Assembly: GCA_001778985.1 (NCBI GenBank)
Contig: MFIU01000002.1
Span: 139,930-203,929, forward strand
DNA length: 64,000 nucleotides
Direction of reading: 5' to 3'
DNA from: Candidatus Giovannonibacteria bacterium RIFOXYD1_FULL_48_21
Lineage (GTDB): Bacteria > Patescibacteriota > Minisyncoccia > JACPKW01 > UBA11713
The translations under genes and the position numbers were made by a program. Shown one piece after another: positions 1 to 64,000 of this stretch (the stretch's first letter is position 1; each line of letters starts with the position of its first letter). Below the pieces are notes generated by a model, which did not search any database, was not told the DNA's origin, and was given only the letters and a program-made list of their open reading frames with translations.

Positions 1-40
1 ATGACAATACTTAAACTAAGAAAGGATATTGCGAAAAGTC

Positions 41-69
41 TTGTATTTTTCATAGATACTTTATATAAT
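41..69 (+). promoter_or_regulatory. sigma70-like promoter candidate (TTGTAT-17 nt-TATAAT) upstream of first gene
   Basis: -35 TTGTAT at 41-46, 17-nt spacer, perfect -10 TATAAT at 64-69, about 25 nt before the ATG at 94. Confidence 0.35.
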
Positions 70-93
70 ATTGCATCCTAAAAAGATGTCAAG

Positions 94-807
94 ATGATAA
101 GTTTTAAAGGAAAAAAGATTTTAATCTTAGCCCCTCATCCCGATGATGAGATTTTAGGGTGCGGGGGCTTAATCTCGCGCGCCAAAAGAGAAGGCGCGAA
201 AATATATGTCCTCTATTTTACGGCCGGGACCACTAAAGATTTTTCAGAAAAGGGTTTTTCCACGAAAGAAGAAAGACTCGAAGAAATAAAAAAGGTGGCG
301 CGATTTCTGAAATTCGACGGCTGGAAGATAATTTTTCCCGGCGAAGATTATCATCTTTCTTTGGATAAACTGCCGCAAAAAACCATCATCAACGAAATCG
401 AACGCGGTTCCAAAATTTCTCTTGAAACGATAAAGCCTTCTCTCCTCTTAATCCCTCATCACCAAGACTATAACCAAGACCATCGGGCGGTCGGCCTGGC
501 CTCGGTAGCCGCCACCAGGCCGGCGCTTCGCACCCATAAAAGCCTGCAGCCGTTCGTCTTGAGCTACGAGTACTCTTCAAGCCATTGGAATGTTTCTCAA
601 AACGGTTCTGACAAAAACTTCTTCGTGGAATTGACCAAAAACGATATCGCCAAAAAGCTGCGAGCTCTTTCGCTGTACAAATCGCAAATGAAACCCCATC
701 CCCATCCGCACTCCCTAAAATCGGTAAAACTTTTTGCTGAGTTAAGGGGTACTCAAATCGGAACGAATCTGGCGGAAGCGTTTTTGGCCACCCGAGTTAC
801 GGTATGA
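94..807 (+). CDS. PIG-L/LmbE family N-acetylglucosaminyl deacetylase
   Basis: N-terminal ILILAPHPDDEILGCGG motif typical of LmbE/PIG-L zinc deacetylases; 4-bp overlap (ATGA) with next gene. Confidence 0.8.
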   Translation: MISFKGKKILILAPHPDDEILGCGGLISRAKREGAKIYVLYFTAGTTKDFSEKGFSTKEERLEEIKKVARFLKFDGWKIIFPGEDYHLSLDKLPQKTIINEIERGSKISLETIKPSLLLIPHHQDYNQDHRAVGLASVAATRPALRTHKSLQPFVLSYEYSSSHWNVSQNGSDKNFFVELTKNDIAKKLRALSLYKSQMKPHPHPHSLKSVKLFAELRGTQIGTNLAEAFLATRVTV

Positions 808-1460
808 TTATCGCCTCCCATCAGCCCAACCATCTCCCCAATCTCGGCTTTTTCTACAAGATGGCCAAGGCGGAACTTTTCGTCATAATTACCAATCTCC
901 AATTCGAAAAACAAGAGGGCTGGCAACAACGGCATAAAATCAAAGGGCCGAACGGGGATATCTGGCTGACCGTGCCCGTATTCGGTTCGCAGAATCAAAG
1001 AATAAAAGAGGTTAAAATAAACAATGAGCTTGGGTGGGCTAAAAAACATAAAAGAACAATGGAGCTGACGTATAAGAAAAGCGCGGAGAAAGAACTTATT
1101 TCTAAAATCTTGGAAGTTTATGACCAGAAATGGGAACGCCTCGCGGATTTAAACCTCGCCCTGATTAAAATTATGAAAGAGGAATTAAAGATTCCGACTC
1201 CGCTCGCGGTTGACGAGGAGGTGGAAGGAAATAAAGAAACGCTTCTCATAAACGTCTGCAAAAAATACGGCGGCGATGTTTACCTCTCGGGCCTGGGCGC
1301 CAAAGATTATCTGAATGAGGAACGCCTGGCGGAGCTTCGCAAAAATAATATCGCGCATCGCTTCGTGGAAAAAAACATCACTAGAGAATACCCTTATTCC
1401 ACATTGCATTATTTACTCACCGAAGGGCCGAAATGGACTTCAAATATAATCAGCAGCTAA
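804..1460 (+). CDS. WbqC-like family protein (polysaccharide biosynthesis associated)
   Basis: N-terminal HQPNHLPNLGFF resembles the WbqC-like family signature (Q-P-x-Y-L-P-W-L-G-Y-F); translationally coupled to the flanking genes. Confidence 0.65.
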   Translation: MIIASHQPNHLPNLGFFYKMAKAELFVIITNLQFEKQEGWQQRHKIKGPNGDIWLTVPVFGSQNQRIKEVKINNELGWAKKHKRTMELTYKKSAEKELISKILEVYDQKWERLADLNLALIKIMKEELKIPTPLAVDEEVEGNKETLLINVCKKYGGDVYLSGLGAKDYLNEERLAELRKNNIAHRFVEKNITREYPYSTLHYLLTEGPKWTSNIISS

Positions 1461-2569
1461 TCTGGGTTATCCGGGCGATTATTCTGGTGGCCGGAGGATA
1501 TTTCCTTTTAACCCGAGGTTGGTTTTTGCCGCCGGAGATTTATGTAAAAGAGGACGCTGAACCTCAAGAAATTCAACTGCTGGGATGGATTCCCTATTGG
1601 GACCAAAAAAATTCTTTCGAATCTTTTCAAAAAAACGTAGAACTTTTTGATTATGTCTCGCTTTTCTGGTATCGTCTCGATGCCGCGGGCGATATTAAAA
1701 CCTATGACGCGGCCTTCGAAGACGAAGAAATAATAAATTTTGCCCGCAAAAATAACGTAAAAGTACTCGCCGTAGTGGCCAATCTTCCGGATTATTTTGA
1801 GGGGGGCAATTGGGATTACAAACGGGTTGATAAAGTAATCTCCTCCACCGCCGCCAGAAAGGCCCATATCCAAGTTCTAATCGGACTTGCCGCCGAACAT
1901 AATTTTGATGGAATAAACATCGACTATGAGGCCTTGAAGAGAAACCAGCGGGAAAATTTCACGGCGTTTATCGAAGAGTTCGCCCAAGCTCTCCACAAAG
2001 AAGGAAAAATTCTCGGAGTCGCGATTCACCCGAAGACTTCTGAAAATAATCCCGCGGAAGATAATGGTTCGGCCGCACAAGATTGGAAAAGACTCGCCCA
2101 ATCCGCTGACCAGCTTTATCTTATGACTTACAGCGAACACTATCTTGGAAGTTTTCCAGGACCAAACGCTTCTCCGGCTTGGGTGGATAAAATTCTGGAT
2201 TACGCCGTAAACAAAGTAAAGGTGCCTCGTGAAAAAATTTTCATGGGTGTCCCCTTCTACGGCCACGATTGGGCCCAAAATAGATTCGGCCTTTATCACG
2301 GGATTGACGATGATTTGACGTTTGATAAAGCGATGTCCTTAAGCAGAAGATACGAGACCGAAATACTTTTTGATAAAACATCAGAGACTCCCTATTTAAC
2401 TTATGAGCGCGGCGGAGAGACGCATGTCGCCTGGTTTGAAAACGCAGACAGCCTAAAAGCTAAATTGGAACTTCGAGAAAAATATAACATTCCCAATCTC
2501 GCCTTCTGGCGCCTGGGAGGAGAAGACCCGACAACTTGGGAAATATTGAAAAACTTCAAGGACCGATAG
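1433..2569 (+). CDS. GH18 glycoside hydrolase (chitinase-like), membrane anchored
   Basis: N-terminal TM helix; catalytic GH18 motif FDGINIDYE (DxxDxDxE) present. Confidence 0.8.
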   Translation: MDFKYNQQLIWVIRAIILVAGGYFLLTRGWFLPPEIYVKEDAEPQEIQLLGWIPYWDQKNSFESFQKNVELFDYVSLFWYRLDAAGDIKTYDAAFEDEEIINFARKNNVKVLAVVANLPDYFEGGNWDYKRVDKVISSTAARKAHIQVLIGLAAEHNFDGINIDYEALKRNQRENFTAFIEEFAQALHKEGKILGVAIHPKTSENNPAEDNGSAAQDWKRLAQSADQLYLMTYSEHYLGSFPGPNASPAWVDKILDYAVNKVKVPREKIFMGVPFYGHDWAQNRFGLYHGIDDDLTFDKAMSLSRRYETEILFDKTSETPYLTYERGGETHVAWFENADSLKAKLELREKYNIPNLAFWRLGGEDPTTWEILKNFKDR

Positions 2570-4001
2570 TAACTTGAGTCGCTCTTCGCCGGGGACTCGT
2601 CCAAGCGCCAGTGGATTTCACCGCGAAAGCCAGCGGCAAAGTATACAGATACATAAAAGCGTCAATATAGCGTATTACAAAAAATCCCAGCCCATAGAAC
2701 AATAATTCCGGCCTTCTCTCCAGGACTGCGGCTATAGCCGTAAGAATATAATCCATAATAAAAACACCCACCAAGATATCCATAAAAGTTAAACTGTCCA
2801 CCCAAGTGATGATAAACCAACTGGGCAACGTGACGGGTTCGAAACCATCCATAAAGAACCACAAAATCAAAAGGGGCAAACATAAAATAAACGCGGAATA
2901 AAGAGCCATTTCTATTACGAAAGAGCCGGTGGCTAGCCAAAAGAAACTCGGCCAAAATCCATTTCGCCGCACGGTCTGCCAAAAACCAAGGTACCAGCGT
3001 CTAATCTGTTTTATATAATCGTTAAGGGTATAGGGGTCCTGATGAACGCCACTCACCCTGGTGTCATACGCAATTTTCCCCAGCCTCTTCTTGTGCAATT
3101 CAAAAGTCATATTAAAATCCTCAATCACGAGATTTGGGGCGTCAATTTCGAGTTTAGACAGAGCCGAGGCGCGATAAATACTCGGACTGCCAGGAACAAT
3201 ATAGGTAGTGTTGGAGTACTTCCAAGTTTGACCGTAGCGCATACCGTATTGAACCAAGCGCCAGAGCCTAACCCGATACGCCAGAAAGAATTTAGCCCAC
3301 GAAACGCCTCTTTCCTCTGGCCATTTAGTGGAGCCATGCCCGGCTACCGCCACCACTTTAGGGTCATCGAATAATGGAAGGGCGTATTGGAGATAAAAAG
3401 GAGAAACTTCCGCGTCGGCGTCCACTATCATTATGGCTCGATAACGCTCCGAGAGCTTAAAATTTCGCAGCAGAAAAACAAGCACCCCTGCCTTGCCGCG
3501 ATTAGGGTTGATGTCAGCGACATTCACTCCTAGTTCACGGGCGAGTTCGGCGGTGCGGTCCGTTGAAGCATCGGAGCCGACATAAATGTTTTGGGCGGGA
3601 ATAATTTTTTTTAAAGCCTTAAGGGTTGCCGCAATCGACAGCTCCTCGTTATGCGCGGGCACCATTGCGCAAGTTTCTTGGGGAGTGATTCTTTGGACGG
3701 CCAAATGGAGCTTGGTTCTAGCCTCGCGTTTTTTACGCACCCATTGGGCAGCCGGTCTCAAAACACCGCCCAGAATAACAACCATTAAAAGAAAAAACAT
3801 TAAAAGCGCCAGTTTTCCGAATAACGCGAAAACTCGGATTATTTTCCATGAAGCTCGGAGAGTTTTTTTCTGCCGAGAAGAATTAAATCTCTCCAAAGAA
3901 GCTCGGACCAACCCGATGAAGGCCCAAAAGGTAAAGTTGAAGCCGATAAGCGCGAAACTTCCTAAAACTATCCAGGTCATTTTAAAACCCAAGACTAGCA
4001 C
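2556..4001 (-). CDS. processive family-2 glycosyltransferase (cellulose/chitin/PNAG synthase-like) with multiple TM helices
   Basis: GT2 core (VPAHNEE, DADAEV) plus QIRRW = Q(Q/R)xRW motif and C-terminal TM bundle. Confidence 0.8.
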   Translation of the reverse strand: MLVLGFKMTWIVLGSFALIGFNFTFWAFIGLVRASLERFNSSRQKKTLRASWKIIRVFALFGKLALLMFFLLMVVILGGVLRPAAQWVRKKREARTKLHLAVQRITPQETCAMVPAHNEELSIAATLKALKKIIPAQNIYVGSDASTDRTAELARELGVNVADINPNRGKAGVLVFLLRNFKLSERYRAIMIVDADAEVSPFYLQYALPLFDDPKVVAVAGHGSTKWPEERGVSWAKFFLAYRVRLWRLVQYGMRYGQTWKYSNTTYIVPGSPSIYRASALSKLEIDAPNLVIEDFNMTFELHKKRLGKIAYDTRVSGVHQDPYTLNDYIKQIRRWYLGFWQTVRRNGFWPSFFWLATGSFVIEMALYSAFILCLPLLILWFFMDGFEPVTLPSWFIITWVDSLTFMDILVGVFIMDYILTAIAAVLERRPELLFYGLGFFVIRYIDAFMYLYTLPLAFAVKSTGAWTSPRRRATQVTIGP

Positions 4002-4039
4002 CCAAAATCTATCTAATCAACATCACCTCATGACACTTT

Positions 4040-4225
4040 TTATATTTCTTCAACGCCTAGGTCACGACAAATTTTCTTCGCGAGGAATTTGCTAATTTCA
4101 TTATGGCGCGGGGTTGTAGATGATCTCCTCGTCAAAGGATTAAAAAAGACGCTATGCTTAGCGCCTTCTCGAACAAAGATGCAGCCCTCTTTCAAAAGAT
4201 GCTTAATGAGTTGCTGGCGCTTCAC
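4040..4225 (-). CDS. hicA: type II toxin HicA (YcfA-like mRNA interferase)
   Basis: 61 aa; MKRQQLIKHLLKEGC...REGAKHSVFFNP...TTPRH pattern matches the HicA family; 1-nt overlap with the upstream small ORF. Confidence 0.65.
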   Translation of the reverse strand: MKRQQLIKHLLKEGCIFVREGAKHSVFFNPLTRRSSTTPRHNEISKFLAKKICRDLGVEEI

Positions 4226-4440
4226 TAACCAGGAAGGGTAATTAATTCACGAACGGCCCCTCGCCCCGCTGATTTATTAAGGGCGCGGTTGGTTTCTAAA
4301 ATAAGAGTCAGAGCTTCTTGAAGATTTTCTTTTGTTTCTTTGAGGGTTTTTCCTTGAGTATTCACGCCCGGAATTTCTTCAACCCAGCCCAAATACCATT
4401 TACCTTGTTTTTTATATACAGCAGTGAAACATTGCTTCAT
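4225..4440 (-). CDS. hicB: HicB-like antitoxin (UPF0150 fold)
   Basis: 71 aa; F.AVY...YLGWVEEIPGVNTQGKTLKETKENLQEAL pattern typical of short HicB; co-oriented and overlapping hicA. Confidence 0.55.
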   Translation of the reverse strand: MKQCFTAVYKKQGKWYLGWVEEIPGVNTQGKTLKETKENLQEALTLILETNRALNKSAGRGAVRELITLPG

Positions 4441-4477
4441 ATAAATTTAGGATACCACACCAAACTATTAAATCAAG

Positions 4478-6904
4478 TTACTTCCCGTGGCATTTTTTAT
4501 ATTTCTTGCCCGAGCCGCAGAAACAGGGGTCGTTGCGGCCAGGCTCTTTCTTGCCTTGAGCCGCTACTTTCGACACAACCACTTTCTTCTCTTCCGGATG
4601 CTGATGCGCTCCCAAATGCTTTATCAAATGCGAAAATTGGGTCGCGAAGGAATCTTCCAGAGCGCGAAAAAGGCGAATCGCTTCGTTTTTATACTCTATC
4701 AAAGGGTCTCTCTGGCCGTAAGCGCGAAGACGCACACTGGAGCGCATATGCTCCATCATCTCCAAATGTTCCATCCAAAGAATGTCAATCGTACGCAGGA
4801 GCAGGCTTCTTAGAGCCGGAAGGAAAGCCGCGCCCAGCTCCTCTTCTTTTTTCTTCAAAACTTCATCGGTAATTTCCTCCGTCAAATATTGCTTCGAAAT
4901 CACGCGAAACTCCTCGTCCGAGCTGAAGAGAATTTTTTTTCGCTCGGAATAAACGGCGCGGCGCTGTTTATTCATCACGTCGTCGTATTCCAGAAGATGT
5001 TTTCTCGCGTCAAAGTTAAAGCCTTCGATCTTGGCCTGGGCGGATTCAAGCGCCGAGGAAATGAGTTTGGCCTCAATCGGCTCGTCCTCGGCGAGTCCAA
5101 AAGTTCCCATCATTCCCTTTATTCTTTCCGAGCCGAAAATGCGCAGGAGGTCGTCTTCCAAGGAAACAAAAAATTGGCTCGCGCCCGGGTCGCCCTGGCG
5201 GCCGGAGCGTCCCCGGAGCTGGTTGTCGATTCGGCGCGCCTCATGGCGCTCGGTGCCGAGAATAAATAAACCTCCGGCGCCTCGAACTTTCTCGGCGCTT
5301 TTGGGATCGGGTGGATTACCTCCAAGTATTATGTCTACACCTCTACCAGCTATATTAGTGGCAAGGGTAACTTTGCCGATCCCTCCAGCCTGCGCGATAA
5401 TCTGGGCTTCTTGTTCGTGGTTTTTGGCGTTCAAAACTTCGTGCGCCACACCTTCCCTTTTCAAAACCGCCGACAGCCGCTCGTTTTTTTCAATCGAAAC
5501 CGTGCCAATCAAAACCGGCTGTCCTTTTTGGTGCAGCGCCCGCACTTCATTGGCCACAGCTTTCCACTTTCCGGATTCGGTCTGGTAAACTCGGTCCGGA
5601 TAATCTTGGCGAATCATAGGCTGATTGGTAGGAATCTCCGCCACTTCCAGATTATAAACTTTGTGAAATTCCTCGGCGGAAGTGGCCGCGGTTCCGGTCA
5701 TGCCCGAAAGTTTTTTGTAGAGCCGAAAGTAATTTTGAAAAGTAATCGTGGCCAAAGTGCGCGACTCCTGCCGCACTGCCACTCCTTCTTTCGCCTCCAC
5801 GGCCTGGTGCAGTCCCTCGGACCATCTGCGTCCCGGCATCAAGCGTCCGGTAAACTCATCCACGATAATAACTTCGCCGTTCTTAACCACGTAGTCGCGC
5901 TCGCGCTTGAAAATGGCCTGAGCCCGCAAGGCCTGCTCCAGATGATGGACGTATTTGATTCCTTTCTCGGTATAAATATCTTTCAGGCCTAAAAGTCGCT
6001 CCGCCTTCTCAATGCCCTCTTCGGTAAGGGTGGCGGCCCGATGCTTTTCGTCCACTTTATAATCCTCCTCTTTCTTCAAATTCGGAACGACTTTGGCGAA
6101 AACCCGATAAAGCTCCCCGGATTCGGTGTCAGGGGCGGAAATAATCAGCGGAGTCCTGGCTTCGTCAATCAAAATTGAATCCACTTCGTCCACGATGGCG
6201 AAATTATGCTCGGCTTGAACCATCGCCTCCGGGGAATAGGCCATATTGTCCCGCAGATAATCAAAACCAAATTCGTGGTTGGTCCCGTAAGTGATGTCGG
6301 CTTGATAAGCCTCGCGCCTGGAACAAGGCCGTAAAAACTCGTGGACGACTTGAAAAGCGCCAAGCGTATCCCGCGCGGCGTCTTTTTCATTGTGAGCCGC
6401 GTCATACAGATAACTCGCTTCGTGATTCAGCACCCCCACCGTCAGCCCCAGCGCGTTGTAAATCTGTCCCATCCAGACGGCATCGCGCCTGGAAAGGTAA
6501 TCGTTCACGGTTACAATATGGACCCCCTTGTCCGAAAGCGCATTTAAATATGCCGGAAGGGTAGCAACGAGAGTTTTCCCCTCGCCGGTTTTCATCTCCG
6601 CGATTTTTCCCTGATGCAAAACTATGCCGCCCAAAAGCTGGACGTCATAATGGCGTTGACCCAGGGTGCGCTTCGCAGCCTCACGGACGAGCGCGAAAGC
6701 TTCCGGCAGAATCTCATCTAATCCGCCAGCTGGCGGATTGCCTTCCTCCAAGCGCTCTTTAAATTCTTGAGTTTTGTTTTTTAAATCTTCGTTCGAAAGC
6801 TTTTCAAATTCCGGCTCCAAAACATTGATTTCCTGAACCGTCGGTTCAAGTTTTTTAATCAGACGTTCGGCCGAACTTCCAAAAATCTTCGCGAGGACGT
6901 TCAT
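4478..6904 (-). CDS. secA: preprotein translocase ATPase SecA
   Basis: Full-length SecA with DEAD motor motifs and C-terminal zinc motif [14 protein letters not shown]. The ORF extends to 6928, but the conserved N-terminus [18 protein letters not shown] starts at M9 (6904). Confidence 0.93.
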
Positions 6905-6934
6905 AAAAACCCATAATAACTCAAACACCGCGCA

Positions 6935-6965
6935 CTTTTCAAGCGCGCGGCGCGAGTTGGTTCAT
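6935..6965 (-). terminator. GC-rich hairpin between pdaD stop and secA start (weak terminator/attenuator candidate)
   Basis: CCGCGC...GCGCGG inverted repeat followed on the minus strand by a GTTTGAGTT T-rich run. Confidence 0.25.
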
Positions 6966-6972
6966 ATTTTCC

Positions 6973-7521
6973 TCATTCAGCGTTCAGGAAGACGGCGGCG
7001 GCAAAGACTGTGGTCCAGAGCCCTTCCTTGTTGCCTATGGCAGACTGGGTGATGTTGGTGGTACGGATAATCTGCCCTGAAGCTTTGAAAAGCTGTTCCT
7101 TTTCGTCCCAAGCCGAGTCGAAATTGAATTCTATGCCAAGCGTGGTCGCAAGCATGGAGGCCGCCAAATCCTCGGCGTAGTCCCCCGCTTTCTCGTCGGT
7201 TTCCCCGAAGGCGTGGTGCTCGGAAAGATACCCGTGCATCGCGGAATCGGCGGGGACAGCCAAACCGACAGAGGCGGCAATCAGGCGGTTCGGCTCGTTG
7301 GTTGATTCGCGGTCGTACACCGCGAACACAACTTCGCCCGGCGCGAGAAACTTTAAACCTTCATCCCGCGGAAGAATTTTACAGCCGGGTGGATAAATGC
7401 TGGAAACTAAAACTAAGTTGCAGGGGGCAAGCCCTGCCGTTCGAAGTGCCAGCTCGAACGAAGCAAGCCTTTCTTTATGCACCCCAACTCCCTTGGTAAA
7501 GAAAACTGCCTTAGGAACCAT
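6973..7521 (-). CDS. pdaD: pyruvoyl-dependent arginine decarboxylase
   Basis: [21 protein letters not shown]...[11 protein letters not shown] matches the PdaD family N-terminus, including the serine self-cleavage region. Confidence 0.8.
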
Positions 7522-7576
7522 TTTCCCATACTAACAACGGCGGTTCAAAAAATACAGATGTGGAAAACCAAAAAAA

Positions 7577-7996
7577 TTATTTTCTGCGAATCCAACGGTA
7601 AAAACTGCCGGCTCGCTGGGCAAGCCGCGTGAAATGCAGGCGTTCTTTTAATTTTCGGGCGGAGCGCAAAAATTTTGAGGCACGCTTTCCCTTATACTCC
7701 CTGATTTCCCTCTCAAGCTCATCCTTGGCCTCGTCAATAGCCCCCTCCAGACTCTCGCTCAAAGCCTGGGCGTAAAGAGTTTCACTTTCGCGCGGCAGGG
7801 CTAAATTAACCTCGCATTTCCAGATTCTGCCCTCTTCATGGTGTCTGGTGGTCTTGGCCAGTTCCACGTCTAAAATATGCTCGGGTGGAAATTCCCGGCC
7901 CATTCTTTTTTCCAATGGAGCCAGAAGCTTTTCTTCGGCGATGATTTTCAGGCCGACGGTAAGTTTAAAACCAGTGGCTTTGATGCGAAGCTGCAT
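7577..7996 (-). CDS. hpf: ribosome hibernation promoting factor (HPF/RaiA family)
   Basis: MQLRIKATGFKLTVGLKIIAEEKL... sigma54-modulation / S30EA fold pattern with a basic C-terminal tail. Confidence 0.8.
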   Translation of the reverse strand: MQLRIKATGFKLTVGLKIIAEEKLLAPLEKRMGREFPPEHILDVELAKTTRHHEEGRIWKCEVNLALPRESETLYAQALSESLEGAIDEAKDELEREIREYKGKRASKFLRSARKLKERLHFTRLAQRAGSFYRWIRRK

Positions 7997-8195
7997 AATT
8001 CTTTTAAGGCCCGGGAGAGGTTGACTCCAAACTACGTCGTTGTGTGAGTACCAGTCTCCCGGGCCTTATTCATTATAACCCAAATACAAAATCCCGGTTT
8101 TACCGGGATTTTGTAAGACGTAGTTAGATTCTCCAACCGAAGCCGGAGAAACTCACTTTCGCATTATAGCAAAACTCTATTCCAAAAGTCAAGTT
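7997..8195 (-). promoter_or_regulatory. hpf promoter plus structured 5' leader (three hairpins)
   Basis: Minus-strand TTGACT (8192-8187), 17 nt, TATAAT (8169-8164). The leader holds a CUCCGGC-UUCG-GUUGGAG tetraloop hairpin (8137-8154) and a terminator-like hairpin AAAAUCCCGG-UAAAA-CCGGGAUUUU followed by GUAUUU (8087-8111). A 13-bp palindromic hairpin AAGGCCCGGGAGA...UCUCCCGGGCCUU (8005-8066) ends 8 nt before the AUG. Confidence 0.45.
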
Positions 8196-8227
8196 TTAAT
8201 CTATAATAGCGTGAATAGGTTTGAAAT

Positions 8228-8824
8228 ATGCGAGATAGAAAGATTTACGAGGTTTCCAAGCGTCTTTTAGACATAATCCTGACAATTTTAGCCATAATCC
8301 CCGCTGCTTTGCTTTTTCCGCTCATCGCGCTCGCCATAAAGCTCGATTCCGAGGGCCCGGTCTTCTATAAGCAAAAACGGGTAGGGAGATACGGACAGGA
8401 GTTCTGGCTTTTAAAATACCGCTCCATGGTTAAAAATGCCCACGAGCTCGGTGGCTGGAAGGGAAACGGTCCGGATTTGCGGCATACCCGCGTGGGGATG
8501 ATTTTGCGAAAAAGTTACCTGGACGAACTACCACAAATCATAAACATTTTGAAGGGCGAAATGTCTTTTGTCGGACCCAGGCCGGAGCGGCCGGAATATG
8601 TCGGCGAGCTGAAACAAAAAGTTCCCTCGTACGAAAAAAGGCTGGCGGTCCCGCCTGGAATTACGGGCTGGGCGCAGGTAAACATGGAAAACGACGCTTC
8701 GGTGGAAGACGCCCCAGAAAAGATAAAATACGACCTCTACTACATTGAAAACCGCTCGCTCTGGTTCGACCTCTTAATTATTTTCAAGACGATTTTTATA
8801 GTTCTGCGCCGCGAAGGACGTTAG
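8228..8824 (+). CDS. small monotopic phosphoglycosyl transferase (PglC/WbaP C-terminal-like bacterial sugar transferase)
   Basis: 198 aa with one N-terminal TM helix and conserved bacterial sugar transferase motifs (KFRSM-like LKYRSM, PRPE, GITGWAQV). Confidence 0.85.
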   Translation: MRDRKIYEVSKRLLDIILTILAIIPAALLFPLIALAIKLDSEGPVFYKQKRVGRYGQEFWLLKYRSMVKNAHELGGWKGNGPDLRHTRVGMILRKSYLDELPQIINILKGEMSFVGPRPERPEYVGELKQKVPSYEKRLAVPPGITGWAQVNMENDASVEDAPEKIKYDLYYIENRSLWFDLLIIFKTIFIVLRREGR

Positions 8825-9873
8825 CGCCCAACGGCCATCAGCTCGTTTAACTTTTGCAAAGTCAGCGGGCCGACCCTGCCGACTTGCGAAATGCCATATT
8901 GGGCCTGAATGCGTTTAACCGCGCTGGTAGTGAGCGAGCCGTAATAACCAGTAACCAGCCCTTCCGGATAGATAGCGTTATCTTTGGCAAGGAATTCCTG
9001 AAGAGTTCGAACATCGTCGCCGGTCATGCCGCGTTCAAGTTCGCGCGTAAGTCCGGCGGCCACGGGCGCGGCTGGCGTGGGCACGGCGCTCGGAGTCTGG
9101 CCAGCCCCAAAAATCTCGGCGAGCTTCGCTCTGGTTAAGGGACCTACGCGTCCAACTTGCGAAATGCCGTATTTGGCCTGGAAACGCCGGACAGCCTCAC
9201 GAGTCAAATTTCCAAAATATCCGGTGATTAATCCTTCGGGGTAAACAGATTTATCGCTTGCCAGTAAAGTCTGAAGCTTTGTGACTTCTTCACTGCTCAT
9301 GCCAAGAGAAAGGTCTTGAGTAAAAATCGGGGCGGCTCCGACGCTTACGGTCGGAATCACAACTCCGGAGGGCGTCTGAGGCACAAGGGCCGTGGTCGTG
9401 GCAACTGAAGGAGTCGTGGTTGTGCTAGTCGGGACAATGGTAATGCCACCACCACCTCCTCCGCCGCCACCTCCGCCGCCGCCTCCTCCTCCTCCGCCTG
9501 TTCCAGAATCACAAGTAGTGGAGTCAGGAGTAACGGTGAAGGTGGTTTGAGAAGCGCCAGCGCCGTTTTTAAGGATTAAGGTACTTTCAGAAGTAGAGCA
9601 TAATGAAGTAACCTGGCCAGAGCCGGTTTGAGATGTCGTATAGGTGCGCCGGGAAGGAGAAGATACGGTAATTATGTCGCCGGCATCAAGAATGACGTCG
9701 AAGTTGTTGGCGCGAACCGTAAGAGTATTGATGGCCGCGTCAGAACCAGAAACATTAAGCTCGATCCCCGCCACGCTGATGGTGGCTCCGGACTGCAAAG
9801 TGACCAGACCCGCCAAAGCGAAGAAAGGAAAGAAGAGGGCTAGGAAAATTTTCAGAAAAATTTTCATTTTCAC
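8821..9873 (-). CDS. secreted protein with Thr/Ser-rich region, 20-residue poly-Gly linker and two peptidoglycan-binding (PG_binding_1-like) repeats
   Basis: Signal peptide; G20 tract; two copies of a ...YPEGL(I/V)TGY(F/Y)G.LT..AV.R.QA.YGISQVGRVGPLT... domain. Confidence 0.7.
   Translation of the reverse strand: MKMKIFLKIFLALFFPFFALAGLVTLQSGATISVAGIELNVSGSDAAINTLTVRANNFDVILDAGDIITVSSPSRRTYTTSQTGSGQVTSLCSTSESTLILKNGAGASQTTFTVTPDSTTCDSGTGGGGGGGGGGGGGGGGGGITIVPTSTTTTPSVATTTALVPQTPSGVVIPTVSVGAAPIFTQDLSLGMSSEEVTKLQTLLASDKSVYPEGLITGYFGNLTREAVRRFQAKYGISQVGRVGPLTRAKLAEIFGAGQTPSAVPTPAAPVAAGLTRELERGMTGDDVRTLQEFLAKDNAIYPEGLVTGYYGSLTTSAVKRIQAQYGISQVGRVGPLTLQKLNELMAVGR
9437..9497 (-). repeat. low-complexity GGN codon run encoding poly-glycine
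   Basis: ccaccacctcctccgccgcc... tract inside the 8821..9873 CDS. Confidence 0.8.
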
Positions 9874-9874
9874 T

Positions 9875-10501
9875 CTACCAGCAGGGACCGGATTCCACTA
9901 TTAGGACGCCGTCAGAGGTGTCGGTCCAAAGAAGAGTAGTTGTCGCGTTCGCATAAATCCGGTAGGAAACCCCGTCCGCCCCCTGGAGTTGAATGCATCC
10001 GCCGCGATTAGCCGCGGTCGAGCCGATTCCAATGGTGGTGGTACCGGCTGAATCTATTCCCAACTGATGAAAAGGGCTAGTGGTTCCAATGCCCACGTTT
10101 CCGCCGCCTGTGGCAAGAGTAAGACCACCCTGAATGGTAGAAGTTCCCGCGGTGGTGCTGGTCGCGTTAAATCGCTGCATAGTTAGGAGCCCGGCGATAA
10201 CAGCGTCTCCGTTTACTCCGAGAACCGTCCCTGGAGTCGAGGTTCCGATTCCCACTCGGTTCGTAGAATAGTCAGCCACTAAAGTGGAGGTGTCTACAAT
10301 TAAACCGCCGGAAAGAGTGGTGTTGACCGCGGTTCCGGTAAAGCTTACTGTCCCCGCGACCGTGAGGTTGTCGTCAGTAGTAATGCTGGTCGAGATGGTG
10401 CTCGCCGCGTACACCGCGCCCGCCACTACCAAAATCGAGGCGAGGCTCGCCAGAACAATGTTTATCTCATCACGAAATTTTCTCATGTAAAATACAAACA
10501 A
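9875..10501 (-). CDS. secreted Thr/Gly-rich repeat protein (fibre-like, hypothetical)
   Basis: N-terminal signal anchor; repeated (V/I)GIGT(S/T)(S/T)P and GGL(T/I) motifs; C-terminal Cys pair. Confidence 0.5.
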   Translation of the reverse strand: MFVFYMRKFRDEINIVLASLASILVVAGAVYAASTISTSITTDDNLTVAGTVSFTGTAVNTTLSGGLIVDTSTLVADYSTNRVGIGTSTPGTVLGVNGDAVIAGLLTMQRFNATSTTAGTSTIQGGLTLATGGGNVGIGTTSPFHQLGIDSAGTTTIGIGSTAANRGGCIQLQGADGVSYRIYANATTTLLWTDTSDGVLIVESGPCW

Positions 10502-10572
10502 ATTAAATAAAAGCGACCCAAGCTTATATACTTTATAATAGCCGTAAAAAAATTATGCGGAAGTGGATAAGT

Positions 10573-12792
10573 TTAAGGATTGCGGCCGGCTTGGATTTCG
10601 GAGATAAGGCGTTCCCCTTCCGGCTTAAACCTAGCGTCGAGTTCCATGGCCTTTCTTATCTCTAAAATCGCGTTTTGCCTCTGGCCGAGCTTCAGATAGC
10701 TTGCCGCTAAACTCACGCGATACTGGGGATTAGAGGGCTCTTCCTCCAATAATTTAAGCCAGATGTCCCGAACCCGGTCATATCTCGAGACGGCGGCGTA
10801 AGCATTCAAAAGACGCTTTTCGGGAAAAATCTTCGCGCCGAAATGCTTTTGAGAAAGTTCCTCGGCAAATTCCACTTGGCCGTTAATCACGGAGACGATA
10901 ATAAAATTTTTAATCGCCTCACTGTAACTGGGGTCTGATTCGTAAGCTTGGCGCACAAGCTCGAGCGCTTTTTCTTTTTGATTCAAGGAAATATAGACGT
11001 CGGCCAGGAGAAATATTATCTGCTGTTTTTTAGGCGAGAGGGCCAGAGCTTTTTCCAAACTATTTCTGGATTCGTCCAAGCGGCCTTGGCGGCTTTGCAG
11101 GATGGCCAGAAAAAGCCAGCCGCGGGCGTCATCCGGAGATTCATGAACTTGTTTTTCCATTTCGGAAACGGCCTTGGTTATGACTTTTTGTTTTTCTTCA
11201 AGAGGCAAATTGGAAGCAATAACTTGGTTAGTGTATCCAGCCAGCTGTTCCCGAACCTCTTGTCCTCCAAAAGTTTCGAGTTTTAAAGCTTTTTCAAAAT
11301 CTCCCAAAATCAAATCAGTATCCTGGCCGCGCGCGGCCATGTCCTGGAGAGCGTTTAAAAGAAATTTTGAGGCCAAGAGCGGTTTTAAATTCGCCCAATA
11401 GAGCGAGGTTAAAACTCCCAAAAAAACAAAAACCGCCAGCGCCAGCTTGCGCGGGTCTAACTGAGGCCCGACCTCGGCGTAGTGAGGTCGGATCTCGGAA
11501 TTGGAACGGGCCCGAAAATTTATAAAGCCGAGCACGGAAAAAAACAAAAAATAAGAAGTGAGATTGTCGAAAACGAAAAGATTATGGAAAAAATAAGCCG
11601 CGAACAGAGAAGTTAGAGTAATGGGCAGGAGGATATCGGAAGAATTTCTCCACAAGAGGTATAGGGAGACGACAAAAATAGAAAGATAAGCCAGGAGCCC
11701 TAAAATTCCGGAGGAAATCAGCCAATCAAAGAAAACATTGTGCGCCCGGTCAAACCACGGCTCTTGCGACCAGAGCTCGGGCCGGAAATATTTATTGAAA
11801 ACCAGATTAAAATTCTCAAGCCCCCAGCCTAAAATCGGATTTTCTTTTGAGCCTTCCAGCGCCATGGACCAGATGGTAAGACGAGAGGTTACGGTCTGCT
11901 CTTGAAAGGAAAGGTTACGAAAACGAGACAAGATGTATTGTTCTTTGGCGAAATCAGTATCTTTAATCATCCAAAAAACAGCGAGGAGAATCAGGATGAC
12001 TCCCAGCGAACTGAAAGCGATGACGCGAAAACGTTTGGATTTCCCGAAAATTGCCAATAAAAGGGAAAAGAGAAAAAGGCCGCCGACCAGCCCCAAAATA
12101 GCGCCGCGGGTAGCGGTGAAAAACACTATGGGAAGCTCAAATAAAAAAACAACGCCGGAGAGAAGCTTGGCCCAAAGTTTCGAAGAAGAGAGGAAAACGT
12201 AGATTAAGAAAAAAAGGTGGAAAATTATGAAAATAGCGAGGTAGGTGGAATTTCCCAGGGTGGCGTCAACCCTGGTGCCGGATTGATAGATTCTGATTTT
12301 ACCCAAAAGCTGAAGGTAGCCGTAAAAAGAAATGATGACGCTTACTCCCGCCAAAACCGCGAAAAAGCGCTTCCAGTCTTTCTCTTCCCTGAAAACGCTC
12401 GTCAGCACCAGAAAATACGCGAAAAGATGCAGATGAGAAATCAAACCCTCCATCCGCTCGTAATTGGACCAGAAGCTGCGGTAAGGATTCGCTCCCAGAA
12501 AAGTGGAAAGAATTAAAATTCCAAGCGTGGCCGAAACCGCCCAGAAAAGCAAAGTCGGCCGCGGAGCGTATTTTTTGTCGAAAGCCCAGAGAAAGACCCA
12601 GAGCGCCAAGAGAATTTCGACGATTATTCTAAAAAAGAAGTTTTTGCCGGTGATGAAAGGGAAAAACAAATCCCCAGCCCCTGGAAGAAAAAGTTTTCCA
12701 AAAAATCCTCCGGCGATTATCAGCGATAAAACCGGAAGAAGATATAAAAAAAATTTCGCGGCCTTCTCGAGGTAAGAAGTAAAATTTCGCAT
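10573..12792 (-). CDS. O-antigen ligase/polymerase-like (Wzy_C) membrane protein fused to C-terminal TPR repeats
   Basis: More than 10 TM helices with a FFTATRGAILG loop motif typical of the Wzy_C/O-antigen ligase domain; the last ~250 aa are TPR-like helical repeats. Confidence 0.75.
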   Translation of the reverse strand: MRNFTSYLEKAAKFFLYLLPVLSLIIAGGFFGKLFLPGAGDLFFPFITGKNFFFRIIVEILLALWVFLWAFDKKYAPRPTLLFWAVSATLGILILSTFLGANPYRSFWSNYERMEGLISHLHLFAYFLVLTSVFREEKDWKRFFAVLAGVSVIISFYGYLQLLGKIRIYQSGTRVDATLGNSTYLAIFIIFHLFFLIYVFLSSSKLWAKLLSGVVFLFELPIVFFTATRGAILGLVGGLFLFSLLLAIFGKSKRFRVIAFSSLGVILILLAVFWMIKDTDFAKEQYILSRFRNLSFQEQTVTSRLTIWSMALEGSKENPILGWGLENFNLVFNKYFRPELWSQEPWFDRAHNVFFDWLISSGILGLLAYLSIFVVSLYLLWRNSSDILLPITLTSLFAAYFFHNLFVFDNLTSYFLFFSVLGFINFRARSNSEIRPHYAEVGPQLDPRKLALAVFVFLGVLTSLYWANLKPLLASKFLLNALQDMAARGQDTDLILGDFEKALKLETFGGQEVREQLAGYTNQVIASNLPLEEKQKVITKAVSEMEKQVHESPDDARGWLFLAILQSRQGRLDESRNSLEKALALSPKKQQIIFLLADVYISLNQKEKALELVRQAYESDPSYSEAIKNFIIVSVINGQVEFAEELSQKHFGAKIFPEKRLLNAYAAVSRYDRVRDIWLKLLEEEPSNPQYRVSLAASYLKLGQRQNAILEIRKAMELDARFKPEGERLISEIQAGRNP

Positions 12793-12813
12793 AATGTTTC
12801 AATGATAATATAG

Positions 12814-12848
12814 AAGGCCCGATCCCGCAAAACGCAGGACCGGGCCTT
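12814..12848 (-). terminator. palindromic hairpin AAGGCCCGAUCC...GGACCGGGCCUU downstream of 12869..13981 and 21 nt upstream of the ligase start
   Basis: 12-bp inverted repeat (one mismatch) followed on the minus strand by a CUAUAUUAUCAUU run; same AAGGCCCGG/CCGGGCCTT arms as the hairpin at 8005-8066. Confidence 0.35.
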
Positions 12849-12868
12849 ACTTCGACTATGCCTACGAA

Positions 12869-13981
12869 CTACAGGAACTTCATGACCGCATCAGCGATTC
12901 TGACAGCGGCGCCTGGCTTCTCGAGGTCTTTGAAAGGCAAAGAGCGGTGTTCCAGCGTGTAGTGTCGGAGGGCAATCTCGTCGTTTCTGATTTTGCTAAG
13001 GAGCCTCCCGACTCTACTGGGATTTTCCGCTCCCCAATTTGGATCCTCTATTAAAAGCGGGGGGACGCCGTTGATAAAACCGGAGGCAATTCTTGCTTCT
13101 TCATCATCATAGTCGTACATCCTTTTTGCAAATTCTCCGCTTGGAAAAAGAGGTGTTATGGTTGGAATGCCCCGCAGCACCGCTTTGTACCCATCCGTGC
13201 CTCCAAAAGGTACAACCACCGCATTCGAAGAGAGATAGAGCTCTATCAAGTCAACCTCACGGGCATTGGGCACAAATTTAATTGGGCAAGAGACAAGTTT
13301 TTCCCAAAGCTCCTCTTTCTTGAGATGCTTAGGGTGTGGCCTCCATGCCACAATCGTGTCTTTGTCGATTGGAATGGTTCTCGCGATTTCCCCAACATGC
13401 GCGACTGCCATTTTATTCGGCTCTCCTTGAAATCCCCAACTCACCAAGAAGTCAGATTGAGAAACTCCAAGCCTTTCCCGAATCCTCGATCGGATCAAAG
13501 GAATTTCTTCGATTGGCGGAATCGCGCCGAAACTTGGCTTGCCGACTTCGATTGTACCAATATGCGGCCGGACATTTGAGACAATTTGGGAGGCAAGCTC
13601 ATCAACTGTGAGCATTACATTAGGATCAGCGCCTCTTTCGTTTGCCTGCTCGCCGGTTCCCCAAAGATCCTCATACCATAAGACGGGGACTTCATTTGCC
13701 TTTCCAAAATTTGTCCAGGCAACCTGCGATTCGGCGTAGCCTGAACTTGTTCCGCACAGAATGACCGAAGGTTTGGGCCCCTTGTACTCCCCTGGTGAGA
13801 GAGTCGCATACGAGATTCCTTTTTTCTCGAGAACATCAGTTCGAGCTTTTCCTTTAGGGTCGGCAAACCAGTTCACGGGTATGTGCCTATCCTCCAGTTC
13901 TTTCGCGGCCAGCGCAAGATCTAACGCGCTTCCGTTGTCTCCAACAATAACAAAAACCTCTCCACTGCCTTTTTGTGCCAT
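12869..13981 (-). CDS. hypothetical GT-B-fold (MurG/PseG-like) glycosyltransferase-like protein, compositionally distinct
   Basis: 370 aa; C-terminal VVPFGGTDGYKAVLRGIPTI resembles a GT-B nucleotide-sugar binding loop; noticeably higher GC than neighbours. Confidence 0.4.
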   Translation of the reverse strand: MAQKGSGEVFVIVGDNGSALDLALAAKELEDRHIPVNWFADPKGKARTDVLEKKGISYATLSPGEYKGPKPSVILCGTSSGYAESQVAWTNFGKANEVPVLWYEDLWGTGEQANERGADPNVMLTVDELASQIVSNVRPHIGTIEVGKPSFGAIPPIEEIPLIRSRIRERLGVSQSDFLVSWGFQGEPNKMAVAHVGEIARTIPIDKDTIVAWRPHPKHLKKEELWEKLVSCPIKFVPNAREVDLIELYLSSNAVVVPFGGTDGYKAVLRGIPTITPLFPSGEFAKRMYDYDDEEARIASGFINGVPPLLIEDPNWGAENPSRVGRLLSKIRNDEIALRHYTLEHRSLPFKDLEKPGAAVRIADAVMKFL

Positions 13982-14059
13982 CGCGCACCTCCTTAAAGAA
14001 TTTTCTACATTCTAAAAAACTTCTGCCAAGAAGTCAAGACCGCCTTAAATTGATATTTC

Positions 14060-14800
14060 TGTGCCACTTGGACATACGATTTCCAAGTTTCAAGTTCTAC
14101 TCTAAAAGCAGCAACTCTAGTTCTTTAGCTAATTTCTTCCGCTCTATGATGTCAGGTAAAGAATCCTCGGCAAAAGTTTTATATTCGCCTCTATTCCGGA
14201 ACTGTTTTAAGATGACGCCATTTTCACAAAATTTCTTTGGAGAGCTGCTAATATATTCAGACCAACTTGACCTAAATGTTTCACCCCTAAGTCGGTGGGC
14301 GAGATTATTTAAATTCACGTAGGCACTAGTGTATAAAAGGTACTCGTTAGAATTTATGTGTGAGGATTTGAATCTTCCTTGAAAAAGAACTCCGTTTCTT
14401 TTATACCTGATATTAAAATATTTAGTGTAGCCGATACTCAATCTCCTCATAAATTCACTTATGCCATCGTCAATCACCGGTTCAAGGATAAGATGGTAAT
14501 GATTAGGATTCAAACAGTAACATACGACATTAACCAATTTAGAAGTTTTGGACTTGCGATGTCCAAATTTCATTTTAAAAAAATTATTTTCATAAAGGCT
14601 TCCAATCGGCTCTATGGTATTAAACTCTTCCATACTTTGGAGAAAGCGATCAAAATCTTTCCGTTGAGTAAAAATCGTCCTCTTATCTACTCCACGATTA
14701 TAGACGTGAAAAAATTCGCCGGCCGCGAATGGTATTTTCCTCATGGTCTAATTTTAATACTTGGACATGCGATTTCCAAGTTTTCCGTTTCTACGAGAGA
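14060..14800 (-). mobile_element. IS200/IS605-like insertion (HuH Y1 transposase flanked by direct subterminal hairpin repeats)
   Basis: Near-identical about 35-bp segments ACTTGGACAT(A/G)CGATTTCCAAGTTT...GTTTCTAC at 14066-14100 and 14759-14794, each containing the CTTGGA-N9-TCCAAG hairpin, bracket the transposase gene. Confidence 0.6.
14097..14744 (-). CDS. IS200-like / REP-associated tyrosine (HuH, Y1) transposase
   Basis: HuH motif NHYHLILEP and downstream catalytic Tyr region YTSAYVNLN; AT-rich. Confidence 0.8.
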   Translation of the reverse strand: MRKIPFAAGEFFHVYNRGVDKRTIFTQRKDFDRFLQSMEEFNTIEPIGSLYENNFFKMKFGHRKSKTSKLVNVVCYCLNPNHYHLILEPVIDDGISEFMRRLSIGYTKYFNIRYKRNGVLFQGRFKSSHINSNEYLLYTSAYVNLNNLAHRLRGETFRSSWSEYISSSPKKFCENGVILKQFRNRGEYKTFAEDSLPDIIERKKLAKELELLLLE

Positions 14801-15440
14801 AGAATAAGCAAGACTCCGGCGAGAGCGAGGCCGGCGCCCAAAAGTTTTCTGGAAATATTTTTTTCACGGAAGAAGAGCCAGCCCCGTAAGCAAAAATTCG
14901 ATTCGAATAGAGCACGGTCAGCTTGTCGAAGTTAACTGAAACCGAAGCCAAAAGCGCCACGAGCAAGCCCAAAAGATTTCCTTTTCTGAAATCTGGAACA
15001 TTATTCCGAGCCGGCACAACTTGACCAAGAGTCCATAACCCCAAAACCGACAAGACCACCCCCGCCATGCCGTAGACCGGAGGAAGTTCTCCCAAAAAAA
15101 TCCAGCCCGTAAAAAGCAAAAACACCGGCGCGGCAAGACTCATTGAATACACTGAGGAAAATTCTCCCAACTCGTAAGCCCGAAGTCCCAGAGGAAGCAT
15201 TATGATATTTAGGGTACTGGTTATCAAAACTGCCGGCCAAAAACCAGGTTTTAAATCAGGGAATCCTAAAAATAAAAAAGAAGCGGCGAGGAGAATCAGC
15301 GAAGCCGTGGCCGTCACCACCAGACCGATTCCAATCTTTGAAAACCGGGCCACTCTCACCGCCTCATTGGACAAGGCGTTAAGAACTGACTGCGCCAAGG
15401 CAGACCCTAACGCGAAAAAAAACCACAGAAACATACTCAA
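14754..15440 (-). CDS. EamA/DMT-family transporter whose 3' end has been replaced by an IS insertion (likely truncated)
   Basis: Multi-TM EamA-like repeat; the last ~15 codons (RRNGKLGNRMSKY) are read from the IS right-end hairpin sequence. Confidence 0.6.
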   Translation of the reverse strand: MSMFLWFFFALGSALAQSVLNALSNEAVRVARFSKIGIGLVVTATASLILLAASFLFLGFPDLKPGFWPAVLITSTLNIIMLPLGLRAYELGEFSSVYSMSLAAPVFLLFTGWIFLGELPPVYGMAGVVLSVLGLWTLGQVVPARNNVPDFRKGNLLGLLVALLASVSVNFDKLTVLYSNRIFAYGAGSSSVKKIFPENFWAPASLSPESCLFFSRRNGKLGNRMSKY

Positions 15441-16159
15441 GCGAGGCCGAGTTCTTGTATATTTTTCTCGGCCTCGGCCCAGTCTTTCAAATTGTCGATG
15501 TTGGCGCTGTATTTTTCTTCCATGACGTAGCCCACGACTTTATCGCCGTAAAAATTCGGTTCGTTTTCGTCAAACAAAAGTTCGCGCTTGAAAATATAGA
15601 CAGCACTGTTGTGAATATAGACTTTCGGCAAAAGCTGGCGCTGATAAACGCGCTTTCGCATCGGCTCCCCGCTCACAAAAAGTTTGACCAAACCTTTCTC
15701 GTCCATTTTAAGCGCCCACATCGGATTGAAGTGAGTCGGAATTTCAATCACGCTCACCACCGAGTCCGTTTTGGTTTTTTTGATAAGTTCGGCAGCTTCT
15801 TTGATATGCCAGGACTGGCGCAGGGGCGAGGTCGGTTGGAGAATTACGACGTAATTCGGAAAATAATTTTGATTGTCCCCGAGCCACTTGACCGCGTGCT
15901 GCATCACCGGCAGATGCGGGGTTTTGTCTTGGGCGAGTTCGGCCGGCCGCAGAAACGGAACTTCCACTCCCCACTTCTCGCCGACCGCCGCGATTTCTTT
16001 GTCGTCCGTGGACAAAATTATCCGGTCAAAAACACCGGAATTTTTCGCGGCCTCGATAGTCCAGGCGAGCAAGGGTTTCCCGCCAAGCTCTTTGATATTT
16101 TTTTTCGGGATGGATTTTGACCCTCCCCGCGCCGTGATAACTCCAAGAATCTTCGGCAT
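15437..16159 (-). CDS. acylneuraminate (nonulosonate) cytidylyltransferase, NeuA/LegF/PseF-like
   Basis: ITARGGSKSIPKKN P-loop-like CTP-transferase motif of the CMP-NulO synthetase family. Confidence 0.85.
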   Translation of the reverse strand: MPKILGVITARGGSKSIPKKNIKELGGKPLLAWTIEAAKNSGVFDRIILSTDDKEIAAVGEKWGVEVPFLRPAELAQDKTPHLPVMQHAVKWLGDNQNYFPNYVVILQPTSPLRQSWHIKEAAELIKKTKTDSVVSVIEIPTHFNPMWALKMDEKGLVKLFVSGEPMRKRVYQRQLLPKVYIHNSAVYIFKRELLFDENEPNFYGDKVVGYVMEEKYSANIDNLKDWAEAEKNIQELGLA

Positions 16160-16190
16160 AATAACTATAACTATAGTAAAAATTTGCGGT

Positions 16191-16233
16191 TTTACAACAA
16201 AAAAGAGGCGGTCTCTATGAGAGACTGCCTCTT
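16191..16233 (-). terminator. rho-independent terminator after the 16247..16732 gene
   Basis: Minus-strand AAGAGGCAGUCUC-UCAUA-GAGACCGCCUCUU stem-loop followed by UUUUUUGUUGUAAA. Confidence 0.6.
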
Positions 16234-16246
16234 TCCCTCGGTGGAA

Positions 16247-16732
16247 CTAACGTCTACTCACTATTACTGCAACGCCGAGAATAATGAGCAGGATGCCCAG
16301 AAAATGATAGAAATCCATCCTTACCGTATCAAAAAATCTGGGCATCAATGAACTGAAAAGAGCGGAGAGAAGGAATACGAACACAATCGCACTACTCTGA
16401 ATCGCAATCGGCAATCCGGGGTTTGGCGCTGCTGGAATAGCGCTGAACAGAAACAGATTTGTTAATGCGCCAAGTAAGATGCCAACCATAAACGGCGGCA
16501 AGAATTTTGACACCGAGAAGAAGGCTATGTCCCTTGCTGCGGTCGGTATCACTCCAGAAAGCATAAGGATGCTTGCGGCTCCGACTGACGTGCCGGCAAA
16601 ATACCCAACCATCGTTATCTCCGCGCTAATAGCGAAATTCTTCTTTAAGAAATCTATAGATAGCCAGGCGGGGATAACAAAAATAAGAGAAATTATGGAC
16701 TTCGCAACCCATCCAAGCTCTAAAAACTTCAT
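16247..16732 (-). CDS. small 4-TM DMT-superfamily (single EamA repeat, SMR/ArnE-like) membrane protein
   Basis: 161 aa, four hydrophobic helices, C-terminal GILLIILGVAVIV motif. Confidence 0.45.
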   Translation of the reverse strand: MKFLELGWVAKSIISLIFVIPAWLSIDFLKKNFAISAEITMVGYFAGTSVGAASILMLSGVIPTAARDIAFFSVSKFLPPFMVGILLGALTNLFLFSAIPAAPNPGLPIAIQSSAIVFVFLLSALFSSLMPRFFDTVRMDFYHFLGILLIILGVAVIVSRR

Positions 16733-16810
16733 ACAGCACCTCCATATATTAAGGATTTTAAAAAATTATACTATTTTATTTTAAATAACACAAGGGTCGG
16801 CAAATTTACT

Positions 16811-17833
16811 CTATTTAATGTTTAAATCCTCCCATTTAATAAGCTCGTCCTTTTTAATATCACGGGCGGCTTTGCTCCCAACGACCTTAGGCAATTCTTT
16901 CGCCGGAATGCCGTCTGCAAGGGGGCGCTTGGCGCCGACGCTCGAAGCCAAGATGGTTTCGCCAGCCGAAATATCCTCCAAGGCCACGACGCCGTGCCGC
17001 GCCCAACTTATCACCTCTTTCTCTTCATCTAAAATTCTTTTTTCGCTTCCGCAGGCTTTTTCTATTTTTCTGATACCGTCAACTAAAATTTTCCATTCCT
17101 GCGGCTCAAGAGATATTTTGTGATCTCCGGTGCCGCTCTGGTTCCGATCAAGCGTGTAATGCTTCTCAATCAGATTTACGCCGTAAGGAACCGAGGCAAT
17201 CGCGGAAAAGATCTCCGGCGTATGGTCAGATAAGCCTATGGGCACCTTAAAGCGCTCGCGCAAAACTTTAATCATGGCGAGATTCAGCGCTTCATAACGA
17301 GGCGGATATAAAGAAACCGTATGCAACACGATATAAGGCGCGCTGAACTTTTTCATGGCCTGGACGGCTTCTTCAATTTCATCGAAATTACTCATTCCGG
17401 TTGAAATGATTACGGGCTTTCCTTTTTTAGCGATATGTTCAAGCAAGGGAAGATTGGTCATTTCCCCGGAGCCGACTTTAAACGCGACGACCCCCATCGC
17501 TTCGAGTTCGTCCGCGGCGCGCGGAGAGAAAGGAGTGCAAAGAAAACATAAACCAAATCCTTCGGCAATTTTTTTCAGTTCAGAAATCTCTCCGGCGGAC
17601 AAAGAGCGCTTTTGCATTGATTCGAACTTGGGATGGCGGCGAATCATTTCTTCCTCCGGAATATGCAATTGGAATTTTACCGCATCAACTCCGGTGTCTT
17701 TTATTATTTCAATCATTCTCTTGGCCGTTTCAAAATCTCCATTATGAGCGTTGGCCACCTCGGCGACAATAAAAACCGGAAAACCCTCGCCTATATCCTT
17801 ATTGCAAATTTTTATGCTAGCCGCGGCTTCCAT
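16811..17833 (-). CDS. nonulosonic acid synthase (NeuB/LegI/PseI family) with C-terminal SAF domain
   Basis: FIVAEVANAHNGD...KFQ TIM-barrel signature plus SAF (antifreeze-like) C-terminal domain. Confidence 0.88.
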   Translation of the reverse strand: MEAAASIKICNKDIGEGFPVFIVAEVANAHNGDFETAKRMIEIIKDTGVDAVKFQLHIPEEEMIRRHPKFESMQKRSLSAGEISELKKIAEGFGLCFLCTPFSPRAADELEAMGVVAFKVGSGEMTNLPLLEHIAKKGKPVIISTGMSNFDEIEEAVQAMKKFSAPYIVLHTVSLYPPRYEALNLAMIKVLRERFKVPIGLSDHTPEIFSAIASVPYGVNLIEKHYTLDRNQSGTGDHKISLEPQEWKILVDGIRKIEKACGSEKRILDEEKEVISWARHGVVALEDISAGETILASSVGAKRPLADGIPAKELPKVVGSKAARDIKKDELIKWEDLNIK

Positions 17834-18722
17834 AATATGAGGTTGGCATTAAAAGAGTTTCGCGTCCGATTTTCATCGCAAAGCGCAAAGAGGCGTCGGG
17901 CGGCTCTTTCTTATAAAAAAACTTAAAAATTAAAGCCGCCGCGGCCGCGTCCCCGGCTCCGCCTATGAATGGCGGATTTTTCACTTTTCGCGGAAAAACT
18001 CTAAGCACACTATGCTTGGCTTTGAACCAGGCTTCTCTTGGCCCCCTAGTTATAAAAATATACGGAATTGGAAATTTTAAAAGGTCGCCTACCTGCGGTT
18101 TTCTATTAAAAAATAATTTTGCTTCTGTTTCGTTTAACGCCAAAAAATCCAATTGGGGAATAATATTTTTCCCCTTTCTGGAACGCAAAAAATCAACCGA
18201 AGCGACTAGCCCGGAAATTTGACCGGGATGGTATTTCTTCAAAAAAAGCGCGGCTAAATCTCCTTCGGCCGCCTCCCCGGAAATCTCGGCTAAAATCTTT
18301 AGGCGGGCTTTTTCGGCGTGGTGCTTCAACGCTTTGTGAACCGAACGATTTAGGACGACTTTTCCTCCGCGATATCCGAAGGCCCATGTTTTGCCCCGAG
18401 AAGGGATAAGATAATATGAACTGGGGGTTTTCTCCCGCAGAAAAAAAGTTTTATAAAAAAACTTTTCCTGTTTTAGCAGATATTCAACTGCCCTCGTATC
18501 CGGGTCATTGGCCTTTCCCAGAAAACTTACGAGAGAAATTTTTTTAGAGGGAACTCCTAAAGTCTGAAACGATTTCGCGATATTAAAAGCCCCTCCGCCA
18601 AGCTGCACCAAGGGAGAAATCTTCATAATGCCCTTTTCCTCTTTCCGGTCATAATGCAAGATGTGTTCCAGAAAAACGCTGAAGCCGAGCGCGATAAATT
18701 GTCTTCCCAAAATCTTCGGCAT
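17817..18722 (-). CDS. PfkB-family carbohydrate kinase (ribokinase-like)
   Basis: GGGAFNIAKSFQTLGV and C-terminal GAGDAAAAA motifs. Start moved from the ORF-track 18833 to the ATG at 18722 (MPKILGRQ) to avoid a 100-nt overlap with the neuC-like stop. Confidence 0.7.
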   Translation of the reverse strand: MPKILGRQFIALGFSVFLEHILHYDRKEEKGIMKISPLVQLGGGAFNIAKSFQTLGVPSKKISLVSFLGKANDPDTRAVEYLLKQEKFFYKTFFLREKTPSSYYLIPSRGKTWAFGYRGGKVVLNRSVHKALKHHAEKARLKILAEISGEAAEGDLAALFLKKYHPGQISGLVASVDFLRSRKGKNIIPQLDFLALNETEAKLFFNRKPQVGDLLKFPIPYIFITRGPREAWFKAKHSVLRVFPRKVKNPPFIGGAGDAAAAALIFKFFYKKEPPDASLRFAMKIGRETLLMPTSYYGSRG

Positions 18723-18727
18723 AATTT

Positions 18728-19897
18728 TTAATAGGTTATCTTTTTCTGGATGTCTGGCAATTTGATGGTGGCGAGAATTTCGGCGATTTGCTTGCCGGCC
18801 GTGCCGTTGCCGTATATGTATTCCGCCGGCCACCTGCCTTTCGAAAGCTGCCGCCGGATGGCATTTTCAATATCATTACGCTCGCAGGAAGCGTCTAAAA
18901 CATTCGACCCGCGCTCGCGGCTCTGCTGTCTGGAGCCAATGTTGACCACCGGCAGACCGAAATAACAAGCTTCCCGGATACCGCTTGAAGAATTCCCGAT
19001 AAGGCCTGACGCGTTTCGAAGCAAGTTAACGAACAACTCGTGAGGAATATGCTTCAGGACCAAGACGTTTGATTTCGCGCCGTCAAAATGGGTGGCAAGA
19101 TACTTTCGAATTATTTTGGAGATGGCGTCAGAGCCGGCATCAATGTTCGGCCAAAGCATCAAAACCTGCTCGTCGAATTTTTTAAGGGCTTCAAGCGTTT
19201 CTATAATCTGTTTCTCTTCGGAACCGAATTCCGTGGTAACCGGGTGCTGAACAACCAAGAGGTAAGGTTTCTCGGGATCGAACTTTTCGGGTCCTTTTAT
19301 TACTTCTTTGTTCAGATGCGTCAAAACCTCCTCCCGATTCAGAGGAGGAACTCTCAAAATTAAATCCGTCCCTGGACAGCCCACGTTGAAAACATTTTCC
19401 TCCGGCTCACCCATTTTTATCACCCGTTCCCGGCTTTTCTCGGTGGCGACAAGATGAAGATGAGAGAGTTTGGAAAGGGCGTGCCGGATAGATTCGTCGA
19501 TAGTGCCGGTAACTTCACCGCCCTGAATGTGAGCCACATGGATATTCAAAAGCGCCGCCGCGACGCCCATGGCCAGGGATTCAAAACGATCCACCGGCAC
19601 CAGCACAACATCCGGACGAAGATGTTCCAAGGCCGTGGTTAGTTCAATGATGGCGAGCCCCACCGACTTCGTCATGGAGACAGGATTTCCGCCCTCCAAT
19701 TCCATCTGAACATTCCAATCGGCGTCAAAGCCTTTTCTTTTTATTTCTTCCGCGGTCCGTCCGGTTTTCTCCAAAAGATGCGAACCCATCACCACCAGCT
19801 GAAGCTCCAAATCAGGATGATTTTTAATCTCAATCAAGGCGCTTTCCATTCGCGAAAAGTCAGCCCGATTGGCGGTTATGGCGCAAATTTTTCTCAT
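18728..19897 (-). CDS. UDP-N-acetylglucosamine 2-epimerase (hydrolysing), NeuC/LegG-like
   Basis: Epimerase_2 family motifs (HIQGGEVTGTIDESIRHA, GNSSSGIREA). Confidence 0.85.
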   Translation of the reverse strand: MRKICAITANRADFSRMESALIEIKNHPDLELQLVVMGSHLLEKTGRTAEEIKRKGFDADWNVQMELEGGNPVSMTKSVGLAIIELTTALEHLRPDVVLVPVDRFESLAMGVAAALLNIHVAHIQGGEVTGTIDESIRHALSKLSHLHLVATEKSRERVIKMGEPEENVFNVGCPGTDLILRVPPLNREEVLTHLNKEVIKGPEKFDPEKPYLLVVQHPVTTEFGSEEKQIIETLEALKKFDEQVLMLWPNIDAGSDAISKIIRKYLATHFDGAKSNVLVLKHIPHELFVNLLRNASGLIGNSSSGIREACYFGLPVVNIGSRQQSRERGSNVLDASCERNDIENAIRRQLSKGRWPAEYIYGNGTAGKQIAEILATIKLPDIQKKITY

Positions 19898-20985
19898 AGG
19901 GCGAGGTCGGAGCGCTGAATCAAGCTGCCTTTCGAAATCATTCTAGCGGCTTTCGCGCCTAGAAATTTCCGGTATTCCTTGGAGCGAATTCCGGTTCCGG
20001 GACGTTTGGAGGTCAACATTTCCCGCGTAATTGGCGTCCCTTCCTGAATATCCACCGCCGCCACCAAACTTCTTTTGGCCCAAATCCAGACTGGTTTTTC
20101 ATCTTCAAAAATATCTTTTCTCGGCGCCAGAGCTTTTTCCCATTGCCGCACATTCTCCACAAGGTGCTTTAAGGTAATTGGGTCATGAGAGAAGAAACTG
20201 TCAGCGTCGTCCGCCTTGCGATCCAAGGTGAAATGCTTCTCGATAAACCTGGCGCCCGCTCCAAGTGCTACCGCCAGAATTTCGTCTTCGCTTATTTTTC
20301 TTCCCGAAGCTTCATCCGTTACTCCTTCGGGCGGGCTGTGGTCTGACCAGCCCACTAGAACTTCGTAGCGTTCCCGCAAAAAAGGAATGGTGCCGAAACG
20401 AAACTGATTAAGACTCTTTATCGGATAGACCGAGATGCAGTGTGCAAGGCAAAAAGGAGTGTTGTGGGATTTCAAAGTGTTTGCCGTCAGGTCAAGTTCA
20501 TCCAGACTTGTCATGCCGGTTGAAACCATCATGGGTTTGCCGAACTTCGCGACCTCTTCAATCATCGGCAGATCTTCGGTTTCGCCCGAGCCGATTTTAA
20601 AAGCCTCTGCCCCCATCTCATTCAGCAGTTGAGCGGCTTTGAGAGAGAAGGGGGTACAAAAATATTGGATGCCGATTTTATCGCAATAGTCCTTAAGCTG
20701 GGCGTGCTCTTCCGGTTTTAAAAGAAATTTCTCCACGAAGCCGTAGAGCGAACCCCACTTCGAGAAAAAAGGAGTGCTGGTTAGTTTTTCTATCTCCGGT
20801 TTCACCATTTCCTCTTCCGGCAGGTGCAGCTGGAATTTTATGATATCCGCGCCGGATTCTTTGGCCGCCTGGGCCATCTCCTTCGCGCGCGACAAACTGC
20901 CCATGTGGTTGTCGCACCCCTCGGCGATGATTGCCGCTGGCCTGCCTTCTCCTATTTCCACTTTGCCGATTTGAATCGTGTTCAT
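19894..20985 (-). CDS. second nonulosonic acid synthase paralog (NeuB family) with SAF domain
   Basis: AAIIAEGCDNHMGS...KFQLH signature; C-terminal SAF domain. Confidence 0.88.
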   Translation of the reverse strand: MNTIQIGKVEIGEGRPAAIIAEGCDNHMGSLSRAKEMAQAAKESGADIIKFQLHLPEEEMVKPEIEKLTSTPFFSKWGSLYGFVEKFLLKPEEHAQLKDYCDKIGIQYFCTPFSLKAAQLLNEMGAEAFKIGSGETEDLPMIEEVAKFGKPMMVSTGMTSLDELDLTANTLKSHNTPFCLAHCISVYPIKSLNQFRFGTIPFLRERYEVLVGWSDHSPPEGVTDEASGRKISEDEILAVALGAGARFIEKHFTLDRKADDADSFFSHDPITLKHLVENVRQWEKALAPRKDIFEDEKPVWIWAKRSLVAAVDIQEGTPITREMLTSKRPGTGIRSKEYRKFLGAKAARMISKGSLIQRSDLAL

Positions 20986-21944
20986 AAATTAGATTTATAC
21001 CATAAAAATGTTTTCTTCAATCCCTCCTCGAGCGAATGCTCGGGCCGAAAGCCTATCAATTTCTTCATCTTGGTCATGTCCGGGAAACGATGCCTGATTT
21101 CTCCTCCTTTCCGAAGCGGCACGAATTTTATTTTAGATTTCTTGCTCCCGGAAATCCTGATAATTTTTTGCGCCAGCTCCTTGATGGTCACGGGGCGGTC
21201 CGCTCCAATATTAACGCTCTCGCCGTTAGTTCGGTCACTCAAGAGGGCGCGGATAACGGCATTAATGTTGTCTTCGACGTACACAAAATCCCTGGTCTGT
21301 TTTCCATCGCCGAAAACGCTAAGCGGCTTCCCTCCCAAGGCTTGCCGAATAAAAATTCCAACCACGAAGCCGTAGCTGGAAGATTCCTGCTTGGGGCCGT
21401 AGACGTTGAAAATCCTAACCGCAGAAGTCGGCATTCCAAAAGTTTTCCAGTAAGCCTGAAAATAATGCTCACCTAAAAGTTTTACCGTGGCGTAAGGAAA
21501 TTTGGCGCCTAGATGCCCGTCTTCCCGCTCCGGAAGATTTAGCGGCTCGCCGTAAACTTCTGACGAAGACGAAAAAAGCGCCTTCTTAATCTTGTTCTTT
21601 AACGCTAAATCCAAAATGTTTCTTATACCTAAAATGTCCTCCAAAACTTCAAGCGGCCGCTCCACCGTGCGCAACACGCCGACCCGGGCCGCGTAATGAA
21701 AAACATAGTCAATTTTATTTTTCAAAAAAGCTTTCTGAAGTTCTCGATAATTATTGGCATTGCCTTTTATGAATTTGAAATTCCCCTGCCCTAAAAATTC
21801 TTTGATGTTTTTTATCTTGCCCGTGCTTAAATCATCGAAACAAATCACTTTCGCACCTTTTCCCAGAAGAGAATGAGTCAGATTAGAGCCTAAAAATCCG
21901 GCGCCTCCGGTTACGAGGATATTTCTTCCTTTCAGCTGTTTCAT
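20982..21944 (-). CDS. NAD-dependent nucleotide-sugar epimerase/dehydratase (extended SDR)
   Basis: VTGGAGFLGSNL Rossmann motif, YxxxK catalytic pair. Confidence 0.85.
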   Translation of the reverse strand: MKQLKGRNILVTGGAGFLGSNLTHSLLGKGAKVICFDDLSTGKIKNIKEFLGQGNFKFIKGNANNYRELQKAFLKNKIDYVFHYAARVGVLRTVERPLEVLEDILGIRNILDLALKNKIKKALFSSSSEVYGEPLNLPEREDGHLGAKFPYATVKLLGEHYFQAYWKTFGMPTSAVRIFNVYGPKQESSSYGFVVGIFIRQALGGKPLSVFGDGKQTRDFVYVEDNINAVIRALLSDRTNGESVNIGADRPVTIKELAQKIIRISGSKKSKIKFVPLRKGGEIRHRFPDMTKMKKLIGFRPEHSLEEGLKKTFLWYKSNL

Positions 21945-23893
21945 AAATTCTCCGAAATACGCCGCACCAAAGATTCGGCATCAAGGCCGTGATATTTCAG
22001 AACTTCGTCATTCCAGCCGCAAGCCGGAATTTCTTCCAATCCCAGAAAAACGACCCGGGGCAAATCCCCACCCTTCTTTGCCAAAGCCCGCGCCATATGC
22101 CCTCCAAGTCCGGAATTTGAATAATGGTCGTCCAGAACAAAAATAGTTTTAAATTTGCCGAGTTCTTTTTGAGCCCATTCGGAATCAACCGCGTTCAGCC
22201 ACGGAAAATTCATCACCGCGAGTCCGAACTTTTTTTCTTTCAAAAGTCCCGACGCCAAAAAAGCTTCTCTCAGCATAACCGGCCCATATGAAACTAGGGC
22301 GGCCTCTTTCCCATTCGCCAAAAATACGCCTCGCCCTTTTTCCAACTTATAGTCCGGAGACAAAGAATAAGGCAAGTCCAGCGGAACATTGGAAAAACGA
22401 AGATAGGTCTGCCCGGGATTCTCGTCCACCGCCCAGCGGATGGCGAGTTTTGCCTCGTTTTCGTTCGCGGGCTCAATCATGACAAGTCCGGGAACGCCGC
22501 CGAGGGCGGAAATATCGCGGACAGATTGATGAGAATGCCCAGGCCCCCCAGGCAAAAGTCCGGCCAAGGTTCCGACATAGATAATTTTTTTCTTTTCGGT
22601 GGCATTATTGTAAATCTGCTCGTTCGGCCGCGTGGAAAGAAAACAAGCGAAGGAGTGAACGACGGGAATTTTTCCGAAAAGCGCGAGTCCTCCTGCCAAA
22701 GAAACCATATCTTGCTCCGCGATGCCGCATTCGAAAAAGCGCTCGGGGAATTTGCGGCTGAAATTGGTAATGCCGCAATCCGGCATCAAATCCGCGTCCA
22801 AAACCACAATCTCTTTATTCTCGTGTCCAATTTTAACCAATTCCTCGCCGTAAGCCTCGACCAGATTCTCGGGTTTTTTCGGCAAGACCCGCTCCGGCGC
22901 GGGAAAAGATTCAAGTTTAAGCGGCCCAAGCCCAAGCTTGGAAAATTTTTCATTAAGCCGGCCTGAAATTTCTTCGAGAGCGGCGCGATAATCGTCGTAT
23001 CTAGGAGCGCCGCTGTGAAATTTGTAAAGTCCGTCCGGCGCCACTTTCTCCATAAAAGAAACGCCCCGGCCCTTTGAAGTGTCCGCTATCAAAATTTGCG
23101 GCCGATCCTTAATTTTTTCGAAACGCTCGAGAATTTCGTGAACTTTTCTGACGTCGTGACCGTCCGTCCGCGCCACTTCCCATCCAAAAGAACGAAACTT
23201 ATTTTCAATCTCGCCCAAATGACTCACTTCCTCGACTTTTTTGTCAGACTGGAATTTATTGTGGTCCACAATCACGGTGATTTCGGAAAATTTTCCGTTG
23301 ACGGTCGGCTGTAAAGATTCCCAAATCTGCCCTTCCTGAAGCTCGCCGTCGCCGGTTAAAACATAAAAGCGGCCTTGAGTTTTGTTAAGGCGCCTCGCCA
23401 AGGCCATGCCGCGCGCTTTGGATATTCCCATTCCCAAAGAACCGGTGTTGGCCGCGATATGCGGCGTCACGATGTCCGGATGTCCGGGCAAACCATCCAA
23501 GCGCCGCAGTTTATGAACCAAATCAAACGGAAGTTTTTCCAAGCCGATAAGAAGGGAGTAAAGTCCGGGCGCGTCGTGACCCTTGGAAGAAAAATAAGTG
23601 TCGCCGTTTTTTGAGCCGGGCTCGTTCGGGGATTTCATTACTTTAGTCCACAAAAGTGTCACGATATCCATGGCGGAAAAGCTCGTTCCAAGGTGGCCGG
23701 AGCCCGCGCGCTCGACCATATAAAGGGTATTTATTCTGAAAATATCCGCCAAAATCTCGCTCAATAAAAACGGGTCGGAAATATTTTCTTTAATCCGCCG
23801 GATTTCCCCGAGCGGCACCAGATAAAGCTCGCCGGTATTCGAAGATAAAGTTTCTCGTTCCGCCATGGCCTTATCTCGCGGTCCAGCCGCCAT
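21941..23893 (-). CDS. transketolase (fused N- and C-terminal halves)
   Basis: TPP-binding GSGHLG and GDGE motifs, pyrimidine-binding and C-terminal domains. The start may be the internal M (MAERETL) at about 23866. Confidence 0.85.
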   Translation of the reverse strand: MAAGPRDKAMAERETLSSNTGELYLVPLGEIRRIKENISDPFLLSEILADIFRINTLYMVERAGSGHLGTSFSAMDIVTLLWTKVMKSPNEPGSKNGDTYFSSKGHDAPGLYSLLIGLEKLPFDLVHKLRRLDGLPGHPDIVTPHIAANTGSLGMGISKARGMALARRLNKTQGRFYVLTGDGELQEGQIWESLQPTVNGKFSEITVIVDHNKFQSDKKVEEVSHLGEIENKFRSFGWEVARTDGHDVRKVHEILERFEKIKDRPQILIADTSKGRGVSFMEKVAPDGLYKFHSGAPRYDDYRAALEEISGRLNEKFSKLGLGPLKLESFPAPERVLPKKPENLVEAYGEELVKIGHENKEIVVLDADLMPDCGITNFSRKFPERFFECGIAEQDMVSLAGGLALFGKIPVVHSFACFLSTRPNEQIYNNATEKKKIIYVGTLAGLLPGGPGHSHQSVRDISALGGVPGLVMIEPANENEAKLAIRWAVDENPGQTYLRFSNVPLDLPYSLSPDYKLEKGRGVFLANGKEAALVSYGPVMLREAFLASGLLKEKKFGLAVMNFPWLNAVDSEWAQKELGKFKTIFVLDDHYSNSGLGGHMARALAKKGGDLPRVVFLGLEEIPACGWNDEVLKYHGLDAESLVRRISENL

Positions 23894-24698
23894 CCACCAC
23901 TAAAGTCGAGCCGGTCATATATGAAGAGGCGTCCGAAGCCAGAAATAAAACCGCGCCGTTGTAATCGTGCGCTTCGGCCATCCGGCCAAGCATGGTCCGG
24001 CTTTCATATTCTCTGACGAACTCGGGGTCTTGACCCGCGTAAACTCCGCCAGGCACTAAAGTGTTAACCCTGATTCCGAAAGGCGCGGCGTATTCCGCAA
24101 GCCAGCGCGTGAAATTCAAAACTCCGGATTTGGCCACGCTGTATCCGACGGGTTTATAATATGTTTCGCCTTTTCTGCGCCGAAATTCATACATGGCTTG
24201 CGGCGGCGTGACCAAGCCGTAAGTCGAAGAAACATTGATAATGCTTCCGGAAGTTTTTTTCGCGGAACGAAAATTTCTAATAAAGGCTTGGGACATAAAA
24301 AACATCCCCTTAAGATGCGAATCCAGCATGGCATCCCAGACTTCCTCGGGATAATCTTCAAAGGGTCCGTTTTGCGCGGCAGGCGCCGACGGGTGAGAAT
24401 CAAGGCCAGCGTTATTTATAAGGATGGTGGGGACTCCGAGCTCGCCCGAAGCTTCGGCGAGCGCCTTTTCGACTTCGTTCTTCTTCGTCAAATCAATTTT
24501 ATAAATTTTCACCGGATGGCCGGATTTCAAAAGTTCTTCGAGTTTTGGATTTTTTTTGTCGGCAATATCAAAAACCGCCACGCTGGCTCCGGCCTGGGCC
24601 AACGTTTTTACGTATTCGCTTCCCAAATTCCCCGCGCCGCCGGTGACCACGGCCGTTCGGCCCGCAAGGTTGAACATTTCACCAACCTTAGAATCCAT
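23871..24698 (-). CDS. short-chain dehydrogenase/reductase (classical SDR)
   Basis: TGGAGNLG cofactor motif, NNAG, YSVAK catalytic motif. Confidence 0.85.
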   Translation of the reverse strand: MDSKVGEMFNLAGRTAVVTGGAGNLGSEYVKTLAQAGASVAVFDIADKKNPKLEELLKSGHPVKIYKIDLTKKNEVEKALAEASGELGVPTILINNAGLDSHPSAPAAQNGPFEDYPEEVWDAMLDSHLKGMFFMSQAFIRNFRSAKKTSGSIINVSSTYGLVTPPQAMYEFRRRKGETYYKPVGYSVAKSGVLNFTRWLAEYAAPFGIRVNTLVPGGVYAGQDPEFVREYESRTMLGRMAEAHDYNGAVLFLASDASSYMTGSTLVVDGGWTAR

Positions 24699-25728
24699 AC
24701 GCTTTATTGAGAATTTTCATGATTTCCAATCCTCTTTCAAATGAAAGCGGAGAATCTTTAAGTTTAATCTCGCCTGAAAGAAGTTTTTGGTAATGCAGGG
24801 TTTCGCAGTAAAAATCATCAGGACGCTTTTTGGAAACGATTTTTTCGATAAGCTCGCCTCCTTCAACTTGATAGCGAAGAAGGTCGCCTTCGGGGCTCGC
24901 GTTTCCGACCCACTCTATAAATCCTTTCTCGCCCTGGGCCCTGGCCCATTTTTTGACCGGAAAAGTTATCACATCTTGAACCACGCGCCCTACTTTTCCG
25001 GATTCAGTCTTCAAGAGAAAAGTCGTCAAGTAATCATATTCAGCCTCGCGTTCTTTTTTAAAGGCAAGACTGCTTTTCACGTCTGAAATTTTATCCCAGC
25101 CGGCGGCTTCGGCCAGATGACGCCAAAGATGCAAAGCATGAGAATGTTCTCCACCCGCGCCGCCTCCCCTTTTCCAATAACCAAGGTATGTTTCCCAAGG
25201 ACCGGCTAACCACGGATGCGCTCCGAAAATTCCGCGCCAGTGTTCCCGAAACTCCACGTCCAAGGTCAAAATATTTCCGACAACTTTATCGCGAAGCATT
25301 TTCGCGAATTCTTCCAAGGCCTGACCCACGGCATTGTCGTAACCAACCACCACGATGGTTTCGGGATGTTTTCGAAGTTCGGCCCTAAATTCGTCAACTC
25401 CCTTTAAATCCGGCGCGCACAAAGGCTTTTCCAGATGCAAAAGTTTTGGATTTTCTTTGAGCGCCTCCAAAGCAAGTTTCATCCTCACATCCGGAGGAGT
25501 GCCGAGCATGATAATGTCAAATCCCCCTTTCGGCTCTTTGTCCGGGGTAAAAAGTTTGATGGAATCGTCCCAAGCGCCGTAGCGTTTGGGATAAATGTCG
25601 TTTTTCATCCGCTCGAGCGCCTTGGGGTCGGCGTCCACCACGCTGACCTCCCAGCCCATCCGACGCGAAGCTTGGGCTAAATGATTCCCGATTGAACCCG
25701 CTCCGATGATTTTTACTTTCATATTCAT
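24688..25728 (-). CDS. Gfo/Idh/MocA-family NAD(P)-dependent oxidoreductase (PtmF-like), copy 1
   Basis: N-terminal GAGSIGNHLA Rossmann fold and the hallmark EKP motif (LLHLEKPL). Confidence 0.7.
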   Translation of the reverse strand: MNMKVKIIGAGSIGNHLAQASRRMGWEVSVVDADPKALERMKNDIYPKRYGAWDDSIKLFTPDKEPKGGFDIIMLGTPPDVRMKLALEALKENPKLLHLEKPLCAPDLKGVDEFRAELRKHPETIVVVGYDNAVGQALEEFAKMLRDKVVGNILTLDVEFREHWRGIFGAHPWLAGPWETYLGYWKRGGGAGGEHSHALHLWRHLAEAAGWDKISDVKSSLAFKKEREAEYDYLTTFLLKTESGKVGRVVQDVITFPVKKWARAQGEKGFIEWVGNASPEGDLLRYQVEGGELIEKIVSKKRPDDFYCETLHYQKLLSGEIKLKDSPLSFERGLEIMKILNKAYGF

Positions 25729-25750
25729 ATGTCTGTTATTCTATAGAACT

Positions 25751-25778
25751 TTACAAATCTCCTCAAGGTTGCTAAAAT
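25751..25778 (+). promoter_or_regulatory. promoter candidate TTACAA-16 nt-TAAAAT for the plus-strand transporter gene
   Basis: Positioned about 50 nt upstream of the ATG at 25828, which is preceded by AAAGGAG. Confidence 0.3.
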
Positions 25779-25827
25779 ACCCCTCGAAAAGAATCCTTAA
25801 AAATCTACCGAAAAAGGAGAAAAATAG

Positions 25828-26904
25828 ATGCAGGAATTACATTATTGGTCGGTGGTGATACTGCCGGTATTTATCGGCTCATGCAGTATTGCGTTCATTA
25901 ACGTAATTAAGCGCCGCGTAATGAAGGGAAACGAGGCTTCAAGCCTCCAATTCCTGATATGCTACTTTTACGCGGCAACGGCCATTTTCGGCTTGGTGTA
26001 TCTTACGGTTTGGGGACCGACGATGCCGCCAAAACTGCTCGATGGATTCTGGCGCGCGGTCATACTGGGATCAGCTTTCAATGTTCTGATACAGTGGTGC
26101 AACGTCAAAGCCGCGTCGTTGGATAAAGGCGAAGTGTCGCTGACAGCGCCTCTCCAGGCAATGACGCCGGGGTTGATTACAATTCTAGCGGTAACCCTAG
26201 GCGAATTTCCGAGCGCAATCGGGATATTAGGAATATTTCTGATGGCTTCGGGGTCATATGTTCTCCTGTTTGAGAAAACGCCCTCGGGAGTATATGAACT
26301 AATCGGGCCAATCAGCAGACTCAAGCTTTTATTTTCTGCAACCTCTACAGTCGCCGAAAAATGTAAAGCTTTGGTTGTCCTTATCGCGCTTTCGTCGGCA
26401 TTCTTGGGAACGTTTGGCCTATTATTCGACGGCCTTTACACCAGGAGAGGGGTCAACATGCAGGGCCTAATTCTGGCATCAGTGTCGCTGACGGCAATTC
26501 TCGCATCAAGCTATTTGGCTTGGTACAAAATCGCGCCAGATACGTTGCCGCACCAAAACCCCAGGGGGTTTAAGGTTCTCTGGGGCAAATCCCGATGGTG
26601 GCTGGCCGCAATGGGAACGCTCTGGGTCATAACAATCTTCTTTGTTCAACCAACGTTCAACACGGCCATGGTTGCGCACGTCGGCACCCTGAAGCGATTC
26701 CAAATCGCGATTACTTTTTTCTTGGGGATTTATATCTTCAAAGAGGCCGGATTTAAAGGAGGTTTCTGGCATTCGATCAGATATAATCGCGAGGTGCGGA
26801 ACCGGGCAATTGCTTGCGTCCTGATCTTGATCGGAGCGTTTTTCTTATCAATAGACGGTCTTCCGTCGAGAATCGAAACAAGAATCACGAGGTGGGGGCT
26901 GTGA
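25828..26904 (+). CDS. 10-TM DMT/EamA-like membrane transporter
   Basis: 358 aa, two 5-helix repeats; plus strand, opposite to the flanking cluster genes. Confidence 0.55.
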   Translation: MQELHYWSVVILPVFIGSCSIAFINVIKRRVMKGNEASSLQFLICYFYAATAIFGLVYLTVWGPTMPPKLLDGFWRAVILGSAFNVLIQWCNVKAASLDKGEVSLTAPLQAMTPGLITILAVTLGEFPSAIGILGIFLMASGSYVLLFEKTPSGVYELIGPISRLKLLFSATSTVAEKCKALVVLIALSSAFLGTFGLLFDGLYTRRGVNMQGLILASVSLTAILASSYLAWYKIAPDTLPHQNPRGFKVLWGKSRWWLAAMGTLWVITIFFVQPTFNTAMVAHVGTLKRFQIAITFFLGIYIFKEAGFKGGFWHSIRYNREVRNRAIACVLILIGAFFLSIDGLPSRIETRITRWGL

Positions 26905-26912
26905 CTTAGAAT

Positions 26913-26950
26913 AAAGAGGAATGTCGCTCGACATTCCTCTTTATATTTTC
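26913..26950. terminator. bidirectional stem-loop terminator between convergent genes
   Basis: Perfect inverted repeat AAAGAGGAATGTCG-CT-CGACATTCCTCTTT followed by ATATTTT. Confidence 0.6.
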
Positions 26951-27582
26951 AGAATCAAATTTTTAATTTCCGATAAATTCGATACCAGCGGAAATTCTTT
27001 ATCTTTCCAGCCGTTCCAGTCGTTGGCCAGGCCGATGAAACGGCAGCCAACGGTCTTCGCTGCGGCGAGGTCATCCTCGCCGTCGCCCACCGCCAAAACT
27101 TCTTGAAGCAGAAAATTTTCTTTCTCTATTATTTTTTTAAGATTTTTAACCTTGCTTTCCGGCTCGCTCTGGCCGTAAATCTCTTCAAAAAAATCTCCAA
27201 TGCTGAGTCTTCCCGCAGTCTCCAAAAGAGCTTTCTCGGGTGTGGCAGAATTTAAATAGAGCCTAAAGCGCTGCTTCAGCTCTGAAAGAACCTCTTTGAC
27301 TCCGAGATTAAGCCCTAACGAAGAAATGCCACTTTGTACAAGCTCATTATATTTTTGGGCATGACTTAAAACAAGCGGCTCTATTTCCTCGGCAGATGTT
27401 CCGAGCCGTCTGAAAATTTCTCGAAGGATATCGTAACGGGTTTCCTTAATCTCTGTGAGAACATTTCTTATAAGCTCGCGCGAAGCTTCCTCCGGCTTAA
27501 AAACTTTAAACCAGGCCTCTTGCTTCAGGCGGTTCGAATCCACTAATACTCCATCAAAATCGAAAACAATAATTTTAATCAT
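26941..27582 (-). CDS. HAD-superfamily hydrolase/phosphatase
   Basis: IVFDFDGVLVDS motif I and C-terminal GDGEDD motif IV. Confidence 0.8.
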   Translation of the reverse strand: MIKIIVFDFDGVLVDSNRLKQEAWFKVFKPEEASRELIRNVLTEIKETRYDILREIFRRLGTSAEEIEPLVLSHAQKYNELVQSGISSLGLNLGVKEVLSELKQRFRLYLNSATPEKALLETAGRLSIGDFFEEIYGQSEPESKVKNLKKIIEKENFLLQEVLAVGDGEDDLAAAKTVGCRFIGLANDWNGWKDKEFPLVSNLSEIKNLILKI

Positions 27583-28289
27583 ATATGTCTTTTCATTAAA
27601 TTCTCCGCCAGAAGAAAATCAAATTCATTATCGATATTGATTGACTCCCAGTCCTCCATTAGGTATCCCAATATTTTCTCTCCGCTCATGGAGTGCTTCT
27701 CCAGAATTATCGAAGACCAAAAGGCGTTCATTGAGCCGTTATTCTGATAAACCGGAGGCAAAACCTGCCGCGGCGCGTCATGAGGGTCTTTATAAGAAAT
27801 GGGATTTTCCGAAAGCAGGGGTTTTAAAAATTCTCCTTCAAGCTTCCACATTTTGTAAGGAGTCTTGCAGGCTTTCGAAACGGCCCGCACTGAATCGGCT
27901 TTTGCCCTTCCGGCTGCCGTCAAAAGTTCGATACCCTCGTCAATGCGATTGACTCGGCGCAGAGGCGCGGTGGCCCTCAAATCCACCACCATTTCCGGAA
28001 GCTCTCCCCGCTCTTGAAGAAAGGCGAGATGATGCTCGAAAACCGGCAGATCCAGGGTGGAATCTTCGGCCAGCTCCTTGGGCCGCCGGAAAATTTCCGC
28101 CCCAGAGCTTTTTGCCGCCTCAGCTATTTTCTCGTCATCCGTGTTAACTATCACCCGCGAAATATATTTTGACTTTTTGGCCTCTTCAATCGTCCAGGCG
28201 ATGAGAGGCTTTCCGCAAAGCGGTCTTATATTTTTCCCGGGAAGACCTTTGGAGCCGCCGCGGGCCGGAATAATCGCGATAACTTTCAT
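27579..28289 (-). CDS. second nonulosonate cytidylyltransferase paralog (NeuA-like)
   Basis: IIPARGGSKGLPGKN motif. Confidence 0.85.
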   Translation of the reverse strand: MKVIAIIPARGGSKGLPGKNIRPLCGKPLIAWTIEEAKKSKYISRVIVNTDDEKIAEAAKSSGAEIFRRPKELAEDSTLDLPVFEHHLAFLQERGELPEMVVDLRATAPLRRVNRIDEGIELLTAAGRAKADSVRAVSKACKTPYKMWKLEGEFLKPLLSENPISYKDPHDAPRQVLPPVYQNNGSMNAFWSSIILEKHSMSGEKILGYLMEDWESINIDNEFDFLLAENLMKRHI

Positions 28290-29350
28290 TATAGAGAGGA
28301 TGGATAATAGGCGCGGTTCAGCACGCGCATGACCTCGAGACCGCGTTCAAATGAAAGCGGAGAATCTTTAAGCTTGATTTCGCCTGAAAGAAGTTTTTGA
28401 TAATGCAGGGCCTGCCGCCAGAAATCATCCGGCCGTTTTTTGGCAAAAACCTTTTCTACCAAATCTTCACCCTCGACCTGATAACGGACTAAGTCTCCTT
28501 CTGGAACGCCACGCAGATGCCATTCGACAAATCCTTTCTCACCCTGCAACCGCGCCCAGGTTTTGAAAGGATGGGTGAATAAATCCTGAATCACTCGACC
28601 CACTTTCCCTTCCTCGGTCTTAAACAAAAAGGCGATAAGCTCGTCGTATTCAGTTTCCTTCTCCTTTTTCATAGAGAAATCAGTCTTAACTTCTTTGAGC
28701 GCTCCCCAGCCAGCGACTTCGGCCAAGTACTGCCAAAGATGCAAGCCGTGAGAGTTTTCTCCTCCGGCCCCTCCCCCGCGGCGCCAGTAACCGAGGTAGG
28801 TTTCCGCTGGGCCGGAAAGCCAAGGGTGAGCCGCGAAAATAGACCGCCAATCTTCCCTGATTTCAACGTCCAGAGTCAGGATTTCTCCAAAAATTTTCTT
28901 TTTAAGGAGTTCGACTGCGGCTTCAACGCTTTCTGAAACCGCATAAATATATCCGACCGTCACCAAAATTTCCGGATATTTAGCCAAAGATTTTTCGAAT
29001 TCTTTCACTTCGCCGAGGTCAGGAGTCGAAAGAGGTTTTTCCAGATGAAGCAGTTTCGGTTTTTCTTCCAGTGCTTCCAAAGCGAGTTTCATCCTCACAT
29101 CCGGAGGAGTGCCTATCATGATAATGTCAAATCCCCCTTTCGGCTCTTTGCCAGGGGTAAAAAGTTTTATGGAATCGTCCCAAGCGCCATAGCGCTTGGG
29201 ATAGATGTCGTTTTTCATCCGCTCGAGCGCTTTGGGGTCGTTGTCAACCACACTGACTTCCCAGCCAACTCTCCGGCAAGATTGCGCCAGATGATTTCCA
29301 ACTGAACCTGCTCCAAGAATTTTAACTTTCACCCCGTTAGAAGTTTTCAT
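28289..29350 (-). CDS. Gfo/Idh/MocA-family oxidoreductase, copy 2 (near-identical paralog of 24688..25728)
   Basis: About 90% nt identity to copy 1 over several hundred bp at both ends. Start moved from the ORF-track 29488 to the ATG at 29350 (MKTSNGVKVKILGAGS), which aligns with the copy-1 start. Confidence 0.7.
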   Translation of the reverse strand: MKTSNGVKVKILGAGSVGNHLAQSCRRVGWEVSVVDNDPKALERMKNDIYPKRYGAWDDSIKLFTPGKEPKGGFDIIMIGTPPDVRMKLALEALEEKPKLLHLEKPLSTPDLGEVKEFEKSLAKYPEILVTVGYIYAVSESVEAAVELLKKKIFGEILTLDVEIREDWRSIFAAHPWLSGPAETYLGYWRRGGGAGGENSHGLHLWQYLAEVAGWGALKEVKTDFSMKKEKETEYDELIAFLFKTEEGKVGRVIQDLFTHPFKTWARLQGEKGFVEWHLRGVPEGDLVRYQVEGEDLVEKVFAKKRPDDFWRQALHYQKLLSGEIKLKDSPLSFERGLEVMRVLNRAYYPSSL

Positions 29351-30722
29351 AAAGTATTCTCTTAATATAATCCGCGGTTCTTCGGCCGGAAAGGCCGTCG
29401 GTAAATTCGACCTGCTCCTCGACCATCCTTTTTCTCCCCTCCCGATCCAAACTCGGGTCTTCCAAATATCTCCGGACGGCTTCGACAAGTTCTCCCATAT
29501 TCCAAACTCGCTTCACGCCGCCGGAAGCCTCGATGGATTTGTAATGGTCATGCTTCAAAAGCACGGAAACGCTGTGTTTGGGAGGCGTTTGGGGGTCGGC
29601 ATCAAACCTGACGTTGATTACGGGCTTGTCAAAAACCGCGGCATCAATGGAAAGCGTGGACATAGTGTTGATGGTAACATCGCTCCAGTAAAGAGAGTTC
29701 ATCAAGAGCTCAAAATCCTCCGGCGAGAATTCCCAGTCCTTGGTAGACATCTGAATATTTCTCACTGGAAAATATTGGGAGCAGGGCTTGGTGATGGTGA
29801 GATTTTGCGAGGGCCGAAATAATTTTTCATCAATCGGCGGGGTTCCGGGACGATATCTAACTAAAATTTGAGTGTCTTTGGGAAGGCGTCCGTCGTCTAT
29901 GGCGCTCGTAAGCTCATTTATGATTTTAAGGGAAGAAGAAGTATGAGAGTATAGAAACGGGGCGGCTAGAACGATTTTCCGTTCCGGGGGAATGCCCAGC
30001 ATCTTCAAAAATTTCTCCCGAGACTTCAGGGGCGGCTTGAAAAAAATGTCATAGTGCGGAATTCCTGAAACATAGATGTCCTCTTCGGGCATGCCAGCCA
30101 ATCTGACGGCAAGCTCCTTCATGATATGGGTGTGGACAATAAGTTTATCCGGCAAAAGCTGGATTACTCCTTTGGAGGTCAGGTTGTCCCAGGCTCGAAT
30201 CGTCCCCAGGACAAAAAATTTCTTTCTTTTGGCGGCGCGGAGAAAAATCCGGTCCGGAGGAAAAACAATGTCCGGGACAATGACCAAATCCGGCCGATAT
30301 CTCTCCAGAATCTTAACCACCCCGGGATCCAAGGCCACGAATCCGTCCAGAAAGCGGATTATGCTCCGGGGAAATTTAAAACCGGAAAACGCCAGATTGG
30401 CCGCGCGCTTGAGCAGAAATTTTCCGTAGTGCCCGTATTTCAAATAAGTCCACCATTGCTTGAGCCGGACCGAATCGGTATCCAAAAAATTAAAGGCGAT
30501 TGCGCACAAAATTCTTCCGAAGCGGGATTCGGAAACTATCTCCAGGGGCTCGAAAACGACGTTCGGCCTGCCAAACTCTTTTTGGTAGAAAGCGAGCTTG
30601 GAAGGAGGAATCACAATCACGAGCCGCAGGTTTGGCTCGCCGGTCAGCCCGGTATAGATGTAGGTATAAAAAAAATTCTTGGCCCGAATGCCGTTATAGA
30701 TTGGAAGCAGAATTGTTTTCAT
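29337..30722 (-). CDS. TagB/TagF-like (CDP-glycerol glycerophosphotransferase superfamily) GT-B protein, paralog 1 of 5
   Basis: Shares with four other ORFs the C-terminal motifs S..DAA.FDKPVI and DP.LD.EGR......EQ..F.DG.SG.R. Confidence 0.55.
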   Translation of the reverse strand: MKTILLPIYNGIRAKNFFYTYIYTGLTGEPNLRLVIVIPPSKLAFYQKEFGRPNVVFEPLEIVSESRFGRILCAIAFNFLDTDSVRLKQWWTYLKYGHYGKFLLKRAANLAFSGFKFPRSIIRFLDGFVALDPGVVKILERYRPDLVIVPDIVFPPDRIFLRAAKRKKFFVLGTIRAWDNLTSKGVIQLLPDKLIVHTHIMKELAVRLAGMPEEDIYVSGIPHYDIFFKPPLKSREKFLKMLGIPPERKIVLAAPFLYSHTSSSLKIINELTSAIDDGRLPKDTQILVRYRPGTPPIDEKLFRPSQNLTITKPCSQYFPVRNIQMSTKDWEFSPEDFELLMNSLYWSDVTINTMSTLSIDAAVFDKPVINVRFDADPQTPPKHSVSVLLKHDHYKSIEASGGVKRVWNMGELVEAVRRYLEDPSLDREGRKRMVEEQVEFTDGLSGRRTADYIKRILYENF

Positions 30723-30778
30723 ACGGGTCTAAGTTATAAAATTAAAACCTCCGGAAAACAAGTTTCGTTTCTGGGATT

Positions 30779-31705
30779 TTAGAAGGCCCCGCCCCAAAGA
30801 ATGACGATTATCATTCCCGAAACCACAAGCGCCGTGCCCGGCAAGCGATACCTTAAATCTTCTTTTTCGCGGCTATACTGTCCTCGAAATGCCCTGAAAC
30901 TTCCCAAGAGGAGGCCGGAACCCACGGTTGCTAAAATCATACCAGCTCTTTTCCCGGCGACAGCATACGGAACATTCTCAATAAATTTTAAAGCCAGTAT
31001 AAACGCGGCAGACGCTCCCGCGATAGAAATTCCGAAAAGCACAAACGGCCAAGGCGAGTTTGACTGGAGTTCCTCGCGATTTATTCGGTCCAGACCAAAA
31101 TAGATTCCTGCCAGCGCAATCGTAACAAGAGCGATTAACCCATGATCAATCAGCAAATAGAACGGGGCGTTGGCGTTTACCAGCGCAGTGTAGTCCAGAT
31201 TCGAAGTTACGGCGGCAATAATGGCAACTAAAAGCATCAGGCGCGAGCCCCTTTCTCGATACAATCGGGCGAAAGGTTCAAAAATTTCAACTTTCCCTTC
31301 TTTGGTATTCAGCAGGTAGACTCCGGCGGTTATCAAGAGAACTCCCCCAACGCCCAAAGGAGTGGGGGTGCCTCCCCCCATCCACGGCGAAATAATCAAA
31401 AGAAATGCGGGCGTTAAAGCTAGGTAGGGAGCGGTAAGTATAAGTGGGGAACTGCGATGCGCCTCTACCGTCAGAATCATCGCGAGTGTCCAAAGTGGAA
31501 CGTGCCAGGAAACTGCCCACCAAAAATCTGGATGTACTTCCGGAAACCCTTCCAGATACAACCAAACTAGATAAAACGGAAGCGCTGTTAAGTATCCTCC
31601 AGACAAAAGAAGAAAATTATGAATTTTGGTAATCTTAATAACGTTCCGGTTAAAAGCCTCAAAAAGCCCGGAAATAATCGGAAAAATCCACATAAGCAGA
31701 TTCAT
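30779..31705 (-). CDS. EamA/DMT-family 10-TM transporter
   Basis: 308 aa, two EamA-like repeats. Confidence 0.6.
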   Translation of the reverse strand: MNLLMWIFPIISGLFEAFNRNVIKITKIHNFLLLSGGYLTALPFYLVWLYLEGFPEVHPDFWWAVSWHVPLWTLAMILTVEAHRSSPLILTAPYLALTPAFLLIISPWMGGGTPTPLGVGGVLLITAGVYLLNTKEGKVEIFEPFARLYRERGSRLMLLVAIIAAVTSNLDYTALVNANAPFYLLIDHGLIALVTIALAGIYFGLDRINREELQSNSPWPFVLFGISIAGASAAFILALKFIENVPYAVAGKRAGMILATVGSGLLLGSFRAFRGQYSREKEDLRYRLPGTALVVSGMIIVILWGGAF

Positions 31706-31832
31706 GATTTTCTCCTTCGGATTTTTAGAGTGCGAGATTTCATAAAGGGTGTGTAGCTGAATGATATCAAAGTCAAGAATTTATAAAAACCTCAATAAAA
31801 ATAGACCATCTTTTTACGATCGGAGGGAGTTG

Positions 31833-32387
31833 TTACGGATTAAAATAAAGACGCAAATCCGCATCATAGGTCATCTCAGAAACCACCAGATATCTCACGT
31901 GATTTCTTATTTCAAAAAGTTCGACTAGAAAATCAATCGCATTACGGCATTCGTACGGAAAAACCCAGACGCTTTTCTGGAGTTCAAGAAATCCCAATTT
32001 CTTCATTTCCTGCCTAAGCGCATCACGGGCTGGTCTTTTTTTCTCGGGGATGTCAAAAATCACGATTCGCCATTTTCTATCCCAGCGGCTGGGCTTTGGA
32101 ATGGAAATATTATCGGGGTCATAACGAAACGCGTGCTTCTCGCCCAGTTTCGTCAGCACTACCGTAATCGACCCATCTTTTTCTTCTTTGAAATCCACCA
32201 AACGTTTATGCTTAAATTCGCGGACGATCCGACGGAGCGTAGTGCGCTCGATTTCACTCCAAGCTTTGGGAATGGATTTAATTATCCGAAAGTGGGTCCG
32301 GGGCGAGCGCGAAAGTCCGAGAGCAAGTCCAGAAGCGAGCAGTAGTAAAATCTTCTGCTTAACAGGGCTATAGAGAAATTTAGCCAT
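31833..32387 (-). CDS. small PaaX-family regulator-like protein (winged helix plus Cas2-like PaaX_C domain)
   Basis: WDRKWRIVIFDIPEKKRPARDALRQEMKKLGFLELQKSVWVFP closely matches the PaaX C-terminal domain pattern. Confidence 0.5.
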   Translation of the reverse strand: MAKFLYSPVKQKILLLLASGLALGLSRSPRTHFRIIKSIPKAWSEIERTTLRRIVREFKHKRLVDFKEEKDGSITVVLTKLGEKHAFRYDPDNISIPKPSRWDRKWRIVIFDIPEKKRPARDALRQEMKKLGFLELQKSVWVFPYECRNAIDFLVELFEIRNHVRYLVVSEMTYDADLRLYFNP

Positions 32388-32425
32388 ATAGACTAACTTT
32401 ATACGATCGGGAGAAGTTAGTCTAT
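32388..32425 (-). promoter_or_regulatory. hairpin ATAGACTAACTT...AAGTTAGTCTAT containing the TACGATCGGGAG motif, abutting the regulator start codon
   Basis: 12-bp perfect inverted repeat. The loop carries a motif repeated at 31809-31830 (CTTTTTACGATCGGAGGGAGTT vs CTTTATACGATCGGGAGAAGTT). Confidence 0.4.
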
Positions 32426-32448
32426 TGATAGAATTATTGAGAGAGTTA

Positions 32449-33678
32449 TTATTTTATATCATGGAAACTTTTTTGCAAAGGAGGATTAACTTCAGCCAAA
32501 ATCTCGGTAATCTTTCGGCCGGCGTCTCCTTGGCCGAATCTCGAATTTGAAGGATAGCGGCCGTGAGCGAGCTGGGACAAGACGCTTTTTTTAATTGCTT
32601 CGAAATCCGCCGGCGCTTCCGTCACGTTTTCTCCCCGCTCCCGATTTTGCTGACGGGAGCCGACCAGCACCGCCGGCGTTCCCAGATACGCCCCCTCGCG
32701 GATGAAACTCGAAGAATTGCCCAGGGCGCAAGCGGCATTGGCCAAGGCCCGATAAAACCTGTCCGGATGAAGCTGCTTGGAGAAATAGACCTCGGCCGGC
32801 TTCGCGTTTTCATACCATTCGGCCAGTGTCCTCCCTACTCCCCTGGAACGCGCGTCAGGATTAGAGCCTATAACCAGAGCCGGCATTTTTAAATCCTCAA
32901 TCACTTTGAGGATTGTTTCGACCAGATTAAGATTTTCTTCCCTGGACTCGGTCGTAACCGGATGGGTAGTCACAAGTAGATAGGGCTTTTTAAGATTAAT
33001 GTATTCCGGAGAGCCGTCTTCAATTTCAGGAGAAAGGTCAATCTCTTTCAGGACATCGATGGATGGAGAACCGACCTTGAAGACAAAACGCGGGTCTTCG
33101 CCGAGCTGTAAAACCCGGCGCCGAGACTCGTCCGTGTTAGTAAAATGAATCTGGGCGAATTTCGTGATGGCGTGCCGAATGGATTCATCAATCGTCCCGG
33201 AAACGTCGCCGGCCTCGTTATGGGCGATGGGAATATTTAGAAAACTGGCGGCAATCGTGATGGCCATCATTTCGAATCGGTCGCCGTCCACAAACACCAG
33301 GTCGGGTTTAAGTTTACGCAAAGTATCCGTTAGGCTTATAATTCCCAATCCCACGGACTTGGCCATGGTAGCCGGAAGGCCGCCGTCCAGAAAGAAAGGA
33401 ACGTTCGCTCCGACCGAAAAACCGTCCGCCTTCATCTTGCGAATCACAAAATCGCCATCAAGCGCCCTTGATACCCGGGCTTTCAGATACCACGGAATAG
33501 CTTTAAGCCAATCTCTGGGCTCGGAGTGCTGCAGATTGGCGAAGAAGTAGCCGCGTGCGGCCTGAACGCCGGTGATGGTCTGGAGTTCGAGCTCGGGGTG
33601 ATTTGTAATCGCTTTCAGCACCGGTCGCAATCTCCCATAATTCGCGCGGTAGAAAATTGGCACTAATATTTTTTTCAT
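32449..33678 (-). CDS. second hydrolysing UDP-sugar 2-epimerase paralog (NeuC/LegG-like) with a ~40-aa insertion
   Basis: Epimerase_2 motifs (HNEAGDVSGTIDESIRHA, GNSSSFIREG). Confidence 0.85.
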   Translation of the reverse strand: MKKILVPIFYRANYGRLRPVLKAITNHPELELQTITGVQAARGYFFANLQHSEPRDWLKAIPWYLKARVSRALDGDFVIRKMKADGFSVGANVPFFLDGGLPATMAKSVGLGIISLTDTLRKLKPDLVFVDGDRFEMMAITIAASFLNIPIAHNEAGDVSGTIDESIRHAITKFAQIHFTNTDESRRRVLQLGEDPRFVFKVGSPSIDVLKEIDLSPEIEDGSPEYINLKKPYLLVTTHPVTTESREENLNLVETILKVIEDLKMPALVIGSNPDARSRGVGRTLAEWYENAKPAEVYFSKQLHPDRFYRALANAACALGNSSSFIREGAYLGTPAVLVGSRQQNRERGENVTEAPADFEAIKKSVLSQLAHGRYPSNSRFGQGDAGRKITEILAEVNPPLQKSFHDIK

Positions 33679-34700
33679 ATTTCTTGAAAATATGCTTCCC
33701 GCCCTCGTCGCAAGCGCGGACTTAGAATCTGAAGCGAGCCGTCCTTGATTTCGAAAAGAGGCTGTTTCCCTCCGGAAATATCGTTGGCATCAAGCCTCGC
33801 AAAAAGAACGGGTTCTTTCAGGGTGCGGTTAAAAGCCTTCTCCATAGTAAACCCGAATTTCATGCCCGCGGTTTTAGCCTTCTGGGCAGCTTCAGATGAA
33901 ACCGTAAAAGTGTGCGGAAAGGAAACCGCGCTAAATTTAGCCCGCGAGTCGCCTGTGACCTGCAACAAGACTCGTTTGGCATTTTTAAACTCGCTTTCCA
34001 TGGCTCTACTATCCAAAAGCGCGATAGGTTTATGCGTGTAGCCGTGCCATCCGAGATAAAAACGTTCGTGCAAACTTGCTGCCTGCTGCTTGGATACGTA
34101 AAAATTCTCACAGAATTTCTCCTCGCTGGCAACCAAAGATTGAAAAATGGAATCTATAATCTTTTCCCGAAGCTCCAAATCCAAAGAGCTCTTGTTGAGT
34201 AAAAACTTAAGGTGCGCCTCCTCCGGGTCGTCATAAGGATAGAGTTTCTCAATCTCGGCCGCGGATACCGGCGCGAAAGAATCAAAATTGAACGGCTTTC
34301 CGGAAAGCAGGGCGTAGTGGCGCCGAACCTCGCTAAAAAACTCGTCTGCCGACAGATGTGCTCGGCACCAATGAACTTTGTGCACGAATAACACCCGCCT
34401 TTCCAGATAAGGAAGGCCGTTAATAAAAAAAATCGCCGGTATCCCCATCTCATCCAAAATAGGCAGGGCCCGCTCATACTGGGACTTGAGCCCGTCGTCA
34501 AAAGTTATGGCGCAGCAATTTTCAGGAAGGGGCCTCTTTTTTTCCAGCGCCTCCAGAATTTCCCGCTGGCCGACGAATTTAAAAAATTTTCCGAGCTCCC
34601 TCAATTGCAGGCGAAACCTAGCGGGCGAAACCGGATAGATTCCTCTGGGGTACCTGTCTTCCTCGTCTATATAATGATAGTTAACTGCCAGAAAGTTCAT
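33675..34700 (-). CDS. polysaccharide deacetylase (CE4/NodB-like)
   Basis: ITFDDGLKSQYE...GIPAIFF NodB motifs 1-2. Confidence 0.7.
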   Translation of the reverse strand: MNFLAVNYHYIDEEDRYPRGIYPVSPARFRLQLRELGKFFKFVGQREILEALEKKRPLPENCCAITFDDGLKSQYERALPILDEMGIPAIFFINGLPYLERRVLFVHKVHWCRAHLSADEFFSEVRRHYALLSGKPFNFDSFAPVSAAEIEKLYPYDDPEEAHLKFLLNKSSLDLELREKIIDSIFQSLVASEEKFCENFYVSKQQAASLHERFYLGWHGYTHKPIALLDSRAMESEFKNAKRVLLQVTGDSRAKFSAVSFPHTFTVSSEAAQKAKTAGMKFGFTMEKAFNRTLKEPVLFARLDANDISGGKQPLFEIKDGSLQILSPRLRRGREAYFQEI

Positions 34701-35373
34701 TGGAAAGAAAAGATAATACCTCTTCGGCGACTTCTTCCGGCTCTCGAGCCATCGTCTTATAAATGGACGGCAAGTTTTTAATCAGGTCGGTATTCACCGA
34801 GCCCGGAGAAACTATATTCACTCTGATTCCTTTTCCGCTTAATTCTGACGCGAGCGCCCGGCTTAAACCCACCAGACCATATTTTGCAGAAATATAACCG
34901 CTCAGGCCGGACGGCGGGGCGCCAACGGTAACGTCGCTCGCGATATTAATAATGTCCCCGGAGCGTTTTTCAAGCATAAAAGGCAGAACCGCTTTGATGG
35001 CGTTGTAAGCGCCGTGAATCTGAACTTCCAGATGCCGCTCAAAATCATCCCACCCCAAATCAGCAAAACGTTTGTAATCAATAGACACTCCGGCGTTGTT
35101 AATGAGGGCGTCAATCCTGCCGAATTTGTTCAAAACAGCTTCGACCATTTCCCGAACCTCTTCGGCTTTGGTTACGTCGGCTTTGAAAGTCAGGGCTTCT
35201 CCTCCGAATTTCTGTATTTCTTTTTCAACCTTTTCCGCCTCTATGCCGTTTTTAAGATAATTTATCGCCACCCGAGCGCCGTGTCGGGCCGAAGCCAGCG
35301 CGATGGCCTTGCCGAGGCCGCGGCTCGCGCCAGTAATCAAAACAACTTTTCCGTCCAAGTTTTTCATATCCAT
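34681..35373 (-). CDS. 3-oxoacyl-ACP reductase-like SDR (FabG-like)
   Basis: ITGASRGLG, NNAG, YISAKYG motifs. Confidence 0.85.
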   Translation of the reverse strand: MDMKNLDGKVVLITGASRGLGKAIALASARHGARVAINYLKNGIEAEKVEKEIQKFGGEALTFKADVTKAEEVREMVEAVLNKFGRIDALINNAGVSIDYKRFADLGWDDFERHLEVQIHGAYNAIKAVLPFMLEKRSGDIINIASDVTVGAPPSGLSGYISAKYGLVGLSRALASELSGKGIRVNIVSPGSVNTDLIKNLPSIYKTMAREPEEVAEEVLSFLSNELSGS

Positions 35374-35374
35374 C

Positions 35375-35782
35375 TTATATAATTTTTACCAAAGCCCTGC
35401 CCTCTACCGCCACTCGGCCTTCGGAATCAAAAATCTCCATCTTGATTTCCACAATCTTTGTTGATTCAGATTTGCTGACCACGGTTCCTTTTACCTTAAA
35501 CTTTTCCCCCGCCAAAATCGGCCGATGAAAATTCAAGTTTTGAGAAAGATACAAGGAATCTTTTCCGGGAATAACCATCCCGACTAAATAAGAAAATTTA
35601 GAAGCGACGAGAAGGCCGTGCGCCAGGCGTCCCTTATAGCCCTTGGTTCGGGCAAATCCATCGTCCAGGTGCAGGGGACTCTGGTCTCCGGAGAGTTTCG
35701 CGAAAGCCTTAATATCTTCTTCGGAAAAACTGCACAAAACCGGCTCGGTTTCATATCCTACGTTAATGTCTTCAAATTTCAT
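35375..35782 (-). CDS. MaoC-like hot-dog fold dehydratase/enoyl hydratase
   Basis: 135-aa hot-dog domain with the conserved SGDQSPLHLD motif. Confidence 0.8.
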   Translation of the reverse strand: MKFEDINVGYETEPVLCSFSEEDIKAFAKLSGDQSPLHLDDGFARTKGYKGRLAHGLLVASKFSYLVGMVIPGKDSLYLSQNLNFHRPILAGEKFKVKGTVVSKSESTKIVEIKMEIFDSEGRVAVEGRALVKII

Positions 35783-35791
35783 AAATAAAAT

Positions 35792-36754
35792 TTAATAGGC
35801 GCGGTCGCGATCTCCGTCGGCCTTAACCACGAACCAATCCATGGGCGGCTCTTGGTCTGGGCGGTCAACGTGTTTATACGTGAAGTTGAGGGTCAGCCTT
35901 TTTCTATCAACCGGCAAAATAAAAATCGGCGGGTCCGTACTGACTTTACGATTCGCCGCGTGAAAACCGGCTTCCTGAAAGGCTTCACCATACCTTGATG
36001 GAAAAGAAAAAAAATCAATAAAATCCGCTTTAGCGTCTTTGGCAAAGTTAACTGCCTTTTTTACGAGCCTTGCCGCGGCTTCCGGGCCGCCGATAAGGTC
36101 GACAATGCGGCAAGCCGTAAGCTCCTCCCCTTTCTCGATTCTTAAAATGATATAACCCTCTAACCCGCCAAAAATCTGATATTTAATTTTTGGATTATCA
36201 ATAAAACGCCAATTCAGATAAGCCGCCGAACGGTCAACCGTCGCGGCATAATCATGGCTCAACGTCTCCCAAGCCTTGTCCCACTCCGGGCCAAACTTAT
36301 CTATGGCGGCAATATCCGAGTCCTCGGCAAATCCGCGGTTTTCCTTTAAGTCCCTCACCCAGCGCGTCATCAGAGCTTCCTCGCTCCAGCCGCAAAATTT
36401 AAAGACGGGCGCGGAGGGAGGACTGAAACCCGTGGTATAGAGAATATCAAAATATTTCTCGGCTTCGCGAACCAAGAGCACTCCGGCTCCGCGCGAACGT
36501 AAATCTTCGAACACAATCAGACAGCCCAGAAACGCCGCGTTGAACAGTCTTCCGCGGACTCGAAATTTATACCCAATCAGCCCCAAGTGCCCGACGATCT
36601 CGCTATTTTTTTCGAGCAGTAAATTGGAATAACCAGGAAATTGCCATTTCAAATATTCTTTCTCGCTCATGATGTGGCCGGGTTTATAAACTTTCTTAAA
36701 AAAATCTATCAAGGCCGGAATGTCATTTTCCTTAGCTAGTCTTACGCTGTACAT
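35792..36754 (-). CDS. GNAT-family acyltransferase with C-terminal extension
   Basis: N-terminal GNAT pattern (LIVFEDLRSRGAGVLLV, acyl-CoA/ACP binding loop). Confidence 0.5.
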   Translation of the reverse strand: MYSVRLAKENDIPALIDFFKKVYKPGHIMSEKEYLKWQFPGYSNLLLEKNSEIVGHLGLIGYKFRVRGRLFNAAFLGCLIVFEDLRSRGAGVLLVREAEKYFDILYTTGFSPPSAPVFKFCGWSEEALMTRWVRDLKENRGFAEDSDIAAIDKFGPEWDKAWETLSHDYAATVDRSAAYLNWRFIDNPKIKYQIFGGLEGYIILRIEKGEELTACRIVDLIGGPEAAARLVKKAVNFAKDAKADFIDFFSFPSRYGEAFQEAGFHAANRKVSTDPPIFILPVDRKRLTLNFTYKHVDRPDQEPPMDWFVVKADGDRDRAY

Positions 36755-36758
36755 AGCT

Positions 36759-37004
36759 CTAAAGTTTTATCCCCTTATTGACGAGGTAGCGTTTAATATC
36801 CCCGAGATTTTTTGCTTCCATGGTCTCGTCGACTGTGAACTGAACTTTAAATTCTTTCTCCAGTTCGGAGATAAAAATAAGGTAATTCATGGAGTCCCAG
36901 TCCGGAATCGTGCTTGGCGACATTTCATCATTAATTTCCTGGGCGGAAACTTTGAAAATTTTTTGGATGATGGGTATCAGCTTATCCATATCGTTTTTAT
37001 CCAA
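36759..37004 (-). CDS. acyl carrier protein
   Basis: 81 aa with phosphopantetheine attachment motif DWDSMNYLIFISELEKEF (DSx core). Confidence 0.8.
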   Translation of the reverse strand: MDKNDMDKLIPIIQKIFKVSAQEINDEMSPSTIPDWDSMNYLIFISELEKEFKVQFTVDETMEAKNLGDIKRYLVNKGIKL

Positions 37005-38023
37005 TCCGGCTTCAGGTTCGCGTTTTTCAAATCAAAACGGCCGCCTTCGAAATACTTTTCCAAAAACTCTTTGGCCGGCTGGTTCTTTTCCGTCTCTTTG
37101 AATAAAATTCTTAGCTCTTTGGCATTATTCTCTCTGGCTCTTTGGGCCATAAAATGTAAAAATGCTTCCTCGATTCCCCGCCCCAAGGCTCGGCAACTCG
37201 CGAGCAAGGACTCTATCAGCCATTCTTCCGAATCCTTATTAATCGAGGCAAAAGCTATCACGCCGTAATCTCCGAATTTATCGCGCGCGGCCGCGTGAAA
37301 TATGGAATGGGACGGTTCAGCGATCCGCCGCGAAATTTCATTCTCTGACATGGGTTTTTTATTCGTGTTAAATTGATTGGTTTTCTCGGTAAGTTGCGCC
37401 AACCTCGAGAGGCAGGAGGAATCGTCTTGGTAGCAATGGACTTCTATCTCCAAGCTTTTCAGGAAATCTTCTTTAGCCCCGTAATTATTTTCCGCGGCCT
37501 TGCGCAGACGTTCCGTAACGTATAAATTGCCGCGCATTTTGTCTTCATCAGTAGTGACCCCGCCCTTGAAATACGGCAAAGTCAATAAAAATTTTGCGTA
37601 TTTTTCGGGGTCCTGGGGCAAATCGGGGGTTTCTACTTCCGGCAAGGCATTTCGCATAACGGCGCGGTTTACCGGGTCATCGTCCAAAAACACCAGAGAG
37701 TCCAAACCGATATTCAGCTCCTTCGCGATTTCGCGCATGTTGTCCGGTTTCTCATTCCAATTAATGCGGAGGGACGCGAAATTATTTTCCTTCAAAACCA
37801 TATTCGGGTGGCGGCGAATCACCGCCATGGCGTCTTCATAATTATTCCGGCTGTTGAGCGCTAAAATAATTCCGCGATTATGCAAATCCAGAATGGCCTG
37901 CTGAAAAGCGACAAAGCCGCGGCCGGATGCATCCCAGCCCAGCTTGATGCCGTCTAATCCCTCCTCGCCCACCACCCCTCCCCACAGGGTGTTATCTAAA
38001 TCAAGAACTAAACATTTTTTCAT
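36977..38023 (-). CDS. FkbH-like HAD-IIIC domain protein (ACP-loading phosphatase/acyltransferase type)
   Basis: LVLDLDNTLWGG HAD motif I, LALNSRNN, LFLDD motifs, plus a C-terminal acyltransferase-like half typical of FkbH. Confidence 0.65.
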   Translation of the reverse strand: MKKCLVLDLDNTLWGGVVGEEGLDGIKLGWDASGRGFVAFQQAILDLHNRGIILALNSRNNYEDAMAVIRRHPNMVLKENNFASLRINWNEKPDNMREIAKELNIGLDSLVFLDDDPVNRAVMRNALPEVETPDLPQDPEKYAKFLLTLPYFKGGVTTDEDKMRGNLYVTERLRKAAENNYGAKEDFLKSLEIEVHCYQDDSSCLSRLAQLTEKTNQFNTNKKPMSENEISRRIAEPSHSIFHAAARDKFGDYGVIAFASINKDSEEWLIESLLASCRALGRGIEEAFLHFMAQRARENNAKELRILFKETEKNQPAKEFLEKYFEGGRFDLKNANLKPDWIKTIWIS

Positions 38024-38027
38024 ATTA

Positions 38028-38378
38028 TCATATAGTTAAAATTACAAACGCCAGCGCCCAATCTTTCGCGTGCGATAAGGACGCAAAAATTTTCAAATCC
38101 TGACATCCATTAATCCGCAGGCGCGGCGTGCCGGATTTATAAATAATTTCAATGTTTTTTAAATCTGTGGCGCGGCCCAGCGCTTTAAGGCCGGCTTCTT
38201 TGGCGCAAAATCTGGCGGCAAAATGCGGATAGGGGTCGGCTTTCGCCGTGCAGTACTCCAACTCCTTTTTTGTAAATATCTTCCGGTAGAAAGGCTTATT
38301 TTCTTTATACGGCAGGTTCCTGAAACGAGCAATGCTTTCGATATCGGCGCCAATCCCAACAATAACCATATTAAACAA
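38028..38378 (-). CDS. acpS: holo-ACP synthase (4'-phosphopantetheinyl transferase)
   Basis: IVGIGADIESIARF and FAAKEAGLKALG signatures. Confidence 0.8.
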   Translation of the reverse strand: MFNMVIVGIGADIESIARFRNLPYKENKPFYRKIFTKKELEYCTAKADPYPHFAARFCAKEAGLKALGRATDLKNIEIIYKSGTPRLRINGCQDLKIFASLSHAKDWALAFVILTI

Positions 38379-39750
38379 ATTGCAAGATATACTTCCCTAT
38401 GCGCTCGCCGGATTTTCCGTCCGTAAATTTGCACTGCTCTTGGACCAGACGCGCTCTCCCCTCCTTATCCAAGGAAGGATTTTCCAAGTAGCGCCTGACC
38501 GCGCTTACTAATTCCTCGGGGCTCGCCACCAATCTTACGCCGTCGGTATCTAAAACTTTTTTATAATGCGCTATCTCTGAATACTGCCTGAAATAGCTGA
38601 ATAAAGATTCTGGCTTTAATTCAAAATTTATATTTATCACCGGGCGGCCGAATATGGCCGCGTCTATACTCAGGCTGGAAGCGTAACAAATCAAAAGCGA
38701 CATATGATAAAGAATGTCGCGCAGGTGGGCCAGCTCGGAAGTATCCATATCCCAATCGTCTCCCCTTTGGTAGTACGCTATCTTGGAAGAAAAACGCACT
38801 CCAGAGTAATCATATTTCAAATGCGGCCTCTTTTTGAGCTCGGCTTCGTCTATCACGTCATAAGGATGGAAACGCACTAAAATCTCGACATCTTCGCCAA
38901 AACTTCCTTCTTTATTCAATGAATACAGCAGGTCAATCATGTCCCAGTCGGAATCGCTATACGAACTGCCGTGCGGAGCATATACGATAATTTTCTTTCG
39001 CGGGTCCAGGCCGAAGCGCTGGCAAAACGTCTCGCGCGCCAAAACCTCCGGACGAAAATAAATATCGTACTGCGGTATTCCGCCCACAAAAATGTCTTCC
39101 TCTTTGACGCCGTTATAATGAATAACTTCGCCCTTGACTATGTCATTAAATACAACTAATTTGTCGGGCAAAAGTCTCAAAACGCACCGGGCCGTAACTT
39201 TGTCCCAAGAATTGATAAAACCGATAACTTTCACGTCGTGATGCTTGGCCGCTCGCAAAAAGTGCACCTCGGGTTCGAAAAAGATATTGGCCAAGAAAAC
39301 CAAATCGGGTTTATATCTTTCAAAAAAACTATCATAGGCGTGATTCGTTACCAAATAGTAATCCAGCCGGCGCGCCAAGAGCAGAAAATATTTGCGGGCA
39401 ATCAAGCGATTTACCAAAAGTCCAAACCAATATCTGAAATGTCTCCAGACTCCCTTTCGGGACTTAAAGCGGACTAGGCGTCTTAAGTCAGTGGTTTTGG
39501 TGCGCAAAAGCGCGAATTTCAGCCACTGAAAGAATCGGTCTAAACCTAGAATTGGGATAGGCGGAGCGACCTCATATAAAATTCTTTCGCTTTCTCCAAA
39601 TTCTTTTTTATGGTATGCCGCCCGCTCCGGGTCTTTGGTAAAAATAACGACGCGCGTGTCCGGCTCTTTCAAGATGGTTTCAAAGATTGACGAACGCAGG
39701 ACATTTTTCGTTTCAACTCCCTCAAAACTGGTGACAAAAATCGTCTTCAT
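38371..39750 (-). CDS. TagB/TagF-like GT-B protein, paralog 2 of 5
   Basis: Same N-terminal MKTIFVTSF...RN and C-terminal SIDAAIFGRPVI / NPSLDKEGRARLVQEQCKFTDGKSGERIGKYI motifs. Confidence 0.55.
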   Translation of the reverse strand: MKTIFVTSFEGVETKNVLRSSIFETILKEPDTRVVIFTKDPERAAYHKKEFGESERILYEVAPPIPILGLDRFFQWLKFALLRTKTTDLRRLVRFKSRKGVWRHFRYWFGLLVNRLIARKYFLLLARRLDYYLVTNHAYDSFFERYKPDLVFLANIFFEPEVHFLRAAKHHDVKVIGFINSWDKVTARCVLRLLPDKLVVFNDIVKGEVIHYNGVKEEDIFVGGIPQYDIYFRPEVLARETFCQRFGLDPRKKIIVYAPHGSSYSDSDWDMIDLLYSLNKEGSFGEDVEILVRFHPYDVIDEAELKKRPHLKYDYSGVRFSSKIAYYQRGDDWDMDTSELAHLRDILYHMSLLICYASSLSIDAAIFGRPVININFELKPESLFSYFRQYSEIAHYKKVLDTDGVRLVASPEELVSAVRRYLENPSLDKEGRARLVQEQCKFTDGKSGERIGKYILQFV

Positions 39751-39857
39751 CCCGTTAGAAATTTTACTAATAAACTTTTGCCATGATTATAAAAGCCGAA
39801 GGCGAATTCGCTCCCTCCAAAATATCTTATGATAATCTTGGTTGAATTTCTAACGGG
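39751..39857 (-). promoter_or_regulatory. 13-bp inverted repeat (CCCGTTAGAAATT / AATTTCTAACGGG) spanning the whole NeuB-cupin / TagF-like intergenic region
   Basis: Arms at 39751-39763 and 39845-39857; the left arm abuts the downstream start codon. Confidence 0.3.
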
Positions 39858-39870
39858 ATTCATGAGTCAC

Positions 39871-41442
39871 TCACACTCCGCCGGTCAAGTCCTGCTCCTC
39901 AATGTCCTCCAGCTGGTGCTGGCCCCAGTTTAAAAGATAGGTTTTTCGCTCATCTCTCGGCAACTTGGCGATGGAAGGGTCAAGATAAAAAGAGTCTTCT
40001 TTATGGTTGGCAGTGGAAATTTCCTCAAAGACCGCGCCAGCGTCGGTTCCGAAGCTATGCACCACTCCTCTTGGAATCCAGAGCATGTCTCCGGGATATA
40101 AAATTTTTTTCCGTCCCTGAACTTCCACTTCCAAAACTCCGGAAAGAACCTGAAAAGTTTCATCTTTAAGTTTATGGTAATGCTCGGGATTGAATTGACC
40201 CGAAAGTTGAACCAAAATTTTCTTCGCATACTCCCGGTTAAAGCATTCTATGATAGCCGCGCCCACCTCTTGAAACCGCTCGATGCCGTAATGGTGCGAA
40301 AGCTCCACGGAAAAATCATGGCCGACCGGAACTTTCGCCTCGTTCAGCATCCCTTTGATGGCGTGGATGGAATGATAGACAATTTCTTTTTTAGATTTCG
40401 TGTCGGGCCGGAGCGAGGCCGAAAGAGCTTCGTTGGGATGGTAATCCCGGTCGGCCGCGAGTCCGGCCAGAAAGCGTCCCGAAACAAGCTGCCCTTCCTG
40501 CAAAGGCATGGCGAAAAATACGTCTTCATAATTCAGGGTTTCTCCGGCTTTTATCTCCCGCTTGGTCCAGACTCCTCTCACAAAAGTTCTTAAATCCTCG
40601 GCCTCTTTTTCTGGAATTTCCCGCTCGCCCCTTTCCCCGCAGGCCTCGACGGCTTCCCTCCAAGCTCCGAGCCAGGCGCGCACTTGACCGGGATTGGCGG
40701 AATAAGCGTTCAATTTTATCTGGTCAGTTTCAAGGCCCACGTGTTTTTCAAAAATCCTGGCGCCTTTGGCGTAAGCCAGGCGAATGGCATTCAGATTTGA
40801 AGGTTCCTCGTGAGTGGAAAACCCGATGACGATTCCGGGGTAGCGATTTTTCAAAATTTCAATCTGGTTTAGAGAAAACTTGTCGTTCGGGGTGGGATAG
40901 ATGGAAACGCAGTGCAAAAGCGCGAAATGAACGCCCCGCTTCTGGAAGAAGCTCACGATTTTATCGATGTCGCGGATGACGAGTCCGCCGACGGAAACGA
41001 TAACCGGTTTTCCGGTCTGACTCGCCCGCTCCAGCAACGGCCAATCTTGATTGGAAGGAGAACCGATTTTAATCACTCCAACCCCCAATCTTTCAATCTT
41101 ATCCACCGAGGGTTCGTCAAACGGGGTCGCGACGGTCAAAAGCCCCTCGTTCTTAATCTCGCTCGTCAACCGAGAAAATTCTTCTTCAGAAAGGCGGGTT
41201 TCCAAAAACCGCTTCATATAGTGGCTGTTGGAAAATTTTTCATGTTCGGGGTGAATGATGGCGTCCAAATCGCGAAATTGAAGCTTGGCGGCCGCTCGGA
41301 TTTTAAATTCCCGGGCGATCTCCCCCATTTCGCGAATTATCCGGAGTCCATGCTCTAAAGAGCCCTGATGGTTGTTGGCGAGCTCAAAAATGAATAAATT
41401 TTCGAAATCGAATTTTCGCTCGTTTCTCATTGTGGTCCGCAT
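39871..41442 (-). CDS. NeuB-family nonulosonic acid synthase fused to a C-terminal cupin (PMI/sugar-isomerase-like) domain
   Basis: N-terminal NeuB TIM barrel (FIFELANNHQGS...KLQ) and SAF region; last ~120 aa carry a cupin_2 motif HYHKLKDETFQVLSGVLEVEVQG...PGDMLWIPRGVVHSF. Confidence 0.75.
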   Translation of the reverse strand: MRTTMRNERKFDFENLFIFELANNHQGSLEHGLRIIREMGEIAREFKIRAAAKLQFRDLDAIIHPEHEKFSNSHYMKRFLETRLSEEEFSRLTSEIKNEGLLTVATPFDEPSVDKIERLGVGVIKIGSPSNQDWPLLERASQTGKPVIVSVGGLVIRDIDKIVSFFQKRGVHFALLHCVSIYPTPNDKFSLNQIEILKNRYPGIVIGFSTHEEPSNLNAIRLAYAKGARIFEKHVGLETDQIKLNAYSANPGQVRAWLGAWREAVEACGERGEREIPEKEAEDLRTFVRGVWTKREIKAGETLNYEDVFFAMPLQEGQLVSGRFLAGLAADRDYHPNEALSASLRPDTKSKKEIVYHSIHAIKGMLNEAKVPVGHDFSVELSHHYGIERFQEVGAAIIECFNREYAKKILVQLSGQFNPEHYHKLKDETFQVLSGVLEVEVQGRKKILYPGDMLWIPRGVVHSFGTDAGAVFEEISTANHKEDSFYLDPSIAKLPRDERKTYLLNWGQHQLEDIEEQDLTGGV

Positions 41443-41443
41443 C

Positions 41444-42325
41444 TTATTTTAACATCTTCATAATCTGATAGGTCTCTTTGAGTCCCCCCTCCAAAGAATA
41501 TTTGGGTTTCCAGCCAGTCAGTTTTGTGATTAACGAGATATCGGTGACGAATTTCATCGGGCCGGTGACGGGGACGTCCAAAACCTTAATTTTTTTTCCG
41601 GAAAGCTTCTCGATAATCTCGACAACCTCGCCGATGGAACGCGACTCCCCGGCGCCTAAATTAACATGTCCCGTGTAATCCGTCTCCAGAAGGACGGCCA
41701 CCGCGTCTGCCGCGTCTTTGGCGTAAATCAAATCGCGCTCCGGCTTAATCGACCAGACTTCTGTTTCCCTCGAAGAAAGAACGCCCTGCATTAGAGTCGG
41801 CACTAAATCAGGACGAACCAATCTGGTCGGGCCGTAGATGTTTGAAAGGCGAACCGCTATCGAGGGCACCTCTTTATAAAATTTCATGACTTCCTCCTGT
41901 AAATATTTACTGAAGACATAATCGTTGAGGTAGGGATTGATGGGCTGTGATTCATCCGCGGGCAATTTCAGTTTATCAACGTCGTACAGAAGGATGGTCG
42001 TGAAAGCTATAAACTTTTTGAGTTTTCTTCTCTTCAGATAGTGCAAGGCTTTTTTAATGGGAATCACGTTATAATCTAAACCCATCATGCCGGATTGGTT
42101 TATCTGATGATGGTTGGAGTTGCCTATCAGAAAAATAACTTTATCGAAATCCAGCTCGTCCAAAACGCTTAAATCATCCAGGCTCTCAAAATGAATATGC
42201 TTATTTTTGACCTCAGGCGGAGGCTGGGTTCGGCCCACGGAAACAATCTCCGGATAGCGCTCCAGAATAATTGGGCCCAGAAAACCAGAGCCGCCGAAAA
42301 GTATGGTTTTAGATAAAGAGTTCAT
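41444..42325 (-). CDS. NAD-dependent epimerase/dehydratase family protein
   Basis: GGSGFLG Rossmann motif, YxxxK. Confidence 0.75.
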   Translation of the reverse strand: MNSLSKTILFGGSGFLGPIILERYPEIVSVGRTQPPPEVKNKHIHFESLDDLSVLDELDFDKVIFLIGNSNHHQINQSGMMGLDYNVIPIKKALHYLKRRKLKKFIAFTTILLYDVDKLKLPADESQPINPYLNDYVFSKYLQEEVMKFYKEVPSIAVRLSNIYGPTRLVRPDLVPTLMQGVLSSRETEVWSIKPERDLIYAKDAADAVAVLLETDYTGHVNLGAGESRSIGEVVEIIEKLSGKKIKVLDVPVTGPMKFVTDISLITKLTGWKPKYSLEGGLKETYQIMKMLK

Positions 42326-43169
42326 TAAGTATTTTCCTTTTATGATGCCAAAGTTGTCTCACCCAAGGAATAAAGATAAGATGTTTTCTTGCGAGTGGAA
42401 TATTTGGAGACGACAACAGCCAAGCGAGCATGATAAAGATATAATTCGTGTAGGCCAAGGGGCGGGCGTGCAGTTTGCCGATGAAAGCATGGCGCAGCGT
42501 AATCGGAACTGGATTTTTATATTTCGAATAAAGCACCTCCTTTACGGAATAAAAATTAGTGGCCAAGGCGGCTTCGCAGGTAAAAATTGTAAAACCATCG
42601 ATGCAGTCGGGCATTAATCTTTGGTAAAGCCTGGAAAGAAATTCTCTTCGATAAAGCCCGTGAAAGAAAACCGGATTCATTTTGGCTTTAATCATCTTAC
42701 TATAAACCTGATAATGGCTTTTGTTTGTGAAGTCGTGCTCGAAAATTCCGCTTATCTTCGCGGGGCTGTACTCGAGCGTGCCGCGCTCGCTGAAATGACT
42801 CATGGCCACGTCGTGGTTGGGACTGGATTCCAAAGATTCCAGCGTTTTTTCTATAAATCTTTTATCCCACCAGTCGTCATCTGCCGCCCACATAAAATAT
42901 TCGCCCCGAGCTTCACTTAAAGTCGCGGCGAGATCTTTGACCATTCCGCCATTTTCCTCTTTTCTGATGTATCTTATTCTGGAGTCCTGTTTCTGATATT
43001 TTTCGCAGATTTTTTGAGTTTCATCGGTGGAAGCGCCGTCCACTATAATCAATTCTAAATTTTTATAAGTCTGCGCCAAGAGAGAGTCAAGGGCGTGGCG
43101 AATTGAATTCGCGTGATTGCGGGTCGGCATGCCGATTGAAACCAATTTTTCAGCTTCATTCATGTTCAA
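42309..43169 (-). CDS. family-2 glycosyltransferase (GT-A)
   Basis: SIGMPTRNHA...LELIIVDGASTD...DDD motifs. Confidence 0.8.
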   Translation of the reverse strand: MNMNEAEKLVSIGMPTRNHANSIRHALDSLLAQTYKNLELIIVDGASTDETQKICEKYQKQDSRIRYIRKEENGGMVKDLAATLSEARGEYFMWAADDDWWDKRFIEKTLESLESSPNHDVAMSHFSERGTLEYSPAKISGIFEHDFTNKSHYQVYSKMIKAKMNPVFFHGLYRREFLSRLYQRLMPDCIDGFTIFTCEAALATNFYSVKEVLYSKYKNPVPITLRHAFIGKLHARPLAYTNYIFIMLAWLLSSPNIPLARKHLIFIPWVRQLWHHKRKILNELFI

Positions 43170-44103
43170 GATACCATTCTATTGTTTTTTTAAGACCGGA
43201 CTCAAGATTCGTCGCGGCCTTGAAACCGAATTCCTGTTGGGCTTTGGAAACGTCAAATTTGCGCCTGGGTTGGCCTTCGGGATAGTTAGCGCCCCAGCGC
43301 GCTTCGCCTTTAAAATCCATCAAACGGCAAAGCGTCGCCACTAAATCTCTTATGGAAATCTCCTCGCCGGAACCGAGGTTCACGGGCTCCGGCTTGTCAT
43401 ACCGCATCGCGGCGAGCGCGATTCCTTCGGCCGCGTCTTCGGCATATAAAAATTCTCGGCTGGCGTTCCCCGAACCGCCGACTTCAATATAATCTCGGCT
43501 CGCTTTCTTGGCCTCGGCGATTTTCCGAATCAAAGCCGGAATCACGTGCGAGCGCTCGGGATTAAAATTATCTCCCGGGCCGTAAAGATTCACCATCAAC
43601 AGGTGTATGCCGTTAAATCCGTATTGCCGGCGATAAGCTTGGGTCTGAACCAGCATAAATTTTTTGGCCAAGCCGTAAAAGGCGTTGTCCGGCTCTGGAT
43701 AGCCGTCCCAAAGGTTTTCTTCTTTGAAGGGCAGAGGCGCGAATTTGGGGTAAGAACAGACACTGCCCACGCCCACGAATTTTTTAACTCCGGCGCGATA
43801 CGCGGCGTCTATGAGATTCAGGGACATGGCGGCGGAATCATAAAAAGCCTCGCCTGGAAAATCCCGCACGAATTTAAGCCCGCCCACCGAAGCCGCGAGA
43901 TGCAAAATCAAATCCCGGCCCTCGACCGCCTTCTTGCAAATTTCTTTTTCGCGCAAATCATGCTCGCGGCTTCCGGGCGCGAAAATATTCTTTTCTTCGG
44001 CTCCGTGCTCGAGCAATTTTTTGAAAACAAACTTGCCCAAAAATCCCCCTCCTCCGGTCAGCAAAATTTTTTTATCCTTCAAATCCATAGTTATATATAG
44101 CAT
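43156..44103 (-). CDS. fcl: GDP-L-fucose synthase-like 3,5-epimerase/4-reductase (Fcl/ColC-like)
   Basis: ILLTGGGGFLG, YGLAKK catalytic motif, overall GDP-fucose synthase architecture. Confidence 0.8.
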   Translation of the reverse strand: MLYITMDLKDKKILLTGGGGFLGKFVFKKLLEHGAEEKNIFAPGSREHDLREKEICKKAVEGRDLILHLAASVGGLKFVRDFPGEAFYDSAAMSLNLIDAAYRAGVKKFVGVGSVCSYPKFAPLPFKEENLWDGYPEPDNAFYGLAKKFMLVQTQAYRRQYGFNGIHLLMVNLYGPGDNFNPERSHVIPALIRKIAEAKKASRDYIEVGGSGNASREFLYAEDAAEGIALAAMRYDKPEPVNLGSGEEISIRDLVATLCRLMDFKGEARWGANYPEGQPRRKFDVSKAQQEFGFKAATNLESGLKKTIEWYLEHE

Positions 44104-44116
44104 CTTTTAAAATGGC

Positions 44117-44169
44117 TTGACAAGAAAGAAAGTTTCCGCTACGCTATGGTAAATCTTCTAAAGGAGGTG
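44117..44169 (+). promoter_or_regulatory. promoter (TTGACA-17 nt-TACGCT) and strong SD (AAGGAGGTG) for the plus-strand gene starting with GTG at 44174
   Basis: Consensus -35 at 44117-44122; SD 44161-44169, 4 nt before the GTG. Confidence 0.4.
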
Positions 44170-44173
44170 CGAA

Positions 44174-44935
44174 GTGAATACAGTAGTAATCGCAACGACG
44201 ACCTTTTACAAGTCAAGAAAGGATTATCGGTTCCCTTGTGCGGATCGCATGGTTAAAAAAGCGATCGCGGACGGACATATCGTAATCATCGTTGATGGCT
44301 CGCCAAACCCGGAGATCAAAGAATATTTCCTCTCGCTCGGCGCCATGGTATACGACGAGACCATGAAAGGCATCGGCCCATCGCGGCGCGAACTGTACAA
44401 TCACATTCGGCTATTCAGAGTCCGGCACACAGCCGCTCCGGAGATAATCCAATGGCTCGAGCCAGAGAAAGACGACCTGATACCGTTCGTTCCGCAAATC
44501 ATCGAACCGATTAAACAAGGGAAGGCAAAAATCGTTGTCCCGCGCCGGACACCCGCAGCTTGGGAATCTTACCCCAAATTCCAGCGGGCATCTGAACGGA
44601 CAGCTAACATGGCCTACAAGTTCGCTACAGGGCTCGACGTAGACATTTTCTTCGGGCCGGTCGCATTTCGCTGCGACATGCTTCCTTATTTTCTTAACTG
44701 CAACCCGACAGAATTCGGCGCGGCGGACAACTATATTCAGCACTATGCACCGGTCTTTGCCAATCGGGACTTCCACAGAGTTGCTTCGGTCGAAATTGAT
44801 TTCCGCTACCCTCCGGGACAGCGGGAAGCGGAGGAAGGTATCGATCTCCGAGCTATGGTCGAGCGGCGTAACGAGCAGCTTGAAACGCTCGTTGACGGCT
44901 ATTTCAAATTCAGCCGCCATCTCGGCCTCCGCTAA
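44174..44935 (+). CDS. hypothetical GT-A-like (nucleotide-diphospho-sugar transferase fold) protein, GC-rich, own promoter and terminator
   Basis: VVIATTTFYKS...IVIIVDGSPNPE resembles GT-A beta-strand/DxD-like segments; composition differs from neighbours. Confidence 0.4.
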   Translation: MNTVVIATTTFYKSRKDYRFPCADRMVKKAIADGHIVIIVDGSPNPEIKEYFLSLGAMVYDETMKGIGPSRRELYNHIRLFRVRHTAAPEIIQWLEPEKDDLIPFVPQIIEPIKQGKAKIVVPRRTPAAWESYPKFQRASERTANMAYKFATGLDVDIFFGPVAFRCDMLPYFLNCNPTEFGAADNYIQHYAPVFANRDFHRVASVEIDFRYPPGQREAEEGIDLRAMVERRNEQLETLVDGYFKFSRHLGLR

Positions 44936-44954
44936 TCGCTCTTTATCCATCCGA

Positions 44955-45002
44955 AGAGGCGCGCGGGCGTACCCAAAACACCCGTCGCCTCTTTTTTATT
45001 TC
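44955..45002 (+). terminator. rho-independent terminator
   Basis: AAGAGGCG...CGCCTCTT stem followed by TTTTTATTT directly after the 44174..44935 stop. Confidence 0.7.
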
Positions 45003-46159
45003 TCCAAAAGATTTAAGAGGTATTCTATCTCTTCTTCGGTAAGCTCGGCGTTATTGGGGAAGTAAAAAGCGTTCTCATGGATAAAATCTGCATTGGGGAG
45101 AGTTTCGGTTTTTGTTTCAGATTTCCAGAAAGGGTGGCGCACTATATTGCCGGCAATGACCGGACGAATCTCTACGTCGTTTTCCTCAAAAATTTTACGA
45201 TAGCGCTCAAAAGTTTTTTTGTCTTTGGCGATCAGCGGCACCGCGAAATTGGAGATTAGCTCCATATGCCCGAGCTCCAAAGAAATTAAATCCGGATTGG
45301 CCGCAATAACTTTCGCAAAAGCCGTAAAATTAGAAGCTCGCCTGGAAACAATCTCATCCCAATAGCCCAGCTGGTCGCGGCCCAAAAAACCCTGAATTTC
45401 GGTCGGCCGCAGGTTATACGCCAAACCATAAAAAGCGTACTTCGCGAAAAAATCATCAATTCTGTGCGCGAGCCTGATTTCCTTCTGCCGCTTTTCCGGC
45501 AGATTTCTGTCCCAACCATGAGCCCTGGCCATTAGAAGTTCTTGATAGAGCTCTTCATCATCCGTGGCCACCATCCCGCCCTCTACCGTCGAGAAATGAT
45601 GCCCGACAAAAAAAGAAAAAGTAGCGGCGAGACCGAAATTTCCCAAAAGCCTCCCGCTCACTTTTGAACCCAAAGATTCGCAGTTATCCTCTATAAAAAT
45701 AATCCCGCTCTCCAGACAAAGTTTTCGAATTCCTTCAATATCATCCGCAAACCCCAAGACATTCGTCAAAAATAAGGCCTCAAGGCCTTTGATTTTAGAG
45801 GTAAGAATCCGGGGAGAAACATTCAAAGTTTCAAGCTCCGAATCCAAAGGCACTGGCTTCATCCCCAGCTGGATTATCGGCATCACGTTGGTTGACCAGG
45901 TAAGGGCGGAGAAGCCCACTCGGGAGCCGTCGTTTAATCTTCCGAGATTTTTTAGAGCCTGCAGCAAAAGAAGATTGGCCGCACTGCCGCTCGTGGTCAT
46001 GACCGCGAATCTTCGCCCCTGCTTTTTCGCGAAATCTTCTTCGAATTTCCGCGTTTCGGCTCCCATGCTCAAAAATTGGGCGCCCAAGATAAAATCGGCC
46101 AGTTTTTTCTTGGTCTCGCCTTCCTTATAGAAAGTCGATTTAACCAGTTTGATTTTCAT
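44996..46159 (-). CDS. DegT/DnrJ/EryC1-family PLP enzyme with His replacing the catalytic Lys: GDP-4-keto-6-deoxy-D-mannose 3-dehydratase (ColD)-like
   Basis: Aminotransferase fold, but the PLP-Lys position reads [17 protein letters not shown] (HH, no Lys), the signature of ColD/E1-type 3-dehydratases. Confidence 0.7.
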
Positions 46160-47159
46160 ACGGCAGTTTTACGCCGAGCCGCTCGCAATCCGCCTTCAGG
46201 ATAATTCTAACCAATTCCTTGAATTTCACTTTCGGCTCCCATCCTAATTTCGTCCTCGCTTTCGAAGCGTCTCCAACCAGCGTGTCTATTTCCACCGGCC
46301 GATAATAGATAGGGTCAATCCCGATATATTTTTCCCAATCGCCTATCCCGGCGGTTCGAAACGCCTCTTCGACAAATTCTTTTACGCTGTGATTCTCGCC
46401 GGTGGCAATCACGTAATCATCCGGTTCGTCCCGCTGGAGCATCCGCCACATGGCCTCGACGTATTCCGGCGCGTATCCCCAGTCCCTTTTCGCTTCCAGA
46501 TTGCCCAGATATATTTTTTTGCGCTGGCCGGCTAAAATTTCCGCGATACCCGTGGTGATTTTTCTGGTGACAAAATTCTCTCCCCGGCGCGGCGATTCAT
46601 GATTAAACAGGATGCCGCTTGAAACATGAAGTCCGTAGCCCTCGCGGTAGTTAAGGGCGGTTTGGTGCGCCAAAACTTTCGCGACGCCGTAGGGGCTCAC
46701 GGGGTTAAAGGGCGTTTGTTCATTTTGCGGGTTTTCTTTCGCGCGTCCGAACATTTCGGAAGAAGAAGCCTGGTAAAAGCGACTTTTAAATCCGTTTTCG
46801 CGCAAGGCCTCCAAAAGCCTAAGCGTGCCGAGGGCCACCGTATTGGTCGTGTATTCGGGAATCTCAAAGCTGATGCGCACATGGCTCTGCGCTCCCAAGT
46901 TGTAAATCTCGTCCGGCTTTATGGCGGCGAGCAGATGAATCAGACTGCCCGCGTCAGTCAAATCGCCGTGGTGCAGAATCAGCTGATTCAAGTGCCGCTG
47001 GGCATCCTTGTAAAGATGTTCGATTCGAGCGCGGTTATAAATGCTGGTGCGCCTGACCAACCCGTGCACTTCGTATCCTTTCTCCAGCAAAAGTTCGGCA
47101 AGGTATGAACCATCCTGGCCGGTGATGCCGGTGATTAGGGCTTTTTTAGCTTTATTCAT
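46140..47159 (-). CDS. gmd: GDP-mannose 4,6-dehydratase
   Basis: [30 protein letters not shown] motifs; full-length Gmd. Confidence 0.9.
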
Positions 47160-47163
47160 CGTT

Positions 47164-48882
47164 CTAATCTTTAACTAAAGTAATAATAGTCCAGTCTCGG
47201 CCTCTGACGCTAATCTTATTTTTTGCGGCGCTAACCTTAAATCGCTTCTCAATTAAACGCAGAAGTTCGGGGTCGCGTTCTTCAGGTATCTCGCGTTCTG
47301 ATTCCGGAAACATTATCACCGCGGGCGGCTCATTCCTGCTTTCTCCGGTAACGATGTCGCGGGTGGGTTCATAGATGGGCGGAAAAGTTTTTCGCCACCA
47401 AAGGTATAAATTCGAAAGCCGCTGATGCTTTTGAAGAAATTCCGGCAAGGGATAATCAGCCGCGTCCAGAAGCGCTCCGGCGGTTCGAAAATGAAAGAAT
47501 CCGGCCTCGCCGAAATATTGAGTCAACTCCTCGTCAAAGGCGTTAAGAGCATGGCGATGGTTTCCCCAATAGTGGAAAGACGCCTCGCCGTAGGCGTATT
47601 TTGAATCAGTGGTCCAAATGGCATACTTGCCATCCGGTATCAAAGCGTTCAGTTCTTTTTCGGTTTCTTCCATGGCGGCCAGACTGGTTTGAATCAGTCG
47701 GTTTCGATATAAAACATGTCCGCTTATTGATTCAATTAAGAGCAAAACTCCTAATGCCGCGAGAAAAAAACGCCATTTTGTCGAACCAAGGTTCGGCAGG
47801 TTCGACAAAGTTATCTGGGCAAGAAACGGCAGGATAACGAGCGCGGGCGCCGTGTTTCTGACGATAACCCCGAGCTCTTCTCCCGCCGCCAGATTAGAAG
47901 AAATATCGCCGAGAGAAACCAATGAATAAGCCAGGGCGCAGATTCCCAAGAAGGAAAAAGAGGAACGAGCTAAGACCGCGCTCTCGTTTCGGCGCCGCAT
48001 TATAAAATCGACAAGAGTTATTAGAAAAATAAAGATAAGAGCGAGAATAGTGAAAACAAAAATTGGCCTTACGGTCAAAAACGTGTAAATATTAGAGCCG
48101 AGGGTGACGAGGAAATACCGAAGACCGGAGGAGGCGATGTTATCGCGCAAAAGCGAAGAGTTGATGATGGCCGGCAGACGATACAGCACCGGGGATACAA
48201 AGACAAGAAAAGCGCCGAGCGCCAAAAACGGCAGAGAAAAAATAACTCGAAGTTCCGCTCGATTCTTGTTGAGAAAAGCGGAGAAAAGAAGCGAAAACCA
48301 GAGTGGTATTATCAAAAGTAAAAATGAATATTTGATCGCGATGACAAATCCAAATAAAATTCCGCCCAGGACAAGAAACCAGACCGGCTTTTTTTCTTTC
48401 GAGAGCAAAATCCAGATGAGGCTTGCGAGCGGCAGACCCAAAGCCACAATCACTGCGTCAGACCCGAGATAGTTTTGATAAGTAAGAAAAGACGGAAAAG
48501 ACATAACCAAAGCCAAGAGGAAAAATGAAACGCCGAAATCAAGATGTTTCAGAATAAACCAGATAAAAATTAGAAGGGCGGAAAAATTAAAAAGCATGAG
48601 GAAAAGATAACCCAAATCCAGAAAGCGCTGGGTGTCGGCCAGATCGTCGCCCGCCAGAAGCATCAATTTGCTCAAGAAATAATAAAGCGGCGTGCCCGGA
48701 TGCTGAACAAAATAAGACGGGAGGTCGCGGTACATGAGGCGGGCATTATAGTAATAATCATTTTCGAGGTCGGTGGTTTGAATATAGTAAGGCCGCGGCA
48801 CTAAAACCGCCGCATAAAGAAAAAGGGCGGCAAGATACAAAGCCGCCAGAAAAATAAGCGCCGGGACTTTCAATTTCTCCAT
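47164..48882 (-). CDS. GT-C-fold-like polytopic membrane protein (ArnT/PMT-like putative glycosyltransferase)
   Basis: About 12 TM helices followed by a ~190-aa soluble C-terminal domain; no WWDYG motif, so not a PglB/STT3 oligosaccharyltransferase. Confidence 0.45.
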
Positions 48883-48893
48883 CTCTCTAAAAT

Positions 48894-50723
48894 TTACACT
48901 ATTTTATTTATCTTGTAAAAATAAGAGTCTTTGGCTTTCAGAAGTTCTTGGGGCGGGCCTTCTTCCTGAACCCGTCCTTCTTGAAGCACTAAAAGTCTGT
49001 CCGCTTTCAGGATGGTGGAAACGCGATGGGCTATTGCCATAATAGTAACATCTCCTTTTAAACGCTCCAGAGCTTTCTGAATCAGGGCTTCAGATTCGGC
49101 ATCCAGAGCGCTCGTGGCTTCGTCTAAAATTAAAATGGCCGGTTTTCGCGCCAAGGCCCGCGCCAAAGCAATTCTCTGTTTTTCGCCCCCGGAAAGCCTG
49201 ACGCCCCGCTCGCCCAAAACGGTGTTAAAACCATTTTCCAACTTCCCAATAAATTCATAAATATTCGCCAGTTTGGCCGCGCGCTCTGTATCAGCTTGGG
49301 TTATGCTTTCGTCATAAAACTTTATATTTTGGGCCACCGTGTCATTCAGCAAAAAAATATCCTGCGAAACGTATCCGATATTCCGGCGCCATTCGCTTAA
49401 TTTAATTTCTCTTAGGTCAACTCCGTCCAAGAGAATCTCTCCGGATTGCGGCTGGAAAAGCCGAAGCAGTAAATCAACCACCGTGGTTTTTCCGGCGCCG
49501 GAAGGGCCGATGATCCCGATGAATTCTCCTCTTTTTATCTCAAAGCTTACCTCTTTCAAAACAGGCGTCCTCGCATCGTAAGAGAATCTGACGTCTTTAA
49601 ATTCCAATTTACTTTCAAGAGAGAAATCTCGCACGCCCGCATCTTGCTCCTGATTCTTCTCAATCTTATTCTCTAGAGAAACCACGTTAACTAAATATGG
49701 AATGAAATCGTTGACGGTGTGAATGGATTTTTGGGCGGTGTTTACGTGAATAAATATGCGCTGAATTAGATAAACCGTGGCAGCGAAAATAGCCAAATTA
49801 AAGCCGGGTTGAGCGTAGGAAATAGCAAATACAATAATAATAAATAAAATGCTCAGGGGCGACACAAGCGACCCGAAAATATTCTTCACGACAGCTTGAC
49901 GCAAGGTAATTTCCCGAACCTTTCTAAAAAATTCCCTCCCTCTATCGGCCACGCTTCTTTCCGCGCCGGCGACCTTAATGGTTTTTATTCCCGAAACATG
50001 CTCGTTGATGTGGTGCGCAATGTCTTTGTTAAACACCGTCTGCCATTTGGTATAAAGCCTGGTTCTTTGCATAAAAAACTGCGCAATCACAAAAATGGCC
50101 AAACCAACAGACAGGGTGATAAGCGCGATGCGATAAGAAATACTGATTGCCACCACGGCATAGACCGCCAGCATGCTTAGATCCAAAATAAGAGAGATTA
50201 ACTCCCCCATTAATTTGGCGGACATCCGGATATCCAGCATCAAAGTATTTTCCAGATGCCCAATTTTTTGTTTTAAAAGGTAGGGCCAATCGGCAGCGAG
50301 CGCCTTCTGGTAAAGCCGATTCCTAGTTTCAAATTCGAAAGAGGTGCCGACACTGGTGCCAATATAAGCAAATAAAACAGACAAACCAGCTTTGGCGGCA
50401 AAGAAAATCGGTACCAGGGTCAAAAGCCAAACCATGTCATAATTAACTTCCCCCAGCCAGTTTTTTAAAAAAACAACAAAAAACTCCGGCCGCAAATTAA
50501 CCAAATAGGCAAAAAATGATTTTATAATCCCGGAGAGAGTATCCGTCTCCAGCACGCTTTCTCCCACCACAATGGAAAAAATAGGAATCAGCATGCTGAT
50601 GCCGATTGATTCCAAAAAACCGCTCAAGAGCCCGAGCGCGGCCAAAAGCAGAATATAAAATTTATAGCCGCCGAAAAGGCGGCCAAAAAGATTTAGGGCA
50701 AACTTAACCCGTCTGCGAAGCAT
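48894..50723 (-). CDS. ABC exporter, fused permease-ATPase (MsbA/PglK-like)
   Basis: 6-TM domain followed by Walker A GPSGAGKTT, signature LSGGEKQRIALARAL, Walker B ILILDEATSALD. Confidence 0.9.
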   Translation of the reverse strand: MLRRRVKFALNLFGRLFGGYKFYILLLAALGLLSGFLESIGISMLIPIFSIVVGESVLETDTLSGIIKSFFAYLVNLRPEFFVVFLKNWLGEVNYDMVWLLTLVPIFFAAKAGLSVLFAYIGTSVGTSFEFETRNRLYQKALAADWPYLLKQKIGHLENTLMLDIRMSAKLMGELISLILDLSMLAVYAVVAISISYRIALITLSVGLAIFVIAQFFMQRTRLYTKWQTVFNKDIAHHINEHVSGIKTIKVAGAERSVADRGREFFRKVREITLRQAVVKNIFGSLVSPLSILFIIIVFAISYAQPGFNLAIFAATVYLIQRIFIHVNTAQKSIHTVNDFIPYLVNVVSLENKIEKNQEQDAGVRDFSLESKLEFKDVRFSYDARTPVLKEVSFEIKRGEFIGIIGPSGAGKTTVVDLLLRLFQPQSGEILLDGVDLREIKLSEWRRNIGYVSQDIFLLNDTVAQNIKFYDESITQADTERAAKLANIYEFIGKLENGFNTVLGERGVRLSGGEKQRIALARALARKPAILILDEATSALDAESEALIQKALERLKGDVTIMAIAHRVSTILKADRLLVLQEGRVQEEGPPQELLKAKDSYFYKINKIV

Positions 50724-50748
50724 ACTTTATATAACTCCGGGGTGAAGG

Positions 50749-51885
50749 TCAAGTTCTCAAAGTCGCCTCGCGAACCGCGGCTTTAACGCCAGCAACGATA
50801 TAATCCAGGTCTTTTCGCGTGAGCCACCAGCCGCACGGAATATTGAGCATTCTTGAGCAAAAATCGTCCACGCCCAGGAGATCATCTCGCCTCCACGTTT
50901 TAAAAAGCGAGTAATTGTCATTGCGAGTATGCACTATTCCGTTTCCAATGCCTCTTTCGCGAAGAGCTTTGGAAAATTCGGCTCGATAATTCTCGTCAGG
51001 AAGCTTAATGGTGAAAAGCCAAAAACTGGATTTTCCGCCCGGCGTGGTTTTGGGCAGTGCTATTTCCTTAATCCCGCGAAGATGCTCTAAAAGATAACTC
51101 GCGTTTTTTTGATATTTAGCGACGATTTTTGGCATATATTTTAATTGCTCTATGCCAATCGTCCCGTTAACGTCGTTCATGTGCATTTTATAGCCGGGTT
51201 CCATAACATCGCCCGACCATTTTATCGGGTCGCTGGTGCTGCTTCTGGCGTTGCCATACCAGCGAAGCAAAATCGCGCGCCGATATTCTTCCGGGGTCTT
51301 AACCGCAACCGCTCCGCCATCTACCGTGGTGAGATGTTTTATGGCCTGAAAAGAAAAACAAACGTAATCAGAGTGATTGCCAATATATTTCCCGTCATAT
51401 TTTGTTCCAAAAGCATGAGCGGCATCTTCTATCACTTTAAGATTGTGCTTTTTGGCGATTTTAGAAATTGATTTCAAATCAACCGGATTGCCAGCCCAAT
51501 GAACCACCACAATGGCCTTAGTCCTGGGAGTGATTCGCTTTTCTACAGAGGGCGGATCGATATTGCCGGTTGTTTTATCTATATCCGCCCAAATAATCTT
51601 TGCCCCGGTCAGCATTATCGGCTCATTAGTGGCAAGGCAAGTCATTGGCGTGGATATAACTTCGTCGCCGGGTCCGAAACCGGCCAGCCGGTAGGCCAAA
51701 GACAAGGCGCTCGTGCCGCTGTTTACCAACGCCACATTAGGATTCCCTATATATTCTTGGAACTTTTTTTCGAATTCATGAGATTTTTCGCCCTCGCTTA
51801 TATATCCGGACAATAAAATTTTGCCGAGCGGCTTTAGAACCGACTTCGGCATATGCACTTTAAACAAAGGAATTTGACGCTTCAT
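50749..51885 (-). CDS. DegT/DnrJ/EryC1-family sugar aminotransferase (PLP-Lys present)
   Basis: SFQAIKHLTTVDGG with the conserved Lys. Confidence 0.85.
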   Translation of the reverse strand: MKRQIPLFKVHMPKSVLKPLGKILLSGYISEGEKSHEFEKKFQEYIGNPNVALVNSGTSALSLAYRLAGFGPGDEVISTPMTCLATNEPIMLTGAKIIWADIDKTTGNIDPPSVEKRITPRTKAIVVVHWAGNPVDLKSISKIAKKHNLKVIEDAAHAFGTKYDGKYIGNHSDYVCFSFQAIKHLTTVDGGAVAVKTPEEYRRAILLRWYGNARSSTSDPIKWSGDVMEPGYKMHMNDVNGTIGIEQLKYMPKIVAKYQKNASYLLEHLRGIKEIALPKTTPGGKSSFWLFTIKLPDENYRAEFSKALRERGIGNGIVHTRNDNYSLFKTWRRDDLLGVDDFCSRMLNIPCGWWLTRKDLDYIVAGVKAAVREATLRT

Positions 51886-51929
51886 GTTTTAAACAATAAT
51901 CCTTTTTGCTATAATAATCAACGCATCTT

Positions 51930-53411
51930 ATGGCAAATCGCACCGTAATCTATACGGCAATATTCGGCAGCTACGATGAGTTACAAGAACCTGCGGCATT
52001 GCCGCCGGATTGCGATTTTATATGTTTTACCGATAAGCCCCAAAAATCAAAACACTGGCAAATTCGAATCATGGGAATGCCCGTGCCGGGCGACTTAACC
52101 CGCTCCAACCGCCGCATTAAGATGTTAGCGCACGAATATTTTCCGGAATACAAATACAGCGTGTATGTTGACGGCAATGTGCTCGTGCGCGGAGACGTAA
52201 ACGACCTCATTCGCGATTATCTCGCGAAGACAAACATGGCGCTGTATCGCCATGACAGCCGAGATTGCATCTATGACGAGGCGGAAGCCATTATTAAACT
52301 AGGTAAAGAGAAGGGGCGTTGGCAAGACGACCCTTTGGTCATCGAACGGCAGATGGCGCGCTACCGCGCCGAAAGATACCCCCCGCATAACGGGCTCGGT
52401 ACCACTTTGATACTGCTTAGGCGTCACAACGAACCGGACGTGCGGCAAGTTATGGAGGCATGGTGGAACATAGAGAGAGGCGAAAGCAAGCGCGACCAGC
52501 TTTCTTTTAACTACGCGGCCTGGAAACACAATTTTGCTTTTTCGTATATTTCAGGATACTCGCGCGACAACCCTTACTTTCTTCGCCATAGAGGCCATCA
52601 CAAGCCGCCCCAAAAAGGAATCAAGTCGTATTTAAAACGCGTCATCAGCGCCATCCGTCAGCGGGTGCGCTTTTGGAGCACGTACGGATTCCGGTTTTCC
52701 TGTCCATTCTGCGGATGGCGGGCGCAAAAGTTCTACACGCTTGGCCTCACTCACGCGGTGCTTGCGGAAAAGCAAGTGATTGGCGCCGGCAAACGCCAAA
52801 ACGCCAAATGTCCGAAATGCGGCTCCAAAGAACGAGAACGGCTCATATATCTTTATCTCAAACAATATGGTTGGTTCAATGTTGAAAAGCGCCGCGTGCT
52901 CCATGTGGCGCCTGAACGAAACCTTAGCCAGGCGCTTCAAGCAAAATACGGAGAATCGTACGTAAACACCAACTATAATCCGAAAAAAAATACATCAATT
53001 CACGCCGATATTCAGGCACTCCCCTTTCCAGATCAGTCATTTGATCTCATTATCTGCAGCCACGTGCTTGAGCATGTGGAAGACGACGCTCTAGCTATGC
53101 GAGAATTTTATCGCGTTTTAAAGACGCGTGGCCTCGCAATACTTCCAGTTCCATTTTCTCCCATGTTTAAAGAAACGCTTGAGGACGGTTCCGTTACCTC
53201 GCCGGAGGAGCGCGCACGAATTTTCGGACAAGAAGACCATGTTCGGCTCTATGGTACCGACTACCTGGGGCGGCTTCAAAACGCCGGCTTTAAAGCCTGC
53301 GCGCTTTTGCCGGAGCAATTTCTGACTTCAGGAGAAATCAAAAAAGCCGCGCTTAATCCGCGAGAGCCGCTCTTCCTTGCCGCTCGCGAAAAAAATCCAT
53401 GTCAGAGATGA
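51930..53411 (+). CDS. fusion of a DUF616 (TOD1/MUCI70-like putative glycosyltransferase) domain with a zinc-ribbon class-I SAM methyltransferase
   Basis: N-terminal VIYTAIFGSYDEL...DFICFTD DUF616 motifs; CPFCG...CPKCG zinc ribbon; C-terminal DLIICSHVLEHVEDD Methyltransf_11 motif; GC-rich. Confidence 0.65.
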   Translation: MANRTVIYTAIFGSYDELQEPAALPPDCDFICFTDKPQKSKHWQIRIMGMPVPGDLTRSNRRIKMLAHEYFPEYKYSVYVDGNVLVRGDVNDLIRDYLAKTNMALYRHDSRDCIYDEAEAIIKLGKEKGRWQDDPLVIERQMARYRAERYPPHNGLGTTLILLRRHNEPDVRQVMEAWWNIERGESKRDQLSFNYAAWKHNFAFSYISGYSRDNPYFLRHRGHHKPPQKGIKSYLKRVISAIRQRVRFWSTYGFRFSCPFCGWRAQKFYTLGLTHAVLAEKQVIGAGKRQNAKCPKCGSKERERLIYLYLKQYGWFNVEKRRVLHVAPERNLSQALQAKYGESYVNTNYNPKKNTSIHADIQALPFPDQSFDLIICSHVLEHVEDDALAMREFYRVLKTRGLAILPVPFSPMFKETLEDGSVTSPEERARIFGQEDHVRLYGTDYLGRLQNAGFKACALLPEQFLTSGEIKKAALNPREPLFLAAREKNPCQR

Positions 53412-54298
53412 AGCACATCGGAATTATTGGTATCGGATACCAAGGTAGAAAACTCGCCGATATTTTTTCTTCGCAAGCAGAAATTGTTATGTGCGCTTCG
53501 CGCGGTAATGCCGAACGCATTGCCGCATTGAAAAAACGCCATCCGTCAATTGCTGTAACGAATGATTATCGTGACCTACTTTCCGACAGCAAAATTGAGG
53601 GCGTTGTAATCGCCACACCGATTGATACCCATGCCGCGATGGCAAGCGAAGCGCTTAAGGCCGGCAAACACGTTTTTGTGGAAAAGCCGCTGGCGACTGA
53701 CAAAAAAACCGCCCGCGCCCTCGTCGAGGAAGCAGGCGCTCATAACCTAAGTATATTCACTGGGTACACATTTCTCTATCATCCCTGCTTTTTTGAGCTC
53801 CAGCGCATTCTTCGTGACCGCCCCATCGAGTCCTTATACGCCTCGTGGTACAAATGCGGCAGTTTTAATGAAGATATTTTATGGAATCTCCTCGTCCATG
53901 ATATCGCCATTGTGATAGCGCTTTGCGGCGAGCCGCGGAAACTTACGCTTGAAGGAACATACCGGGCTATAACAGACGCCGATGTCGCATACGTCCACGG
54001 CGTCTTCGGGAATAATACGCCAGCCACGTTCACAGTTGACCGCATTGCGCCGGTACGCTCAAAACTCATAGAGTTTGTTCTCGCTGACCGCATTGTAGCC
54101 TGGCACGGAGATACGCTCTCTATTTATGACAATGAAAGTAAAGAATACCGGGAACATTTTACATCTCCATCATCCGATGCGGCGTTAGAAAACGAAATCC
54201 AAATATTCCTTAAAAGCATGGGCAATCCCGCAATAGCGGCCGAAAACGCAAACATCAGCCTTTCCACCACCAGGGCGGTGGAACGCCTCAAGTCTTAA
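53399..54298 (+). CDS. Gfo/Idh/MocA-family oxidoreductase
   Basis: IGIIGIGYQG Rossmann motif and HVFVEKPLA EKP motif. Confidence 0.8.
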   Translation: MSEMKHIGIIGIGYQGRKLADIFSSQAEIVMCASRGNAERIAALKKRHPSIAVTNDYRDLLSDSKIEGVVIATPIDTHAAMASEALKAGKHVFVEKPLATDKKTARALVEEAGAHNLSIFTGYTFLYHPCFFELQRILRDRPIESLYASWYKCGSFNEDILWNLLVHDIAIVIALCGEPRKLTLEGTYRAITDADVAYVHGVFGNNTPATFTVDRIAPVRSKLIEFVLADRIVAWHGDTLSIYDNESKEYREHFTSPSSDAALENEIQIFLKSMGNPAIAAENANISLSTTRAVERLKS

Positions 54299-55340
54299 TG
54301 AGCTCGAGAATCTTATCAGCCGCCTCGACGCAGTTCCCTATCTTGCCGGAGAAAACCGTTATAATTTTATCGTTAATTTTTTCCACAATCGTGGGGCGGG
54401 CATCGGTATCTTCACGGCCGGGCAATACGGTTCGAAACGTATACATCGAGCCGATGTGTTCAGCCTTGCGGATATCCGGAAAAAATACTGCCGCCGATTC
54501 GATTATTTTTGAAAAAATTGTTAATGGGGGATCTTTTATAACCCCACGATTAAGAAGCGACCTAAATTCATCCGGAATAACCGGGTGTGTCCCGATATTC
54601 TGGGCGTGAATGGCGTGCACAACGTGCCCCATCACGAAGTAGCCGCTTCGCCCGAACGGGTCAAAACACGTAAACGGTCCGTCGAGCACAACCACGCTCT
54701 TGCGTGAAAAATTTTGCGGCAATTTTACGACAATTTTCTCGCACAATTCGTATTGATATGAGCGCAATTTGGAAACGTCAAACGCTTCTAAGACCGAGTT
54801 TATTCCCGCGTACGCCGCGACGACCACGAAATCGTAGTGTGATAACATCGAGCGCTCGGCGGGAGTATTGAGAACCAATCTGACCCCCTCTTTTTGAAGG
54901 CGATTTTTGATGCAGGAATAAAGAACTTTGGGGTCGATGGCGTTTTCATTCACTTCAACGCATAAAGCAACTTTCTCCGGCGCGATAACATCAAGACGCA
55001 CCTTGCGATATGGTAATTCAAACGCATCGCACATTTGTAAAAATTGTTCGGCGCTCGTCAAAGAATTCTCTGCGGCAATGCAGTGATAGTGCGTGTTGCC
55101 AGTAATGACCGCCTCCGGATATTCACGCGTAAACGCTTCGGCGCTTGCCTTACACGACTGGATTGTCTCTCGGCTCCTCGGATAGTGATATCCTTGATGG
55201 AGTCGATACTGATTAATTTGCGACGCAGCGTTCAAAATATCCCCACTTTTATCAATCAGGTCCACATCATAGCCCGCTTTTGCAAGCCGGATGGCGGCCG
55301 TAGCTCCAAAAACGCCAGCACCAATTACGCCGATACGCAT
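54288..55340 (-). CDS. FAD-dependent oxidoreductase
   Basis: MRIGVIGAGVFG dinucleotide-binding motif at the likely true start (the ORF track extends 15 codons upstream). Confidence 0.65.
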   Translation of the reverse strand: MRIGVIGAGVFGATAAIRLAKAGYDVDLIDKSGDILNAASQINQYRLHQGYHYPRSRETIQSCKASAEAFTREYPEAVITGNTHYHCIAAENSLTSAEQFLQMCDAFELPYRKVRLDVIAPEKVALCVEVNENAIDPKVLYSCIKNRLQKEGVRLVLNTPAERSMLSHYDFVVVAAYAGINSVLEAFDVSKLRSYQYELCEKIVVKLPQNFSRKSVVVLDGPFTCFDPFGRSGYFVMGHVVHAIHAQNIGTHPVIPDEFRSLLNRGVIKDPPLTIFSKIIESAAVFFPDIRKAEHIGSMYTFRTVLPGREDTDARPTIVEKINDKIITVFSGKIGNCVEAADKILELIKT

Positions 55341-55344
55341 ATTT

Positions 55345-55899
55345 TTAAAAATAATCTGACTCCGGACGTTTAAGCCATTCGCCAAATGTCCCGGCGGTTT
55401 TATCTTTCTCCGACAAAATCGGATTTTTTACGGGCCACTCTATCCCAATATCCGGGTCGTTCCATAAAATCCCGGACTCCGCCTGGCTGTTGTATAAACC
55501 TGTGCACCTATATTGTATTTCGGCGGTATCGGATAAAACAAAAAAACCTCGGGCAAAACCAGCGGGAGCATACACTTGTTTTCTGTTCTCCGCGCTCGCC
55601 TCCACGCCGAACCACCTGCCAAGAGTTTTTGATTTTTTACGTATGTCGACCGCGACCAAAAAAGCCTTTCCTTGCGTTACTCGCATCAATTTACCCATAG
55701 GCGGACTCCACTGAAAGTGCAAACCCCTTAAAACATTTTTCACGGAGCGCGAATGATTGTCTTGCACAAACTCCGAATCTATTCCAAACTCTTTAAACTT
55801 ATCTTTTCGGTATACTTCCATAAAAAAACCTCTCTCATCCTCGAAAACAGACGGAACGACAACATATAAATCTTCAATTGGCGTCTTTTCTACTTTCAT
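55345..55899 (-). CDS. dTDP/NDP-4-keto-6-deoxy-sugar 3,5-epimerase (RmlC-like cupin)
   Basis: FEDERGFFME...RGLHFQ...GKLMRV and YAPAGFARGF motifs of the RmlC family. Confidence 0.85.
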   Translation of the reverse strand: MKVEKTPIEDLYVVVPSVFEDERGFFMEVYRKDKFKEFGIDSEFVQDNHSRSVKNVLRGLHFQWSPPMGKLMRVTQGKAFLVAVDIRKKSKTLGRWFGVEASAENRKQVYAPAGFARGFFVLSDTAEIQYRCTGLYNSQAESGILWNDPDIGIEWPVKNPILSEKDKTAGTFGEWLKRPESDYF

Positions 55900-56855
55900 T
55901 CTTTAAACAATTTCTTAAAAATTTTAATGTTGTAGAAACGATCCTGGTCAAAATTGAAATTTTTTCCGAGGCACTTATCCAATTCTTCGAGAACGTTTTC
56001 AACTGAACCTTGAAAATTGATTCCCAGCACTTCTTTGGCTTTTTTATTCGAGACTCGGTAATTCCTTATGTCCGGAGTATTATTTATTTCCAACTTCACC
56101 TCGGCTCCGTGCTTTCGTCCAAAATAATCTTTGACTTTATCTGCGGCTTCTCCAACCTGAAAATTCGCGGAAGCCACGTTGAATACTCCGTTAATCCCTA
56201 AAGGTGCCTCCAGGGCTTTGAGGTAAGCTTCAACGGCATCAGAGATAGCTAAGAGCGGCCGCCAGATCGCGGGGTTGTTTACTGTAATCTTATTTTCCGT
56301 TACTGCTTTCATGTACATCGTATTGATAAATAAATCAAAGCGCATGCGGGGGCTGAAGCCGGAGAGAGTCCCTTGCCGCAGACAGATTACAGAGAAATTG
56401 CGGTCAATCAGTTGTAAGGCTCCCAAACCTCCCTGCAATTTGGATATGCTGTAAGGATAAACGCCTCTGGGCGCGTAGTTTTCATCTATCTCCTCTCCGT
56501 CAGTAAAACCGTAAACTGAGCAGGAATCAGCGTAAATGAATCTTTTTACTCCGGCGTGCTTAGCTAGGTAAGCCGCGTGCGCGGGAGCGGAGGCGTTAGC
56601 GATAAAATTTAAATGCGGAGAATACTCCGCCATTGGATCATTGGAAAGGCCGGCTAGAAATATAACGGCGTCAAATCCGCGCATAAAATCAGCCCGCAAA
56701 GAAAGGGAATCTTGTTGAACCACCCTTACGGCCGCGGGCAGGTAATTTCCAAACCAAAGCTGGTCCACCACCACTATCTCGTGGCCGGCTCTGACAAGCT
56801 CTGGTATTAGCCGAGAACCAATATATCCTGCTCCGCCTACAACTAAAATTTTCAT
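55896..56855 (-). CDS. NAD-dependent epimerase/dehydratase (extended SDR)
   Basis: ILVVGGAGYIGS, YSISK motifs. Confidence 0.8.
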   Translation of the reverse strand: MKILVVGGAGYIGSRLIPELVRAGHEIVVVDQLWFGNYLPAAVRVVQQDSLSLRADFMRGFDAVIFLAGLSNDPMAEYSPHLNFIANASAPAHAAYLAKHAGVKRFIYADSCSVYGFTDGEEIDENYAPRGVYPYSISKLQGGLGALQLIDRNFSVICLRQGTLSGFSPRMRFDLFINTMYMKAVTENKITVNNPAIWRPLLAISDAVEAYLKALEAPLGINGVFNVASANFQVGEAADKVKDYFGRKHGAEVKLEINNTPDIRNYRVSNKKAKEVLGINFQGSVENVLEELDKCLGKNFNFDQDRFYNIKIFKKLFKE

Positions 56856-57808
56856 AACACGTCCCGTATTGATGTTATTAACTCTTCTTCATTACTGCCG
56901 CGTTTCTGATTCCTCCCGCTTCTAACATGGAAAGCGAATGGTTTCCCCTTCCACATATGCTCTTCCCAGCCCGCTCTTCTGGCGTCAAAATGTCCAAAAC
57001 TGCTAAAACCCGATGCAACATAATAATCGCGCTTTTTAGGAATGTAGCACAATCTATCCGGAAGAAAAAACTCAAACAATGCGTTGGCTAGCAAACCGAG
57101 TTTGCCGGCAAGACGCAGGTCAGTCCATGGATTGTACACCGGCTTTATGCATTCGCAGGGGGTGAGGCTGTTTTGGTAGTAGCGCTTGTATATAAAATAA
57201 CCTGTATCATGAGAGGTTCCTATATTTCTTTTTCTGATGCCGAGATTAAATAAATTGGTCTTTCTTTTCTTGGTTTTTCTGTTGTCCCCAGTCCTTCCAA
57301 AGTCAGGAGTAAAATCCAAAGTGTCGAGCGGAACTTTTTCAAGGTCAACAAACATGCAAAAATCCGTAGCCGGAAAATAACGGATTTTTCTGTAATCCTT
57401 TGGATAGTACGGGGCGCCCAAAAAAGCAAGATTATTCTTTATCATATGATTTAACGCCTCGCGAAGCCATTCCGGATAAATGACATAAAAATCATTGTCT
57501 AAAATAAGCACGAAGCGGGTCTTAACTTCTTTCAAGCAAAGATTGAGGGCAGAAGCATGTTGATAACTGGTCCAATATTTGCCGCACGAATCTCTGTTAA
57601 TGAGCGGCGCGTCTTGATTCGTTATAATCTTAAATTTTTTAGAATCTATCTTGTCAATAAGACTGGGCGGCGAATTATCGCCGACGAGCCAAATCCAGTT
57701 TTTAAATGAATTAAATTTCACCATAAAATCATAATTCAGCTCAACAAACCTTTTGGTCATCTCATTATGATAAACAGAAATTATAGTTAGTTCCGGAGCT
57801 TTATCCAT
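56852..57808 (-). CDS. putative GT-A glycosyltransferase (GT2-like), AT-rich
   Basis: LTIISVYHNE and LILDNDFYV (DxD-like) segments. Confidence 0.4.
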   Translation of the reverse strand: MDKAPELTIISVYHNEMTKRFVELNYDFMVKFNSFKNWIWLVGDNSPPSLIDKIDSKKFKIITNQDAPLINRDSCGKYWTSYQHASALNLCLKEVKTRFVLILDNDFYVIYPEWLREALNHMIKNNLAFLGAPYYPKDYRKIRYFPATDFCMFVDLEKVPLDTLDFTPDFGRTGDNRKTKKRKTNLFNLGIRKRNIGTSHDTGYFIYKRYYQNSLTPCECIKPVYNPWTDLRLAGKLGLLANALFEFFLPDRLCYIPKKRDYYVASGFSSFGHFDARRAGWEEHMWKGKPFAFHVRSGRNQKRGSNEEELITSIRDVL

Positions 57809-59222
57809 ACAATGCTTTTTTTATGTGTTCGATAACGCGCTGGGAAGAAAGGCCGTCTGACTTATAAAGAACTTTATCGCGAAATCTTTCCCTTTTTTCG
57901 CTGTCCAATTTGGGATTTTTTAAAAACGCGTCCAAAGCCGAAAACAATTCTTCAAAACTTCCGATAACTTTGGGAGCTCCAGTGGCGAACACCTCTTCAA
58001 ACCGTTCGTTAAACGCGTAGCGGCGGATGGATTGCCTCAAGGGGCGCTTATGATACCCGTCAAAAATATTAATAAGCATGGGAACGTCAAAAACCATGGC
58101 CTCCAGCATGGCGGTGGTAAACATAGTCATGGTAACGCTGGAGTGGCGCAAGATGTTCACGAAATATATGCTCTTCTCCAAATCGCCCCAAAATTCCCTT
58201 TTATAAAACCTCACCCGCGGATGTTCTTCAAATCTTTCAAACTTTTTTTTGTCAAAATTTCTGTCCGCGCCCCGTCCTCCCAGATAAGGGCGAATCACGA
58301 AAAACAAATTTGGGCCCAGTCGTCCTTCGTCTATCCATCTAAGCATGGTTTCAATCACATCCGGCTCGTCCGGGGAATACACGCTCCCGGAGATATACAA
58401 AAGATATCTGGCATTTTCCGGAAAATCAAGACTTTTGAGAAGTTCACCCCTCGACATTTTATATCTTTCATCCGAAATAAAATCATGGTGGGGGTATCCC
58501 ACAATCTTAACCCCGTCATCCTCGTAGCACTGAAGATTAACGGCCATCTTTTTTATGTGGGCGCTTTGAGCCAAGAGGACGTCCGGGCGAAACGGCAGAA
58601 AATACTTGTCAAAATGATCCCAGCCCGAAATCATTCCCAGGGTTTTGACTCCACTCCTCTTCGCCTCTGCCAAAAGCCGCATATCGTACCTGCCGTAAAT
58701 ATGAGGGGTAAAAACTAAATCCGGCTTATATTTTTCGAAGAGATTCGAAAACGGCCTTTGGCGGGATACTCGATAAAATAAAAACGGAATCAGACTTACT
58801 TTAATAATGCGGAATCTCCCGAAAGTGTTCGCGATAAACCATTTCACCGGAGCCAAATACCGCTTTCCTCCGGCGGGCGGCTCATCCGGACGGAATCCCA
58901 GAGTGGCGAAGACCCGGGTGGCGTCCGTGTAGATAAGATAAGAAAAGAAAAAATAAAACACTTTCTGAAAAAAGTTTTCGAACGCGGCAGGCGCTGGCGC
59001 GACTTCAATCGCAAATTGCTCACCGGCGACGGAAGAAAAAAACGGCGAATATTTTCCATAATAAACTTTATCAGGCAAAAGGAGAACGATTTTAAGATTC
59101 TTCCTTTCCTCCAGCATTTTTTTAAGCTGGTCAAAAACGCTCCCAGGAAAGAAGAAGAGGTTTTTAAAAACCGCCATCGAAGATAAACTGATAAAAATGG
59201 TTTCAGAGTTTTTTGAAGACAT
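57801..59222 (-). CDS. TagB/TagF-like GT-B protein, paralog 3 of 5
   Basis: C-terminal MLEAMVFDVPMLI and NPKLDSEKRERFRDKVLYKSDGLSSQRVIEHI motifs shared with the paralogs. Confidence 0.55.
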   Translation of the reverse strand: MSSKNSETIFISLSSMAVFKNLFFFPGSVFDQLKKMLEERKNLKIVLLLPDKVYYGKYSPFFSSVAGEQFAIEVAPAPAAFENFFQKVFYFFFSYLIYTDATRVFATLGFRPDEPPAGGKRYLAPVKWFIANTFGRFRIIKVSLIPFLFYRVSRQRPFSNLFEKYKPDLVFTPHIYGRYDMRLLAEAKRSGVKTLGMISGWDHFDKYFLPFRPDVLLAQSAHIKKMAVNLQCYEDDGVKIVGYPHHDFISDERYKMSRGELLKSLDFPENARYLLYISGSVYSPDEPDVIETMLRWIDEGRLGPNLFFVIRPYLGGRGADRNFDKKKFERFEEHPRVRFYKREFWGDLEKSIYFVNILRHSSVTMTMFTTAMLEAMVFDVPMLINIFDGYHKRPLRQSIRRYAFNERFEEVFATGAPKVIGSFEELFSALDAFLKNPKLDSEKRERFRDKVLYKSDGLSSQRVIEHIKKALYG

Positions 59223-59820
59223 AGTAAATAGTTTTACCGTTCCATTCCCTGGGAGCCAGGCGAAATTTATCCAAAAACCAAATCCAATAAGGGTATTCCG
59301 CCCGGTGGAAGCCGACTTCCAAAACAGAAAACTTGTCGAAAATATTTTTAACCAAAGATTTGGTCATGATAAATTTATGCCTGCTGTTTTTCGTAAAGCG
59401 GCGCATTTCTCCATTTCTTAAGAAAAAATATTTGTTGGCCAGATTAAAAATGTTCGGCGTGGCGACAAAAAGGAGGCCCGCGGATTTAAGCACCCGCTGG
59501 GCTTCGCGCGCGAAATGATGCGGATTTTCCAAATGTTCAATCACATTCCAGGCCGCAACAATATCAAAAGAAGAATCCGGGTGGGGAATTTTATCTTTAT
59601 TCAAATCAAGTTCCGGCAAATCGTATCCGACGCAATTTTCAAGGCCGCCACAAAACTTCCCGCTCCCACATCCCAAATCCAAAACCAGCTCTCCTCCGCC
59701 CAGATACTTTGAAACTATTTTTTGCGCCGCGCCACTATCAATTATACTCGACGTCTCCATACTAATTTTCGCATAATAAATTTGCCCAGCCTTTACCGCC
59801 CTCCCTATTTTCTGAAACAC
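59203..59820 (-). CDS. class I SAM-dependent methyltransferase
   Basis: VLDLGCGSGKF motif I and DIVAAWNVIEHLENP motif. Confidence 0.8.
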   Translation of the reverse strand: MFQKIGRAVKAGQIYYAKISMETSSIIDSGAAQKIVSKYLGGGELVLDLGCGSGKFCGGLENCVGYDLPELDLNKDKIPHPDSSFDIVAAWNVIEHLENPHHFAREAQRVLKSAGLLFVATPNIFNLANKYFFLRNGEMRRFTKNSRHKFIMTKSLVKNIFDKFSVLEVGFHRAEYPYWIWFLDKFRLAPREWNGKTIYYVFKKL

Positions 59821-60634
59821 TCAAAAGCGAGGCCGGGTCTTTAGGCTTTAAAATCTTCTGCCGGGCATCCAGCAGGCTGAAGCGAAAACCCAGCCCTTGA
59901 AGCCAAATCAGGAACTCCAGAGGGTCGGACCCCAGATTTTTAAGGCCCCAAGGCCAAAATTCCATAATCATTTTAAGTTTATTGTTTTTTAAGGTTTTTT
60001 CTCCCCCTTTAAGCACGAGTCCTTCCGCACCCTGCACGTCTATTTTAATGAAATCAATTTTTTCTTTTTCAAAATGTTCGTCCAGGGTATGAGCCTCGAC
60101 CTCGAACGAACCTCCCAAATCCTGGGCAGAAATATTTCCAGCCTGAAGTGAAACATTGCCTAGATTTTTTTTATCCAAAAATAATTTAACCTTCCCCTTT
60201 TTATTCGAAAGGGCATACGGGTAAGCCGTCACATTATCTAGATTATTAATTTTAATATTTGTTTTCAGGAGTTTGAAATTTTCCGGCTCGGGCTCAAAAG
60301 CCCAAACTTTTCCTTCCGGGCCGGCGGCCCGGGCCATGATTAACGTGAAATAACCGATATGGGCTCCGATATCAACGGCCCTCATGCCCGGCTTTATTAA
60401 ATTTTTCACGAGTTCGGTTTCATATTCATCATAAACCCCGCGCAAAAGCAGATCCGGGGCTTCGCCAGTGTCTTCGGGATTTATGAACATTTTGCTTCCC
60501 TGAATTTCAAGCAAGGCGGCTCCTTTAGGTTTCAGCTTCTCGAATAAAAAGCGATGCAGGGGGCGAACTCCGGGGATTTTCCCTAAATTTTTTCCCCGAA
60601 GGCTTTTGGTAATCTTTTTAAAAACTTGAAACAT
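59762..60634 (-). CDS. FkbM-family methyltransferase
   Basis: AVDIGAHIGYFTL...VWAFEPEPENF FkbM/Methyltransf_21 pattern. Start set to the internal M (MFQVFKK) at 60634 to abut the upstream stop. Confidence 0.7.
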   Translation of the reverse strand: MFQVFKKITKSLRGKNLGKIPGVRPLHRFLFEKLKPKGAALLEIQGSKMFINPEDTGEAPDLLLRGVYDEYETELVKNLIKPGMRAVDIGAHIGYFTLIMARAAGPEGKVWAFEPEPENFKLLKTNIKINNLDNVTAYPYALSNKKGKVKLFLDKKNLGNVSLQAGNISAQDLGGSFEVEAHTLDEHFEKEKIDFIKIDVQGAEGLVLKGGEKTLKNNKLKMIMEFWPWGLKNLGSDPLEFLIWLQGLGFRFSLLDARQKILKPKDPASLLSVSENREGGKGWANLLCEN

Positions 60635-60635
60635 T

Positions 60636-62015
60636 TTAGATAAAATCCAGCAAGGCTTTCCCCAGCCTCTCCCCGGAAAAGCCGTCCTGAAATTGGCATT
60701 CCTTTTCAACAATCTTTCTTCTGCCCTCGAGAAGATAGCCCGGCTCGGAAAGATATTTGTTGAGCGCCCTGATAAATTCTTCCTTATCCCTGACCAGCCA
60801 AACTCCGTCTAAAGGTTTTATATCCGACAAATATTCCCAGTCAAAAAAGCGCCGGGCCGAATTCCAATAGTTTCGCTTCTGATAGCCGTCAAAAGCGACG
60901 GCGACGAGCGGTTTGTCGAAAATCGCCGCTTCAATGAAAAACGTGGAGTACATACTGATAACGAGGTCGGCGTGCGCCAAGCTGTTCAGAAGGAAATTAA
61001 TAGATTTTTCGTCAAATTCCCAATCCCCCTTTCCGCTGCCGACGTGAAAAACAGCCGGAGTGGCTAAAAAGCCGTATCGAGTTTTCATTGCTGAAATTTT
61101 CTCTTGGGGAAAATCATAGCGGGGATAAGGACGGATTAAAACATTCACTTCTTCGCTAAGTTCTTTTTTCTTTACGGCCTCGGCCAGAATGTCAACGATA
61201 TCGAATTCGATATCCAGGCCGGCCTTTCCGGAAAACCCGTATAAAATCAGTTTCCTTGAGGGGTCAGCCCCGATTTCTTTAAAAAATTCCTCGCGGGTTT
61301 TTAAGCCGGTCTTTCTAAAGTAGCGGTCATATTGAGGAATTCCGACCACCGTCGTGCGCTCTCGAGAAAAATCTCCAAACTTCTCCGCCTGCTCTTTAAT
61401 AAAATCTGTATGCAAAAAAAGCCAGTCGGGTTTTACCAATAAAAAAGTTTTGCCGTAGAAATTGTCCCAGGAAAGAGTCATACCTAAAACTTTAATTCCC
61501 CGCTTCTTGGCCGCCTTGGCCAAAACATAGTCTTCCATGTAAACCATGGTGGAGCAAAAAATCAAATCCGGCCTGTATTTTTCTAAAATTCCGTCAAAAG
61601 CAGAGTTGGGCAGAACAAAATAGATTTTCCTTAATAAATTCCGCCACCAGCGAAACCGGCCCAAGTGCCAAAAGATTCTCTGAAAAACAAAGATAAGATA
61701 GCGCTGGACAAGACGGACTTTAGAACCGACTCTGTAAAGCGCGGTCCGGCTAGAGATAAAAGTAGTACGGGCGTGGATGCTCGAAGTTTCCAGAAACTTG
61801 AAAAATCTCTCAACTTTCCGAAGCCTTACTTCCGGCAGAGGCTCAAAAACAAGAAAATTTTGGGGAAATTCACGCCGATAATAAGCAAGTTTTTCCCAGG
61901 GGGCAAGTAAAACCAGCCGGATGCTTCCTTTTTCGTTCAAAATCTGCAGAACGTCGGTTCGGAGAAAATTTCGCACAAAAAAACTAGTAGAAACATTCGC
62001 TAAAATTGTTTTCAT
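60636..62015 (-). CDS. TagB/TagF-like GT-B protein, paralog 4 of 5
   Basis: FIEAAIFDKPLV and EPGYLLEGRRKIVEKECQFQDGFSGERLGKAL motifs. Confidence 0.55.
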   Translation of the reverse strand: MKTILANVSTSFFVRNFLRTDVLQILNEKGSIRLVLLAPWEKLAYYRREFPQNFLVFEPLPEVRLRKVERFFKFLETSSIHARTTFISSRTALYRVGSKVRLVQRYLIFVFQRIFWHLGRFRWWRNLLRKIYFVLPNSAFDGILEKYRPDLIFCSTMVYMEDYVLAKAAKKRGIKVLGMTLSWDNFYGKTFLLVKPDWLFLHTDFIKEQAEKFGDFSRERTTVVGIPQYDRYFRKTGLKTREEFFKEIGADPSRKLILYGFSGKAGLDIEFDIVDILAEAVKKKELSEEVNVLIRPYPRYDFPQEKISAMKTRYGFLATPAVFHVGSGKGDWEFDEKSINFLLNSLAHADLVISMYSTFFIEAAIFDKPLVAVAFDGYQKRNYWNSARRFFDWEYLSDIKPLDGVWLVRDKEEFIRALNKYLSEPGYLLEGRRKIVEKECQFQDGFSGERLGKALLDFI

Positions 62016-63364
62016 ATTTTAAGAAAATCGATGAGCTCCCGTGCTACTCTTTCGCTCGCCCGGCCGTCCGAGAGCGAAAACCATTTTTTGCGGATTTCAG
62101 CTCTCCCCTCTTTATGAAGCGCGGGGTTTTGAAAATAACTTTCGACCGCTTTTAAAAATTCTTCCCTGGTGTCCGCGTACCACACCCCTTTTGTTTCCAA
62201 AAGTTTATGGATGTGTTCCAGCAAAAAACCCCAGCCTTTCTGATAGATATTCCTGGGAGTGGGATAAACATCGGCCACGATTACCGGTTTATCCAGGAGC
62301 GCGGCATCCAGACAAACCGAGGTTGGTCCGGTTACCACCACGTTCGAATAATACAGCTCATCAATAAAATTATCGTCATCTTCTTTTCTAATCACAAACT
62401 CTCCCGGCCTTGAACCGAAGCGAAAGCCGGGCTTATCGAATGAAATTTTGCTCGGCCATTTTTCTCCCTCGAGCAGTTTCACGTCTTCGCCTGGAGGATA
62501 TCGAACCAGAATATTGGCATCCGCCTCGCTTAATATTTTTAAAACATTCAAATCAAGGTCGTTGTGTTTAATAATTTTGTCTCCGCCCGGCGCGAAGAGA
62601 ATCAGTTTCTTTCGAGGGTCAAGCTTAAAATGAGAAAAAAATTCCGCCCGGCTTCGAATGGGGCCCTTGAGATATCTATCGTAATGGGGGTGCCCGGTCA
62701 GGACGATTTTTTCTTCCGGATAATAGTGGAGTTTTAGAGTTTCTTTTTTAAGCTCGGGTGAGCCGCAAAGAAGTTTATCCGGGAAAACCCGCAGCATCTG
62801 TTGAGTGGGATTATCCCAAGAACGCCACATTCCCAAGATGGGAATACCCAGACGGCGAGCATCCTGCATCAAAGCCACGTCGTTTTCATTATGGATGTCG
62901 GTGGAGAAAACAGCCGCGGGCTTATATTTCTCAAAAAGAGGATAGAAAAGGCCTTTCGGAGAAAATTTAAGGTCTAAGGAGCGAACGAGTTTCTGGACTG
63001 AAAAAGAGCGGCCGAAAAAACCCGCCGAGCCCGAGAGTAAAAAATACCAAAGTTTTCGGTCCCAATAATATTTCCACCGGCGCTTAGCTCGGGTGGTGCC
63101 GGTATTAAAGAAGGTTCGCGAAAAACGTTTGAAAAAAAGTCCGGTCCAGGTTTTGGAAGGCTGATAGGTTTTAAAACCCTCAATAAGCACGTTGCCTCCG
63201 CTAGCTGGCGGACCAAAATTTTCTTCAAAATAAGAAACTTTGTAATCCGGGACAAGAATAACCAGTCTTAAATCCTGCCGGGACTTAAGGATTGAAAGAA
63301 CGGGAGTGGCCAAAATATTTCTAGAAATATGGGCATGAAAGCTGGTAATGAAAAGGGTGCGCAT
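62012..63364 (-). CDS. TagB/TagF-like GT-B protein, paralog 5 of 5
   Basis: CLDAALLDKPVIV and NPALHKEGRAEIRKKWFSLSDGRASERVAREL motifs. Confidence 0.55.
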   Translation of the reverse strand: MRTLFITSFHAHISRNILATPVLSILKSRQDLRLVILVPDYKVSYFEENFGPPASGGNVLIEGFKTYQPSKTWTGLFFKRFSRTFFNTGTTRAKRRWKYYWDRKLWYFLLSGSAGFFGRSFSVQKLVRSLDLKFSPKGLFYPLFEKYKPAAVFSTDIHNENDVALMQDARRLGIPILGMWRSWDNPTQQMLRVFPDKLLCGSPELKKETLKLHYYPEEKIVLTGHPHYDRYLKGPIRSRAEFFSHFKLDPRKKLILFAPGGDKIIKHNDLDLNVLKILSEADANILVRYPPGEDVKLLEGEKWPSKISFDKPGFRFGSRPGEFVIRKEDDDNFIDELYYSNVVVTGPTSVCLDAALLDKPVIVADVYPTPRNIYQKGWGFLLEHIHKLLETKGVWYADTREEFLKAVESYFQNPALHKEGRAEIRKKWFSLSDGRASERVARELIDFLKI

Positions 63365-63378
63365 TGTATAAATATAGT

Positions 63379-64000
63379 ATGTTTCGATGGTTAAGAAAAC
63401 CTCAAATAAAAGCCATTCTTCCTAAAATTGAACTTGGCGCTCTTTGGCCTGATGAGATTTCAGTAAAAATTCTCGAGCCGGATGCCAAAGACGGCAATGT
63501 CTCCTTGGGAGAGCTGGTAATAATCTCCCAGTTAGTAAAACTCCGAAATCCCTTAAAAATTTTCGAAATCGGCACTTTTGACGGACGGACGACTCTGAAT
63601 ATGGCTTTGAATTCAAGTCCAAATACAGAAATATTCACTTTGGATCTTCCTCCTAGGAAGTCCGACTTCCAATTGGAAGTCGGACTTCCTCTTGCCGGAG
63701 GAGATAAAAAATTCATCGGCAAAGTTGAAACCGGCTTTCGCTTCAAGGGAAAAGAGGCCTCAAAAAAAATAAAACAGCTTCTCGGCGACTCCGCAAAATT
63801 TGATTTCTCGCCTTTCTATAATTCAATGGACTTTGTCTTTGTGGACGGCTCGCACGCTTACGAATACGTCTTAAAAGATTCCGAAAGCGCTTTGAAGATG
63901 ATAAAACCCGGGGGCGTAATTTTATTTCACGACTATAATACCTCCTGGCCCGGCGTGACCAAGGCCTTGAATGAACTTTTCACCTCCAACCCCCGCTTCA
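63379..64000 (+). CDS. class I SAM-dependent O-methyltransferase (Methyltransf_24/TylF-like), 3' end cut by window edge
   Basis: Hand translation of the plus-strand frame gives IFEIGTFDGRTTL and DFVFVDGSHAYEYV motifs. Not in the ORF track because no stop occurs before the window end. Confidence 0.55.
   Translation, partial: MFRWLRKPQIKAILPKIELGALWPDEISVKILEPDAKDGNVSLGELVIISQLVKLRNPLKIFEIGTFDGRTTLNMALNSSPNTEIFTLDLPPRKSDFQLEVGLPLAGGDKKFIGKVETGFRFKGKEASKKIKQLLGDSAKFDFSPFYNSMDFVFVDGSHAYEYVLKDSESALKMIKPGGVILFHDYNTSWPGVTKALNELFTSNPRF

Follow-up and report, generated by a model that had tools for sequence, protein, structure and literature searches.

TagF-like enzymes depend on two essential histidines, H300 and H433 in TarL; the first, the catalytic base, directly follows a Trp residue (TagF H444, TarL W299-H300; PMC10901376). 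In Tannerella forsythia, TagB-domain proteins of 442-445 aa (BFO_1060, Tanf_01245, and TFUB4_00887) adjoin CMP-Pse/CMP-Leg loci, and when they are deleted, the O-glycan lacks its terminal Pse/Leg; their role as Pse/Leg transferases is backed by knockout and complementation (PMC5420450). CMP-Kdo or CMP-Pse donors also serve several retaining enzymes: KpsS/KpsC (GT107), WbbB (GT99), KpsS1 (GT118), and KrkA (GT140) (PMC12887879). SpsB from Bacillus subtilis and TagB-like proteins found in Pse loci of Bacillales are of the PF04464 type and adjoin Leg/Pse genes; SpsB is dispensable for Leg transfer (PMC7439481).

The window analyzed here, a 64,000-nt stretch of DNA from Candidatus Giovannonibacteria, an uncultured groundwater Candidate Phyla Radiation (CPR) bacterium, encodes five proteins, P1-P5, that belong to this broad group (Table 1). 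A preliminary description had reported five paralogous ORFs of 450-473 aa; all five were recovered, all on the minus strand, as full-length paralogs that align end to end with 25-36% identity and 34 invariant columns and give pairwise BLASTP E values far beyond chance (1e-26 to 4e-87). The two C-terminal motif blocks described earlier are real and map to P2 residues 358-372, S..DAA.FDKP(V/L)I, and 424-450, (N/D)P.L..EGR...F.DG.S(G/S).R; the N-terminal MKTI pattern holds in P1, P2, and P4 but is looser in P3 and P5.

Do five copies record a recent burst? The "five-fold expansion" proposed earlier is misleading. P1, P2, P4, and P5 are nearer to proteins from other genomes (50-69% identity) than to their own paralogs (24-36%), and the five copies are ancient orthogroups rather than products of a recent expansion. 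P3, the most divergent paralog, is the exception: beyond near-identical strains, its closest relative shares 36% identity. Multiple copies are the norm, with 2-4 at 52 of 79 related loci. The family spans about 2,200 clusters (50% identity, E <= 1e-30), mainly from Patescibacteria with a proteobacterial branch, and includes tandem two-module fusions.

Table 1. Family members and surrounding glycan genes in the 64,000-nt window
Feature	Size	Coordinates	Strand	Position or basis
Bac_transf initiating phosphoglycosyl transferase	198 aa	8228-8824	+	Pfam
Wzy_C + TPR protein	739 aa	10573-12792	-	Pfam
Second nonulosonate module	five genes	15437-20985	-
PseF-like synthetase		15437-16159	-	second nonulosonate module
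NeuB		16811-17833	-	second nonulosonate module
PfkB-like kinase		17817-18722	-	second nonulosonate module
NeuC		18728-19897	-	second nonulosonate module
Second NeuB		19894-20985	-	second nonulosonate module
HAD phosphatase		26941-27582	-	26941-29350 operon downstream of P1
PseF-like CMP-ulosonate synthetase		27579-28289	-	26941-29350 operon downstream of P1
GFO/IDH/MocA oxidoreductase		28289-29350	-	26941-29350 operon downstream of P1
P1, family paralog	461 aa	29337-30722	-	ORF call, alignment, PF04464
N-acyl/modification module		32449-38378	-	also polysaccharide deacetylase, ketoreductase, MaoC dehydratase, GNAT
NeuC		32449-33678	-	N-acyl/modification module
ACP		36759-36989	-	N-acyl/modification module
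FkbH-domain protein		36977-38023	-	N-acyl/modification module
4'-phosphopantetheinyl transferase		38028-38378	-	N-acyl/modification module
P2, family paralog	459 aa	38371-39750	-	ORF call, alignment, PF04464
NeuB homolog with C-terminal cupin fusion	523 aa	39871-41442	-	directly upstream of P2
ABC_membrane + ABC_tran exporter	609 aa	48894-50723	-	Pfam
P3, family paralog	473 aa	57801-59222	-	ORF call, alignment, PF04464
P4, family paralog	459 aa	60636-62015	-	ORF call, alignment, PF04464
P5, family paralog	450 aa	62012-63364	-	ORF call, alignment, PF04464

The earlier assignment to TagB/TagF-like GT-B proteins is right at the superfamily level. All five paralogs pass the PF04464 (Glyphos_transf, TagB/TagF) gathering threshold of 22.1 bits, scoring 29.7-54.6 bits mostly over profile positions 136-366, the C-terminal half; P2 has the top TagF-family score. 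Sequence similarity to TarL/TagF is limited to this CMP-binding half, where the paralogs and TarL share SS..[D/E], GxPxxD, and DG.S.ER. The TarF/TarL models give the paralogs 12-32 bits; canonical TarL and a TagF-like protein from a CPR genome (L084) reach 90-130 bits on the TarF/TarL/TarB models and do not match NF046086, the NCBIfam model of the BFO_1060 family. The AlphaFold2 model of P2 (pLDDT 93.3, pTM 0.92) is a GT-B fold with two complete Rossmann domains, and Foldseek gives a probability of 1.00 for its matches with GT-B enzymes, among them TarL (8va1) and TagF (3l7*; 3l7k). The extra helices of the model form an insertion in the N-terminal domain, about 70 residues long (P2 66-136), which is basic (11-17 K+R vs 2-4 D+E) and aromatic-rich, with about half of its residues hydrophobic or aromatic. 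Like TagF, TagB, TarF, and TarL, the paralogs would combine a GT-B fold and a homologous CMP-binding domain with CMP as leaving group and monotopic association with the membrane through basic amphipathic helices. They appear to belong to an uncharacterised family of GT-B proteins with ancestors among CMP-releasing transferases of the TagF/TagB type.

The family departs from TagF at the active site. At the position of the Trp-His base, all five paralogs have Trp-Asp: in P2 numbering, D183 is invariant (286/286 family sequences) and W182 nearly so (280/286). The equivalence of the two dipeptides is drawn from the shared Trp and from the order of the strands that precede the GxPxxD linker, not from residue-level superposition; profile alignments of the N-terminal domain are unreliable. 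The second catalytic His (TarL H433, in "MHP"), which contacts the α-phosphate, is present in one paralog, P2 (H295); across the 286 sequences this position is R in 83, P in 79, Q in 61, and H in 40. HMMER pairs the family ilvRyyP with TarL LFKMHP, aligning R293 of P2, conserved in 286/286 sequences, to TarL K431. The PT(F/W)R arginine, which follows the first strand of the C-terminal domain ("AP"), has no conserved Arg counterpart at P2 259-269, and, against the family profile, the TarL "fr" residues fall in insert states. Past the base, the donor-polyol loop has about 17 residues fewer than in TagF-like enzymes. The TagF active-site His and Arg residues to which the preliminary description had pointed are therefore not kept, and the paralogs are not canonical TagF enzymes. 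The Bacillales proteins from Priestia differ in that they, among them the plasmid-encoded WP_308355422 (best matches NF046086 and TIGR04396), retain both histidines (QHG and KPHP).

How close, then, do the paralogs come to the T. forsythia transferases? NF046086 is the top NCBIfam match of all five and covers the Trp-Asp region, but scores of 43.5-58.4 bits, far below the curated cut-off of 200 bits, place them outside the BFO_1060 family. The two groups are alike in length (442-445 vs 450-473 aa), in the TagB/GT-B domain, in lacking a transmembrane segment, and in being encoded immediately next to genes that make CMP-nonulosonates, with CMP-synthetase and NeuB genes bordering P1 and P2. They differ in that an HP motif is reported in the T. 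forsythia enzymes but only P2 has one here, and in that function is genetically proven there but predicted here.

The gene neighborhood bears on the donor. As noted earlier, nonulosonate and acyl-ACP genes surround the family members: the window holds three genes for NeuB, two for NeuC, and two that are PseF-like, along with an FkbH-ACP acylation module. The P1 gene overlaps the downstream oxidoreductase gene by 14 bp and is translationally coupled to the oxidoreductase/CMP-synthetase/HAD genes; the P2 gene has the cupin-fused NeuB gene on one side and the ACPS/FkbH/ACP module on the other. P3-P5 are at least 17 kb away from any NeuB or synthetase gene of the window, amid methyltransferase and deoxyhexose genes (the latter, described earlier as GDP-deoxyhexose genes, are recorded here as NDP-deoxyhexose genes); the P4 and P5 genes are in tandem and overlap by 4 bp. 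Among the 79 related loci, from distinct Patescibacteria genomes, a CMP-synthetase homolog is found in 54, a NeuC-like gene in 49, and NeuB in 44; where the ±10 kb flanks are complete (35 loci), these numbers become 31 (CMP-nonulosonate synthetase), 27, and 29. At 14 loci, the gap between a family gene and a NeuB or synthetase gene is no more than 13 bp, or the two overlap. Proteobacterial relatives (Rhizobium plasmid, Polaromonas, Rickettsiales) also reside in neuB/neuC/CMP-synthetase (neuA) clusters, and the Rhizobium family member aligns over its full length (hhalign probability 99.9).

With the catalytic histidines of TagF lost and genes for sialic-acid-like sugars next door, these proteins most likely attach such sugars to a cell-surface glycan. 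On balance, P1-P5 are probably monotopic glycosyltransferases that use CMP-(non)ulosonates (Pse/Leg/Neu/Kdn-type donors) to build a multi-nonulosonate glycan. The earlier transferase reading had two branches: the one that invoked CMP-ulosonic acids is strengthened by the cross-phylum gene neighborhood and by NF046086 as best NCBIfam match, and the phosphodiester, or teichoic-like, branch is weakened by the loss of the TagF active site.

That weaker branch supposes genuine TagF/TagB-type phosphotransferases, fed with CDP-glycerol, CDP-ribitol, or another CDP-unit made elsewhere in the genome and making a teichoic-like or phosphodiester polymer, with nonulosonates as acceptors or neighbors. It can draw on the PF04464 scores, on the C-terminal domain and DG.S.ER shared with TarL, on the canonical TagF-like proteins of CPR genomes, and on a TagD-like cytidylyltransferase gene found inside the nonulosonate module at 3 of the 79 related loci; moreover, Asp is able to serve as a base in phosphoryl transfer, so Trp-Asp could in principle be used in this way. 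Yet the lack of conservation of both essential histidines, the missing PT(F/W)R Arg, the low TarF/TarL scores, and the linkage of the family to neuB/neuC/CMP-synthetase genes across phyla make it quite unlikely. The supply genes argue likewise: amid 64 kb of glycan genes, Pfam context and tblastn (spurious matches only at E <= 1) yielded no TagD, TarI, or TarJ, upholding the earlier statement that CDP-glycerol/CDP-ribitol synthesis genes are missing from the window, and TarI/TarJ were found at 0 of the 79 loci. The paralogs could instead be ordinary GT-B glycosyltransferases for NDP-sugars of the same locus (UDP-, GDP-, or dTDP-linked hexoses, deoxyhexoses, or amino sugars), tied to nonulosonates only by sharing a large glycan cluster. 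The window has many SDR epimerase/dehydratase genes, DegT aminotransferase genes, and an RmlC-like isomerase gene vs few other glycosyltransferases (three GT2-type genes), P3-P5 sit among such sugar genes, and Foldseek ranks generic GT-B enzymes level with TarL and TagF. This too is unlikely: in sequence, nothing but the CMP-releasing enzymes of the TagF family and the BFO_1060 group is significantly related; nonulosonate genes are far commoner partners in the 79 loci than DegT (4), ABC exporters (4), or initiating transferases (0); and elsewhere, orthologs of the P5 and P4 types have nonulosonate genes no more than 5 kb away (26/31 and 6/8, respectively).

The top PDB matches in Foldseek, UDP-GlcNAc 2-epimerases (E about 1e-12, TM about 0.53-0.66), suggest yet another role, that of GT-B-fold sugar-nucleotide epimerases or hydrolases rather than transferases. 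It is highly improbable: their margin over TarL/TagF is small and reflects the common fold; PF02350 (UDP-GlcNAc 2-epimerase; gathering score 30.6 bits) matches P2 only, at 10.7 bits (E 0.22), whereas PF04464 is above threshold in all five; the window already has two true NeuC genes; and a basic insertion of this kind, which would bind the membrane, is a usual trait of transferases that act on lipids.

How would a CMP-nonulosonate transferase work on this scaffold? The C-terminal Rossmann domain, homologous to that of TarL, would bind the cytidine nucleotide as TarL does; D183 of P2 would take over from the TagF histidine and, as general base, activate the hydroxyl of the acceptor; and R293, together with His295 where present, may handle the CMP phosphate. 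The insertion, judging from its composition and the TagF/TarL precedent, could anchor the enzyme on the cytoplasmic side of the membrane, with a lipid-linked glycan as its substrate. The same chemistry is used by GT-B sialyltransferases of the GT80 (PmST1), GT52, and GT38 families, in which the donor is a CMP-nonulosonate, a carboxylate of the N-terminal domain is the general base, and a His or other basic residue acts on the CMP phosphate. For these bacterial sialyltransferase families, the mechanism draws in part on Freiberger 2007 (cited in PMC5420450). The likeness does not extend to sequence: no paralog matches a sialyltransferase Pfam model (GT38, GT42, GT52, GT80) at E <= 1, their N-terminal domain lacks the D/E-D/E-G motif, and the HP motif occurs in about 14% of family members. 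The suggested analogy to KpsC/KpsS similarly finds no sequence support, as PF05159 (Capsule_synth) matches none of the five at E <= 1. The GT107, GT99, GT118, and GT140 enzymes have modified GT-B folds, carboxylate catalytic residues, and dual-module fusions (PMC12887879), the last recalling the tandem fusions of this family, but their N-terminal Rossmann domain is reduced and their linker forms an α-helical subdomain, whereas both Rossmann domains are complete here.

Each paralog may have its own donor, acceptor, or linkage specificity, and together with NeuB, NeuC, the CMP-synthetases, and the FkbH-ACP module, the five could assemble a glycan that carries several different acidic sugars. More tentatively, and with the odds slightly against so broad a claim, a TagF-type phosphotransferase scaffold may have been turned into a glycosyltransferase for CMP-nonulosonates when its catalytic base changed from His to Asp and both the second His and the Arg disappeared, in a large unnamed family whose 2-5 copies per locus and fusions would point to a CPR coat with several sialic-acid-like sugars. 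If this is true, ultra-small CPR bacteria are coated with glycans bearing several different sugars of this type. The ABC exporter is a candidate flippase for the lipid-linked glycan, which it could export, and the Wzy_C-TPR protein is a candidate ligase or O-oligosaccharyltransferase that might attach it; Wzy_C-TPR homologs are encoded at 16 of the 79 related loci.

The preliminary description had proposed five paralogous TagB/TagF-like GT-B proteins with common C-terminal motifs, and this proposal holds: the five ORFs (P1 to P5) lie at the positions it gave, each on the minus strand, carry the motifs, align along their full length (25-36% identity, 34 invariant columns), match one another pairwise in BLASTP at E 1e-26 to 4e-87, and pass the gathering score of PF04464 (Glyphos_transf, the Pfam TagB/TagF family) with 29.7-54.6 bits. 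The accompanying idea of a five-fold expansion fared less well. P1, P2, P4 and P5 each share 50-69% identity with relatives in other genomes, as against only 24-36% with one another; because they are closer to proteins from elsewhere than to each other, the apparent expansion consists of old orthogroups with distinct functions in one locus, and a recent lineage-specific expansion was rejected. P3 is the outlier, its nearest non-strain relative being 36% identical. Proteins identical to those of the window are known from scaffolds of the Rifle groundwater metagenome and from the MAG GCA_003510385.1, one of them under the label Candidatus Giovannonibacteria (Candidate Phyla Radiation). As far as sequence comparison goes, the pattern fits paralogs that may differ in donor, acceptor or linkage specificity rather than a recent amplification.

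From ~8 kb to 64 kb, profile hits (precomputed and fresh) reveal almost entirely one glycan locus, with mostly co-directional genes. In addition to the NeuB, NeuC and PseF-like genes of nonulosonate biosynthesis, it encodes a HAD phosphatase and a PfkB-like kinase, several SDR epimerase/dehydratases, two DegT aminotransferases, an RmlC-like isomerase, methyltransferases, three GT2-type transferases, an initiating Bac_transf enzyme, an ABC exporter and a Wzy_C-TPR protein. The P1 gene shares 14 bp with a GFO/IDH/MocA oxidoreductase gene, itself overlapping the CMP-synthetase and HAD genes; P2 stands between the NeuB-cupin gene, which ends 120 bp before it, and the acylation module, which starts 1 bp after it; and P5-P4-methyltransferase-methyltransferase-P3-GT2 are closely packed in a row. 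The acylation module, whose FkbH-domain protein scores 312 bits on TIGR01686 (above cut-off), probably provides a glyceryl- or hydroxyacyl-ACP for the N-acylation of a nonulosonate; Pse of Tannerella forsythia bears an N-glyceroyl group. The window had been said to lack genes for CDP-glycerol or CDP-ribitol synthesis, and tblastn agrees: TagD, TarI and TarJ have no match in it, the queries being TarI and TarJ from a staphylococcal plasmid and an approximate TagD sequence.

Coordinates of the five paralogs and of selected genes in the window
Feature	Position	Strand	Remarks
P1	29337-30722	-	461 aa
P2	38371-39750	-	459 aa
P3	57801-59222	-	473 aa
P4	60636-62015	-	459 aa
P5	62012-63364	-	450 aa
NeuB homolog	16811-17833	-	profile hit
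NeuB homolog	19894-20985	-	profile hit
NeuB homolog fused to C-terminal cupin	39871-41442	-	Cupin_2; faint lyxose/mannose-6-P-isomerase-like
NeuC-type hydrolysing UDP-GlcNAc 2-epimerase	18728-19897	-	above TIGR03568 cut-off
NeuC-type hydrolysing UDP-GlcNAc 2-epimerase	32449-33678		above TIGR03568 cut-off
PseF-like CMP-ulosonate synthetase	15437-16159		
PseF-like CMP-ulosonate synthetase	27579-28289		
Acylation module	33675-38378	-	phosphopantetheinyl transferase, FkbH-domain protein, ACP, GNAT, MaoC dehydratase, ketoreductase, deacetylase
ACP of acylation module	36759-36989	-	76 aa
Wzy_C (O-antigen ligase/PglL-like) protein with TPR repeats	10573-12792	-	739 aa
Y1_Tnp-like ORF	14097-14744	-	215 aa; weak match (IS200-like transposase)
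Transketolase/DXP-synthase-like enzyme	21941-23893	-	650 aa
TOD1/MUCI70-methyltransferase protein	51930-53411	+	493 aa; PF04765 and class I methyltransferase domains

How far does the likeness to TagF extend? The AlphaFold2 model of P2, built with 72 homologs (pLDDT 93.3, pTM 0.92), has two Rossmann-like domains and a helical insertion (~66-136) which is basic and amphipathic, with 11-17 K+R against 2-4 D+E and about half of its residues hydrophobic or aromatic. The only solved sequence relatives of the family (P1-P5 and homologs) are TarL and the TagF-like capsule polymerase Cps3D, through the C-terminal domain only: when the 72-sequence family profile was aligned by hhalign with TarL, a 15-sequence TarL/TagF profile and a TagF-like protein from the Candidate Phyla Radiation (CPR, Patescibacteria), only this domain was confidently matched, and the N-terminal alignments had near-zero confidence and were at odds with the secondary structure. 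With TarL the family has in common GxPxxD (P2 G224-D229; GVPRTD in TarL), the SS..[D/E] helix (S358/D363; SSLIYE) and the terminal DG.S.ER (D444-R450; DGRSSER). Membership of the TagF superfamily, with a GT-B fold and a C-terminal domain of the cytidine-nucleotide type, is thereby established.

The likeness does not reach the catalytic residues of TagF, which are replaced or lost. TagB, TagF and TarL all depend on two essential, invariant histidines: in the TarL cryo-EM structure H300, which follows W299 beyond strand β15, acts as base, and H433, after β19, touches the α-phosphate (PMC10901376). In P2, W182 and D183 follow a strand (174-178) three before the first C-domain strand, and the strands counted back from the GxPxxD linker keep the register of TarL β15 to β19; from this topology and the shared Trp we infer that Trp-Asp is equivalent to Trp-His. 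In the 286-sequence family alignment D183 is invariant and W182 nearly so (280/286); the position aligned with H433 holds R, P, Q, H or Y in 83, 79, 61, 40 and 14 sequences, respectively, and R293, aligned with TarL K431 two residues upstream, is again invariant. The second histidine, in an ‘HP’ pair, is found in P2 alone among P1-P5, and no arginine matching that of TagF PT(F/W)R is conserved among the 286 sequences. Permissive BLAST of TagF N-domain fragments against the same sequences put a His on the Asp of Trp-Asp in 47 of 330 non-significant HSPs; an AlphaFold2 model of TarL from a shallow alignment reached pLDDT 64, with residues 299-366 below 50; and TarL homologs retrieved by search were all at least 64% identical to it and almost all staphylococcal, too narrow a set for a TagF profile. 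One CPR genome encodes, near family members, a TagF/TarF-like protein of the canonical type, which has WHG and PTFR and scores 131 bits against TarF (locus L084, 16620-17825, minus strand); CPR thus have both the classical and the Trp-Asp types.

Among NCBIfam models, the best match of each of P1-P5 is NF046086, the BFO_1060 family of T. forsythia Pse/Leg transferases, at 43-58 bits against a cut-off of 200; the match takes in the N-terminal region with Trp-Asp, and the TarL, TarF and TarB models give only 12-32 bits. In calibration, staphylococcal TarL and the L084 protein scored 90-1040 bits on these three models and had no match to NF046086. A Priestia plasmid TagB-like protein adjoining pseB/pseC has NF046086 and TIGR04396 as its best matches. 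BFO_1060, Tanf_01245 and TFUB4_00887 of T. forsythia are TagB-domain proteins of 442-445 aa encoded just downstream of CMP-Pse or CMP-Leg loci; when they are deleted, the S-layer O-glycan loses its terminal Pse or Leg derivative, and cross-complementation between them fails (PMC5420450). In Bacillus subtilis, SpsB, the TagB-domain protein of the Leg locus, is dispensable in Leg transfer (PMC7439481). P1-P5 differ from the BFO_1060 family, compared by profile score only, in falling under the model cut-off and in having their own insertion. Membership of the KpsC/KpsS or sialyltransferase families was rejected, as none of these profiles matches P1-P5 at E <= 1. Some metagenomic family members are tandem two-module proteins of ~900 aa (P0241, P0243, P0244, P0250, P0252), recalling the architecture of dual-module KpsC; long members include fusions to a polysaccharide deacetylase (P0261) or a methyltransferase (P0305) as well as tandem duplications, partners which would fit glycan modification and leave the donor unfixed.

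Scanning GTDB at one genome per species with a profile of the P1+P2 subgroup found 208 relatives, of which the best 80 represent 79 distinct loci, a set biased by that profile toward proteins with the SWD[KN] motif; neighbors were sought within 10 kb among six-frame ORFs, using the window's own proteins as probes. In these 79 loci (best 80 of 208 matches), a CMP-synthetase homolog is present in 54, NeuC in 49 and NeuB in 44, rising to 31, 27 and 29, respectively, of the 35 loci with full flanks; in 14 of the 79 a family gene and a NeuB or synthetase gene overlap or are at most 13 bp apart. DegT, ABC exporter and TagD-like genes occur in four, four and three of the same 79 loci, and the initiating transferase in none. 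Two to four family copies per locus are normal (52/79, again from the best 80 of 208), and their number does not correlate with that of CMP-synthetase genes. Nonulosonate genes lie within 5 kb of 26/31 P5-type, 6/8 P4-type, 70/108 P2-type and 9/16 P1-type genes. Nearly all 79 loci are labelled as Patescibacteria-type MAGs; Bdellovibrionales or Gammaproteobacteria labels on three are presumed mislabels. CPR genomes are small, and the related loci include a complete Campbellbacteria chromosome of 753 kb. Tight linkage to CMP-nonulosonate biosynthesis also crosses phyla: a Rhizobium plasmid encodes a full-length member (hhalign probability 99.9; SWD, RCHP) after neuB-family, neuC and acylneuraminate cytidylyltransferase genes, and Polaromonas and Rickettsiales MAG relatives lie in NeuB/Epimerase_2/CTP_transf_3 clusters, all annotated as ‘hypothetical’ or generically. 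An exhaustive profile search, with clustering at 50% identity, found 2,216 clusters when E <= 1e-30 was required and 5,581 with E <= 1e-10.

What, then, do P1-P5 transfer? Judged from sequence and neighborhood, they are probably CMP-nonulosonate-type transferases. Their donors would be CMP-activated nonulosonic or related ulosonic acids; D183 would be the general base, a role played by Asp/Glu in GT-B sialyltransferases; R293, joined by H295 in P2, would stabilize the leaving CMP; and the insertion would hold the enzyme on the membrane, the acceptor being an undecaprenyl-linked glycan begun by the Bac_transf enzyme; this glycan may then be exported via the ABC transporter and attached via the Wzy_C-TPR protein.

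Foldseek (PDB) with the P2 model confirms the GT-B fold without discriminating further: UDP-GlcNAc 2-epimerases, MshA, TarL (8va1) and TagF (3l7*) come out about equal (TM ~0.45-0.66). An ordinary NDP-sugar GT-B transferase is unlikely, and an epimerase-like enzyme, for which the level placing of the 2-epimerases speaks, scarcely probable at all. That P1-P5 are true CDP-alditol phosphotransferases is quite improbable, as TarI/TarJ are missing from the window and from all 79 loci (best 80 of 208 matches); the main loose end is a small TagD-like cytidylyltransferase gene, absent from the window, between the CMP-synthetase and NeuB-cupin genes of three related loci (L031 6263-6730, L058 3082-3606, L063 15484-15972), whose product could supply a CDP-activated unit.

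Nonulosonate-transferring TagB-like proteins are already known from one genetically studied case, and our literature searches found PF04464-type enzymes tied to nonulosonates only in T. forsythia and B. subtilis work and no paper linking CPR/Patescibacteria with nonulosonic acids. The present family is a distinct, much larger, unnamed branch, with an invariant Asp for the TagF His, and a nonulosonate-transferase role is a well-supported prediction for it. To our knowledge, transfer of Pse, Leg and their kin is the least-known step in bacterial sialic-acid-like glycosylation, only a handful of transferases (Maf, FlmG, KpsS1 (GT118) and the genetically defined T. forsythia enzymes) having been identified. 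The family has thousands of members, a confidently modelled structure and catalytic residues clearly unlike those of its phosphotransferase ancestors; it therefore offers concrete candidates for biochemistry and glyco-engineering, and possibly an example from nature of phosphoryl transfer giving way to glycosyl transfer in an active site. Judging by this locus, a CPR bacterium commits >50 kb to a surface glycan with multiple nonulosonates, which bears on how CPR episymbionts appear to hosts and phages.

Several other features of the locus deserve mention. Two NeuB genes flank a NeuC gene and that of the PfkB-like kinase, itself without an NCBIfam match (16811-20985, minus strand); the animal sialic acid route runs via ManNAc-6-P and Neu5Ac-9-P, and a kinase in the nonulosonate module with a HAD phosphatase elsewhere is reminiscent of it. 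The NeuB-cupin fusion recurs in L031 (6770-8323), L058 (3643-5205), L063 (15982-17547) and L081 (5746-7377), and outside the window it is part of a conserved CPR module together with HAD phosphatase, PseF-like CMP-synthetase and GFO/IDH/MocA oxidoreductase; it is pure speculation that this is a phosphorylated Kdn-type route (sugar-phosphate isomerase, 9-phosphate synthase, phosphatase, CMP-synthetase). The transketolase/DXP-synthase-like enzyme, encoded in the nonulosonate region beside SDR and GFO/IDH/MocA oxidoreductases, has homologs in 4/79 related loci, and the Wzy_C-TPR protein is conserved at the locus edge in 16/79 (both from the best 80 of 208 matches); the latter may be a protein O-oligosaccharyltransferase or cell-wall ligase, the organism being expected to lack an outer membrane. 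The TOD1/MUCI70-methyltransferase gene is among the few plus-strand genes of the locus; the TOD1/MUCI70 domain is known mostly in plants. Six ORFs (161-572 aa) have no Pfam match, five at E <= 0.1 (47164-48882 (-), 572 aa and directly after the ABC exporter; 25828-26904 (+); 12869-13981 (-); 16247-16732 (-); 44174-44935 (+)) and one at E <= 0.01 (9875-10501 (-)). The Y1_Tnp-like ORF, between the Wzy_C gene and the nonulosonate module, is conserved at the corresponding position of another metagenome contig (L008). Positions 1-8000, outside the glycan locus, encode a PIG-L deacetylase, a WbqC-like protein, a GH18 glycosidase, a GT2, SecA (4478-6928), a pyruvoyl-dependent arginine decarboxylase and a ribosome hibernation factor. 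Finally, the contig of GCA_003510385.1 (DOMN01000004.1) starts opposite 46-49 kb of the window with a mannose-6-P-isomerase/cupin fragment of 89 aa; next comes an SDR of 354 aa where the window has one of 339 aa. This suggests strain-level variation or an assembly break within the locus.

Follow-up and report, generated by a model that had tools for sequence, protein, structure and literature searches.

We identified six tightly packed minus-strand genes (AcpS, FkbH, ACP, GNAT, MaoC and SDR) at positions 34681–38378 of the window, the 64-kb stretch of DNA analysed here, which belongs to a Patescibacteria (CPR) MAG with a tiny genome. The first-pass annotation had described six consecutive genes; all six ORFs are present on this strand and their domain assignments hold. 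The intergenic spacing ranges from −20 to +9 nt, and the six genes therefore form one translationally coupled block. The same annotation had ended the unit at 34681, an edge that we move, since the SDR stop lies within a 20-nt overlap with a CE4 deacetylase gene, which in turn shares 4 nt with a NeuC-like epimerase gene. The working unit thus reaches downstream through the deacetylase (33675–34700) and the epimerase (32449–33678). The same gene order was found in independent Patescibacteria contigs with protein identity of 53–86%; this organisation is thus conserved and not a product of chance. Profile searches and motif inspection showed intact domains and catalytic motifs in all seven enzymes. 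The cassette is embedded in ~50 kb of glycan genes, with nonulosonate (NulO) synthases on both sides. The relevant features are as follows, with profile scores given against model cutoffs.

26941–27582: HAD phosphatase, following the CMP-nonulosonate cytidylyltransferase
27579–28289, minus: CMP-nonulosonate cytidylyltransferase (PseF/NeuA-like); TIGR03584 128.7 bits, below cutoff; PF02348 in public calls
32449–33678, minus: NeuC/LegG-type hydrolysing UDP-HexNAc 2-epimerase; TIGR03568 309.5 bits vs 235.9
33675–34700, minus: CE4 polysaccharide-deacetylase-family protein; PF01522 E 1.9e-13; metal/catalytic motifs D68-D69 and H219/H223
34681–35373, minus: classical FabG-like SDR ketoreductase; PF00106 177 bits; PF08659 KR 44 bits
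35375–35782, minus: MaoC/PhaJ-type (R)-specific hot-dog hydratase/dehydratase; PF01575 53.2 bits vs 27
35792–36754, minus: tandem double-GNAT acyltransferase (GNAT320), 320 aa; Acetyltransf_9 25.5 vs 25; Acetyltransf_1 23.7 vs 20.7
36759–37004, minus: dedicated acyl carrier protein; PF00550 28.8 bits vs 20.8; phosphopantetheine site Ser37 of DSM
36977–38023, minus: short-form FkbH-domain enzyme; TIGR01686 311.9 bits vs 146.65; TIGR01681 HAD-IIIC 70.5 vs 35.75
38028–38378, minus: AcpS-type 4'-phosphopantetheinyl transferase; PF01648 E 1.9e-17; TIGR00556 62.3 bits vs 45.35
38371–39750, minus: Glyphos_transf/BFO_1060-like GT-B protein; PF04464 E 1.1e-14; NF046086 55 bits, below cutoff
39871–41442, minus: NeuB-family nonulosonate synthase whose C-terminal cupin replaces the usual SAF domain; PF03102 142 bits; PF07883 40.7 bits

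The dedicated carrier and its loader

The profile searches that the first-pass annotation had proposed for the loader, carrier and AcpS (TIGR01686, PF00550 and PF01648) all returned matches, with the scores listed above. The AcpS ORF encodes 116 aa from a TTG start, or 113 aa in the public gene call, which begins at an ATG (38369), and carries the GADIE motif at residues 10–14. In all 7 Patescibacteria loci an AcpS gene is the immediate upstream neighbour of FkbH, as against 4 of 9 archaeal and only 2 of 64 other bacterial loci. To our knowledge, neither FAS nor a housekeeping PPTase is to be expected in a Patescibacteria host. Read from TTG, the ACP ORF is 81 aa long, whereas the public call begins at an ATG (36989) and gives 76 aa; orthologues sharing 51% identity occur in loci of Jorgensenbacteria and Giovannonibacteria. 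Of the 80 genome loci, which come from bacteria and archaea, 68 have an ACP gene within 5 kb of FkbH.

The FkbH enzyme is composed of a HAD-IIIC phosphatase domain, which matches PDB 3slr (BF1531; 5.8e-42), and a GNAT-like C-terminal transferase domain. Residues D8 and D10 of the DLDNT motif and C277 of SCRxxGRG are invariant across 21 homologues. FkbH enzymes acting with a standalone ACP use 1,3-bisphosphoglycerate to form glyceryl-ACP (PMC7489565), and based on these conserved residues we infer that the same unit is loaded here. The FkbH_N domain carried by the long forms is absent from the enzyme in the window, so its substrate identity is extrapolated.

ACP, AcpS, the FabG-like SDR and the hot-dog dehydratase double as FAS parts, and FkbH with ACP is best known from PKS clusters (PMC7489565). 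The cassette might accordingly be read as a fragment of a housekeeping type II FAS, or as a precursor cassette for polyketides or tetronates supplying methoxymalonyl-ACP or glyceryl-ACP to a PKS. We consider this hardly credible. The first-pass annotation had named a fatty-acid synthesis locus as the outcome that would count against it; the ACP scores only 16–27 bits against AcpP NCBIfam models with cutoffs of 66–84, and we detected no ketosynthase, FabD/AT or enoyl reductase in those ORFs of the window that were scanned. Nor did the cassette or its neighbouring genes show a FabI, FabH-like enzyme, FkbK/FkbI-type dehydrogenase or FkbG-type methyltransferase. The glycan-gene surroundings and the host lineage also argue against this reading. 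The central claim of a dedicated, non-FAS ACP route to an unusual acyl group on a nonulosonate or amino sugar is thus supported by domain scores, genomic context, co-occurrence across phyla and gene fusions.

MaoC, SDR and the identity of the acyl group

The top PDB match of the MaoC protein is A. caviae PhaJ (1iq6, 2.4e-23), and the catalytic Asp/His pair is kept as D33/H38. The SDR contains the motifs TGASRGLG (14–21) and NNAG (at 92) together with S146, Y160 and K164. Its top NCBIfam matches are 3-hydroxybutyrate dehydrogenase, 3-oxoacyl-ACP reductase and acetoacetyl-CoA reductase, all below equivalog cutoffs; the short C-terminus and a score under every FabG equivalog cutoff count against the pathway proposed below. 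Based on these sequence features, MaoC would dehydrate glyceryl-ACP to enolpyruvoyl/pyruvoyl-ACP, which the SDR would reduce to lactyl-ACP. FkbH-type loading modules have likewise been treated as converting 1,3-BPG and ACP to D-lactate-ACP (PMC7901079).

Within 5 kb of FkbH we detected MaoC in at least 20/80, SDR in at least 21/80 and both in at least 10/80 genome loci, these phmmer counts being lower bounds. MaoC-SDR fusion proteins adjoin FkbH-ACP in two loci (L043 and L057). The recurrence of MaoC and SDR, at times as fusions, alongside FkbH-ACP in different phyla makes lactyl (2-hydroxypropanoyl), in our view, the likeliest acyl group, ahead of glyceroyl and 3-hydroxybutyryl. FkbH-ACP-MaoC loci with no detectable SDR are also frequent (7/80, plus 3/80 with an MBOAT), so MaoC may have a role outside a DH/KR pair, or those loci may make pyruvoyl.

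The first-pass annotation had named glyceroyl and 3-hydroxybutyryl as acyl groups. We retain C3 loading by FkbH as the likely step; a glyceroyl product becomes less probable with MaoC and SDR present. Glyceroyl would require glyceryl-ACP to be transferred unchanged to give N-glyceroyl (2,3-dihydroxypropanoyl), as in Tannerella forsythia Pse5Am7Gra, with MaoC and SDR put to other uses, such as acting on the sugar or serving as an editing or thioesterase-like hot-dog. N-glyceroyl NulOs are documented (PMC5378307). In addition, FkbH-ACP-deacetylase-GNAT320 loci with neither MaoC nor SDR (L016 and L089) and an FkbH-ACP-GNAT320 fusion make it plausible that the GNAT320 family can accept glyceryl. 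However, in the window MaoC and SDR lie inside the ACP block, between GNAT and deacetylase with gaps of 1–9 nt, and the recurrent linkage and fusions described above, together with the MaoC genes that follow two GNAT320 fusion genes (see below), also oppose this reading, which we regard as unlikely.

The 3-hydroxybutyryl part of the claim fared worse. By analogy with PhaJ and with FabG or 3-hydroxybutyrate dehydrogenase, the cassette could make this or another C4+ acyl group; the MaoC protein is most like short-chain PhaJ, the SDR matches include 3-hydroxybutyrate dehydrogenase and acetoacetyl-CoA reductase, and 3-hydroxybutyryl NulOs are known (PMC8157484). We identified no thiolase or ketosynthase within the cassette or in any other scanned ORF of the window; FkbH, the sole loader, is a C3 enzyme, and none of the SDR matches reaches its equivalog cutoff. 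As we found nothing that can make a C4 chain, this product is very improbable.

GNAT320, the deacetylase and the acceptor

GNAT320 barely exceeds the Pfam GNAT cutoffs. Its AlphaFold model (pLDDT 88.8) gave N-myristoyltransferases, Eis and 2ozg as top Foldseek matches (E ~1e-13), which bears out the earlier call of a GNAT-type acyltransferase and refines it to an N-myristoyltransferase (NMT)/Eis-like double GNAT. Motif A corresponds to RSRGAG at 86–91, and the C-terminal K311-D313-D315-D317-R318 set is invariant. Family members are fused elsewhere to ACP (P0204, P0213 and P0167) or to FkbH plus ACP (P0209, FkbH_N-FkbH-ACP-GNAT320; P0193, FkbH-ACP-GNAT320), suggesting that the acyl group is taken from the carrier; a further member, P0218, is fused to an AMP-binding ligase. 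MaoC genes follow the genes of P0209 and P0204. Based on the model and these fusions, GNAT320 is predicted to be an acyl-ACP-dependent N-acyltransferase through which a sugar amine would receive the C3 acyl group.

The CE4 deacetylase sequence lacks a signal peptide and resembles PgaB weakly in PDB comparisons. Polymers are the usual substrates of CE4 enzymes; here, the genomic context suggests a monosaccharide-level role in which the enzyme strips N-acetyl and frees the amine for re-acylation. CE4 deacetylase and GNAT320-family genes occur together in the window and in L008, L009, L010, L016 (Omnitrophota) and L089 (Planctomycetales), amounting to at least six independent contexts in three phyla. 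In L008, L009 and L010, the pair is accompanied by NulO genes (NeuC, NeuB and CMP-transferase). By analogy with known systems discussed below, a deacetylase combined with an acyl-ACP N-acyltransferase points to replacement of a GlcNAc-derived N-acetyl, which would later be the nonulosonate N5.

The first-pass annotation had left N- and O-acylation open. The NMT/Eis-like fold and the CE4 companion favour the former. O-acylation would place the acyl group on a hydroxyl of a sugar or finished glycan, leaving the deacetylase as an independent tailoring enzyme. Loci of sister Patescibacteria (L004, L006, L011 and L014) pair the AcpS-FkbH-ACP-MaoC-SDR core with an MBOAT instead of GNAT320 and deacetylase, so the acyl-ACP is used elsewhere for O-acylation. 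The ORFs of the window that were scanned yielded no MBOAT, though, and the matches of GNAT320 to amine acyltransferases and its recurrent pairing with the deacetylase make O-acylation quite improbable here.

The NeuC-type epimerase probably supplies a 2-acetamido-mannose-type substrate. The Glyphos_transf-like gene lies immediately upstream of AcpS, and its homologues adjoin GNAT320-family genes in L008, L009, L010 and L094; we consider its product a candidate transferase for the modified sugar. The NeuB-cupin fusion is also kept in L008. The window encodes three NeuB-like synthases, and the modified nonulosonate is therefore chosen by gene adjacency only. NulOs decorated with N-glyceroyl or lactoyl groups are known, and their genetics have been described as unresolved (PMC5378307; PMC8157484).

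Proposed pathway and comparison with known systems

We propose, with a probability of roughly 0.6, that the cassette is a self-sufficient carrier-protein pathway that exchanges the N-acyl substituent of a nonulosonic-acid precursor, likely for lactyl; the chemistry, acyl identity and acceptor are all inferred. AcpS would convert the dedicated apo-ACP into holo-ACP. FkbH would take a C3 unit from 1,3-bisphosphoglycerate, with HAD residues Asp8/Asp10 dephosphorylating it and Cys277 carrying the glyceryl group to ACP. The PhaJ-like MaoC would eliminate the 3-OH to give enolpyruvoyl/pyruvoyl-ACP, and the FabG-like SDR would reduce pyruvoyl-ACP to lactyl-ACP (2-hydroxypropanoyl-ACP). In parallel, the epimerase would make a 2-acetamido-mannose-type sugar, from which, or from a later intermediate, the cytoplasmic deacetylase would remove N-acetyl. 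GNAT320 would acylate the freed amine with the acyl-ACP as donor, and the NeuB-cupin synthase, CMP-transferase and Glyphos_transf-like transferases would build and install a 5-N-lactyl nonulosonate. If so, a CPR bacterium places a glycolysis-derived hydroxy-acyl group, in place of acetyl, on a sialic-acid-like surface sugar.

The logic of de-N-acetylating a GlcNAc-derived amine and then re-N-acylating it from acyl-ACP is that of NodB/NodA/NodF (Nod factor) and LpxC/LpxD (lipid A). NodB is a cytoplasmic CE4 deacetylase, the same class as the enzyme described here, and NodF is a dedicated ACP. In contrast to these systems, the cassette transferase is a double GNAT and does not have the NodA or LpxD fold, the proposed C3 acyl group would come from glycolysis rather than fatty-acid synthesis, and the acceptor would be a nonulosonate-pathway sugar.

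Bryostatin BryA contains a DH-KR-FkbH-ACP loading module of a trans-AT PKS that provides a D-lactyl starter. Such modules share loader, carrier, dehydratase and ketoreductase with the cassette, as well as the predicted lactyl-S-carrier product, and this set is the one proposed to make D-lactyl-ACP under the D-lactate-ACP rule for FkbH loading modules cited in PMC7901079. The cassette differs in distributing the activities over separate small proteins, in using a single MaoC/PhaJ hot-dog instead of a PKS DH domain, and in lacking a downstream ketosynthase, with off-loading proposed to occur by GNAT. Compared with PKS-cluster FkbH and its standalone ACP, the likeness lies in an FkbH above the TIGR01686 cutoff, the DxDxT motif, the C-terminal Cys and the adjoining small ACP. 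However, the cassette has no PKS, FabH-like tetronate enzyme or FkbK/I/G oxidation/methylation genes, its FkbH is the short form lacking FkbH_N, and its proposed acyl target is a sugar amine, not a polyketide.

The Campylobacter jejuni flagellin-glycosylation locus presumably carries the ACP genes acpP2/acpP3. In C. jejuni, cj1302 is an FkbH-domain gene in the nonulosonate flagellin-glycosylation locus (PMC7099621). This region resembles our system in having an FkbH-domain gene within a NulO locus, and glyceroyl-type N-acyl NulOs are found in C. jejuni and in T. forsythia (Pse5Am7Gra); those genes are not known to be biochemically linked to the modification. Finally, the sister Patescibacteria cores, which are coupled to an MBOAT with a partner protein next to it, recall DltABCD D-alanylation as a carrier-fed membrane O-acyltransferase; the cassette in the window, where no MBOAT was found, differs in its FkbH loader, which replaces the adenylating DltA, and in its proposed acyl group, a hydroxy acid in place of D-alanine.

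Gene content and extent of the cassette

The cassette consists of six ORFs that lie back to back on the minus strand at 34681–38378, with gaps of 1–9 nt. All six ORFs claimed in the first-pass annotation are present together with their domain assignments and catalytic motifs, and the FkbH, ACP and AcpS proteins exceed the cutoffs of the models named there for checking them (TIGR01686, PF00550 and PF01648). The boundary drawn at 34681 did not hold, as the CE4 deacetylase gene shares 20 nt with the SDR gene and 4 nt with the NeuC-type epimerase gene that follows it. In the public annotation of the identical DNA, AcpS begins at 38369 and the ACP at 36989.

Genes of the cassette and its flanks
27579–28289, minus: CMP-NulO cytidylyltransferase, downstream of the cassette
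32449–33678, minus: NeuC/LegG-type hydrolysing 2-epimerase (TIGR03568, 309.5 bits, cutoff 235.9)
33675–34700, minus: CE4 polysaccharide-deacetylase-family gene (PF01522, 1.9e-13; 50.9 bits, cutoff 23.1)
34681–35373, minus: classical SDR, FabG-/3-hydroxybutyrate-dehydrogenase-like (PF00106, 177 bits)
35375–35782, minus: MaoC hot-dog protein (PF01575, 53.2 bits, cutoff 27)
35792–36754, minus: GNAT of 320 aa (Acetyltransf_9, 25.5 bits, cutoff 25; Acetyltransf_1, 23.7 bits, cutoff 20.7)
36759–37004, minus: ACP of 76–81 aa (PF00550, 28.8 bits, cutoff 20.8)
36977–38023, minus: FkbH-domain HAD-IIIC enzyme (TIGR01686, 311.9 bits, cutoff 146.65)
38028–38378, minus: AcpS-type PPTase (PF01648, 1.9e-17; 63.7 bits, cutoff 25; TIGR00556, 62.3 bits, cutoff 45.35)
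38371–39750, minus: Glyphos_transf/BFO_1060-like GT-B protein, upstream of the cassette
39871–41442, minus: NeuB synthase fused to a cupin, upstream of the cassette

A second Glyphos_transf-like protein, a Gfo/Idh/MocA-like oxidoreductase and a HAD phosphatase are also encoded downstream. Promoter and terminator sites were no more frequent, or were less frequent, than in shuffled sequence, so the operon ends are not defined by that scan. Searches of the window returned no Rfam RNA family and no tRNA. A groundwater metagenome scaffold matches the window at 100% identity, and GCA_003510385.1 matches it at 99.99%.

The window represents one long glycan locus, which also encodes a GDP-mannose dehydratase, aminotransferases, glycosyltransferases, an ABC exporter and a protein with a Wzy_C/O-antigen-ligase domain. 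Its nonulosonate (NulO) genes, listed below, imply that this reduced-genome bacterium makes two or three different sialic-acid-like sugars from 64 kb of DNA.

Nonulosonate genes of the window
16811–17833, 19894–20985 and 39871–41442: three NeuB-like synthases
18728–19897 and 32449–33678: two clear NeuC-like epimerases
15437–16159 and 27579–28289: two cytidylyltransferases

Several other features of the locus deserve mention. The NeuB protein at 39871–41442 carries a C-terminal cupin (PF07883, with a weak D-lyxose-isomerase-like match) in place of the SAF/antifreeze-like domain, and this fusion is kept at 2963–4516 of L008, a related locus on a Giovannonibacteria-type contig. Five minus-strand paralogues of about 460 aa with weak Glyphos_transf/BFO_1060 matches (29337–30722, 38371–39750, 57801–59222, 60636–62015 and 62012–63364) are candidates for nonulosonate transferases or for polymerases of a teichoic-acid-like polymer. 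A transketolase/DXS-like protein of 650 aa (21941–23893, minus) may transfer a two-carbon unit onto a sugar; it lies with SDRs at 23871–24698 and 20982–21944, and its neighbourhood of SDR and NeuB genes is conserved in L008. A 184-aa PaaX_M-like protein encoded midway through the glycan operon (31833–32387, minus), which contains a weak, sub-cutoff Cas2-like stretch and is kept in two of the compared loci (L001 and L002), is a possible local regulator. The low-coordinate margin of the locus encodes a GH18 chitinase-like protein (1433–2569, plus), SecA (4478–6928, minus), a protein with peptidoglycan-binding repeats (8821–9873, minus) and a sub-cutoff ORF resembling REP-associated tyrosine transposases (14097–14744, minus).

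The carrier protein and its predicted acyl group

The cassette FkbH also matches the HAD-IIIC model TIGR01681 (70.5 bits, cutoff 35.75). Residues D8 and D10 of HAD motif I (DLDNT, for DxDxT) and C277 of the C-terminal transferase domain (SCRALGRG) are invariant across 21 sequences; by analogy with OzmB, the conserved cysteine is probably the residue that carries the acyl group. The 348-aa protein begins at the HAD motif and is without the N-terminal FkbH_N domain (PF21211) of long homologues, such as those of locus L019 and of the fusion protein P0209. Its membership of the domain family stands, because FkbH_N lies outside TIGR01686. The closest homologues belong to MAGs assigned to Candidatus Giovannonibacteria, Jorgensenbacteria, Sungbacteria and "Patescibacteria group". 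Glyceryl-ACP formation with an ACP is the accepted function of the FkbH family (PMC7489565), and the cassette enzyme is predicted from its sequence to form glyceryl-S-ACP from 1,3-bisphosphoglycerate.

The PF00550 score together with Ser37, the phosphopantetheine-site residue within a DSM motif, identifies the small protein as an ACP. Against AcpP models, whose cutoffs are 66–84 bits, it reaches 16–27 and thus is not the housekeeping AcpP. The AcpS shows the expected single-domain architecture of about 115 aa and scores under the cutoff of every species-level AcpS equivalog. Patescibacteria are generally without fatty-acid synthesis, which fits with a cassette bringing its own AcpS.

We considered whether these genes are part of a type II fatty-acid synthase. 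In the ORFs scanned across the 64 kb, all but about a dozen short ones, there is no ketosynthase (FabH/B/F), FabD/malonyl transferase or enoyl reductase. Taken with the ACP scores and the Patescibacteria host, this led us to reject a fatty-acid synthase locus, the reading that would have refuted the first-pass annotation; its interpretation is supported and, in the points given below, sharpened. A polyketide synthase, tetronate or methoxymalonyl precursor cassette was rejected as well, as neither condensing enzymes nor genes of FkbK/I/G type were found in or beside the cassette; the neighbours here are GNAT, MaoC, SDR and CE4 genes, with no acyl-CoA dehydrogenase of the methoxymalonyl-ACP pathway.

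The MaoC protein aligns to PhaJ (PDB 1iq6) at 2.4e-23 and combines the hot-dog domain with the Asp/His pair of (R)-specific hydratases (D33 and H38 in GDQSPLH). The SDR shows the TGxxxGxG motif (TGASRGLG), NNAG and the S146, Y160 and K164 residues, and hence belongs to the classical, FabG-like type. With 169.4 bits against TIGR01830 (FabG), where the cutoff is 297.75, it is not a FabG equivalog, and it falls under every other equivalog cutoff too.

Based on these assignments, AcpS would convert the carrier to holo-ACP and FkbH would load it with glyceryl from 1,3-bisphosphoglycerate. The PhaJ-like MaoC would then strip the 3-OH, with tautomerisation of the enol to pyruvoyl-ACP, and the FabG-like SDR, probably using NADPH, would reduce this to lactyl-ACP; the same lactyl product would also arise from reducing the enol double bond directly. 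The presence of MaoC and SDR beside FkbH-ACP favours lactyl over the glyceroyl group proposed earlier; 3-hydroxybutyryl, also proposed, is unlikely. If the overall scheme given below holds, we regard the acyl group's being lactyl as nearly an even call. MaoC and SDR form one fused protein beside FkbH-ACP in L043 (Pacificispira) and L057 (Geminicoccaceae). In 10 of 80 FkbH loci MaoC occurs with no SDR detectable by phmmer, so that a pyruvoyl product or another role of MaoC is possible there.

GNAT320 and the predicted N-acyl exchange

The transferase of the cassette, GNAT320, has motif A at residues 86–91 (RSRGAG) and no NCBIfam match. Its AlphaFold model, built with 31 homologues (pLDDT 88.8, pTM 0.88), contains two tandem GNAT domains. 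A phmmer search of the PDB gave only an insignificant N-myristoyltransferase (NMT) match (E 0.2), and thus no membership of the NMT or Eis families at the sequence level; we therefore compared folds. Foldseek matched the model to N-myristoyltransferases, Eis and the uncharacterised Eis-like GNATs 2ozg and 2hv2 (E about 1e-13 to 1e-12, TM 0.55–0.66), all of which are acyltransferases acting on amines. The earlier suggestion had been an N- or O-acyl substituent; this fold favours N-acylation and speaks against the O-acyl option. The C-terminus of GNAT320 is invariant (K-A-D-G-D-x-D-R and two further residues before the stop). In NMT the C-terminal carboxylate is the catalytic base, and by analogy a similar role is conceivable here.

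Few proteins are closely related to GNAT320: a word-indexed search gave 33 at E <= 1e-3, and an exhaustive profile search collected 343 cluster representatives at E <= 1e-30 (4810 at E <= 1e-10). Several members occur as fusion proteins.

Fusion proteins of the GNAT320 family
P0209 (1068 aa): FkbH_N, FkbH (249–575), ACP (630–701), GNAT320 (717–1066)
P0193: FkbH C-terminus, ACP, GNAT320
P0204, P0213 and P0167: ACP, GNAT320
P0218: AMP-binding ligase, GNAT320

A MaoC gene comes next after the genes of both P0209 and P0204, and the latter is preceded by a CMP-transferase-like gene. These Rosetta-stone fusions are the strongest evidence from which we infer that the carrier loaded by FkbH is the acyl donor of GNAT320, and the family would apparently constitute an uncharacterised, acyl-ACP-dependent group of N-acyltransferases.

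The CE4 deacetylase retains D68-D69 and the HxxxH motif (H219/H223) and has no signal peptide. Its Asp-Asp and HxxxH motifs are separated by an insert of about 150 aa, far longer than in canonical CE4 domains, which suggests an extra subdomain possibly fitting a small-molecule substrate. In the scheme that we propose, the NeuC-type enzyme would supply a 2-acetamido-mannose-type sugar, the CE4 enzyme would take off its acetyl group and GNAT320 would re-acylate the amine from acyl-ACP; the NeuB-cupin synthase, the CMP-transferase and the Glyphos_transf-like proteins would finish and install the nonulosonate. The new acyl group is placed on N5, because only the UDP-GlcNAc-derived N-acetyl needs removal before replacement; the 7-amino group of Leg- and Pse-type sugars is born free and so would need no deacetylase. 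Adjacency guides the choice among the three NeuB-synthase pathways as the presumed acyl recipient. We give a probability of about 0.62 to the overall reading, predicted at every step from sequence, that GNAT320 moves an FkbH/ACP-derived C3 acyl group to a deacetylated amine of a nonulosonate pathway.

Lactoyl, glyceryl and hydroxybutyryl substituents of nonulosonates are on record in prokaryotes (PMC8157484). Tannerella forsythia makes N-glyceroyl Pse, and the genetic basis of this substitution has been called "a major challenge" (PMC5378307); the flagellin-glycosylation locus of Campylobacter jejuni holds an FkbH-domain gene, cj1302 (PMC7099621). Nonulosonic sugars bear many N-acyl groups, and few genes have been assigned to the installation of those other than acetyl. 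The cassette would offer a concrete, testable seven-gene route to such a sugar, with FkbH and ACP, with or without MaoC and SDR, plus CE4 and GNAT320 as a marker set for predicting decorations from sequence.

Related loci and known systems

We retrieved 80 genome loci with the FkbH profile. The co-occurrence counts are phmmer lower bounds from few queries on stop-to-stop ORFs, and generic SDR matches may include unrelated neighbours. A small ACP follows FkbH in 68 of the 80, across many bacterial phyla and archaea. AcpS lies directly upstream of FkbH in all seven Patescibacteria loci, in 2 of 64 other bacterial loci and in four of nine archaeal ones, several of which end at a contig end. Within 5 kb of FkbH, MaoC was found in at least 20 of the 80 loci, SDR in at least 21, both in at least 10 and MBOAT in at least 13.

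The Patescibacteria core of AcpS-FkbH-ACP-MaoC-SDR occurs with two outputs.

Output versions of the Patescibacteria core
(a) MBOAT with an adjacent unannotated partner of about 300–320 aa: L004 (Jorgensenbacteria, 12490–14979), L006 (Giovannonibacteria, 7296–9783), L011 and L014
(b) GNAT320 and CE4 deacetylase amid NulO genes: the window, L008 (53% GNAT identity) and L009

The large unannotated ORFs of the window include no MBOAT, and the MBOAT partners of L004 (321 aa) and L006 (298 aa) are not GNAT320 homologues and have no Pfam match. Version (a) loci look like Dlt systems, in which O-acylation is fed by a carrier protein, with a hydroxy acid replacing D-alanine. A CE4 deacetylase and NeuC, NeuB or CMP-transferase genes lie near GNAT320 in all four loci examined (the window, L008, L009 and L010). 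The distant GNAT320 member of L010 (P0153) has an AMP-binding ligase replacing FkbH/ACP, with deacetylase, NeuC, NeuB and CMP-transferase still present, and L016 (Omnitrophota) and L089 (Planctomycetales) have FkbH-ACP-deacetylase-GNAT320 without MaoC or SDR.

Homologues of the Glyphos_transf/BFO_1060 proteins adjoin GNAT320-family genes in L008, L009, L010 and L094. In L009 (5822–9280) the place of the SDR is taken by a B12-binding radical-SAM protein together with a 252-aa protein of Methyltransf_24-like type, which points to a C3/C4 acyl group that is C-methylated or changed in some other way; the 252-aa protein is also encoded beside NeuB in FkbH loci of Clostridium moutaii (L019) and Acetivibrio (L048). 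FkbH-ACP cassettes, some with MaoC or AcpS, are also present in Nanoarchaeota, Micrarchaeota, Woesearchaeota, Nitrososphaerales/Thaumarchaeota and one Promethearchaeota (Asgard) MAG (L015, L018, L021–L024, L027, L030 and L041). Archaea are usually regarded as being without ACP.

A wider reading, which we hold tentatively and with the odds somewhat against it, is that FkbH-ACP(-MaoC-SDR) forms an uncharacterised module that is widespread, occurring in Patescibacteria, DPANN, Thaumarchaeota, Asgard archaea and many bacterial phyla, and that turns 1,3-bisphosphoglycerate into a C3 hydroxy-acyl decoration of cell-surface glycans. Its outputs would be interchangeable: CE4 with an acyl-ACP-dependent double-GNAT for nonulosonate N-acyl exchange in the window, and MBOAT for Dlt-like extracytoplasmic O-acylation in sister loci. 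If so, lineages without fatty-acid synthesis, and archaea generally, would use ACP mainly or solely in this way, and the module would provide the genes so far missing for N-glyceroyl and N-lactoyl sialic-acid-like sugars. The cassette itself indicates that Patescibacteria, considered to be without fatty-acid synthesis, retain an ACP and the AcpS that activates it for work on surface glycans, which bears on how these episymbionts appear to hosts and phages. Our literature search found no paper on the cassette and its use with nonulosonates, on the GNAT320 family or on the distribution in Patescibacteria and archaea.

Each part of the cassette belongs to a known family, and the proposed scheme combines three known ideas: glyceryl loading by FkbH/ACP, DH/KR conversion to lactyl, and de-N-acetylation followed by re-N-acylation. 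The last is the logic of NodB/NodA- or LpxC/LpxD-style exchange from acyl-ACP. With NodB/NodA, the window has only this logic of a CE4 deacetylase and an acyl-ACP donor in common; the cassette transferase is a GNAT, and we rejected its assignment to the NodA family. A parallel for the acyl group is found in loading modules of trans-AT polyketide synthases, exemplified by the D-lactyl-type module of bryostatin BryA, where DH, KR, FkbH and ACP activities make up the same set as in the cassette and a D-lactyl starter has been proposed. The corresponding rule, "1,3-bpg + ACP -> D-lactate-ACP", has been encoded for such modules (PMC7901079).
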